Below, piece after piece: positions 1 to 41,153 of a DNA stretch of 41,153 bases. Source of the DNA: Candidatus Zixiibacteriota bacterium (GTDB lineage: Bacteria > Zixibacteria > MSB-5A5 > GN15 > FEB-12). Positions within the stretch are counted from its first letter, which is position 1; every line of letters begins with the position of its first letter. The position numbers and the translations under genes were made by a program. The notes below the pieces were generated by a model. The model did no database searches. It was not told the origin of the DNA and saw only the letters and a program-made list of their open reading frames with translations. Where the stretch lies: the NCBI GenBank assembly GCA_024275255.1, contig JAJRZL010000164.1, positions 1-41,153 on the forward strand, read 5' to 3'.

Positions 1-137
1 CTGGCACCCATAGGTCGAGACATGGAATGTTTTTATTTTTTGTCTATCGGACATACAACCATTCAATCAAAGACGTATCAGGTTCTCGTTTATCATCAAG
101 CATGAATTATACGTAAAGTCGGAAGATAATCAACAGG

Positions 138-171
138 AAAAAATCGGCTCCCATTTTCTGAGAGCCGATTT
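138..171 (-). terminator. Intrinsic terminator after the M1 peptidase gene
   Basis: Inverted repeat AAATCGGCTC...GAGCCGATTT with an A-run on the + strand (U-tract on -), 26 nt past the stop at 197. Confidence 0.75.
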
Positions 172-196
172 ATATTTTCAAAATACTTTTCTTTTA

Positions 197-2437
197 CTAC
201 TTGCTGACACAGCCTGCCAATGGATCCGGACCACCGCCAAACAAGTAGGAAACAAGGTAAGTAATGTCATTGACATTAATATCACAGGAACCATCGACAT
301 CTGCACTGTTGATTTCACCGGGTGCCGGACCACCACTGAACATGTAGGCAACAAGGTACGTAAGGTCTGCAACATTAACCACACCATTACCATCGACATC
401 ACCGGGCACATAAGCCCCCGGTGCAATATAGATAGTGTACTCAGCCACATCAGTGTACCCGGTTCCCATATCATTCAGAGCCACGGTAAAGGTAAAGTAG
501 CCGGTATCGGGTGTTACACCACTGATTATCCCGCGATTATCAAGGGAATACCCGGAAGGAAGCGATCCACTATCAATAGTCCAGGTATAGGGTCCGGTAC
601 CGCCGCGATAATCCAGTGAATCTTTGTACGACAGATACTGTACGCCATTATCGAGTTCGTCATTAAGAGTAATAATGTGCATGTGCCAGAGCTGCTGTGT
701 TTCATATTTCAGCACCCAATTCATCGGGTCAAGGCTCATCCCGGTGACATCAACGGGAAAGTTGAGCTTAAATCGGGTACGGCGTTTATCGACTTGAAGT
801 GTCAGCGTATCATTGGGACCGGTAACATAGAAATCCACGGGCATGATAAATACCTGCGGATTGGTTGTTTGAATCTGTTCAACATACACATAGACATCAT
901 ATCCGGTACTATCCGAAACTTCCGACCAGTATGACCAATTATAGTTCGGTCGATATTCACCGTGAATCCATTCATCAAAGAACCAGTCAAGCTCAACCCC
1001 GGTAGCCGCTTCAAATACATTCTTGAAATCTTCCGTGGTTGCCGAGGCATATTGATACTGTGAGTTATAGTATGAATGGACACCTTCAAAAAACAGGGAG
1101 TCACCAAGTACCCCTCGTAACATGTGCACCACCCAGGCGCCTTTGTCATAGGACCGTGCGCTGAAAATACCCCACACGTCGGTGGTATCCTGAATATAGA
1201 TTGTTCCCCCGCTTGTTCCCCCAGAGGAAGAAGCCATATCATTCATATAATCATGGTAACTTGCCCAGCCGTCTTTTTCGAGATAATACAACGCTTCGGA
1301 ATACGATGCCCACCCTTCATTGAGCCAGATATCCTGCCATGACTCACAGGTAATCATATCTCCCCACCATTGGTGTGACAACTCATGCACAACCACCGGC
1401 TCTGAAAACCCAAAAGAGCTGCCTGCCATTGATGTCATGGTCTGGTGTTCCATTCCCCCACCCCAGGTGAAATTGGCATGGCCATATTTCTCTTGGGTGA
1501 ATGGATACAAACCGTATTGGTCAGAAAATATGGTTAATGCCTGCGGGGTTATACCATACCGCGGCAATGAATAAGTATAAAACAGGGGAAAAACGGCATT
1601 GACAATCGGCATTGTATCCTGACCACTATTATAAACCCATTCATCATACCATACGGTATAAGCATGAATAGCTACCGAGAATAAATAAGTGACCATCGGA
1701 TAGCGGACACTATAATAAAACGTATGTGTGTTGGCACTGCTGATAACAGTCGAGTCGAGGGTTCCGTTGGAAGCTACGTAATACGTGGTGTCAACTTCGA
1801 TGGCAATATTGAAAGAATCAGCTTTGTCATCCATCCGGTCTTTACAGGGCCACCAGGTACGGGCAAAATATGGCTCGGACAAAGAAGAAATCATTTTGAC
1901 ACCATTGTAGATATCAAATGAAAAAGCCTGGAACCCGCCCTCTGTGGGATGCCCATGATAGTAAAAATCAAACTCAAACTGCTCACCGGTGTTATAGGTG
2001 GCATCGATAATAACTGTCACCACATTATTTGACCGGGTATAGCCCAGTTCTCCCGATGGGGCGATAATAGAATCAACAATCATATTATCATAGAAATCGA
2101 CCTGCACGGACGTCACCCCATCTTCCGCAGCAAGCGCAACAAACTTCACATCACCATAGAGAATTTCCGTGGTATCATTTACCCGGATAAAAATATCATA
2201 GAACAAGACATCATAATTCGTCTGAGTAACATCGGCTTCATTTAACGCATAGTTTGCGACGAAATTCTTCTCGATTCGGGAAGCAACCTTGCCTTCCCAA
2301 AGTTTTTGATGAATGACTGATGGTGGCGCCTGATCCCAATCGACAGCGTCATCGGCGGCTATGGCTGCTATTACAGGGATACAAAAAGCGATAATAAGTG
2401 CGAGGAGTATCCTGGCATGCACGGTTGTAAATCTCAC
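197..2437 (-). CDS. Secreted M1-family zinc aminopeptidase with Ig-like (He_PIG-like) domain and C-terminal dockerin-type domain
   Basis: GGMEH (GAMEN-like) motif, HELSH-x18-E (WLNEG), YDKG motif; signal peptide; PYTWTIDSGSLPSG Ig-like segment; duplicated GDVDG...DLTYLV.Y.F.GGP at the C-terminus. Start moved to GTG at 2437, which follows a GGAGG RBS. Confidence 0.9.
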   Translation of the reverse strand: MRFTTVHARILLALIIAFCIPVIAAIAADDAVDWDQAPPSVIHQKLWEGKVASRIEKNFVANYALNEADVTQTNYDVLFYDIFIRVNDTTEILYGDVKFVALAAEDGVTSVQVDFYDNMIVDSIIAPSGELGYTRSNNVVTVIIDATYNTGEQFEFDFYYHGHPTEGGFQAFSFDIYNGVKMISSLSEPYFARTWWPCKDRMDDKADSFNIAIEVDTTYYVASNGTLDSTVISSANTHTFYYSVRYPMVTYLFSVAIHAYTVWYDEWVYNSGQDTMPIVNAVFPLFYTYSLPRYGITPQALTIFSDQYGLYPFTQEKYGHANFTWGGGMEHQTMTSMAGSSFGFSEPVVVHELSHQWWGDMITCESWQDIWLNEGWASYSEALYYLEKDGWASYHDYMNDMASSSGGTSGGTIYIQDTTDVWGIFSARSYDKGAWVVHMLRGVLGDSLFFEGVHSYYNSQYQYASATTEDFKNVFEAATGVELDWFFDEWIHGEYRPNYNWSYWSEVSDSTGYDVYVYVEQIQTTNPQVFIMPVDFYVTGPNDTLTLQVDKRRTRFKLNFPVDVTGMSLDPMNWVLKYETQQLWHMHIITLNDELDNGVQYLSYKDSLDYRGGTGPYTWTIDSGSLPSGYSLDNRGIISGVTPDTGYFTFTVALNDMGTGYTDVAEYTIYIAPGAYVPGDVDGNGVVNVADLTYLVAYMFSGGPAPGEINSADVDGSCDINVNDITYLVSYLFGGGPDPLAGCVSK

Positions 2438-2544
2438 GAGTTCCTCCAGAAAAGAACAATTATGTACTATACTGTTGATTACATACAAAAAACTCAGAGC
2501 TGCCAGTAAACATTGAAACTATTGCGCTCCAAGTCTTATGTATA

Positions 2545-2572
2545 AAGGTATAAAATATACTTGTTTTGTCAA
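2545..2572 (-). promoter_or_regulatory. Putative sigma70 promoter for the M1 peptidase
   Basis: TTGACA-N16-TACCTT on the - strand, downstream of the terminator at 2662-2698. Confidence 0.45.
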
Positions 2573-2661
2573 GGTTTTTACTCTTTTTCCTCTTTACCAA
2601 CTATTTCTATTATTAAATACGGCATGTAAGAATCGATTATTTAGCAGGTTTATCTATTCCG

Positions 2662-2698
2662 AAAAAAAGAGTCGCCGTTAGTTACCTAACAGCGACCC
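2662..2698 (-). terminator. Intrinsic terminator after the 782-aa gene
   Basis: - strand GGGTCGCTGTTAG-GTAA-CTAACGGCGACTC-TTTTTTT. Confidence 0.8.
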
Positions 2699-2723
2699 AG
2701 CCAACAAAGTGTATGTTATCTTC

Positions 2724-5072
2724 TTACTTGAATGGATTCCCACAAGGTATGGGACCACTTTCAAAGAAGTAATGAACGAAATACGTCAAATCTTCGATAT
2801 TCACTGTATGGTCACAGTTGAGATCACCAACAAAATATTCCGGCTCCGGTCCCGGTCCACTCTGGAAGAGGTAATCAACAAAATAGGTCAGGTCCGAAAC
2901 ATCAATGACCCCGTCATAATTCATATCACCATGGAACCGCCATACCCGGAACAAGAGGTCAACCTTCACCGGGCTGTTCGATGCCACGGTTGAAGTGACA
3001 AAGAAAGAATCAGGGTATTCACCAAAGAGATACCCGGTGGCATCGGCATTAATACTTACCCCTTTCGGATTTGTACCGGAGGAGTCAGAAGGTGTCATCC
3101 AGGGAACATCTTCGACAATCGCCCAATCCATACAACCGCCAAACTTGTTGTGAATTTCCAAAGCGCTCGGTGGTACCGGACCGGAATTTTCCTGAGCCGG
3201 TATCACAAAGCTGTAGCGGGAAAGATGGATTTCCGGTGTTTCCGTACCCGGAATCACCTCGTATTTCACAATCAATGTTTCAGGATTGTTGATTGCCTTC
3301 TGGGCAACGATTTCTATCGTATCAAAATACACCCCAACAGGTAAATTAAGATAAGCGGAACGGGCAATTACCAGACCGGGCGCTTCATTGGAGATAGCGG
3401 TCAGTTCAAACAAATCGGACTCATAGACCAAATCAAATGTCATCGGGTCGTCACCACCGACATTCAACACCTGGAATAATGCTGTCGGGGGATCGACACC
3501 GGCACCCATCTCACATTCATATAAAGTGAACCGGAGCGTATCGGTTGTCAGGTTTATTTGTGCCGGGTTGTCCACCAGGTGGAACTGGAATACCACCGGG
3601 AACGGCGAGTTGATAGCCTCGTTGGAATAGACCCACAAAGTATCAAAGTAATCATCACCCGCGCTGCCACCAGTTAGTTTGAACGTCACTTCCACATCCT
3701 GCGGAGCAACCCCGGAGTCAGGATTCATCGTAAAGAGACGAGGTGAATTTTCTTCAAGCCAGAAGTTCATCGTACCGGCACCGCCATTTTTGACCAGTAT
3801 CGTCCGCGGGTCAACTTCACTGACACCGGTCGGCACCACGACAAAATTAAATGCGGAATCGACTTCAATAATCGGTAAGTCGGATCCAATAGATAGTGAC
3901 ACCATCACCGATTCAGGGCTGTTGGTGGCATTGGGATCGGAAATAACGATATAATCCGTATAATTTCCAAACGGTAAACCGGTAATATCAACCGACACCG
4001 TCACATCAACCGAATCAACACCGGATGTTGGTGACAATGACAGCCAGCTTTCACTATTCGTAGCAGTCCAGTTTAGTGTTTGTCCGCCATTGTTGTAAAT
4101 AGTCAGGATTTTATCACCCGGGTTTGCGCCCCCGGCAATGGCATTGAAGAAAAACTCCGTCGGGGTAACCCCGATAACCGGTGGTGGTTCTTCTACGGTC
4201 ATGGTTACTTTCACCCAGAGCGGCGAATTGTTTGCCTGTCCGGATTCTACCATGATAGAATCAATATATGTTCCTGCTGCAAGACCGATAGTATTGGGCA
4301 GCACCGTAATTTGCTGGGTAGTCGTTCCGGTAATGGGGCTGACGATAATCCAGGGAATATTTTCCACCAGGTTGAAATTGAGTGCGATGCCATCTGAGGC
4401 AACAGTGAAAGTCTGTGGTGGAGGAGTGCTCCCGTTTTCGATAGCATCAAAATGCAGCGAATCGGGGTTAACTATCAAGTTTGCCATGGAACAGGCAGTA
4501 TCACGAATGACAATTCTCCCGGTCCAGTACGGTACATATTCCGCGTTACCGGTTGTTACAAACTTCAACAAACTACTTGGGCTGAACAACAATGTATCCA
4601 GCACAATAGAATCACAAACCTGCCAGTCAGATAAGGTGAAATAATAACTTGCCCAAAGCTGGCGGGTCGGGTTGGCAGTGACACCGGCGCCAAAAATAAC
4701 CGCGGCGCCAAAGATAAACCGCTGGTTCGTGTTGGTCAGGTTAATATCATCGTCTTCATAGAAAAACGGACCAATATCAAAACCGGCATCAGTCATTGGT
4801 GATGCAACCGCACTATCCATCTGCAAATTCGAGTTTTCCCAGGCAAAACCCGAGGATACACCAATGATACTGTTGGCATCATCAAAAACCCATAAATCTG
4901 CCTGAACCTGCAACTGATTAGTCGTATAATCCGGAGTTACTGAAAATACTATTTCGATAGTATCGGCAGCACCAAGATCATCGGGGTCCTGAGTAAACTG
5001 TGCCTGTACAGGCAGCGCCAAAGCAAGTATTCCACACAGCAAGGTAAGGAAAAAGACATTACGAAATTTCAT
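2724..5072 (-). CDS. Secreted non-catalytic multidomain protein: N-terminal cohesin-like beta domain, five BACON-like repeats, C-terminal dockerin-type domain
   Basis: Signal peptide (VQA|Q); five ~100-aa repeats ending in A-x-N-(S/N)-P-x-x-(V/L), several with W(L/I/M)-x-x-(S/T)-P-like segments; duplicated Ca-loop dockerin motif; GGAGG RBS; no catalytic motif seen. Confidence 0.8.
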   Translation of the reverse strand: MKFRNVFFLTLLCGILALALPVQAQFTQDPDDLGAADTIEIVFSVTPDYTTNQLQVQADLWVFDDANSIIGVSSGFAWENSNLQMDSAVASPMTDAGFDIGPFFYEDDDINLTNTNQRFIFGAAVIFGAGVTANPTRQLWASYYFTLSDWQVCDSIVLDTLLFSPSSLLKFVTTGNAEYVPYWTGRIVIRDTACSMANLIVNPDSLHFDAIENGSTPPPQTFTVASDGIALNFNLVENIPWIIVSPITGTTTQQITVLPNTIGLAAGTYIDSIMVESGQANNSPLWVKVTMTVEEPPPVIGVTPTEFFFNAIAGGANPGDKILTIYNNGGQTLNWTATNSESWLSLSPTSGVDSVDVTVSVDITGLPFGNYTDYIVISDPNATNSPESVMVSLSIGSDLPIIEVDSAFNFVVVPTGVSEVDPRTILVKNGGAGTMNFWLEENSPRLFTMNPDSGVAPQDVEVTFKLTGGSAGDDYFDTLWVYSNEAINSPFPVVFQFHLVDNPAQINLTTDTLRFTLYECEMGAGVDPPTALFQVLNVGGDDPMTFDLVYESDLFELTAISNEAPGLVIARSAYLNLPVGVYFDTIEIVAQKAINNPETLIVKYEVIPGTETPEIHLSRYSFVIPAQENSGPVPPSALEIHNKFGGCMDWAIVEDVPWMTPSDSSGTNPKGVSINADATGYLFGEYPDSFFVTSTVASNSPVKVDLLFRVWRFHGDMNYDGVIDVSDLTYFVDYLFQSGPGPEPEYFVGDLNCDHTVNIEDLTYFVHYFFESGPIPCGNPFK

Positions 5073-5208
5073 TATTTCGCCTCCATGCAGCTTAAATGAA
5101 TTATGTGTTGTTTTTCTTCATATATAAAAGATAAGTCAATAGCTACGTGATATTTTAAGTAAATAAAAAAGTGGTGAATAAGATTATCCCGTACCAATAT
5201 CGTCCCAA

Positions 5209-5388
5209 GCATTGAAATCAAACTCCCGTTACACGTCAACTCTTGTACCTGCCGAACCCCAGGGATTGGAGTAAACACCTGTTTTCTATCTCCTTCCCAC
5301 TGAGCCACCAACTATACGATTATTTCATCATGCGTTAGTCGTAAATGAAGTCACAAGGTTGACGTCCAAAAGATCATCGACCCAACAA
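5209..5388 (-). ncRNA. Candidate structured non-coding RNA or cis-regulatory leader (unassigned family)
   Basis: Long-range inverted repeat 5233-5246/5353-5365 enclosing two G-U-containing hairpins on the - strand; promoter immediately upstream; U-tract downstream near 5162-5170. Confidence 0.45.
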
Positions 5389-5392
5389 CCAC

Positions 5393-5422
5393 AATATAGG
5401 AAAGAATAGTACCAACTGTCAA
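5393..5422 (-). promoter_or_regulatory. Putative sigma70 promoter
   Basis: TTGACA-N18-TATATT on the - strand, directly after the lon terminator. Confidence 0.55.
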
Positions 5423-5425
5423 GTC

Positions 5426-5473
5426 AAAATGTCGTTAGCAGTTCATTACCCCAAGAGCTGCAACGACATAAAA
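5426..5473 (-). terminator. Terminator hairpin after lon
   Basis: ATGTCGTT(A)GCAGTTC...GAGCTGCAACGACAT stem flanked by short A-runs, directly after the lon stop. Confidence 0.65.
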
Positions 5474-5476
5474 GAT

Positions 5477-7993
5477 TTAACGTTCCTTCTTTCCTGTTTT
5501 TTTCGCTGTTGAAGTCGAGCGTTTTTTTGATGTACGTGTCTTTCTTTTCCGAGCTTTCTCAATCTCTTCGGCAAATATCTTCTCTAATGTGTATGATGAC
5601 GGGGTAAAATCAAGCAGGCACAACTCAAAAAGTTCATCAACCCGCTCAATATACGTTAACTTGGTTTTACGGAGAATCTCTCTCGGTAAGTCCTTGACAT
5701 CTTTTGCATTCTCTTTCGGCAACGCTACATGGTAAATCCCCGCGCGATATGCTGCCGAGACTTTCTCTTTAATCCCCCCCACCGGTAACACTCTTCCCCG
5801 CAACGTAACCTCGCCGGTTACCGCAATGTCATTCCGAATAGGACGTTCAGCCATGACCGATGCAATCACCAGGCAGACCGTTACCCCGGCTGACGGGCCA
5901 TCCTTGGGAATCGCACCGGAGGGAAAATGGATATGAATGTCAAAATCATTAAAGTCCGAGAAATCAATACCAAGCACATCAGCTTTCGAGCGAACATAAG
6001 AATGCGCCGCCTGTATCGACTCCCGCATCACTTCACCCAGTGAACCGGTTGTGGTTATCTGCCCATCTCCCTTCATTTTCAAGCCTTCAATAAACATGAG
6101 ATCACCACCGGCACCGGTCCATGCCAGCCCGGCAGCGGTTCCGATTTCGGGTGAACTGACCGCACGTTCCGGTATGTATATCGCCGGTCCAAGGAATGTT
6201 TCAAGATTCTTCTCACTGATAGTCCATGATTTTTTTGGTTTCTCTGATTTCGCCAGGGCAATCTTTCGGCAAATCTTTTCAATCTGCTGGGAGAACCCCA
6301 ACAAACCGGCTTCCATCGTGTAGTTCGTAATGATTTTTGCCAGCACCTTATCGGAAAACTTAACTTCCGAACGCAACAAACCATGCTTCTGAAGCAGACG
6401 GGGAATGATATACTTTTTGGAAATGACAATCTTTTCTTTTTCGATATATCCCGGTAATTCGATAATTTCAAATCGTGGGATAAACTGCTCCGGTATCTCC
6501 TCGAATGTCCGCACGGAACAGATAAAAAACACTTTACTCAAATCAAACGGCACCCCGATATACCGGTCGAGAAACTTGGAGTTCCAGCGGGTATCGATAG
6601 CTTCCAGAAGTGCCATATTGAGAGAGGAATCGTTATCCATGTTAAAATAATCAATATCCTCTATCAACACCACCGGATCGCAGGTCCCGGCTTCCCGCAA
6701 TGTTCTGATTATCTTGCCCGGCATAGCGCCAAGGAATGTTCGAGGGGAGCCTTTTAGTTCGGTCACATCGGAAATTCCTCCCACAGAAATCCGAATGAGC
6801 TTTTTCCCAAGGGCATTGGCAATGGCTTTCGCCAGCGATGCTTTCCCCGTACCGGGTGCACCAACAAGACACAGGGTAGGACCTTCGTTTATCCCTCCCA
6901 TCAACTTGCGCACCGACAACCGCTGCAGGATTTGTTCTTTTAACATGACCGGTCCGTAATACTGAGAAGAAAGCACTTTGGAAGCATCAGAAATTTGATA
7001 GTCCTCCGGTTTGCATTTCCCCCAGGGCAGAGATAGTATCCAGTTCAGGTAATTCTTGGTGACACCATATTCTGCCGATGCCGGCGGTAACTGGGTGAGC
7101 CTGTCGATTTCAATATTTGCCCGGGCGACTACTTCTGCCGGTAAACCGGTCATATTTTTCATAATATGCCGAAAACGATTCGCTTCCCGTTCCTCGGAAA
7201 AATCCTCACCGAGCTGACGCCGGATTTCATATAATTGCTGCTGAAGATACTGCCGTCGCGTGGCTTCTTCTATATTCTTTTCCACATTTTGTTCAATCCT
7301 GCGGGCAGTGGCAACCTTGTTCAGTTCCGTGTTGAGGTAAAACAACAACCTGTCGTATCTCATGTTCAGATTGATCGTTTCGAGTATTTCCTGTTTTGCC
7401 GTGAGTGGAAAATGAAAGGTTGATGCCACTCGGTCGGCAAACAGTGAAGGGTCGTCCTGGTCCAGTTTCAACACGAAAAGCTGTTCCGAAGAATAGATAG
7501 GGTCAAGATGGACAATTTCATTGATAATAGACAGGACCTCGTTGATTTTGTCCTTTATCCCCCGCTTTATGGATGTCGGTGTTTGTATGTCATGGGCAAT
7601 TACCGTGATAAACGGCTCACGACTCAGGATAGTATTAATAGCAACCCGACGTTGCCCTTCGATAGTGACTGAGAGCGATTCCCCCAAGCCCTTTTTATAA
7701 TCACGAGGAACAGCTATCACCCCAACCTGATGAACCCCCTCTCCGTTTCCATCATCATTCGGATCAGCATTTGAAAACGAAGCTACGAACTCCTGTTTTT
7801 TTTCAAGACAGTAGTTGATGAGCCTGAGATTTTCGGGGCGTCCGACCTGAAGAGTCATAATCATACCGGGAAATAGTACTCCGGTTCGCAAGGGTAACAG
7901 CGGGTATTGTTTTTCCGTATCTGTTACAACAATCGGAATCCGGTTTTTTGATTTTATGATAATATTATCCGTTTTTTTCTGCACGCTATGCAA
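5477..7993 (-). CDS. lon: Lon (endopeptidase La) family protease with a degenerate AAA+ module
   Basis: Lon N-domain (LPLR..VLFPG), LPWG, AAA+ region, protease domain HIHFPSGAIPKDGPSAG and GGIKEK (Ser-Lys dyad). Confidence 0.92.
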   Translation of the reverse strand: MHSVQKKTDNIIIKSKNRIPIVVTDTEKQYPLLPLRTGVLFPGMIMTLQVGRPENLRLINYCLEKKQEFVASFSNADPNDDGNGEGVHQVGVIAVPRDYKKGLGESLSVTIEGQRRVAINTILSREPFITVIAHDIQTPTSIKRGIKDKINEVLSIINEIVHLDPIYSSEQLFVLKLDQDDPSLFADRVASTFHFPLTAKQEILETINLNMRYDRLLFYLNTELNKVATARRIEQNVEKNIEEATRRQYLQQQLYEIRRQLGEDFSEEREANRFRHIMKNMTGLPAEVVARANIEIDRLTQLPPASAEYGVTKNYLNWILSLPWGKCKPEDYQISDASKVLSSQYYGPVMLKEQILQRLSVRKLMGGINEGPTLCLVGAPGTGKASLAKAIANALGKKLIRISVGGISDVTELKGSPRTFLGAMPGKIIRTLREAGTCDPVVLIEDIDYFNMDNDSSLNMALLEAIDTRWNSKFLDRYIGVPFDLSKVFFICSVRTFEEIPEQFIPRFEIIELPGYIEKEKIVISKKYIIPRLLQKHGLLRSEVKFSDKVLAKIITNYTMEAGLLGFSQQIEKICRKIALAKSEKPKKSWTISEKNLETFLGPAIYIPERAVSSPEIGTAAGLAWTGAGGDLMFIEGLKMKGDGQITTTGSLGEVMRESIQAAHSYVRSKADVLGIDFSDFNDFDIHIHFPSGAIPKDGPSAGVTVCLVIASVMAERPIRNDIAVTGEVTLRGRVLPVGGIKEKVSAAYRAGIYHVALPKENAKDVKDLPREILRKTKLTYIERVDELFELCLLDFTPSSYTLEKIFAEEIEKARKRKTRTSKKRSTSTAKKTGKKER

Positions 7994-8091
7994 CCTATAA
8001 TTAGATAGTTCTTTTTGGCAAGGTGGCGTAAAAACAACGGAGTGTCAATTTTAATTTATACTCCCGCAAATGATTGTATCCACACCACAGC

Positions 8092-8131
8092 AAAAAAACA
8101 GCGGGCAGATAAAGATAATCTACCCGCCGTA
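8092..8131 (-). terminator. Intrinsic terminator after the helicase gene
   Basis: - strand ACGGCGGGTAGAT-TATCTTT-ATCTGCCCGCTGT followed by a T-run. Confidence 0.8.
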
Positions 8132-8187
8132 GGGGGAAAGTGGACAAGGGAATTTTTTATTCCGGCAGTCAGGCAACCGCTAACCTC

Positions 8188-10899
8188 TCAGTTCATCGGT
8201 CCTGTCTCAGCACTGTTGACAAGACTGCGCACTTCGAAATCAGGATGGTTTTTGAGGTTTTCGACATTGATGCGGATATGAGACGGGTCTGCTTTCAACC
8301 GGTAATACCCCAATCGGTTGTTTTCAAAGACGGACCACCCATTGCCAAAACCGGCAGCGGCAACTTCATGTTTCATCCGGTAGAGATACCGCGCCTGGTT
8401 AAACCCCACCTCGAGGTCCTCCTTGTAAATCCAGCCGGATTCCCGGTGCACGCGCGACCATGCCAGCTTGGTAAAATACTTAAACGACTTGCCGGTCAGC
8501 CGAACAGGAAAGCCGTTTATCTTTACAAGATAACGCTCTCGTTCAAGGCTCCCGTCAATTTCAATCGACTCCGGCACTGTTGCTGCCACCCTTCTTACCT
8601 GGGCGGGCTGTCCATCGGTACGAATTCCCGGTTGCATATCAACCTCCTCGTTTTTATACGCTGTTAACTTTTCATTACATCTTTTCAATTTCTCTTCCCC
8701 GCTTACCACCTGCGCCAGTTGTTCGGGAGAACTGCTCAGGATATCACCAACATTCCCCAACCCTGCTTCGTAGAGAGCGGCATAGTCAGACCGCACCAGT
8801 ATATCGCCAAAAATCCGGTACAACTCCCGCAACGCGACCGGTAAGCCATAGCGAAGCTCGAATGCTGTATCTTCAAGATTTTTGAGTACCGTCGCCCCCG
8901 GTTGCTTTGTCATCGCCAATCGGGAAAGACCGAGCACCAAATGAGCAGCCTGTTCACCCAATGCCATAATCTGCCCGAGATGCACCTGGAACCGCTCCTC
9001 AAGCTGCTGCACCGGTGTCATACGGCTCCATTCATACAACACCAGCAATCCTTTCAACCGGGCGGCAATGTCAAACCGAAGCGGTTCGCGCCGATGATTC
9101 GCCCCAATCAAAAAGAGAGCATCTTCTATCAGGTGGTCATATTTCTGGTAGAGCATTGCCAACGGACTATACCGGACAGCCTCATAGCGGGTGAGTATCC
9201 CCGGAGGAAGCGACCAGTCCGGCACGCTGAGCGCCAACGCTGTCCATGCTGCTGATGTTTGCGGCATATTTTTATCAAGTACCGACAGGAAATATTCCGC
9301 CTGTCGAACCGATAACCCGGTAAGAGCTGTTGCCCGCCCTTTTGCCGATGCCGTGATAACACCCCGCTCATCAATCGCTACCAGTTCCATCTCAACCAGC
9401 CGCTGAAGCACCGACTTAACATCATAATAATATTGGTCTTTTGCCTCCGAATTGACAGCAGCCCACAGGGTACGGCTCAATACCCGCGAGATGTCCGGTA
9501 CTCCCGCCACCAGGCCGCTTACCACCATGTTCAACAGCCAATCCTCCAGCGGCATACCGGTAAACGCCGAAGTCACCGGCTCCTGCTGTTCCGGGGCAAT
9601 ATAGTTTTTCCATAAAATGTCCCGGTCAAACTCGGAAGCAGCCATAATAATAGCCCGCCCCGGTCGGTTCTCCGTGAACCCGGGACGTCCCGCCCGACCG
9701 GTCATATTGTCGAACTCCGCCCGACTCACCGGCACGAGAATAGGCTTGTTATCATAGACGCCGTTGACATACTTGACCGTTTCAAGAAACACCGTATCGG
9801 CGGGAAGGTCCACCCCCATAGCTAAAGTCGTGGTTGAGAATAATACTCTAACCTCTCTATTCACAAAAGCTTTCTCAACAACCATACGCTGATAAGAGGA
9901 AAGGTCGGCATTGTGAAATGCAACTCCCCGACTGAGTGTCTGACGCAACGTACGCAAAAGAAATGACGGCTCCTCGCCTTCCAGTGCTTTGAGCGCCGAT
10001 TCTGCCGGGGACCAGTTCGTCAATGTCGCCAGCCGGAACGCATAGTCAACTGTTTCCCGACGCGATTTCAAAAAGACCAGGGTTGACTCCTGCTTTTTCC
10101 CTACCTGATGGACAAACGCTTCAAACGATTCCTCGCCGGGCAACGGAGTTGCAAACGGTTCGTCACCTTCCAGCTCATCATTGAACGAACGATACCGATA
10201 CGACCCCTCTGCCGCCACCCCTCGCAGGAGGTCAACCGGACGCACAGTTTCTTCAACCAGTGTCGCCCCCAGCCAGTCAACCAGTTGTCCGGAAGCACGC
10301 TCACCATCACCAATAACAGCAGAAAGACAAATTAATGAGGGTTGATAAGTCGATGCCAGTAGCTTGGTAAGCAAGCGCTCCAGTATTGCCCCCCGGCCCG
10401 GTTCGGAGACCGTTTGAATCTCATCGACAATCACCAAACCGATATTCCCGAGAGCATCAAGGTTCGCTGTCAACAGGAGATCAAATTTCTCATAAATAGC
10501 CACCACCACATCATACTCATTGCGCGCAAACCGTTCATCATTTTCGGGATGGTCACCGGTTGCAATAAGACACTTCACTCCCAGCGATGCGTACGTTTCC
10601 TGAAAACACCGGTACTTCTGCTCGGCAAGAGATTTCAAAGGTAACAGCATGACGACTTTCCGACGTAACGTCAGTGTTCGAACCATAGCCATTTCAGCAC
10701 AAAATGATTTCCCCGAACCAGTCGGGGCGGAAATAAGCATTCTTACCGGCTGTTGCTCAGGTTCGGTTCCGGTGTAAGTCAGTATTCCCTTACGTACCGC
10801 ACGACTCTGAACAGGAAGCAGTTTGTCACCCTGTCGTTGTGACCAGACTTTGATAATTCTCGAAGGAATACCCCATTTTTCTAATTCCTGCAGCTTCAT
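8188..10899 (-). CDS. SF2 Ski2/Hel308-like helicase with C-terminal OmpR-type winged-helix-like domain
   Basis: Q motif (LLPVQ), APTGSGKS, PLKSLA, YEKFD, DEIQ, SAV, RPVDL, FLKSRR, GVAFHNADL, TTTLAMGVDLPA, GRAGR; HhH-like LYEAGL segment; C-terminal VRLTGKSF..F.KLA...ENNRLGYYRL. Confidence 0.88.
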   Translation of the reverse strand: MKLQELEKWGIPSRIIKVWSQRQGDKLLPVQSRAVRKGILTYTGTEPEQQPVRMLISAPTGSGKSFCAEMAMVRTLTLRRKVVMLLPLKSLAEQKYRCFQETYASLGVKCLIATGDHPENDERFARNEYDVVVAIYEKFDLLLTANLDALGNIGLVIVDEIQTVSEPGRGAILERLLTKLLASTYQPSLICLSAVIGDGERASGQLVDWLGATLVEETVRPVDLLRGVAAEGSYRYRSFNDELEGDEPFATPLPGEESFEAFVHQVGKKQESTLVFLKSRRETVDYAFRLATLTNWSPAESALKALEGEEPSFLLRTLRQTLSRGVAFHNADLSSYQRMVVEKAFVNREVRVLFSTTTLAMGVDLPADTVFLETVKYVNGVYDNKPILVPVSRAEFDNMTGRAGRPGFTENRPGRAIIMAASEFDRDILWKNYIAPEQQEPVTSAFTGMPLEDWLLNMVVSGLVAGVPDISRVLSRTLWAAVNSEAKDQYYYDVKSVLQRLVEMELVAIDERGVITASAKGRATALTGLSVRQAEYFLSVLDKNMPQTSAAWTALALSVPDWSLPPGILTRYEAVRYSPLAMLYQKYDHLIEDALFLIGANHRREPLRFDIAARLKGLLVLYEWSRMTPVQQLEERFQVHLGQIMALGEQAAHLVLGLSRLAMTKQPGATVLKNLEDTAFELRYGLPVALRELYRIFGDILVRSDYAALYEAGLGNVGDILSSSPEQLAQVVSGEEKLKRCNEKLTAYKNEEVDMQPGIRTDGQPAQVRRVAATVPESIEIDGSLERERYLVKINGFPVRLTGKSFKYFTKLAWSRVHRESGWIYKEDLEVGFNQARYLYRMKHEVAAAGFGNGWSVFENNRLGYYRLKADPSHIRINVENLKNHPDFEVRSLVNSAETGPMN

Positions 10900-10990
10900 C
10901 TTTGCCTCATACTTTCAACATCTTGTCGTCACTTACCTCATGTGAAACTTTATATTACCCGGTTGCTCGCTATTTCTCGTAAGAGTGTAA

Positions 10991-11212
10991 TCACCCGCAG
11001 CTTCCCCAGCCACACAGCGGACAGGTAAAACAGGTCCCCAGCCGTACCATCCCGGCGCCACAGTCAGGACAGGTGGCAGCATTCATATAACAACAGGTCT
11101 CATCCGTACCACCCTCATCACTCAACCATGCCGTATTGTCATATCCGGCAGTATCATGAGTGACGGTTACACCGGTCTGCTCCGTAGTATTATCCATATC
11201 AATGTGCGCCAT
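10991..11212 (-). CDS. Small zinc-ribbon protein (73 aa), acidic N-terminus
   Basis: CPDCG-x8-CFTCPLCGWGSCG C-terminus; strong AAGGAGGT RBS before ATG 11212 (the ORF-track start at 11314 would span the promoter). Confidence 0.75.
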   Translation of the reverse strand: MAHIDMDNTTEQTGVTVTHDTAGYDNTAWLSDEGGTDETCCYMNAATCPDCGAGMVRLGTCFTCPLCGWGSCG

Positions 11213-11260
11213 ACCTACCTCCTTGTGATTATTGTTTTGCTCTTTAATCGGCTCAAAACT

Positions 11261-11289
11261 ATAATACTGCACATTTGTGCCCCTGTCAA
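11261..11289 (-). promoter_or_regulatory. Near-consensus sigma70 promoter with a palindromic operator-like spacer
   Basis: TTGACA-N17-TATTAT; spacer contains GCACA-NN-TGTGC (11269-11280). Confidence 0.7.
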
Positions 11290-11372
11290 GCAGAAAATGT
11301 ATTTTTGTCCTCACCCCTTATTGAAGGGCTATAAGCAGAAACGTAACGTATTGAGATTCACTTGATTACGAT

Positions 11373-11409
11373 AAAAAGCCGAACCAGCCTGTTTAGCAGC
11401 CGGTTCGGC
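11373..11409 (-). terminator. Intrinsic terminator after the second tonB
   Basis: GCCGAACC...GGTTCGGC stem preceded by AAAAA on + (U-tract on -). Confidence 0.75.
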
Positions 11410-11453
11410 GCAACAAACAACATGAGGATAAACATCCCTCTCTGCTGCCGGAC

Positions 11454-12215
11454 TTACTCATCCAGTTCAAACTCGACAGTATAGGTAACCGGTACTACCA
11501 CCGGGTAACCGTTTTGAATCCCCGGACGATACCGACATTTGTATGCCGCTTCCAGTGCCGCTTCATCAAGCGATGCAATTCCCGATGAAACATACACCAT
11601 TGCCCGGATAACGCTCCCTTCTTCATCAACCACTGCCCAAATGACCACTTTCCCGGTCAACCCGGCTTGCTCTGCAAGAGACGGGTATTTCGGTTTATAT
11701 TCATATATCATCACCGGGATACGTTCCACTTTCACAAAGTCACCCGGTTGCAGTTCGCTTGCCGATAAAGGGGGAACATATTCCCCGCCTTTTCCCCTGC
11801 CCTCAGGGATTCCCAAGCCGCCGCTATCGCTGAACAAGTCATCCCATTCATTAATAACTGCCAAATCTTCCCTCGAAGCAATTTGTACATCCGGGTCAAA
11901 CAACTCCTCATCCGGAACCGGGACAGGGATTCCCACCTCGCCGGCAGGTCGTCGAATACCATTGCCAAAGTCAGGTATTTCATAGGTGATATTGATTGGA
12001 GGTGGTATTGATATCACAATCGATGTATCCAAAGAAGTATCAATTATTACTTTCTCTACATCGGGGACAACTACCTGCGACACCACCACGACCATAGCAA
12101 TGAACAACACCACAAACCCCATTCCCAGCAGCATGTGACATTGGTAAGTTGCTTTTAATTCATACGCTCCGTATGGGAGGTATAACAGATTTTTCTCCCG
12201 GTTCAACAGTACCAT
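11454..12215 (-). CDS. tonB: TonB family energy transducer (paralog 2)
   Basis: Single N-terminal TM, Pro-rich linker, TonB_C domain (PKYPSLAEQAGLTGKV...LDEAALEAAYKCRYRPG.QNG.PV). Confidence 0.85.
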   Translation of the reverse strand: MVLLNREKNLLYLPYGAYELKATYQCHMLLGMGFVVLFIAMVVVVSQVVVPDVEKVIIDTSLDTSIVISIPPPINITYEIPDFGNGIRRPAGEVGIPVPVPDEELFDPDVQIASREDLAVINEWDDLFSDSGGLGIPEGRGKGGEYVPPLSASELQPGDFVKVERIPVMIYEYKPKYPSLAEQAGLTGKVVIWAVVDEEGSVIRAMVYVSSGIASLDEAALEAAYKCRYRPGIQNGYPVVVPVTYTVEFELDE

Positions 12216-12498
12216 ACTTCACCCCTTCCTATGCGTATGACGATTCCAGGGTAAAAAAGTGGGGATAGCGTGCTATTCGGGGCGTGTTGAAAAAGGTATT
12301 TCGTCCATGTTATGATGATTTCCTCTTTGGCGGATTTACCATAACATGCTCAAAATAATATTTTTTACTTTATACCAGGTCAGCCCGCACAGAAAGGAAA
12401 CATAAGTCAACACTTCTTTTCCAGTCGCCCTCTCTTGCTGCCCTATATACTAAACGGATAAACAGATTTTTTGTGTAATGCGATTTCATAGATAACAC

Positions 12499-12531
12499 TA
12501 ACCCCCCGGCACAAAAGTACATGGGGGGTTA
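12499..12531 (-). terminator. Hairpin after the first tonB (possible terminator)
   Basis: TAACCCCCC...GGGGGGTTA inverted repeat; no clear U-tract. Confidence 0.45.
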
Positions 12532-12553
12532 TGGGAATTTGTAAACTATATGA

Positions 12554-13288
12554 TTACTGATCCAGATCAAACTCGACTTTATAGACCACCCACACCGCAA
12601 TCGGGCGTCCGTTTTGAATAGCAGGCTTATAGATACATTTATACGCCGCCTTGACAGCAGCCTCATCAAGGGATTCTGTTCCAGATGATTTTGCCACCAT
12701 GGCTTTTTTCACAGTACCGTCTTTATCTACCAGCGCCTTGACCCACACAACTCCGGTAATACCGGCTTGTTCAGCAAGTCTCGGGTACACTGGTTTTTGC
12801 TCTTTAATCATCTGCGGTTCAACTTCGTGAGCTACGAACTCATCAGGAGCAGGGAGATAATCTTCATCCTGAATATCGACCACGATTTCACCGCCGCCAT
12901 TATCGGATGCGGTAATATCGGGAGCCACAATTTCCGCTAACTCATCACGGGTAGCCAGCACGACATCTTCATCAAGCACTTCGTCATCAGCAACCGGCTT
13001 CGGAATACCGACTTTCGGGGCAGCAACATTGGGCTGATTCACTTTTACCTGTGGTGGTTTTTTGGCGATACTCGGTGGAGGACCCAGATCGGCAACTGTT
13101 TTGATAACCACAACCGGAGCATCAGCACCTTCATTATCTCCCATTGACGAAATGACCCAAGCCGTTACGAGGATGAGTGCGACAAAGGCAGTGGTAATCA
13201 ATGTTCCCATCAGGAAATTGCGTTGGTATTTGGCTTTTAGCTCATACGCACCATAGGGTGAATAGAGTGCACTGCTTCTCACCTTCAT
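12554..13288 (-). CDS. tonB: TonB family energy transducer (paralog 1)
   Basis: TM helix, Pro/Lys linker, TonB_C (PVYPRLAEQAGITGVVWV...SLDEAAVKAA..C.YKPA.QNGRPI); ATG overlaps the exbD stop (TAATG). Confidence 0.9.
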   Translation of the reverse strand: MKVRSSALYSPYGAYELKAKYQRNFLMGTLITTAFVALILVTAWVISSMGDNEGADAPVVVIKTVADLGPPPSIAKKPPQVKVNQPNVAAPKVGIPKPVADDEVLDEDVVLATRDELAEIVAPDITASDNGGGEIVVDIQDEDYLPAPDEFVAHEVEPQMIKEQKPVYPRLAEQAGITGVVWVKALVDKDGTVKKAMVAKSSGTESLDEAAVKAAYKCIYKPAIQNGRPIAVWVVYKVEFDLDQ

Positions 13289-13941
13289 TACGACTCACCT
13301 CTTGCAAGGGCAGCTTGTAACGCTGCGGCAATTATTCTGTCATCTTTTTCCGACCATTCACCCATCGCATAGCGATAGGAGAATTTGCCGTCTTCTTTCG
13401 TAAGTTCCGAGACTTTTTTACCCAGTTTATCCGCCAGGTATTGGTTCCACGATCGCTCAATCATATCAATCTCGTCGAGAATATTCACCATGTCCGCATA
13501 CTTTGCTTTCGGGTGAATAAGAATAAGCGTGTTCAGTTTCGGGTTTGCCCGGTTCTGCTCCATCAGAAGTCCACGCAGAGTATCGGGCCAGAACTTGTAC
13601 ACGGCCGTATCGGGCTTATCCGGTGCAGAGGGTAACAACTTGGGCAGGTTTTCAGGAGACGGGGTTCTCAGGTTCCAGAAAAAACGACCTTCTTCGTCAA
13701 CACGGATGGTCAACAGGTTCGATTCTTTCACCTCGATTTCCTGGTTCTCATCAACAGGCGGCAAGTTAATTTCCATAGCCTGGGGCATAGCAAATACCGT
13801 TGTCACCATATAGAAAATAAGCAGCAAGAAGGCGATATCCACCATCGGCGTCATGTCGATACGTATTGCAACACGACGTTTTTTTCGGCGTAATCCTTTT
13901 TTCCCGCCTTTCGGTTCCCGTTCTACTACTTCTCCAGCCAT
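13288..13941 (-). CDS. exbD: ExbD/TolR family biopolymer transport protein
   Basis: IDMTPMVDIAFLLLIFYMVTT TM with conserved Asp; A.YADMVNILDE motif. Confidence 0.9.
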   Translation of the reverse strand: MAGEVVEREPKGGKKGLRRKKRRVAIRIDMTPMVDIAFLLLIFYMVTTVFAMPQAMEINLPPVDENQEIEVKESNLLTIRVDEEGRFFWNLRTPSPENLPKLLPSAPDKPDTAVYKFWPDTLRGLLMEQNRANPKLNTLILIHPKAKYADMVNILDEIDMIERSWNQYLADKLGKKVSELTKEDGKFSYRYAMGEWSEKDDRIIAAALQAALARGES

Positions 13942-14026
13942 GTATCTATGTCACGCTCCTCTCGGATTATATCCTCTACTATTAGTACAATCAATCAGCC
14001 GTTTTATTCCAGACCAGTTCCTACAT

Positions 14027-14500
14027 TTATGTTGTTTTATCAACTTCCTTATCAGTGATAATAAGGAACCTCTGCAGGTGGTTTTCCTGCATGGATTTCA
14101 TCACATCCTGCATGACGCCAAAACTGGCTCGCCGGTCTGCTTTGATGACAATCAATGCTTTTAAGTTCTTTGCACGCGCTCGGTTAATTTCACTGGAGAC
14201 GGTATATTTATCACTCGTACGCACCACACGAACAGTGGTTGTCACGTCACGTCCTTCAATATTGATAGTCGCCTTTTCGACATAATCAACATAGATGGAA
14301 TCATATTTCGTAATCGTGATATTGATAATATCCTTATCCGGTAATTCGATTTGAGAATGCGATGTCGGTAACTCAACCGCCTTCGCTTCCGGTGGCTTGA
14401 ACTGGGTCGTCGCCATATAGAAAATCAACAGCAGAAAGGCAATATCCACCATCGGCGTCATGTCGATACGTATTGATACACGCCGTTTTTTTCCAGCCAT
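14027..14500 (-). CDS. exbD: ExbD/TolR family biopolymer transport protein
   Basis: IDMTPMVDIAFLLLIFYM; IKADRRASFGVMQDVM motif. Confidence 0.9.
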   Translation of the reverse strand: MAGKKRRVSIRIDMTPMVDIAFLLLIFYMATTQFKPPEAKAVELPTSHSQIELPDKDIINITITKYDSIYVDYVEKATINIEGRDVTTTVRVVRTSDKYTVSSEINRARAKNLKALIVIKADRRASFGVMQDVMKSMQENHLQRFLIITDKEVDKTT

Positions 14501-14503
14501 CGC

Positions 14504-15262
14504 TTAGATTCCCTGTTTTGCCTTCAAAATTTGTAAAATCTCAAACGTAGCTTCATCAGTGGTATAGTTAAAGGCATCTACTTTGTTGACAAAGAAGTTA
14601 TAGTAGAAAATACCCAGAATACCAGATGTCAGCCCACCGGCAGTATTTACCAGCGCTTCGGAAATACCGGTTGCCAACTGGGTAGCATCAATAACACCAC
14701 CCTCAACATTACCGGTAGCGGCAAACGCACGAATCATGCCGATTGTCGTACCCAACAATCCTACCATCGTAGCAATCGAGGCGATCGTTGAAAGAGCAAT
14801 CAGGTTCCGCTCAAGCAGTGGTCCTTCCAGCGCATTGGCTTCTTCAATCGCAGCCTGAGTGAGCTGGATTTTCTTTTCCGGATCATAAGCAGGGTTGTCT
14901 TTTACTTCCCGATACCGTTCAATACCGGCACGCAATACGTTAGCAGTAGTGCCACGCTGTTTGTCACATGCAGCCAACGCACCATCATAGTCATCATTTT
15001 GAATCAAGGTAACCAGTTTTTTGAAAAATACCTGGACAGAGCCTTTTCCTTTCGCTACCCGGTACAGAGACAAATAACGCTCAATCACGAATACGATAAG
15101 CATTACCAGAATCATGATAAGCAATACAACCAACGGTCCACCTTTGTAAATGGAGTGAACAATTGGATTTTCCGATGTACGGAATACTCCATACCACAGA
15201 CCAAATCCGATAGCAAAAGCTACGATTGCGTTAAGCGCTACAAAGATCGTCTGTTTAACCAC
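14504..15262 (-). CDS. exbB: MotA/TolQ/ExbB proton channel protein
   Basis: ATMVGLLGTTIGMIRAF and GISEALVNTAGGL motifs; GGAGG RBS with GTG start. Confidence 0.92.
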   Translation of the reverse strand: MVKQTIFVALNAIVAFAIGFGLWYGVFRTSENPIVHSIYKGGPLVVLLIMILVMLIVFVIERYLSLYRVAKGKGSVQVFFKKLVTLIQNDDYDGALAACDKQRGTTANVLRAGIERYREVKDNPAYDPEKKIQLTQAAIEEANALEGPLLERNLIALSTIASIATMVGLLGTTIGMIRAFAATGNVEGGVIDATQLATGISEALVNTAGGLTSGILGIFYYNFFVNKVDAFNYTTDEATFEILQILKAKQGI

Positions 15263-15309
15263 TTGAAGAGTCCTCCAACTTAAAATATATCAACAACATT
15301 TCTATTCAC

Positions 15310-16335
15310 TTATATCTCAGAACCTTTGGCAGCCACCAGAATAAACGCTGCCAATGAAATAATTACTCCCCATGAGAGCGAATCAAGAAACACACCCACA
15401 TTGTATCCATCGCCAAGGCTGGAATACATTGTTGCAGCATCGAAGCTATAGTCTCCACCAAAGAACGACAGCACCAACGCCACGACAAACAGAATCAACG
15501 GAATCCAGTTATACCGTAAAATCTTTTTCAGTTTCAACACCCGCTCATCAGGGTCGCCTTTGCCGCCATATAACCCGATTAAGGTGTAAATTGGCAGGGC
15601 AATACAAAGCAGGATGTATACAAGAAAGACAATAACTGTCAGCAACAGGGCAAAACCGGAGGAAAAAACATACGAGCCCAGAGAACCGATAGATATGATT
15701 GCTCCAATTGCCGAAACACGGTCATACTCTTTATAGTATTTCTTTTTGGCAACATATCCATGAATGATTTCTTCGGTAACCCCCTGCTTTTCGCTTGTAA
15801 CACTTGCTCTTCCTCCACTACCGGTTGTAGCAGCGGCAGCCATGGCGGCAGTATCAACGGGAGCTGCTTCCTGTTGTGCTCCTGCTGTTGTGGTATCAAG
15901 AGCAGAGCCCATAACTGCGGCAAGGCTATCGGTAAGTGAATCCGCCGGTGTCGCCGCAACCATGGCACTGTCAGCCGGGGTTTCCGTTATCTTTGCCGTT
16001 TCTTCTATCTCATTATAGACAGCAAACCAGGGCATAAACAATGACGCAAAAATAACAACACATGCTATCGAGAGAACGATTTTATCAATTAACGTTACCC
16101 GTTCCTCAAGCAGTGTACACTCTTCTCGTATCTTTGCGCCTTTTTTACGTCGTTCAATTACTGAATCAACCCATTTTTTCTTCTCAGCTTCCGACTTGAA
16201 GAGATCCTTGGGTTTGCCCGGGAACACCTCAAAGCCGATATAATGAAACCGCTCATCTTCGGAAATATTCCGCTTTATTTCCGTCTTTTTCTCGGCTTTT
16301 GTTGCGGTGTTGCTATTCTTTTCTTTATCAGGCAT
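15310..16335 (-). CDS. Uncharacterised integral membrane protein (about 5 TM, low-complexity Ala/Thr periplasmic loop)
   Basis: Long ORF in operon, AGGAG RBS, hydrophobic segments. Confidence 0.75.
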   Translation of the reverse strand: MPDKEKNSNTATKAEKKTEIKRNISEDERFHYIGFEVFPGKPKDLFKSEAEKKKWVDSVIERRKKGAKIREECTLLEERVTLIDKIVLSIACVVIFASLFMPWFAVYNEIEETAKITETPADSAMVAATPADSLTDSLAAVMGSALDTTTAGAQQEAAPVDTAAMAAAATTGSGGRASVTSEKQGVTEEIIHGYVAKKKYYKEYDRVSAIGAIISIGSLGSYVFSSGFALLLTVIVFLVYILLCIALPIYTLIGLYGGKGDPDERVLKLKKILRYNWIPLILFVVALVLSFFGGDYSFDAATMYSSLGDGYNVGVFLDSLSWGVIISLAAFILVAAKGSEI

Positions 16336-16376
16336 CCAGTCTCCTGTAATGATATATATAAACGTGTTCGTTGAAC

Positions 16377-18275
16377 TTAGAACTCATATTCGGTATCATC
16401 CCGCCCTTTAAGGCACTCTTGGTTTGTAGGATCACATTTAATACATTTTTTATACCATGTGTTGGCATTCTTGAAGTCGTCCTTCTGAGCCAGTTTCTTA
16501 TCCACTGCCCGTAAATGATAACACTGGGCAATCCAAAGTACAAGAGCAGGGTCGTCTGCGCAAGGTCCGGAATTATCTTTTTGCAGGCAGGAGTATGCTT
16601 TTTTCAGATATTTCAAGGCTTTTGTATAATTTTTATTACAAATCCCGCCGAAATAAGCATATCCAAGCGATTTCAACGCATCACAGCTATTCGGGTCAAC
16701 GGTAAGTGCCTGCTCGTAATATTTCACCCCTTTGGCACAATCAGTAAGCTGGTACAGGTAAGTATTCGCAACCATCAATATTGCCTTGAGGTCATTTGGT
16801 TTGAACTGCAAATACTGATCCATAAATTCGGCAGCTTCCTTGAACAGTTCTTCCGGTTCAGCGGCAGTTTCACCACTACCTTCATCAAGCTCATCCCCAA
16901 GGTCACCCTCACCGGCATTATCGCTGGCACCGTTTGCCAGGTTCAAAGCGGCATAGCTGGCATTTTTAAAAATCGAAGCGTTGGTGGAGTCAATACCCAT
17001 CTCGATTCTTTTCTTATAGTACTCAAGCGCCTGGGCATAGCTCTGCATGGAGTGGTAGGCAACTGCGATATTCTGCAATACCCGCTTCTGATTGGGATTC
17101 ACTTCCAGCGACTTTTTATAATACGTGACCGCTGTCGCATAATCTCTTCCCGGTTTTCGATAGTAGTAACTGTATCCCAGCAAACGGTATAGCTCTGCTT
17201 TGCTGACACGGGACTTGTAATTCTCATCCTGTTGAGCCGCCCATTCAATATGCTTTTTCAGCATCTCAGCAGCTTTTTCATACTGCTTGGTCCAAAACAG
17301 CGACTTGCCGTAGTAAAAATAGATATCTTTCGGTACGTATGGAATAGAAAGCACTTTTTCAAAATAGTTGGCAGCTTCTTCAAAACCGGAGAGATTGACA
17401 TAAGACATTGCCAGTTCAAAAAATACCCGCACATGAGCAGAATCCGGCTGGGCGTTGGAAAGCTCCAGATACCGACGATACGAACCGATTGTCTCCTTGA
17501 AACGCTCTACCCGGTCTTTCCCGCGCGCCGAAAGAGCAGCTTTGAAATATATTTCACCCGCTCTTCTCCATGCCGGGGCATGAGTGCTGTCCTTGGACAA
17601 GACAGTACGCAGCTTTTCAAGAGCGCAGTTATAATCCCGCATTTCAAGACAGGCTTCCGCCCAGTGGAAATAAACCTCAAGACTTGCAGTATCTATCTGC
17701 AAAGCTTTTTCATACTCGGATATCGCCAGCGATGGCACCCCGCCATAAAAATTGGCATCGCCAAGGTTAATATGGTACTCAGCATTATCGGGATCACCAA
17801 TGAGTGCTTGTCGGAAAGCCAGGTCCGCTTCCTGGTATTTCCCCTTTTCCATCATAACCAGCCCGTAGCCATTTTCGAACATGTATTTCATGTCCTTTTT
17901 GGCTTTTTTCCTGCCTTTTTCCATCACTTTCTCGGCTTCGTCAATCTCACCTAACTTCAGGTAGCACAAGCCAAGATAGTATAACGACTCATAATGTTTT
18001 TTCTTCTTTTTCAGAGCTTTCTGAAACTGGTCACGTGCTTTTTCATACTCGCCTTGATTGTAATAAATCCTGCCGAGCATGTAGTAGTTATAATGGTATG
18101 ATTTATCCAACTCGATTTCCTGTTGGAGCAGGCTAATCGCTTTGGTGGTGTCACCAGCTTTCAGGGCATCGGCTATGGTTTGCTTTAATTCTTCGGCTTG
18201 CAGCACTGAAAATATCATTACTATTACCAGCGCACATAATCCAAATACTCGTGTTGTCGTTCGTTTCATCTTCAT
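16377..18275 (-). CDS. Secreted tetratricopeptide-repeat protein
   Basis: Signal peptide; many TPR motifs (YMLGRIYYNQGEYEKA, YHINLGDA..A...YEKAL); Cys-rich C-terminus. Confidence 0.88.
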   Translation of the reverse strand: MKMKRTTTRVFGLCALVIVMIFSVLQAEELKQTIADALKAGDTTKAISLLQQEIELDKSYHYNYYMLGRIYYNQGEYEKARDQFQKALKKKKKHYESLYYLGLCYLKLGEIDEAEKVMEKGRKKAKKDMKYMFENGYGLVMMEKGKYQEADLAFRQALIGDPDNAEYHINLGDANFYGGVPSLAISEYEKALQIDTASLEVYFHWAEACLEMRDYNCALEKLRTVLSKDSTHAPAWRRAGEIYFKAALSARGKDRVERFKETIGSYRRYLELSNAQPDSAHVRVFFELAMSYVNLSGFEEAANYFEKVLSIPYVPKDIYFYYGKSLFWTKQYEKAAEMLKKHIEWAAQQDENYKSRVSKAELYRLLGYSYYYRKPGRDYATAVTYYKKSLEVNPNQKRVLQNIAVAYHSMQSYAQALEYYKKRIEMGIDSTNASIFKNASYAALNLANGASDNAGEGDLGDELDEGSGETAAEPEELFKEAAEFMDQYLQFKPNDLKAILMVANTYLYQLTDCAKGVKYYEQALTVDPNSCDALKSLGYAYFGGICNKNYTKALKYLKKAYSCLQKDNSGPCADDPALVLWIAQCYHLRAVDKKLAQKDDFKNANTWYKKCIKCDPTNQECLKGRDDTEYEF

Positions 18276-18392
18276 TATGACTCATCCCCTTACGGGCTTT
18301 GCAAATAAGCACCTATTAATATGACTGATTACCATAAAGTCAAGCGAATTATTTCCATTCTATAACTTGGTTTTTCAACAATATGTTTCCGG

Positions 18393-18578
18393 TTACGTTT
18401 CCTGAACAGCAGCGGTGCATTGTTCCACTCGTAAGAAAAAATATAACAAGGTGACAACAGCCACAATCAGCCGAATCGTCGGTGATAATACCGAGGTAAA
18501 ACCTATCTGAATGTACAATCCTGTCAAAAGCATAATCACCGCCGAAAATAAGTTCAACAAACGGGTAATTATTTCCAT
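18393..18578 (-). CDS. Small two-TM membrane protein (61 aa)
   Basis: GGGAGGT RBS upstream of ATG 18578; two hydrophobic helices. Confidence 0.55.
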   Translation of the reverse strand: MEIITRLLNLFSAVIMLLTGLYIQIGFTSVLSPTIRLIVAVVTLLYFFLRVEQCTAAVQET

Positions 18579-18670
18579 TTCCCCTACCTCCCTTTCAATT
18601 ATACAGTTTACAATCAAAAAACTTCCATAGCGGTAAGATGGTGGGCACGGCAACACACAGCATAGTTTAT

Positions 18671-18687
18671 TACAACAATCATGCCAA
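18671..18687 (-). promoter_or_regulatory. Possible sigma54 (-24/-12) promoter
   Basis: TTGGCATGATTGTTGTA versus consensus YTGGCACGNNNNTTGCW; -12 is GT rather than GC. Confidence 0.35.
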
Positions 18688-18889
18688 CTATTGATGTGAC
18701 AAATTGTTAGGGTCGTTTTCGCATTGTCGCACAACCTCATAAGAAAAATCCATTTCATTAATAAAAAGATGGAGAAAAAAATAAACGCAGAACCTGCGCC
18801 ACCTGAATTGGTCTATTTTTCAAGAATATGGATGCTATGGTATTATATACGTATGACTTATACGAAAAACAGGATAAAAACGAGATTTA

Positions 18890-19996
18890 TCACCATTTAT
18901 AATCTATTCGTATCTTTCCACTACTTATGAATATGATATTAGTTAGTCCGCCATAAGAGACTGGTTGTCCATCATACGTTATGGCAGGATAAAAAAGCAT
19001 TTGCTGCTTCAAATCTCGTATTATTTGACGATGTGCTTTATCCAGTTTACTGAAACGTCTAATCTCAACCTGTTCCGATGAATCCACCACGATAAAGGCA
19101 CTGATAGTGTCATGATAAAACATTCTCCTGTTTATCACCTGGTACACATCACCGGGTAATTTACGCGGCAATGGTTTCTGCATCAATCCCACCGTGTCAG
19201 GAATAAGTTGCACCCGGGCTTGTTCTAATGGTGACAAGGAATTAATCCGCTCCGCTATCCACGGTGTTGTGGGGTAATCAAGCTGAGGAAAATACGACAC
19301 AAGCAGGAAACAGGTCGATGCTACCGGCTGGTTGTTAACAGTTGCCGGTTGGTATTCCGCCCACAGGGAAGCGGACTTGGTTGTTTGAGTGTATGACGGT
19401 AATGTGGAGCGAACTTTCTGTACATCAGTCGGCTTTCCCTCTTTATCAAGCTGAAGCTTCAACAGTACAAACGGATATATGCTGCTGGAATCAATCGCTT
19501 TCCTGTTACAGAAATACTTGGGAAACATCACCAGTTTTGGAGGGTTTATATTATTCAAGTCGTACGCATAAAAATATAGTCCCCGGTCTTTTATCTCCCC
19601 AAGGGAATCGACCGGAAAAACAAAGGCGGGATATTTTCGTGCCGGCTGAAACGTTATGATAACCGGCAACCGGGCGTTTGTTTTTTTGCCGTTCATGGCA
19701 GCCGGCGTAAAATGTACCGAACGGAGATACGGCTCAACATATTGAGCAAATCGTGTATCCTGACTGTCTGCTGGTTGTACCTGTTCCGGGACACCTGAGT
19801 TATTGATAGCAATAATCATGGTGACTTGTCGTTCATACGTTGTGTAGGGCGGGTTTGACGGTGGGGTAAACCGGTACGGCATGTTATCCGGTACGGGCAA
19901 CACGAAACCAAAATACGACGGCAGTTCCCCTGCATATCCAAATGAGAGAGCACTGAGGAAAATAATACCTGTCAGTATCCAACAATATCGTCTCAT
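18890..19996 (-). CDS. Secreted protein with three tandem TonB C-terminal-like domains
   Basis: Signal peptide (GYA|G); three repeats ending FTPAAMNGKKT, YQPATVNNQPV, FYPAITYDGQPV; start reassigned to ATG 19996 (GGAG RBS). Confidence 0.65.
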   Translation of the reverse strand: MRRYCWILTGIIFLSALSFGYAGELPSYFGFVLPVPDNMPYRFTPPSNPPYTTYERQVTMIIAINNSGVPEQVQPADSQDTRFAQYVEPYLRSVHFTPAAMNGKKTNARLPVIITFQPARKYPAFVFPVDSLGEIKDRGLYFYAYDLNNINPPKLVMFPKYFCNRKAIDSSSIYPFVLLKLQLDKEGKPTDVQKVRSTLPSYTQTTKSASLWAEYQPATVNNQPVASTCFLLVSYFPQLDYPTTPWIAERINSLSPLEQARVQLIPDTVGLMQKPLPRKLPGDVYQVINRRMFYHDTISAFIVVDSSEQVEIRRFSKLDKAHRQIIRDLKQQMLFYPAITYDGQPVSYGGLTNIIFISSGKIRIDYKW

Positions 19997-20112
19997 AACT
20001 TGTAATACTCCGATTTTATAGTTCTCTTTCCTGTATTTATTATACAAATTCACTATGTTTGAAAAAAGATAAAAGATAACACAGAAATACCAGGTGATAC
20101 ACACTTCATATC

Positions 20113-21633
20113 ATGTTGAACATTAGCCGACAATTTTTAAGCAATATTTTCTCCTCGTGGGTGGCGTATCTCGTTCGTATGGGTATCACGTTCTTTTTTG
20201 TTCCGTACGTTATTCACACCCTTGGAGGAGAACGGTATGGTATCTGGGTTATCATTTTTCAAACAGTCTTTTATTTTTCCTTTTTCGACTTGGGACTAAG
20301 TACCGCTCTGACCCGGTTTGTTTCCCGCTTTCTCAGCAAGCACGACTACCGGCAAATCAACAAGGTACTCAACACCAGCAACCTGATTTACCTGGTGCTT
20401 GGTATCCTGTTGATGGCTGGTGTGTATGTATTTGTGAAACTGTTCTTCCACTATTTCAAAATCACCGATCCGGCATTAGTCGATGAAGGCGCTACCGCCC
20501 TGTTGATTCTGGGGATATTCCTTGCCTTTAATTTTATTGCTCGTTCATTCGGTGACAGCCTTGGTGCTTTTCACCGGTATGATATTGCCAATGTCCTCAA
20601 CATCTCCGAAGAAATAATCCGCACCTTGCTGATGGTATTCTGTTTGTGGCAGGGATATAGTTTGATTGCCCTGGCATCGGTCATATTAATAGTATCTGTA
20701 TTGAAACATATCCTCTCTACGGTCATTTTACTCAGGCTTCATCCGCAGGTCGTCTTTTCGTTCCGCAATTTCGATTATCACACCGCCCGCATGTTGTTTA
20801 CGTACTCAAAAATCGCCTGGGGCATTTCCCTGTGCTGGCTGGTATTGTACAATACGGATACATTTTTACTGGGGCTGATGAGTTCTCCCCTGGCAGCGGC
20901 AATATATTACCCGGGAGCGCAACTGATGCGTCCTCTTCGCAATGCCATAAACGCTATTGCTGTCCCGCTGCTTCCGGCGGTCTCACACATTAACGAGACA
21001 AGAGAACGAGCCGACATTCAGCGTATTTATTTCAAGGTTGTCCGGTACGTGTCATTTTTTGCGTTTATCGTTACTGCTGGTGTGTTGATTTATGCCGATG
21101 ACTTTGTGCAACTGTGGCTCACTCCGGAATTTTCACAAACTGCCGTGATTATGAGGATTCTTGCGTTGGGGACCGCCTTACTACTCCCACAAATAGCAGG
21201 GAATGCCATTTTGTTTGCTATTGAACAGCACCGGAAATTGTTGTTGGTACTATTGTGTGAATCGGTGATAAAACTGGTCCTGTCCGTTATTCTTATTCGC
21301 ATGTATGGTGTTATCGGCATGGCATTGGCAACTGCTCTTCCACAAATCCTGCTATTTACAACATTATACCCCTATCTCATGGCTGATGCGTTGGGAACGT
21401 CGTATCATCGAATAATGAAAACTATTGCGGCATCATCTCTCCCGGCTATACTCGGGGCAATACCGGCAGCGTTTCTTATGCGATATATTTTCCCCCCACA
21501 TAATTTTGGTATCTTTTTTATCAATGTTGGTGTTGTCCTTCTTGCCGGTGGTGTTATCAGTTATTACCTGTCTGACAAGGATGACCGGTTGCGATTGAAA
21601 GATTGGTTCCGGCAGATAGCAGTTAACAGGTAA
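20113..21633 (+). CDS. Oligosaccharide flippase (Wzx/MOP superfamily)
   Basis: About 14 TMs; LG.ERYGIW, FDLGLSTALTRFVS, NTD.FLLG, YGVIGMALAT motifs. Confidence 0.85.
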   Translation: MLNISRQFLSNIFSSWVAYLVRMGITFFFVPYVIHTLGGERYGIWVIIFQTVFYFSFFDLGLSTALTRFVSRFLSKHDYRQINKVLNTSNLIYLVLGILLMAGVYVFVKLFFHYFKITDPALVDEGATALLILGIFLAFNFIARSFGDSLGAFHRYDIANVLNISEEIIRTLLMVFCLWQGYSLIALASVILIVSVLKHILSTVILLRLHPQVVFSFRNFDYHTARMLFTYSKIAWGISLCWLVLYNTDTFLLGLMSSPLAAAIYYPGAQLMRPLRNAINAIAVPLLPAVSHINETRERADIQRIYFKVVRYVSFFAFIVTAGVLIYADDFVQLWLTPEFSQTAVIMRILALGTALLLPQIAGNAILFAIEQHRKLLLVLLCESVIKLVLSVILIRMYGVIGMALATALPQILLFTTLYPYLMADALGTSYHRIMKTIAASSLPAILGAIPAAFLMRYIFPPHNFGIFFINVGVVLLAGGVISYYLSDKDDRLRLKDWFRQIAVNR

Positions 21634-21734
21634 ACAACTATTCTCGCAAATGCACTTTTTAAGGTTGATTATATATTATCCCGCTTGTAGTTTTGTCTAT
21701 AGTAACGTTAATCATTTTTCAGAGTATCAACATT

Positions 21735-23450
21735 ATGTATGAACTTGCATACCTGCAGGACCTGGTCATTATTCTCATTTTCGGAGTAATCATTGTTACA
21801 ATATTCCATAAATTAAAGCTCCCCGCCATAGCAGGTTTTATTTTCTCAGGAGTGCTGGTTGGTCCGGAGGGGCTGGGGTTAATCGGTGATATTCACAAAG
21901 TTGAAATCCTTGCTGAACTGGGAGTCGCTTTACTGCTTTTCAGTATCGGGCTGGAGTTTTCACTGGCAAAGCTCAAACGCCTTTGGAAACTGGTTGTTGC
22001 CGGCGGCGCTTTACAAGTCGGGCTGAGTATAATTATTGCTTTTGCTATTTCAAGATTTTTCGGTGTCCCTCATAACTCCGCCATATTTGTCGGTTTCTTA
22101 ATTGCATTATCAAGTACCGCTATCGTCATGCGGGGACTGCAACAGCGTGGGGAAATAGATGCTCCTCATGGTCGTTTGATTTTAGGAATATTGATATTTC
22201 AGGATTTCAGCGTCATTCCGATGATGCTCACTATCCCGATTCTTATCGGCGCCGAAGTACCGACAAAAGACAGCGCTTACCTGTTTACTTTCCTGCAGGC
22301 GATAGGAATAATAACAGCAGTCTTATTTGCCGCCCTGGTGATTGTCCCCCGCATACTGAACTTTGTCGCCAAAACCAGGCAAAGACAACTATTTATTCTG
22401 ACAGTTTTTCTTATATGTATAGGTACGGCGTGGTTGATAACAAGTTCGGGAGCTTCTCTTGCTATCGGAGCCTTTCTGGCAGGTTTGATTGTCGCCGGGA
22501 GTGAATATCGACATCAGGCTATGTCTGATTTACTGTCTTTCAGGGAGGTTTTCTCAAGTATCTTTTTTGTCTCGATTGGTATGTTACTGAATCCGACAGT
22601 CATCATGGAAAATATTTTCGTAATTGTAGTGATTCTCGTAGCTATCCTGATTGGAAAATTCCTGATAGTTTTTATTACCGCAAAAATAATGCAAATGTCG
22701 CTGAGAGTTTGCCTGATGGCTGCTGTGGCTTTAGCCCAAATCGGCGAGTTTTCTTTTGTGCTTTTGTTTGCCGTTCAGGGAAACGACTTTATTGATAAGA
22801 CACTGGAAAGCAGTCTAATTTCAGCCGCAATTCTCTCCATGTTCATTACCCCGTTTGCCATGTCACTCGGTCCTCGTCTGGCGGCGGGCATTGGAAAGCT
22901 GCCTCGTTTGAACAAGCTCCTCGAAGTACGAATGACAGAAGATGCTGTTGACGCTGTCAGCACCATGCACAATCACATAATTATCGGAGGATACGGTTTT
23001 GCCGGGAGAGAGCTTTCCATAGCCCTCGAAGATATTGGCATTCCACATGTTATTGTCGACATCAATATAGAAAACACACGGAAAGCTTCAAAAGAAGGAA
23101 AAACCGCTTTTTTCGGTGATGTTACCAGCCCGGATGTCCTTACAAAACTGGGAGTGGAACACGCCAGCGAGCTGGTGCTTCTTGTAAACGATCCGAATGC
23201 AGCGGAGCAGGCAGTGCGCGTGGCAAAGAAATGTTCACCGAACCTGCATATAGTAGTACGTACACATTACCTGATTGATATTGGACCAATTCTGGCTGCC
23301 GGTGCTGATGATGTCGTATCGGCGGAGCAGGAAGCAGCCGTTGAGATAACATCACTGGTGCTGAACCGGCATAAAATTCCCACTCAACAAATTATCGAAA
23401 AAAGTCAACAAATCCGTTGCCAGACAGAAGAGGATTCCTCACCGGGGTAA
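21735..23450 (+). CDS. CPA2-family cation:proton antiporter with TrkA-N (KTN) domain, KefC-like
   Basis: AELGVALLLFSIGLE, LSSTAIV, LIFQD, LAQIGEFSFV, IIGGYGFAG; ATG 21735 preferred over the TTG start at 21693. Confidence 0.9.
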   Translation: MYELAYLQDLVIILIFGVIIVTIFHKLKLPAIAGFIFSGVLVGPEGLGLIGDIHKVEILAELGVALLLFSIGLEFSLAKLKRLWKLVVAGGALQVGLSIIIAFAISRFFGVPHNSAIFVGFLIALSSTAIVMRGLQQRGEIDAPHGRLILGILIFQDFSVIPMMLTIPILIGAEVPTKDSAYLFTFLQAIGIITAVLFAALVIVPRILNFVAKTRQRQLFILTVFLICIGTAWLITSSGASLAIGAFLAGLIVAGSEYRHQAMSDLLSFREVFSSIFFVSIGMLLNPTVIMENIFVIVVILVAILIGKFLIVFITAKIMQMSLRVCLMAAVALAQIGEFSFVLLFAVQGNDFIDKTLESSLISAAILSMFITPFAMSLGPRLAAGIGKLPRLNKLLEVRMTEDAVDAVSTMHNHIIIGGYGFAGRELSIALEDIGIPHVIVDINIENTRKASKEGKTAFFGDVTSPDVLTKLGVEHASELVLLVNDPNAAEQAVRVAKKCSPNLHIVVRTHYLIDIGPILAAGADDVVSAEQEAAVEITSLVLNRHKIPTQQIIEKSQQIRCQTEEDSSPG

Positions 23451-23483
23451 TTGTTTCATGATGAACTTTTTATTTCATCACTA

Positions 23484-25436
23484 TCAATCTTCCTCATAGC
23501 GGCGCTGTATACGGGCTAACACATCCGGGTCTGCCAGCGTTGTCGTATCACCGAGGAGTTTACCGGTGGCAATATCCCGTAAGAGACGTCGCATTATCTT
23601 ACCGGAACGAGTTTTGGGTAATTCGGGAGCGTTGATAATACGTTCGGGTCGTGCAATGGCTCCGATTTTGCGGGCAACAAAATCTCTTAATTGCCGGGAG
23701 ATTATATCATCAAACGTTGTCTCTCCCCCAAGCGTAACAAAAGCAACCAGACACTGCCCTTTGAGTTCATGCGGGATTCCCACCACCGCCGCTTCCACTA
23801 CGGCATTGTGTTCCACCAGAGCAGATTCAACTTCCATCGTGGAAATTCGATGCCCAGCGGTATTGATAACATCATCAACGCGCCCCAGTATCCAAAAGTA
23901 TTTATCCTTGTCTATTTTCGCCCCATCTCCGGGGAAATATATTCCATCCCACTTTGACCAGTAGGTTTCTATAAATCGTTTTCTATCACCCCATATTCCC
24001 CGTAACATTCCGGGCCACGGCTTCGTAATCGCAAGATACCCGCCACCTTCTTTAATTTCTCTGCCCTGTTCATCAAGTATTTTGGCTTCGATTCCCGGAA
24101 ACGGCCGGGTTGCAGAACCGGGTTTGGTAGCGGTAACACCCGGCAAAGGAGTAATGAGTATATGCCCGGTTTCCGTTTGCCACCAGGTATCAACAATGGG
24201 GCATTTTTTATTCCCGATATGTTCATAGTACCACATCCAGGCTTCGGGATTAATCGGCTCACCGACTGTGCCAAGCAAACGCAACGTGCTCAGGTCATGT
24301 TTCCGTGGAAATTGCTCACCCCACTTCATAAAAGCACGGATAGCAGTAGGTGCCGTGTAGAAAACAGAAACGCCGTAATCTTCAACAATTTGCCAGAAAC
24401 GATCTTTGTCGGGCCAATCCGGCGCTCCTTCGTACATAACCTGTGTCACTCCCATCGCCATAGGACCATACACGATATATGAATGTCCGGTAATCCAACC
24501 GATATCGGCAGTACACCAGAAGACATCATCACCTTTGACATCAAACACATACTTCGTTGTAGCGTACACACCGGTTAAATATCCCCCGGTAGTATGCATG
24601 ATGCCTTTTGGTTTTCCGGTTGTTCCCGAAGTATACAAGATGAAAAGCGGGTGTTCACTGTCAACAGAGACAGGGGGGCAGTGAGCATCGGCTTCCTGCA
24701 TCATGCGATGATACCAATGATCGCGCCCTTCCTTGAAACGCAGCAAGAAATCCCCACGCTTGATAATAATCACATCGGTAACCGAGGGACATTCATTCAG
24801 AGCAACATCAGCATCATGTTTCAATGGAATAATCTGCCCTCTTCGATATCCACCATCAGCCGTGATAAGCAGCTTGGCTTCCAAATCCAGAATACGGTCA
24901 CGTAATGATTCAGGAGAAAACCCACCAAAGACAACTGAATGGATAGCGCCAATTCGGGCACAGGCAAGCATGGAAATAACCAGTTCCGGTATCATCGGCA
25001 GGTAGATAGCAACACGGTCTCCCTTGCGAATACCCAAACTCTTTAGTACGTTTGCAAATTTACAGACCTGCTTATACAGTTCATAATACGTCAGCGTTCT
25101 CCTGTCGCCGGGCTCGCCTTCCCAGATAAATGCCGCCTGGTTCTTGCGTCCTTCCTCAATATGTCGGTCAAGGCATGACTCGGTGACATTCAGTTTACCG
25201 CCCACGAACCATTTTGCATCGGGAGCTTTCCACGTCAATCCTTTTTTCCACTTTTTCTTCCATACCAGTTCCGAGGCAAGGTTCTCCCAGAACTTCACAT
25301 AATCTTTTTTTGCTGTAGTATATATTGATTTTTTCGCATTCGCCTGCCTGGCAAAGCTGCTCGATGGTTTGAATTTCCGTTTTTCTGTCAGCAAGGTATC
25401 GATAGTGGCTGCTTTTGTTCCTTTTTTAGATAGCAT
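23484..25436 (-). CDS. acs: Acetate--CoA ligase (AMP-forming acetyl-CoA synthetase)
   Basis: [37 protein letters not shown]. Confidence 0.95.
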
Positions 25437-25633
25437 GGTATTCTCCAGTCAATACGGATTCTTTCTATCTATATTATATAAAAACAGGCATGTTTGAAAT
25501 CAACAATTATCGTGTGGGCTTTATCAGGAGAAGATTGATGAGGGAACCATACTACAGGAGTCATGTACTCCTGACCATGATAACAAGATACATCAGGGCA
25601 GATATAGTGACCTGCCCAAGATGTGAACACGCC

Positions 25634-26845
25634 TTATTGCGATACCTGCTCTGAAACAATCCGCAACGTATCACGGGCAATCATCAGCTCTTCGTTAGTG
25701 GGAATTACCAGCACTTTTACCCGGCTGTCGGTTGATGATATTTCCGTTTCCTCTCCTTTCACCGCAGCATTCTTTTCGGTGTCAATTTCAAGTCCAAGGT
25801 AATCCAACCCTTCACAACTCTTTGCTCGCACATCGGGGGCATTCTCCCCCACCCCTCCGGTAAAGACCAGGGTGTCAAGCCCGCTCATTGCCGCCGAGTA
25901 AGCACCAATATATTTTTTCAGACGGTAGCAAAATACATTGAATGCCAGTTGTGCCCGTTTGTTACCGCTGTTTGCCGACTCAATTATTTCCCGGACATCG
26001 GAAGAAACCCCGGAGATACCAATAAAACCGGAATGTTTGTTCAAAAGGGTGTTGGCTTCATGGAGAGAAAGCTCCTCACGAGCCATGATATGCAGGATAA
26101 TCGCCGGGTCCATATCACCGGAACGGGTACCCATCAGCAACCCCTCAAGCGGAGTAAATCCCATCGAAGTATCAATAGATACCCCGCCGTCAATTGCCGC
26201 CACCGAGGCGCCGTTTCCAAGATGCGCCGTAATTAACTTCATTCCTGACAGCGGTCTCCCAACCATCGCCGCCGCCCGTTCACTGACGTACCGGTGTGAC
26301 GTACCATGAAACCCGTACCGGCGAATCCCATATTTTTTATACAGGAGATACGGGATACCATAAATGTAAGCATAATCGGGGATATGATGATGAAACGCCG
26401 TATCGAACACTGCTACCTGAGGAATGCCCGGCAGTGTTTTCATACAGGCGTTGATACCGCGGATATTATGCGGATTGTGCAGAGGGGCAAGCTCTATCAG
26501 TGAACGCAACTCCGACATGAGTTCCTTTGTAATCAATACCGACTCGGTGAATTTTTCTCCACCGTGGACGACCCGATGACCGACTGCCTGAATTTCCGAG
26601 CGGTCCGAAATGACTCCATGATTTTTTGACATCAAGATGGATACGACATATTCAATGGCAACAATATGATCGAGAATTTCCGCCGTTACTTTCGTCTCCG
26701 GACGGTCATACGGTTTATGAGTCAAGACGGATGCCGACATTCCTATTCGCGCGACATTTCCCTTTGCCAGCGCAAGTTCCTGTTCCGTGTCGATGAGCTG
26801 ATATTTCACCGACGAGGACCCACAATTTATAACGAGGATTTTCAT
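25634..26845 (-). CDS. ackA: Acetate kinase
   Basis: MKILVINCGSSS, GHRVVHGG, APLHNP, FDTAFH, YGFHGTSH, TNEEL; start at second ATG by family consensus and RBS spacing. Confidence 0.95.
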   Translation of the reverse strand: MKILVINCGSSSVKYQLIDTEQELALAKGNVARIGMSASVLTHKPYDRPETKVTAEILDHIVAIEYVVSILMSKNHGVISDRSEIQAVGHRVVHGGEKFTESVLITKELMSELRSLIELAPLHNPHNIRGINACMKTLPGIPQVAVFDTAFHHHIPDYAYIYGIPYLLYKKYGIRRYGFHGTSHRYVSERAAAMVGRPLSGMKLITAHLGNGASVAAIDGGVSIDTSMGFTPLEGLLMGTRSGDMDPAIILHIMAREELSLHEANTLLNKHSGFIGISGVSSDVREIIESANSGNKRAQLAFNVFCYRLKKYIGAYSAAMSGLDTLVFTGGVGENAPDVRAKSCEGLDYLGLEIDTEKNAAVKGEETEISSTDSRVKVLVIPTNEELMIARDTLRIVSEQVSQ

Positions 26846-26884
26846 TTGGTACATCTCCCTAACCGAACTGAATCAAGCGCCGGT

Positions 26885-27763
26885 TTACTCTTTCTTGATT
26901 TTGTTACCCTCTTCATCATATTCAAAAAATCCCTTTCCTGTTTTCACTCCCAGGTGCCCGGCACGTACCATTTTCCGAAGCAACGGACAAGGATTGTATT
27001 TATGTTCCGACAACTCCCGCAGGAGGTTTTCCATCCATGACATGACTACATCCAGTCCCATCATATCGGCAAGGGTCAGCGGTCCCACGTTAAATCCGAA
27101 TCCGAGTTTCATTGCCCGGTCGATATCTTCAGCAGTAGCTACCCCCTCCATCAATACATGCATTGCTTCATTGAGCAACGGAACAATAATCCGGGTAGTA
27201 ACATAACCGGGATATTCATTGACCGTGATATATTCTTTGTTGAGCAACTGGGCGAAGGCAACCGCTTTCTCGAATGTTTCCTCATCGGTTTTCAATCCTT
27301 TCACAATCTCAACCAAGGGGATTTTGGTAACCGGGTTGAGAAAATGCATACCGATGATTTTTTCCGGTCGTTCTGTGGCGGCGGCAATCTCGGAAATGGA
27401 AATAGTCCCGGTATTCGTAATCAGCAAACAATCAGGCGGACAAAGTGAATCCAGTTTCGCAAATAAGCTCTGTTTCTTCTCAAGATCTTCGGGTATCGCT
27501 TCAATAACAATTTCCGCTTCATCGGCAAGGGTAAGGTCAGAAGATGGTATAATCCGGGCAAGAATTGCCTTTTTGTCCGACTCGGTGAGTCCCCACTTGG
27601 TGATTTCCCTGTCCATAGCCTCGGCAATTCCCCGTACTCCCCGCTCTGCCAGCCTCATCGTTTTATCAATCAGCAAAACCTCATTACCTTCACTGGCAAT
27701 AGCTTCAGCCAACCCCTGCCCCATGACACCGGCACCAATAACTATTATTTTCGGTGTTGCCAT
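26885..27763 (-). CDS. hbd: 3-hydroxybutyryl-CoA / 3-hydroxyacyl-CoA dehydrogenase
   Basis: GAGVMG Rossmann motif, IEAIPE, GMHFLNP...LVE, GPL.LAD.MGLD, G.LG.KTGKGFF. Confidence 0.88.
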   Translation of the reverse strand: MATPKIIVIGAGVMGQGLAEAIASEGNEVLLIDKTMRLAERGVRGIAEAMDREITKWGLTESDKKAILARIIPSSDLTLADEAEIVIEAIPEDLEKKQSLFAKLDSLCPPDCLLITNTGTISISEIAAATERPEKIIGMHFLNPVTKIPLVEIVKGLKTDEETFEKAVAFAQLLNKEYITVNEYPGYVTTRIIVPLLNEAMHVLMEGVATAEDIDRAMKLGFGFNVGPLTLADMMGLDVVMSWMENLLRELSEHKYNPCPLLRKMVRAGHLGVKTGKGFFEYDEEGNKIKKE

Positions 27764-28011
27764 TTATCATATCCTCTTTCAAATAAGAAGTCTCATCTAT
27801 ATGTTAAAGTATCGACAAATATAAATGCTTCTTGGAGTTGAGCAATCGAATTTATATATTATAAGGTAGTTTTTTGGGACATTTGGAAGTCTATTGCGTA
27901 CAAAAATTAAACAATACAGTGTCGAATACAGAGAATTATGCTCTGCTGCAAAGATAATATGTTACGATGAAATACTTTCCCCATGACACTGACTGACAAT
28001 AAGGAGTTTTT

Positions 28012-28677
28012 ATGCGTAGAATAGTGCTGTTGCTTTTCGTCATAACCGCCATACTTGCTGTTTCCCACGGACCGGCACAAGCCCGAATCAGTAAGGTTGC
28101 CCGCAAGTATAATGTCTTCCAGATATACGGTACGTATGCCACCCCTCACGGCAGCTATGACCAACTTGGCTCAGTACCTCTCACCAGCTATATGGGTGCC
28201 CTCAGACAACTCGATGCCGACCTGTTTCTCAATGGTACTTATTCTCTCGGTGTTGATTACGGCACCCTGTATAACAGGCATATTCTGGCAACTATCGGGT
28301 TTCATTTTACCGAGCATAATGTCCAGGACCATATCGAGCTTAGGGTCGATGGCGTATTAGTACGGTACAATTATTATCAGTATGATATCGAGTTCAATAT
28401 GAACTATTACATGCTCGACCTTGCCAACAGCTTCTGGTCACCATATCTCGGAGCCGGTGTTCAGGCCGGTTTGACTTCGTTATCGGTAAAACGGTTCGAT
28501 AACGAGTCCGATATCAAGTTTGCCGCCAGTGTCAATTTCGGCGCTGACTTGAAAATATTCGGAAATAAAAAGGGATTCGTTACCCTGGCATCGATGAATA
28601 ATTATAATTTGTTCGGTTCTGACAACCGTCCCCAATACCTGAATATCGGTATGGCTTTGAGATACTTCTTCCGATAA
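28012..28677 (+). CDS. Outer-membrane beta-barrel protein (OmpA/OmpW-like 8-strand)
   Basis: Signal peptide, SPYLGAGV motif, amphipathic strands, aromatic C-terminus; AAGGAG RBS. Confidence 0.75.
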   Translation: MRRIVLLLFVITAILAVSHGPAQARISKVARKYNVFQIYGTYATPHGSYDQLGSVPLTSYMGALRQLDADLFLNGTYSLGVDYGTLYNRHILATIGFHFTEHNVQDHIELRVDGVLVRYNYYQYDIEFNMNYYMLDLANSFWSPYLGAGVQAGLTSLSVKRFDNESDIKFAASVNFGADLKIFGNKKGFVTLASMNNYNLFGSDNRPQYLNIGMALRYFFR

Positions 28678-28705
28678 AAGGAAAAACGATAACGGAGTGT
28701 ACTAC

Positions 28706-29623
28706 ATGAGACAATACCGTATCCTGGCATTTTTTGCAGTTTTTTCAATAATTGTATTACTCACTTCCTGTGGCGATGACAACCCGCCAAACGGTCCAAC
28801 TCAAAAGACCTCGATAGTTGCTGTCAACGGCTTATATTATAAAGGAACGATGGGAGATAGTACATTCAACCAACCACTCGAATTTACCGTAACTGATGAC
28901 AAGGGGAATCATTTACCCAACCAGCAAATCCTGCTGAGCCTTGTAGAAGGTGATGGAACCCTGGGGTCTTCCAGTATTACCACCGACAGCACCGGCATGG
29001 CAACTTTTTCCTACACCTTTTCCGGCTCACTGGGACACGCGATTGTCCGGCTGACTGTTCCCGATGTTGACACCGTTGATGTCTTTCTCCGGGCAGATGT
29101 CCTTATTCCCGGCGAGCACGGACAAGGGCAATACGTGTTGTTTGATGATGACTATTCCAAGGTGCTGACTTTTAATAATACCCCGGTACGTATCGACACT
29201 ATTGTAGGAGACCATCCTATCATATATGTCAATTATGAATCTTCCCTTGGGGTAGTGGTTATGTTATACGACCAGGATCTCGATAAGACGGTATATGATA
29301 CATCAAGTGTCTATGGCGTAATTGTCAACACAAAATATAACGGGCATACATTAGATTCAGTACCGGTTGGTATAGGGACACCGTTACAAACGATACGTGC
29401 AAACTTCGGTACTCCTGACACATTATATTATGACCCTCCCCGCCCCGAAATAATCATTCGCTATGACTCCCTGCAAACAACATTTTATGGACACTGGGAA
29501 GCTGGATATGGTGATACATTCATCGAAGAAATTCATATCTATGAACAATTTCAATTTCTCACGAACAAATCACATGAGGAAGTTCTACCGGGATTACGGT
29601 TAAGCCATTTTAAGAAGCAATAA
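28706..29623 (+). CDS. Lipoprotein with bacterial Ig-like (Big_1-type) domain
   Basis: Lipobox LTSC; VTDDKGN.LPNQ.I...TTDSTG.A pattern. Confidence 0.7.
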   Translation: MRQYRILAFFAVFSIIVLLTSCGDDNPPNGPTQKTSIVAVNGLYYKGTMGDSTFNQPLEFTVTDDKGNHLPNQQILLSLVEGDGTLGSSSITTDSTGMATFSYTFSGSLGHAIVRLTVPDVDTVDVFLRADVLIPGEHGQGQYVLFDDDYSKVLTFNNTPVRIDTIVGDHPIIYVNYESSLGVVVMLYDQDLDKTVYDTSSVYGVIVNTKYNGHTLDSVPVGIGTPLQTIRANFGTPDTLYYDPPRPEIIIRYDSLQTTFYGHWEAGYGDTFIEEIHIYEQFQFLTNKSHEEVLPGLRLSHFKKQ

Positions 29624-29667
29624 TTGGACGGGCAAATCTCACTGGTGTTAGATATTTAACTCATCAA

Positions 29668-29693
29668 TAGAGCTACTCATTAGAGCTACTCAT
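29668..29693. repeat. Perfect 13-bp tandem duplication
   Basis: TAGAGCTACTCAT x2. Confidence 0.9.
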
Positions 29694-29797
29694 TATTTTA
29701 CGATAGATATCTAAATTCTCCCATTCTTTCAACCTTGACAGGTCTCCGCTCTCCCGATATATTCGCCAAAAGATTCAACGTAAAAGGAAACAGAAAA

Positions 29798-30493
29798 ATG
29801 AAATCATTAATCGTACTTTTCACATTGACGTTTGGTCTTATCATGGTTGGGTGCAGCAACAACCAGGCTGATGATAAAACCAGCAAAACAGAGAAAACCC
29901 AGAAAACATCGATGGGAGATAAGCAAATGGGAGCCGATAAGGCTTATTATGACAGCCTGGCAGCAATACAATACCCGGTACGTGACAAGAAGAACCCGAT
30001 TGTCACAATCAGCACCGACTATGGAAATATGACCCTTGAATTGTGGCGTGATGTTGCCCCGGCTCATGTCGATTCCTTTGTTGCCCGGACTAAGGAAGGA
30101 TTCTACGACAGTCTGACATTTCACCGGGTAATTGATAACTTTATGATTCAGGGCGGTGATCCGAAAGGTAACGGCACCGGGAATGCCGGGTATTTCCTCC
30201 CTGCCGAGTTTTCCAAGGAACCGCATGTTGAAGGAACCCTTTCCATGGCGCGTGGACAAAACCCGAACTCCGCCTCCTGCCAGTTCTTTATCTGCCTGAA
30301 TCGCGCTCAGTTCCTCGATGGCAAGTACACTGTTTTCGGCAAACTGTTAAAGGGATATGACACCCTGCACAAAATCGGGAAAGTGAAATGTATCCCCAGC
30401 CCGGGCGGGCGTGGAGAGGTTTCCACACCGGAAAAACCGGTGTACATGACAAAAGTTTATCTCTCCGATGCCGACGGAAACCCGATAAAATAA
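29798..30493 (+). CDS. Cyclophilin-type peptidyl-prolyl isomerase, lipoprotein
   Basis: FHRVIDNFMIQGGDP, SMAR, QFFI, LDGKYTVFG; lipobox MVGC after ATG 29798. Confidence 0.92.
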   Translation: MKSLIVLFTLTFGLIMVGCSNNQADDKTSKTEKTQKTSMGDKQMGADKAYYDSLAAIQYPVRDKKNPIVTISTDYGNMTLELWRDVAPAHVDSFVARTKEGFYDSLTFHRVIDNFMIQGGDPKGNGTGNAGYFLPAEFSKEPHVEGTLSMARGQNPNSASCQFFICLNRAQFLDGKYTVFGKLLKGYDTLHKIGKVKCIPSPGGRGEVSTPEKPVYMTKVYLSDADGNPIK

Positions 30494-30517
30494 TCTGCAC
30501 CACATGGCAAATATACC

Positions 30518-30548
30518 AGCGGCGGGATACGAACTGTCCCGCCGTTTT
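30518..30548 (+). terminator. Intrinsic terminator after the cyclophilin gene
   Basis: GCGGCGGGATA-CGAAC-TGTCCCGCCGT-TTT. Confidence 0.7.
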
Positions 30549-30607
30549 AATTCAGGCATTTTCCGGAGGGAACACCGTTTTCATAATGCTGTTATACCGG
30601 TATTGAC

Positions 30608-31771
30608 ATGAGTATAAAAAAAGTAGTCATTTTAGGTTCAACCGGTTCTATTGGTCGGGCAACTCTCGATGTTATCAAAAAACATCCGGGGAGATTTGAT
30701 GTTATTGCCCTGGCGGCATACTCAAATGCTGAACTGCTGGCTGAGCAATGTCGACAGTTTCGTCCCAGGTATGCCTGCCTTGCCAATCGAAACCATTCCG
30801 ACACTCTCCGTGCCCTGGTTAACGAACGGAAGACCAAACTCCTGTTTGGCGAGGAGGAACTGGTACACCTGACCTCACTTAATACAGACATCGTTGTTAA
30901 TGCCGTGGTCGGAGCTGCCGGACTGCGGGCATCACTGGCAACCGTGCAAAACGGCAAAACCCTGGCATTGGCAAACAAGGAATCGCTCGTGTCCGGGGGA
31001 CCGTTGTTTCCCGAAATTGTCAAAAAAACCGGCTCTCGTATTCTGCCGATTGATTCCGAGCACTCCGCCTTGTGGCAGGCTCTCTCCTGTGGGAAACCAT
31101 CAGAAATAAAACGCCTGATAATTACCGCCTCGGGGGGACCGTTCCGTACCTTCCCGGCAGAGAAACTTGCCGAAGTTACCCCGGAGCAGGCATTGCAACA
31201 TCCGACCTGGAAAATGGGTTCCAAAATTACGATTGACTCTGCCACTCTTGCCAATAAGGGACTGGAAGTTATTGAAGCGGTTGCGTTGTTTTCGGTTCCC
31301 GTAGAACGGGTTTCGGTGGTAATTCATCCCCAGTCCATTATTCATTCGATGGTGGAATTTATCGACTCCTCAATTATCGCCCAGCTTTCCCAACCGGATA
31401 TGCGTTTGCCGATTACCTATGCCTTGTTCTGGCCCAACCGGGTGGAATCGGATTACGGGCAACTTGATTTGAAAGCATTACACCAACTTACTTTCGAACA
31501 ACCGGATATGAAACGATTCCCGGCTTTGCGGGTAGCATTTGAAGTTGCCCGGTCTGGCGGAACAGCTCCTGCAGTGTTCAATGCTGCCAATGAGGTTGCC
31601 GTAGCGGGATTTTTACGAAAAGCTATTCGGTTTACTGATATAGCCGATATAATATTTGAAGCAGTTGACACAATTCCTGTTGTTTCACAGCCAAAACTTG
31701 ATGATATTCTTGATGCAGACCGCCAGGCACGAGAACTGGCTCAACAGATAGTAGAAAGAAACGTATGTTAG
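30608..31771 (+). CDS. dxr: 1-deoxy-D-xylulose 5-phosphate reductoisomerase
   Basis: LGSTGSIG, ALANKESLV, PIDSEHSA, HPTWKMG.KITIDSAT..NKGLE. Confidence 0.97.
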   Translation: MSIKKVVILGSTGSIGRATLDVIKKHPGRFDVIALAAYSNAELLAEQCRQFRPRYACLANRNHSDTLRALVNERKTKLLFGEEELVHLTSLNTDIVVNAVVGAAGLRASLATVQNGKTLALANKESLVSGGPLFPEIVKKTGSRILPIDSEHSALWQALSCGKPSEIKRLIITASGGPFRTFPAEKLAEVTPEQALQHPTWKMGSKITIDSATLANKGLEVIEAVALFSVPVERVSVVIHPQSIIHSMVEFIDSSIIAQLSQPDMRLPITYALFWPNRVESDYGQLDLKALHQLTFEQPDMKRFPALRVAFEVARSGGTAPAVFNAANEVAVAGFLRKAIRFTDIADIIFEAVDTIPVVSQPKLDDILDADRQARELAQQIVERNVC

Positions 31772-32835
31772 TTAATATTGCATCATTTATTTTTGTCCTT
31801 GGTATCTTAGTTTTTGTCCACGAATTGGGGCATTTCCTCATTGCGAAAAAAGTAGGTATCCGGGTGGAACGGTTTTCCCTTGGATTTCCTCCCAATATCT
31901 TTGCTCGCAAATGGGGTGAAACCACCTATTGTATTGGTATTATCCCTCTCGGTGGATATGTCAAAATGGCCGGCGAACAGCCGAATGAAGAGGCTACCGG
32001 CGCTCCCGACGAGTTTATGTCCAAGACGGTAGGACAACGAATGGCGGTTATTCTTGCCGGTCCGTTTATGAATTACCTGCTGGCTATTTTCCTGTTAATC
32101 GGGGTCGTGTATTTCAATGGTGAGCCGCTTTTCGATGACAGCCGGGTTTTGGTCGGCAACATCAGTAAGGACAGTCCCGCCGAAAAGGCCGGGTTGCAGG
32201 TTGATGACCAAATTATCGCTATTGACGGGGCACCGGTGGAAAACTTTATCGACGCCGCAAAACGTATTCATGCCAAGGTTGAAGAACCGATAGACCTGAC
32301 CTGGGTTCACCAGGGTGAAACACTTCGAGCAACAATCACGACAAAAGCCATGCCGATGCCGAATGCGTCGGGGGGGATAGATACGGTCGGTATTATTGGG
32401 TTCAACCAGAAGGTTGTCGGATATAAAAAATTCGGTGTATTCGAATCTGTCAGCCAGGGATTTCTCTGGGCACATAGCCTCGTCTGGCAGACATTCAAGT
32501 TTATCAAAATGGTCTTTGCCGGTGAGGTCTCCCCGAAAATGATTGGCGGGCCGGTCTTTATTGCGCAACAATCCGGCAAGCAGGCTCGTGCCGGTGGCGC
32601 CAGTTTGTTTGTATTCATGTCACTGCTTTCAGTCAACCTTGCGGTAGTCAATATCCTGCCGATTCCCGTTCTTGATGGCGGGCAGATGGTATTCCTTATT
32701 ATCGAGAAGGTGCTTGGCAAGCCAATTTCCATGAAAGCTCGGATAACTGCTCAACAAGTGGGTATTTTTATCCTGTTAGCATTGGTGTTGTTTGTAACAT
32801 ACAATGATATCTTACGGGTTATCCGGGGATTTTAG
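31765..32835 (+). CDS. rseP: RIP metalloprotease RseP
   Basis: HELGH, PLGGYVKM, AGP..N, PDZ domain, NILPIPVLDGG. Confidence 0.95.
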   Translation: MLVNIASFIFVLGILVFVHELGHFLIAKKVGIRVERFSLGFPPNIFARKWGETTYCIGIIPLGGYVKMAGEQPNEEATGAPDEFMSKTVGQRMAVILAGPFMNYLLAIFLLIGVVYFNGEPLFDDSRVLVGNISKDSPAEKAGLQVDDQIIAIDGAPVENFIDAAKRIHAKVEEPIDLTWVHQGETLRATITTKAMPMPNASGGIDTVGIIGFNQKVVGYKKFGVFESVSQGFLWAHSLVWQTFKFIKMVFAGEVSPKMIGGPVFIAQQSGKQARAGGASLFVFMSLLSVNLAVVNILPIPVLDGGQMVFLIIEKVLGKPISMKARITAQQVGIFILLALVLFVTYNDILRVIRGF

Positions 32836-32938
32836 CATGAACACCTTGTCTTACATACCCAAGAAAAACAAAACATTTTATTTTTATTGCCGGTATAATG
32901 ATATATAAACAGGTACGTGAAGATAACTTACAGGATAA

Positions 32939-33652
32939 GTGAAAAATATGAGCAAGAAGCAGTCAAGCCCGTTTTGGGACAATTTTAAGCAGATAGCATT
33001 CGCCGTTATTATGGCGTTTATTATAAAGACCTCAATCGTTGAGGCATACAAAATCCCCTCTCAATCAATGGAGGATACCCTCCTGGTTGGAGATTTTCTC
33101 CTGGCAAACAAGTTTATCTATGGCGCCCGGTTACCCGTGGTTGGCTGGCAGCTTCCGGCTATCCGTGATCCGAAAGCGGGTGATGTTATTATTTTCATCT
33201 ATCCCGGTGACGGTGTCACCAAGTATATCAAACGTTGTGTGGCAACCGGTGGTGATACGCTTGAGATAAAGGACAAGATTTTATATGTAAACGGGAAAAA
33301 ATTCCCGGAAGCAAAGTATCAGAAATACATCGATCCGAATATTCAACCCCGAAGACCCGGCGGACTTGACAGCAGGGACAATTTTGGTCCTTATGTCGTT
33401 CCTCCCGGTAAATACTTCATGATGGGTGACAACCGCGATAACTCCTACGATTCCCGGTACTGGGGACCGGTCCCCCGACAGAATATCCTCGGCAAAGCAT
33501 TGCTCATTCACTGGTCATGGGATGATTCCATATACCCATCACCAGATGTTTCTGTCGGTGATCCCTTATCGGTACCGCGTGTTTTTGTATTCAATATTGT
33601 GCATTTTTTCCAAAAAGTGCGCTGGCACCGATTATTTCATACGATTTCATAA
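32939..33652 (+). CDS. lepB: Signal peptidase I
   Basis: IPSQSMEDTLLVGD, YIKR, MMGDNRDNSYDSRYWG; start may be ATG 32948. Confidence 0.95.
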   Translation: MKNMSKKQSSPFWDNFKQIAFAVIMAFIIKTSIVEAYKIPSQSMEDTLLVGDFLLANKFIYGARLPVVGWQLPAIRDPKAGDVIIFIYPGDGVTKYIKRCVATGGDTLEIKDKILYVNGKKFPEAKYQKYIDPNIQPRRPGGLDSRDNFGPYVVPPGKYFMMGDNRDNSYDSRYWGPVPRQNILGKALLIHWSWDDSIYPSPDVSVGDPLSVPRVFVFNIVHFFQKVRWHRLFHTIS

Positions 33653-33784
33653 ATAGTATGAAATTGCGAACTGACAGATGCTCATATTGTATAACATCAT
33701 AATAAAAGAACAAAATTAACCATTTGAGAGTCTATGCCGAAAAACATATCAGGAGACATATCTGTCAGAAGAGGAGTAGATTCA

Positions 33785-34504
33785 ATGCAAGTGACCAAAA
33801 GTGTTTTGTTTACCACTATCCTGTTTATCATCCTTTCGTCAGCCGCCTTTGCCGGACCGGCAATTGAAATACCCAATGCCAGCTTTGACTTTGGTAAAGT
33901 TCGTCAACATGCGGTGGTAAGCCACTCGTTTTGGATTAAATCAGTAGGTGATGACACTCTTCATATTACAAAAGTAGTTCCGGGGTGTGGATGCACCAAA
34001 GCACCGCTGGAGGATTCTGTTCTTGCTCCGGGTGACAGCACCCGGCTGGATATCTTTTTCTCCACTCGCTCTTTTCGGGGATATGTAACGAAACGCCCAT
34101 ACCTTGAAACAAACATTAGCGATGAAAAAACATATCTCAAAATCTATGCGCTGCTTTTACCCGAACCGGAAAAAGACACCCCGTTGGTTATCAACCCCAA
34201 CCCGCTTGATATATCCCAGTTTACTGATCTACCCCGTCGAAAAGGTACGTTTCTGATTGAAAACCGTAGCAACCACGATGTAGAGCTCACCCTTATTGAC
34301 TGGGCACGGGATTATTTCGATGTCAAGCTGCCTAAAAAAATAAAAGCCGGCGAAGCGGCTCAGGGAACAGTCACTATTCATAAGGATAAAATCCCCGAAG
34401 AGTTCGAACATTCTTTGACATTCCAAATCAATGACGACAAACAAACCAGATACACCCTTCCCGTAAAACGGGTAGTCCGTATAAAAAAACGTATTGGAAG
34501 CTGA
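33785..34504 (+). CDS. Secreted DUF1573-domain protein
   Basis: Signal peptide, FDFG.V, L.I.KV.PGCGCT..., LAPGDS; GAGGAG RBS before ATG 33785. Confidence 0.75.
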   Translation: MQVTKSVLFTTILFIILSSAAFAGPAIEIPNASFDFGKVRQHAVVSHSFWIKSVGDDTLHITKVVPGCGCTKAPLEDSVLAPGDSTRLDIFFSTRSFRGYVTKRPYLETNISDEKTYLKIYALLLPEPEKDTPLVINPNPLDISQFTDLPRRKGTFLIENRSNHDVELTLIDWARDYFDVKLPKKIKAGEAAQGTVTIHKDKIPEEFEHSLTFQINDDKQTRYTLPVKRVVRIKKRIGS

Positions 34505-34532
34505 CAGAATTATTGCATACAAATAGTCAATG

Positions 34533-34564
34533 AAAAGCCGGTATCTTATGATTCCGGTTTTTTT
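34533..34564 (+). terminator. Intrinsic terminator, possibly bidirectional
   Basis: AAAAGCCGG...CCGGTTTTTTT. Confidence 0.75.
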
Positions 34565-34610
34565 ATAGAGTTTTTCCAATAAATTAACACCCTGTTATTA
34601 GTTTTCGCAG

Positions 34611-34652
34611 GTCGGTGTTCCGAATCCGCCGAAGGCAGATGGGAAACCCGAC
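34611..34652. repeat. Palindromic hairpin (REP-like) between convergent genes
   Basis: GTCGG-TGTTCC..ATCCGCC-GAA-GGCAGAT-GGGAAAC-CCGAC. Confidence 0.5.
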
Positions 34653-34811
34653 ATATTCAAGGTTTACTGTTTATTTATATACAAAAAAATATGTTGGGGT
34701 TTTATTACACTTCCAAAAGCACTTACCCACATTAATTTTCTCAACAAATCTGCTGATTGATGCCCCCATAGAAATAATTACAAATGTACCAAGCTATGTT
34801 CCAACTATCCA

Positions 34812-37544
34812 TCACAACATATAGTAACATGGTTCGGGACCACCACTGAACAAGTATGCCACCAGATAGGTAAGGTCGGCAACATTGATATCATCCAGAC
34901 AATCAATATTGCCTGCTTCATACGGTATCGGATCGGGTCCACCGCTGAACAGGAACGCTACCAGATACGTAAGGTCGGCAACGTTTAATCCCGGTTCACC
35001 ATCCATATCACCCGCCTGTGCCCATTGATACCCGGTATTATGAAACAGCACAGCTTCGTTGTTGGATATAACATGCTCCGGGGGAACACCATTGTTGTAG
35101 TAGCTCAAGGCATGACATTCAAATTCCGAGATACCCACCAGGGCGGTCAATTCCAAGCCGCTAACCCCAACATCACGGTATTGATAGATAATATCCCCGA
35201 AACGAGTAAGGATTATTTCAAAGTTCATGGTGGTATCACCAAACTGGTTAAAATTCGCCGGGTGATACCATTCGATAACAAGCATGTCATTGGCAGGACT
35301 TTGGTAAATATAAATCCCGCCATCGGCAACCGTCCCCTCATCAAAGATTAAATCAGCCCAGAAAGGAGCAATAAAGGTTTCAAAGGGTGCTCCCGGCACT
35401 TCAAGACCGCTATAAAACCCACCAATATTGAGATTAGAGTCAGTAAACGAAATCGCACCGTTTACACCGATAAATACTTCCGTATAACTGGTGTCATAAA
35501 AGGGAAAGCTGAAATTAATATCCCAGGGACCGGTCGTGCCATCATCAAGCGGATTTGTTCCCGATGAATAAAAAAGCGATGAGGGAACCTTAAACCCGAT
35601 ATCCTTTGCAGAAATCCAGTTATATGACGGCCCCCCCGTATCGACGGATGAAACGGCGATATATGTGGTATCAAAACAAGGAACTTCGAGAAACACCGGC
35701 ACGTACAACAACGAGTCGAGTACCCCTCCGGTGAGCCCCCAGCTTATTTCAAGGACTCCGGTATATTTCTCCACCCGGTCAGGTATTACGGAGGCATCTA
35801 CTGTCACTGCGATTGTTATAGAATCTGAGGGCGCAATAGTGCCGGTATTTGGTGTTGCTATCAGCCAGTTTTCCCCGACCCGTTTGGTAAGAGAGTCATT
35901 GTCGTTTATCTGAAAATCAAACGCTTCCGTTGTGGAACGGTTATGTAAAACAATATTCATTATCGCTTGAGAACCCTCATCAAGAGTGGTATCAAGGAAT
36001 AGTGGATTCACATAGAGTGATGGTGGTCCGGTAAGGGTTGCTATGGCAGCCTGAAGGTCTGGAAGGGGTCCGATATGTTCAGTCGTATCACCCATTTGAG
36101 GAGAACCGGTTGCAACCAGCACATCACGGATCTGGTCGGATGTCATCGGTACGCCACCGTAGGTTGCTTTATAATATCCCTGAAGACAGGCAACTGCTCC
36201 GGTAACTATTGGTGATGCCGATGAAGTCCCGCTGAATGCTGCTGTGTAGTACTGGTTCTCATCACCATTACCGTCAAACAAACCACCATATCCGGTAGTG
36301 TACACACCGGAACCATATCCTTGTAAATTTACTCGTTCACCGTAGTTTGAAAAATCCTGACGCCAGCGACTGTTAAGTGATGCCGCGGGGTATCCGGCTC
36401 CGACAATAATAGCATGGGAGTTTCGGTACGTGGTATCGAACAATGCACCATAGATAGTTGTATCGTCAAAATTCTCGGCACCATTTCCTGCAGCCTCAAC
36501 AACAGTAATCCCCTTTGCCCAGGCATACTGGATAGCATCGTAGTTTGCCTGCCAGTATTCCATACAGACATATCCGAGCTGATCGGGGCGGGATTGAAAA
36601 TCGTAGTGCGGACCGGGAGCATGTAATTCAATCAGGATAACATCACCGGCTTCCAACGAATCAATGGCAATGTAAAGTGCCGCTGCTGTCGAAATAGAGC
36701 CAATAGAAACCATCCGGATATCCGCTACGGGGCAGATACCGGTAACACCATAACCATTGTCACCAGCAATCAATTCCCCGATAACAGCCGTTCCGTGGTT
36801 CCGCCAGCTAATATCATTCAGTTCCACCCCACCGATTAACCCACCAACTGCTTTGTCCAAATCTTCATGGGTCTCCTGCCAGGCGCCTTCAATATCAACA
36901 ATCGTAACTCCTGCGCCATCACCACCCGGCAGGGTATTGGCGTAGTCGGCATCAATCCCACTGGGCGCAGCTTCCCTATAATCCTGGTTCGGTTGGTAAT
37001 CTGGTGTGGGCGGGTCGATATCCCCAGCAGGTTCCGGTGAAGGCTCCACATACGCTATTTCTACGATATCGAGTTTGTTCAACCGATTAACCAGCGCTTC
37101 CGCTTCAGCGACACTGGTAACAGTAATTTCATAGTAATTATTCAAATCCGCCAGTTCATGTTTTGATTGTAATTGCAAGACAGTACGAGCCTGTTCAAGT
37201 CTATCCTCAGGGGCAACCCTAAATAGCCGCTTCAGATTACTGAACGTAACATACTCATATACAATAGGTTCTATACCTGCTATACTCCCGCCTTTTCTAT
37301 CGACAAGCTTCCCTGCTTGTAATCGGACTGAGTATGAATCTCGAAATTTTACAACCACACGGTCAATTGAAGCTTCCGAATGTATTGTTACAAGTGTCGG
37401 TTTTTCAGGAAGTTGGCGTTTGACTAATGGATACAGTTCATGACTACCCTGTTGTTGCCGAGCAGCTTCACTTACTGGAGCAATTATCAGAATTATTATG
37501 GCGACAGACAACAAGGAAAGCAGTGCTATATTTCGAGATGACAT
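34812..37544 (-). CDS. Secreted S8 (subtilisin-like) serine peptidase with BACON-like, NIDO-like and dockerin-type domains
   Basis: Catalytic Asp (IVDIE), His (NHGTAVIG), oxyanion AAGNG, Ser (FSGTSSASP); prodomain; FPFY...NG.ISF...IAPFWADL; duplicated NVADLTYLVA.LFSGGP. Confidence 0.9.
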   Translation of the reverse strand: MSSRNIALLSLLSVAIIILIIAPVSEAARQQQGSHELYPLVKRQLPEKPTLVTIHSEASIDRVVVKFRDSYSVRLQAGKLVDRKGGSIAGIEPIVYEYVTFSNLKRLFRVAPEDRLEQARTVLQLQSKHELADLNNYYEITVTSVAEAEALVNRLNKLDIVEIAYVEPSPEPAGDIDPPTPDYQPNQDYREAAPSGIDADYANTLPGGDGAGVTIVDIEGAWQETHEDLDKAVGGLIGGVELNDISWRNHGTAVIGELIAGDNGYGVTGICPVADIRMVSIGSISTAAALYIAIDSLEAGDVILIELHAPGPHYDFQSRPDQLGYVCMEYWQANYDAIQYAWAKGITVVEAAGNGAENFDDTTIYGALFDTTYRNSHAIIVGAGYPAASLNSRWRQDFSNYGERVNLQGYGSGVYTTGYGGLFDGNGDENQYYTAAFSGTSSASPIVTGAVACLQGYYKATYGGVPMTSDQIRDVLVATGSPQMGDTTEHIGPLPDLQAAIATLTGPPSLYVNPLFLDTTLDEGSQAIMNIVLHNRSTTEAFDFQINDNDSLTKRVGENWLIATPNTGTIAPSDSITIAVTVDASVIPDRVEKYTGVLEISWGLTGGVLDSLLYVPVFLEVPCFDTTYIAVSSVDTGGPSYNWISAKDIGFKVPSSLFYSSGTNPLDDGTTGPWDINFSFPFYDTSYTEVFIGVNGAISFTDSNLNIGGFYSGLEVPGAPFETFIAPFWADLIFDEGTVADGGIYIYQSPANDMLVIEWYHPANFNQFGDTTMNFEIILTRFGDIIYQYRDVGVSGLELTALVGISEFECHALSYYNNGVPPEHVISNNEAVLFHNTGYQWAQAGDMDGEPGLNVADLTYLVAFLFSGGPDPIPYEAGNIDCLDDINVADLTYLVAYLFSGGPEPCYYML

Positions 37545-37627
37545 AAGTCCTCCACTATGGCGGTAATCTTCATGTAATGTACGGTCTGCGAGAACAAAAA
37601 CGCAGGAGTATTAAGGTTGTCATTGGT

Positions 37628-37655
37628 AATATAACTCCAACCACAATAATGTCAA
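37628..37655 (-). promoter_or_regulatory. Putative sigma70 promoter for the S8 peptidase
   Basis: TTGACA-N16-TATATT. Confidence 0.55.
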
Positions 37656-37702
37656 TATGTTATCTATTACCAATATCGGCAGGTAAAGCCGGGACAGAAG
37701 AT

Positions 37703-39112
37703 TTATATATCTATTATTTTGGGAGCTTTTATTTCAAAACGCTGCTTACCGTTCATATTCGGTACTTTTATCGGGTATTTCCCTGAAAAACAACTTGAGC
37801 AAAACGTCGTATCCGGCAGGGATTTCATCGACAGCATCCCCTTCAAAGATAAATAGCGCAGGGAATCAACCTCGAGGTATTTTTCTATCTCCTCAACGGT
37901 CATCCGGTGAGCAATTAGTTCTTTTTTCGTGGGCATATCTATCCCGAAGAAACATGGAGATACTATCGGCGGTGAAGAAACCCGGAAATGAATTTCCTTT
38001 GCCCTGGCTTCCCGGATTATTTTCACTAACTTCTTAGATGTTGTCCCTCGAACAATGGAATCATCAACCACCACCACCCGTTTTCCCTTGAGCACTCCTT
38101 TTACCGGATTGAACTTCACCTTTACATCGAGGTCACGTATTTTCTGCTGAGGGTCAATAAATGTTCTCCCAACATAATGGTTACGGATAAGCCCGATTTC
38201 AAACCTGATACCGGATTCCTCGGCATATCCCAACGTGGCGGTATTGGCTGAGTCGGGAATCCCAATAACAATATCAGCATCAACCGGACTTTCCTGAGCC
38301 AGTAACCGACCGAGACGGCGACGGACTTTGTCAACATTTTCACCGAACACGATGGAATCGGGACGAGAGAAATAAATATATTCAAAAATACAACAGGCAT
38401 GTTTTGTTTTCTTGAACGGATGAAGCGATTTCAAGTTGTGCTGTGAAATTTCCAATACTTCACCGGGTTCGATATCACGAACATAACGGGCTCCGATAAG
38501 ATCAAAAGCACAGGTTTCCGACGCCACCACCCATGCTCGTTGATATTTCCCCAGTGCCAGCGGACGGAAACCATACGGATCACGAGCAGCGATAATGGTA
38601 TCTTCAGTTAAAAAGAGCAAAGAATATGCGCCCCGTACATACCTGAGGGCATCGCAAATACGCTCCAGTCTTGTTTTCTTTGAAGAACGGGCGGCAAGAT
38701 GCAGAATTATCTCGGTATCGGAAGTCGTTTGAAAAATGGAGCCTCTGCGGTCAAGTCGTTCGCGTAGTTCGGCGGAGTTGGTCAGGTTGCCGTTATGCGC
38801 AATAGCAGTATAACGGGAACGATTTGTTATCAGAAACGGCTGTATATTTATAAGTGATGAAGCGCCGGTCGTACTGTACCGGGTATGACCGATTGCTATT
38901 TTCCCCGACAGGTTTTGCAGGATTTCTTTATTGGAGAAAACTTCCGACACCCGCCCCATTCCTCGATGGTAATGAATCGTCCCCTTGTTAGAAGTAACAA
39001 TACCGGCAGACTCCTGCCCGCGATGTTGCAGGGCATATAATCCCAGGTATGTTAATTCTGCAGCTTTGGTATGTCCGGTGATACCAAAGATACCACATTC
39101 GTCATGTATCAT
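37703..39112 (-). CDS. purF: Amidophosphoribosyltransferase (Fe-S, short-propeptide type)
   Basis: ECGIFG, LQHRGQESAG, GHTRYST, HNGNL, CIFEYIYFSRPDS, VDDSIVRGTT, CSSCFSG. Confidence 0.97.
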   Translation of the reverse strand: MIHDECGIFGITGHTKAAELTYLGLYALQHRGQESAGIVTSNKGTIHYHRGMGRVSEVFSNKEILQNLSGKIAIGHTRYSTTGASSLINIQPFLITNRSRYTAIAHNGNLTNSAELRERLDRRGSIFQTTSDTEIILHLAARSSKKTRLERICDALRYVRGAYSLLFLTEDTIIAARDPYGFRPLALGKYQRAWVVASETCAFDLIGARYVRDIEPGEVLEISQHNLKSLHPFKKTKHACCIFEYIYFSRPDSIVFGENVDKVRRRLGRLLAQESPVDADIVIGIPDSANTATLGYAEESGIRFEIGLIRNHYVGRTFIDPQQKIRDLDVKVKFNPVKGVLKGKRVVVVDDSIVRGTTSKKLVKIIREARAKEIHFRVSSPPIVSPCFFGIDMPTKKELIAHRMTVEEIEKYLEVDSLRYLSLKGMLSMKSLPDTTFCSSCFSGKYPIKVPNMNGKQRFEIKAPKIIDI

Positions 39113-39158
39113 AGCTTCTAACATACACACTCACTACGTGTAAATTTAAGAAGCGTAC

Positions 39159-39187
39159 AATCTATTCCCGCCAAAGCAAAATGTCAA
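39159..39187 (-). promoter_or_regulatory. Putative sigma70 promoter for purF
   Basis: TTGACA-N17-TAGATT. Confidence 0.55.
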
Positions 39188-39391
39188 CGATCCCTTAACG
39201 ATTATTTTCCTGTTACCTGAAATAAACCTGAAAAAAGCTGTGGAAAAGTGCCATGATTTTTGAAAAAAACTGGCGGATTGTAAAATTTCGTTGTATTATC
39301 TTATAAGTTACAAGGTCTTCAAATTGTACCTATCTTGCGTCTACGGTCTGCATGTGCAATACCGGACGGCGTAGGGAGAAGATAAAATAAA

Positions 39392-40180
39392 ATGACGATA
39401 GATTCGCAAAGCAGGTTTGAAATTATCCGCCAGATGGCGGTTGATGGTACTCATGGCGAAGATTTTAATAATGTTGCATATACTGCCCTTGCTCAAACAG
39501 CGACGTCAGCAAATTTGAAAGCCGCGGCACTTATTCTCTGGGATGAGAAACGGGAGCCGACTCTCACTGTCAGTTTTGCTGCCGAAGAAGCCGATAAAGA
39601 CAAGTTGCTGACCCTTGAAAAAGATTTATACGATACCCTTCGCCGTAATAGACAATTAAGTTCCGCCTATATGTCTTTTGACGGACAAGTACCGTTGCAC
39701 TCGTTTACCCTTCCCCTCAAATACCGGGACCAGTCATTCGGGGCTGTTATCGGGTTGCAGGAAGGCACACAAAGTATTATTTCGGAAAATGTATTTCTCG
39801 AAGCCCTGACCGCCCTACTGGCACTCAATTATGCGGCAGCATCGGCAACCAAGGAAATAACGATACCACGAGAAGCACTCGATCAGGAACGGTTGGGTGG
39901 TATTGTAGAAACAGCCATCACTGTCAACCACGAAGTAAACAACCCGTTGACTGCTATTCTCGGTAATGTCCAATTATTATTGTTCAAACGTGATGATCTC
40001 GATGACGAGTTGAAGCAAAAGCTGAAAGTTATCGAGGAATCGGCATTAAAAATCAAGGACATCACCAAGCGATTGATGCACATCACCACACCAAAATCTG
40101 TGGAATACACGAAAGGGACCACGATGCTGGACCTTTCCGATGACTCGGAGCAAGACGGTAAAAGCGGTTCCTCCGTGTAG
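39392..40180 (+). CDS. GAF-like plus HisKA (DHp) protein lacking a kinase ATPase domain
   Basis: H-box TVNHEVNNPLTAILGNVQLL; the protein ends about 80 aa later with no N/G boxes; N-terminal PL......FG.V GAF-like pattern. Confidence 0.75.
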   Translation: MTIDSQSRFEIIRQMAVDGTHGEDFNNVAYTALAQTATSANLKAAALILWDEKREPTLTVSFAAEEADKDKLLTLEKDLYDTLRRNRQLSSAYMSFDGQVPLHSFTLPLKYRDQSFGAVIGLQEGTQSIISENVFLEALTALLALNYAAASATKEITIPREALDQERLGGIVETAITVNHEVNNPLTAILGNVQLLLFKRDDLDDELKQKLKVIEESALKIKDITKRLMHITTPKSVEYTKGTTMLDLSDDSEQDGKSGSSV

Positions 40181-40181
40181 G

Positions 40182-41000
40182 CTAAAACCTATCAATATAT
40201 GTCAAACGGATTTCGCGGGTAAATGTCTCCGACTCCCGCCTGTTTTCCAGCAAGTCTTTTAACACCGCTTCTATTTCAAGGTTTTCGGTAAAGAGCCATT
40301 TAATGGAAAAGTTCAGGTATCCCCTGCCTTTCCCTGCAAACGTATAAGGAGCCCCATTCGGTAGTGATGACCGGTCATCGTTGAGAGCGGCATCCCATTC
40401 CAATAACAGCGCAAGGTTATAACGGAACGTGGCATCAAAACCAAGGAAGAAATTCAAATCTTTTTCATCATCAACATCATTCTCAAGGGAATAGTTTACT
40501 CCGACATGCCAGCCAGAGGTCCACTCATAGAAATAAAAGCTCCTGCTGGCAACTAGGTAAAACCCGCGGGATTCGAACGTGTATCGCTGCATGGCTTCGT
40601 TCCAGGCGCCATGCCCCTGCGATGAAAACCCGACCGAAACCGCCGGGAAATATTCCAGCTCATCTATCACACGAAATTTAATGTTGAACTCTATTGACGG
40701 TGACCAGTTCGGGCTTTTATTGGATATAATATCCTCTCCACCAAACGAGATACCCATTGTCAACCGGTTCGACAATCCAATATCGGTATATCCCAAAGCT
40801 CCGCCGTTGGGATAAAAGTGAGCGCTGATACTGTAATATGCTCTCGGTAATGTCCCGGCAGTAGGCATATCCACCAATACTCGTGGGGGGACATCATAGA
40901 GAGTCGAAGGAATCGAGGCATCGTTACCCTGTCCTGAAACCACTGTCGCACTACCAAGCAACCACCCACATATCATAAAACAGGCAATATATTTTTTCAT
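40182..41000 (-). CDS. Outer-membrane beta-barrel protein (YjbH-like)
   Basis: Signal peptide, LVDMPTAGTL N-motif, PAVSVG, terminal Phe; GAGGTG RBS before ATG 41000. Confidence 0.65.
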   Translation of the reverse strand: MKKYIACFMICGWLLGSATVVSGQGNDASIPSTLYDVPPRVLVDMPTAGTLPRAYYSISAHFYPNGGALGYTDIGLSNRLTMGISFGGEDIISNKSPNWSPSIEFNIKFRVIDELEYFPAVSVGFSSQGHGAWNEAMQRYTFESRGFYLVASRSFYFYEWTSGWHVGVNYSLENDVDDEKDLNFFLGFDATFRYNLALLLEWDAALNDDRSSLPNGAPYTFAGKGRGYLNFSIKWLFTENLEIEAVLKDLLENRRESETFTREIRLTYIDRF

Positions 41001-41153
41001 GGCATTCACCTCTATCCTTTCTATACCATTCGAATAAATATCTGCAACTCGAAGGTATATACAGGATTTTTTAACACGTTTCATCGGTACTACACCGTTA
41101 CAATATAGAGGATATCTCATTTTCAAACGATGAGTCAACAAAAACAGGAGAGC

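Follow-up and report, generated by a model that had tools for sequence, protein, structure and literature searches.

Candidate cohesin-dockerin display of secreted peptidases on T9SS-anchored proteins in Zixibacteria

Tagged proteins of the window

Zixibacteria are a widespread uncultured phylum of sediment and groundwater. The stretch of DNA analysed here, referred to as the window, spans 41,153 nucleotides of a Zixibacteria genome and encodes three proteins, P0001, P0002 and P0003, which have in common a duplicated Ca-loop/helix module at the C-terminus (Table 1). This module, called the tag below, was read directly in the translations of the open reading frames (ORFs) and in an alignment of the three tags. 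A preliminary description of this DNA had placed three tags at these positions, each with two loop-helix repeats of one form, and both statements hold.

Table 1. Coordinates of the features discussed, in window positions
Feature	Position	Strand	Evidence
P0001, secreted M1 aminopeptidase with He_PIG Ig domain and C-terminal dockerin	197..2488	-	Pfam
P0001 dockerin tag, aa 696-763 (subtype with Cys in loop 2 and C-terminal GC)	200..403	-	tag HMM/alignment, AF2, fold search
P0002 (782 aa), signal peptide, cohesin-fold module, BACON-like Ig repeats and dockerin	2724..5072	-	
Cryptic cohesin module (family C) of P0002, ~aa 26-194	4491..4997	-	AF2, Foldseek, hhalign
P0002 dockerin tag, aa 715-782	2727..2930	-	tag HMM/alignment; Dockerin_1 18.7 bits, under cut-off
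P0003, secreted S8 subtilase with C-terminal extension and dockerin	34812..37544	-	Peptidase_S8 3e-17
P0003 dockerin tag, aa 845-910	34815..35012	-	tag HMM/alignment; Pfam Dockerin_1: no match
Terminator-like hairpin just past the P0002 stop (13-bp stem, T7 tail)	2669..2698	-	
Terminator-like hairpin after P0001	141..171	-	

The Pfam matches of P0001 (Peptidase_M1, 1.9e-32; Peptidase_M1_N, 4.7e-13; He_PIG, 1.2e-6; Dockerin_1, 30.8 bits) and of P0003 agree with the M1 and S8 identities first given to the two peptidases. The true start of P0001 is likely an internal GTG near nt 2437, as judged from the sequence, and from there the N-terminus reads VRFTTVHARILLALIIAFCIPVIAAIAA, which resembles a signal peptide. 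Classical signal-peptide-like N-termini were also read in P0002 (MKFRNVFFLTLLCGILALALPVQAQ) and P0003 (MSSRNIALLSLLSVAIIILIIAPVSEA), so that the export signals previously assigned to all three proteins are retained. The C-terminal extension of P0003 holds candidate Ig-like and NIDO-like domains (an Atlas lead, score 0.90). By analogy, the layout of P0002 is like that of an adaptor scaffoldin; more than 120 orthologs of this protein, of about 780 aa and mostly from Zixibacteria, go by the names of hypothetical or BACON proteins.

The terminator-like hairpin between P0002 and P0001 argues for these genes lying on separate transcripts and weakens their reading as an operon. Given this hairpin, and that P0003 lies 30 kb away, the three genes of the window are not one unit.

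Fold and distribution of the tag

The window tags consist of two tandem Ca-binding loop and helix segments (an F-hand pair) of about 22 residues each. In the position numbering that we take to apply to dockerin Ca-loops, five of the six loops carry D or N at positions 1, 3, 5, 9 and 12, the exception being the second loop of P0003, which has L at position 5. The AF2 model of the P0001 tag has a pLDDT of 92.7, with helices at residues 17-28, 37-40 and 50-62, and its top 33 Foldseek matches in the PDB are dockerins only (TM 0.44-0.78, 16-35% identity). The top 28 of these lie at TM 0.62-0.78 and rmsd 1.4-4.0 Å, and the best at TM 0.77-0.78 and rmsd 1.4-1.5 Å. A profile built on 56 tags and compared with the PDB likewise finds solved dockerins as nearly all of its 32 matches (best E 3.5e-7). 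The module common to the three proteins is a true dockerin, of a diverged type-I-like kind, and a conserved pair of cysteines staples it. It occurs in three Cys-stapled subtypes, the major one having loops of 16 residues rather than 12. The dockerin-type assignment of the preliminary description is thereby upheld, with the correction that the curated Pfam Dockerin_1 cut-off of 22.9 bits is passed by P0001 alone among the three proteins.

An HMM trained on the three window tags alone was searched against the 23,774 stop-to-stop ORFs of at least 50 aa in the genome, which is 95.8% complete and assembled in 338 contigs. The genome-wide count of carriers that had been proposed as a check gives 60 ORFs (E 2.6e-40 to 8.7e-4), a dockerin being recognised by Pfam in 10 of them (E<=1e-3). 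In 58 of the 60, no more than 8 residues separate the end of the tag from that of the ORF, and the recurrence of the tag is far more than expected by chance. At least 18 carriers are peptidases by Pfam, from 10 families: six S8, three C25, two C1, one each of C10, M1, M14, M43, M4 and M28, and InhA-like proteins (one at E<=1e-5, three at E<=1e-3). PKD, TSP3, FG-GAP, BNR and Kelch repeats are also found on carriers, and the remaining carriers are mostly repeat, propeller or adhesin-like proteins. The Pfam families listed for these 60 ORFs include no glycoside hydrolase, one such list covering 25 of 41 families. Tagged genes also tend to lie together, 24 of the 60 having another carrier within 1 kb, while 200 random placements gave on average 4.7 and never more than 14. 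A crude signal-peptide rule is positive for 46 of the 53 carriers whose N-terminus is on the contig, but also for 179 of 400 control ORFs, so that it is above all the domain content of the cargo that points to its being extracellular.

The tag is found in all 41 genomes of the order and in 78 of the 81 genomes sampled from the phylum, and the number of tags in relatives goes as high as the cap set on the scoring. Of 20 orthologs of the M1 enzyme, taken from 46 matches in other genomes, 18 preserve the cysteine pattern of its tag, even at identities as low as about 40%.

Cohesin-like modules, surface anchors and export

About 30 modules on 29 ORFs of the genome are predicted to be strongly diverged cohesins, as judged from models and profiles, and fall into three families (A, B and C) uncalled by Pfam. 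The cohesin-fold partner sought at the outset was thus found, including in the very stretch of P0002, about aa 25-190, that had been singled out for it and that belongs to family C. The AF2 model of this module is all-beta (pLDDT 94.2, pTM 0.89) and has 81 Foldseek matches in the PDB at E<=1e-3 (E from 3.5e-7, TM 0.5-0.77). Type I, II and III cohesins make up the top listed matches with one exception, a CLIPPER adhesin domain at rank 43, and the fold alignments listed show 4-14% identity with cohesins of solved structure. Sequence-profile searches of the PDB gave no match for family C, and its link to cohesins comes from the fold search and from hhalign, which pairs it with family A at a probability of 96.6% (E 5.8e-10). 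Families A and B are tied to cohesins by profile: cohesins are 8 of the 9 PDB matches of family A (best E 5e-4) and all 8 of family B (best E 0.009), and hhalign gives 87.8% for B against A. One of the family B modules lies on a protein of contig C145. The Pfam cohesin model PF00963 has 8 matches in the whole genome, none over its cut-off (best 23.7 against 24.1 bits), and no match on the P0002 N-terminus. No large multi-cohesin scaffoldin was found in the genome, the maximum being two modules on one protein (contig C14).

The ends of the cohesin-bearing ORFs follow a simple pattern. Fourteen of the 29 end in the tag, eight in a type IX secretion system C-terminal domain (T9SS CTD), one in both and six in neither, and five of these six are cut by a contig end; all complete proteins except one therefore end in the tag or in the T9SS sorting domain. 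Cohesin and dockerin occur in one chain in at least nine family A, three family C and two family B proteins, among them a family A protein of contig C177 with the order S8-PKD-cohesin-dockerin.

The genome encodes T9SS machinery, with matches to SprA (448 bits, or 582 with in-frame neighbours) and PorU (729 bits, where 420 are required) that both exceed their cut-offs; PorV-like matches are all under the model cut-off, and the best of them adjoins PorU. The CTD model TIGR04183 has 41 matches, 37 of them over cut-off. None of the 41 lies on the window contig (C103), and Pfam Por_Secre_tail is absent from P0001-P0003. Cohesin-like modules are carried by only about 11 of the 41 CTD proteins, as compared with the 60 dockerins. 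They include small proteins made of signal peptide, cohesin and CTD (L077, 308 aa, with a family A module at about aa 41-175; L078, 301 aa; L084, 303 aa, with a family C module), which are plausible surface anchors and supply a candidate for the surface scaffold first supposed. In two gene clusters (contigs C84 and C167), dockerin genes run straight into a cohesin-CTD gene. The same small design recurs in 10 other genomes, Por_Secre_tail being present in 10 of the 10 proteins scanned and over cut-off in 9. A locus search with the single anchor protein L077 returned CTD-level matches alone, in Bacteroidota and Balneolaceae records.

From its predicted proteins, the genome thus appears to bring together the parts expected of a T9SS-anchored cohesin-dockerin display, namely tagged secreted peptidases, cohesin-CTD proteins and T9SS machinery. 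We consider such a display of peptidases somewhat more probable than all other readings together. The dockerin would mark some 60 Sec-exported proteins, about a third of them peptidases. Proteins composed of signal peptide, cohesin and CTD would be exported by the T9SS and fixed on the outer membrane surface by the sortase PorU, and further cohesins would sit on proteins that themselves end in a dockerin, either adaptors such as P0002 or the S8-PKD-cohesin-dockerin enzymes. Ca-dependent plugging of dockerin into cohesin, which fold and architecture suggest, would then hold endo- and exopeptidases on the T9SS-anchored cohesins, directly or via adaptors, and the outcome would be an array of proteolytic enzymes bound to the cell, serving to scavenge particles of protein. 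The organism would probably pin its digestive enzymes to its own surface, by analogy with cellulose degraders.

Which dockerin would pair with which cohesin is less evident. Of the 19 other genomes with family C, 13 have the P0002 ortholog directly upstream of that of P0001, both genes being on the same strand. The window-type tag is found on M1 orthologs in 10 of the 10 genomes examined in which family C was not detected (E<=1e-10), so that there is no co-variation pointing to P0002 as the dedicated partner of the M1 enzyme. The modelled complex of the P0002 cohesin (34-row alignment), the P0001 tag (56 rows) and two Ca scored 0.25 and 0.24, against a mark of 0.32, and these scores weigh neither for nor against binding of the two.

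The persistence of the window-type tag in genomes that appear to lack family C is also what would be seen if the tag bound something other than a cohesin (lipopolysaccharide, S-layer, capsule or substrate) or only stabilised its cargo via Ca, the cohesin-fold modules being unrelated Ig-like spacer or binding domains; the enzymes would still be kept near the cell. The cohesin-like modules are under the Pfam cut-off, and 15 of the 60 carriers have one in the same chain, often directly before the tag, as an ordinary pre-C-terminal beta-sandwich would be. Non-cellulosomal dockerins of unknown partner are, moreover, reportedly widespread. Nonetheless, the fold matches of family C are specific to cohesins rather than to generic Ig folds, and cohesins make up nearly all PDB profile matches of families A and B. 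Were the modules generic spacers, this would leave unexplained why they are confined, in all complete proteins but one, to those with a tag or T9SS CTD ending. Dockerin genes are also clustered with cohesin-CTD genes. This explanation is regarded as unlikely.

Display on T9SS-anchored cohesins leaves one step of export to be considered. The tagged proteins have no T9SS CTD, with the exception of the one ORF with both endings, and no clear type II secretion system (T2SS) was found in the genome: the scores of two secretins come closer to PilQ (276 bits, where the cut-off is 284) than to GspD, a weak T2SS-L match lies in the same cluster as one of them, and the T2SS-K match is non-specific in controls. 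The 60 tagged proteins thus have no evident outer-membrane route to surface cohesins, a point against the display. In one solution, folded, tagged peptidases would bind to cohesin-CTD proteins while still periplasmic, pass through the SprA translocon together with these carriers and finish up covalently attached by way of the carrier. The dockerin would then serve both as an anchor and, indirectly, as a signal for type IX secretion. The T9SS moves folded proteins, its machinery is present, the cohesin-CTD proteins are small and conserved, and no other outer-membrane route is evident. If true, one T9SS sorting domain would serve many cargoes, this route would account for the export of about 2% of the proteome, and the existence of 60 secreted proteins without a CTD or an evident type II pathway would be explained. 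However, we know of no precedent for co-transport of a passenger by the T9SS, the secretins that exist could serve a T2SS-like route, and a T2SS could be unassembled in a genome of this completeness and contig number. Such co-transport seems quite improbable. The conserved cysteine pairs fit periplasmic folding and do not discriminate between the export routes.

The proteins with cohesin and dockerin in one chain, including the S8 enzyme of contig C177, could also join head to tail into free, self-polymerising enzyme chains, released or vesicle-borne and not anchored to the cell, a reading we hold to have a similarly small chance of being correct, given that nine ORFs place cohesin-like modules on T9SS CTD proteins, a design kept in other genomes, so that part of the system appears to be cell-anchored. 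Free chains and cell anchoring are not mutually exclusive. The alternative raised in the preliminary description, that the tag is a sorting signal like the T9SS CTD, is disfavoured, because genuine CTDs on other proteins coexist in the genome with PorU and SprA, and the tag is helical.

With regard to T9SS-anchored display, the dockerin/cohesin reading first proposed is partly supported. It keeps its tag fold and carriers, and gains cohesin folds and CTD anchors; an endopeptidase and an exopeptidase on one scaffold stay a conjecture, the window genes are not one unit, and the complex is not new in kind. Should binding follow the folds, Zixibacteria would possess, throughout the phylum, a cellulosome analogue dominated by proteases, T9SS-anchored and comprising about 2% of genes, and degradation of particulate protein at the cell surface would be a defining trait of the phylum. 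Standard annotation misses this system, Pfam calling a dockerin in one carrier in six and a cohesin in none. As tools, the three families of cohesins and the three subtypes of Cys-stapled dockerins would represent a new, possibly orthogonal set of plug-and-socket pairs.

Comparison with known systems

In the open-access literature, no report linking Zixibacteria to dockerins, or to type IX secretion together with peptidases, was found; domain tables in subscription journals or supplements could hold a mention. Within the same genome, the T9SS type A CTD (TIGR04183 / PF18962) is comparable to the tag in being C-terminal on dozens of secreted proteins including peptidases, but it is a beta-sandwich and the tag a helical Ca-binding pair, and the two are found on 41 and 60 ORFs with one ORF in common.

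Clostridial cellulosomes provide the best fold matches of both modules, including the single-cohesin anchors OlpA and OlpC of C. thermocellum (PDB 3ul4, 4dh2) and adaptor scaffoldins (4uyp). The logic of enzyme with dockerin, adaptor with cohesin and dockerin, and anchor with cohesin and cell-wall module is common to both, and a dockerin-bearing serine protease (8x39/8x3a) is among the PDB matches of the tag. The clostridial systems are Gram-positive, with SLH or sortase anchors, CAZyme cargo, large polyvalent scaffoldins and modules recognisable from sequence, whereas that of Zixibacteria is diderm, with a T9SS anchor, protease cargo, dockerin Cys pairs and, in the major subtype, 16-residue rather than 12-residue loops. 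It is thus not a cellulosome in the strict sense, a term that implies CAZyme cargo carried on a polyvalent scaffoldin and anchored in a Gram-positive wall.

The 'planctosome' proposed for freshwater Planctomycetes (Nemodlikiaceae; Andrei et al. 2019, PMC6461901) is also a non-cellulosomal cohesin-dockerin machinery for polypeptide degradation, with an adaptor carrying dockerin and cohesin and with endo- and exopeptidase cargo. It has a lamin-tail anchor, few components and M12B and M14 cargo, while the Zixibacteria system has a T9SS CTD anchor and a broad cargo of S8, C25, C1, M1, M4 and M28 peptidases.

A cellulosome-like complex has also been proposed from sequence for Candidatus Stygibacter of the Cloacimonadota, a neighbouring phylum (Williams et al. 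2021, PMC8542988), and the Zixibacteria complex is thus not new in kind. Both belong to the Gram-negative FCB group and are known from sequence; both have signal-peptide proteins with C-terminal dockerins, including S8 and C25 peptidases, and a cohesin protein that ends in a T9SS-type C-terminal domain for surface attachment, and polypeptide degradation was proposed there as well. Stygibacter has one scaffoldin of 3,755 aa, in which InterPro recognises all of the tandem cohesins as well as CBM2/CBM3, and a cargo that includes GH18 and GH57. By comparison, Zixibacteria have at most two cohesins per protein, three cohesin families missed by Pfam, many single-cohesin anchors of about 300 aa, enzymes with both modules, no glycosidase among the cargo listed and a far larger number of tags (60).

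The dockerin tag and its carriers

The three minus-strand ORFs named in the preliminary description, encoding an M1 aminopeptidase (P0001), a 782-aa protein (P0002) and an S8 peptidase (P0003), are present in the window, which is contig C103 of a genome of 2.87 Mb (338 contigs, 95.8% complete). The signal peptides claimed for them correspond in all three to signal-peptide-like N-terminal sequence, and each protein ends in a duplicated loop-helix module (the tag), located as had been described. The other genes of the window are housekeeping genes, for Lon, a DEAD helicase, a TPR protein, a TonB-like protein, a flippase, a Na/H exchanger, acetyl-CoA synthetase, acetate kinase and an amidophosphoribosyltransferase-like protein. 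The three genes therefore belong to a larger set spread over the genome and do not form a locus of their own. The acetyl-CoA synthetase and acetate kinase genes adjoin, consistent with a fermentative or acetate-handling metabolism; this pair has no relation to the dockerin finding.

Coordinates and content of the features (G000, this genome; C, its contigs; L, its loci; CTD, T9SS C-terminal sorting domain)
Feature	Position	Strand	Content
P0001 ORF	window 197-2488	-	Peptidase_M1 (1.9e-32) with its N-domain, He_PIG Ig domain, Dockerin_1 30.8 bits (Pfam)
P0002 ORF	window 2724-5072	-	BACON_2 repeats, sub-threshold Dockerin_1 18.7 bits (Pfam)
P0003 ORF	window 34812-37544	-	Peptidase_S8 (3e-17); no dockerin call by Pfam
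P0003 aa 505-842	window 35022-36032		Between S8 domain and dockerin; without annotation
Acetyl-CoA synthetase and acetate kinase	window 23484-26854	-	Adjoining genes
L041	G000:C192:5806-6801		332-aa ORF; tag directly after signal peptide, then 180 residues
L072	G000:C297:797-5326		1510-aa ORF; family A cohesin-like module, internal dockerin tag, terminal T9SS CTD
Family B cassette loci L033, L088, L089, L085, L086, L087	contigs C312, C145, C153, C38, C309, C164, respectively

The genome-wide count of carriers proposed in the preliminary description was made with an HMM built from the three window tags alone. Searched against the 23,774 stop-to-stop ORFs of the genome, it found 60 carriers, and the same 60 after two more iterations; Pfam Dockerin_1 was detected in only 10 of them. 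In 58 carriers, no more than 8 residues separate the tag from the end of the ORF. The one clear non-C-terminal tag without a CTD is that of L041, and L072 is the only protein having both end-types. A profile of 56 tags gave 32 matches in the PDB, nearly all of them solved dockerins (best 3.5e-7), with calmodulin and parvalbumin in the tail. For the AF2 model of the P0001 tag (pLDDT 92.7), dockerins make up all of the top 33 Foldseek matches in the PDB (TM at most 0.78, rmsd at least 1.4 Å, 16-35% identity). The tag is thus, by its predicted fold, a dockerin. Profile and model also match 8x39/8x3a, the double-dockerin module of a C. thermocellum serine protease (Clo1313_0689), a reminder that proteases belong to classical cellulosomes too.

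Three subtypes can be told apart in the tag alignment, and all of them have a conserved Cys pair. The major one, of the 'RGNVDG' type, has 16-residue loops, a 'PPC' linker and a C-terminal Cys; another has canonical 12-residue loops with Cys at N- and C-terminal positions; and the subtype common to P0001, P0002 and P0003 has one Cys in loop 2 and one near the C-terminus. In Atlas feature matches (score 0.90), the unannotated segment of P0003 hit clusters that contain NIDO and HYDIN/ASH Ig-like domains; several of them bear Dockerin_1 as well and are recorded from Fidelibacterota, which is only a lead to the presence of the tag in other FCB phyla.

All 60 carriers were scanned against Pfam, once as a single set at E<=1e-3 and once divided into three sets of 20 at E<=1e-5. 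The scans identified the peptidase families S8 (six), C25 (three), C1 (two) and C10, M1, M14, M43, M4 and M28 (one each), with an InhA-like domain in one carrier, or three at the looser cut-off, and also Amidase_3. These counts place peptidases in at least 18 carriers, in ten families. Non-peptidase modules were PKD, TSP3, FG-GAP, BNR, Kelch, cadherin-like and lectin-like, and the families listed for the 60 carriers (for one of the sets of 20, 25 of its 41 families) include no glycoside hydrolase. The claim that the cargoes are peptidases is therefore true of the window and of roughly a third of the carriers.

Cryptic cohesin modules and the T9SS

Pfam Cohesin gave eight matches in the genome, all sub-threshold (best 23.7 versus 24.1 bits), five in ORFs ending in a T9SS CTD and two in tag-ended ORFs. 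Iterative searches within the genome defined three families of diverged cohesin-like modules. Family A comprises 14 ORFs with 15 full modules, and a fragment in an ORF truncated by a contig end; eight of the nine PDB matches of its profile are cohesins (best 5e-4). Family B comprises eight ORFs; all eight PDB matches are cohesins (best 0.009), and hhalign relates it to family A at 87.8%. Family C, with six ORFs including the P0002 N-terminus, gave no PDB sequence matches; at the level of profiles it is homologous to family A (hhalign 96.6%, E 5.8e-10). A model of P0002 residues ~25-195, made with a 34-sequence alignment taken from relatives, reached a pLDDT of 94.2, and the PDB folds listed at the top for it are cohesins of types I, II and III (E from 3.5e-7, TM 0.5-0.77). 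This segment, with its predicted cohesin fold, is the one that the preliminary description had suggested as a partner.

A search of 1.84 billion cluster representatives gave 448 family C matches at E<=1e-3, with sizes grouping at ~260-300, ~780 and ~1400-1650 aa and a few proteins with 4-5 tandem modules. The public proteins P0123 (1948 aa) and P0124 (894 aa) carry five and four such modules, respectively, so polyvalent scaffoldin-like forms of this cohesin exist in public data, though not in this genome. In the family B cassette, the cohesin-like module has a Cys-rich insert (GGFD..CGWEYFT..CP..DCGDN) and is followed by an internal, canonical-looking second dockerin pair (GDLNLNG..YEIAD ... 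SDVNADG); at the C-terminus these proteins have either a T9SS CTD or the tag.

The 29 cohesin-bearing ORFs end in the tag (14), the CTD (8), both (1) or neither (6, five of which run off a contig). Three, of 301-308 aa, have the minimal layout 'signal peptide - cohesin - CTD', and a 1108-aa CTD protein combines two family A modules with BACON repeats. Of 13 small family C proteins taken from 11 further genomes, 12 end in a CTD-type tail and one in the tag, and Por_Secre_tail (Pfam) was present in all 10 that were scanned, nine over cut-off. This architecture points to anchoring through the T9SS. The genome encodes T9SS machinery: SprA scored 448 bits (582 counting same-frame neighbours) and PorU 729 bits (cut-off 420); the PorV-like matches are all under the model cut-off, the best one adjoining PorU. 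The genome has 41 CTD matches, 37 over cut-off. Carrier genes are clustered, 24 of the 60 lying within 1 kb of another carrier versus a mean of 4.7 in random placement, and contigs C84 and C167 each contain a series of dockerin genes with a cohesin-CTD gene at its end.

Conservation of the tag and of the P0002-P0001 pair

The tag occurs in all 41 genomes of the order, each having 19-147 matches, and in 78 of the 81 genomes of the phylum sample, for which no more than 74 matches per genome were scored. Family C is found in 20 of the 41, this genome counted. The names under which P0002 homologs are recorded put this genome in candidate division Zixibacteria. More than 120 orthologs of P0002 (~780 aa, 42-69% identity) are labeled as hypothetical or BACON proteins, none with a cohesin annotation. 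In 13 of the 19 other family C genomes, the P0001 ortholog is the next gene downstream of the P0002 ortholog, with both on one strand, so that the genes of the M1 aminopeptidase and of the adaptor-like protein form a conserved pair. This link is tempered by a strong terminator-like hairpin directly after P0002, and by the fact that the window-type tag is retained on M1 orthologs in all 10 examined genomes without detectable family C (18 of 20 overall). The specific features of the M1 tag are under selection, and no co-variation of these features with P0002 was seen among M1 orthologs from genomes with and without detectable family C.

A probable peptidase display and known systems

The best reading of these sequences and models is a T9SS-anchored cohesin-dockerin display of peptidases, which we consider fairly probable and in which binding, specificity, Ca dependence and location are inferred. 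Peptidases would be displayed by binding of their dockerins to cohesins anchored via the T9SS, and adaptors such as P0002 and enzymes with both modules would take part. In Porphyromonas and Flavobacterium, the T9SS transports folded proteins and PorU attaches type A CTD proteins. The reading is least complete for export. The tagged proteins, L072 apart, have no CTD, the two secretins are at least as similar to PilQ as to GspD, and matches to T2SS-specific markers are weak or non-specific. This leaves room for tagged proteins to cross via the T9SS while bound to cohesin-CTD carriers, a bolder reading that we judge improbable. Sequence and fold support the display of peptidases by cohesins as far as such evidence can, with tag-cohesin binding predicted.

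No literature linking Zixibacteria with dockerins, cohesins or cellulosomes was found in a search that covered the articles of openly accessible journals. The closest precedent is the cellulosome-like complex proposed in silico for Ca. Stygibacter (Cloacimonadota), with dockerin-tagged S8 and C25 peptidases and glycosidases, and a 3,755-aa scaffoldin with tandem cohesins and a CTD (PMC8542988); the 'planctosome' is a second (PMC6461901). Compared with these systems, the cohesins of this genome fall in three families invisible to Pfam, the anchors carry one or two cohesins instead of forming a giant scaffoldin, many enzymes bear both modules, the dockerins are Cys-stapled with extended loops, and the enzyme cargo is protease-only among the families listed, on a phylum-wide scale.
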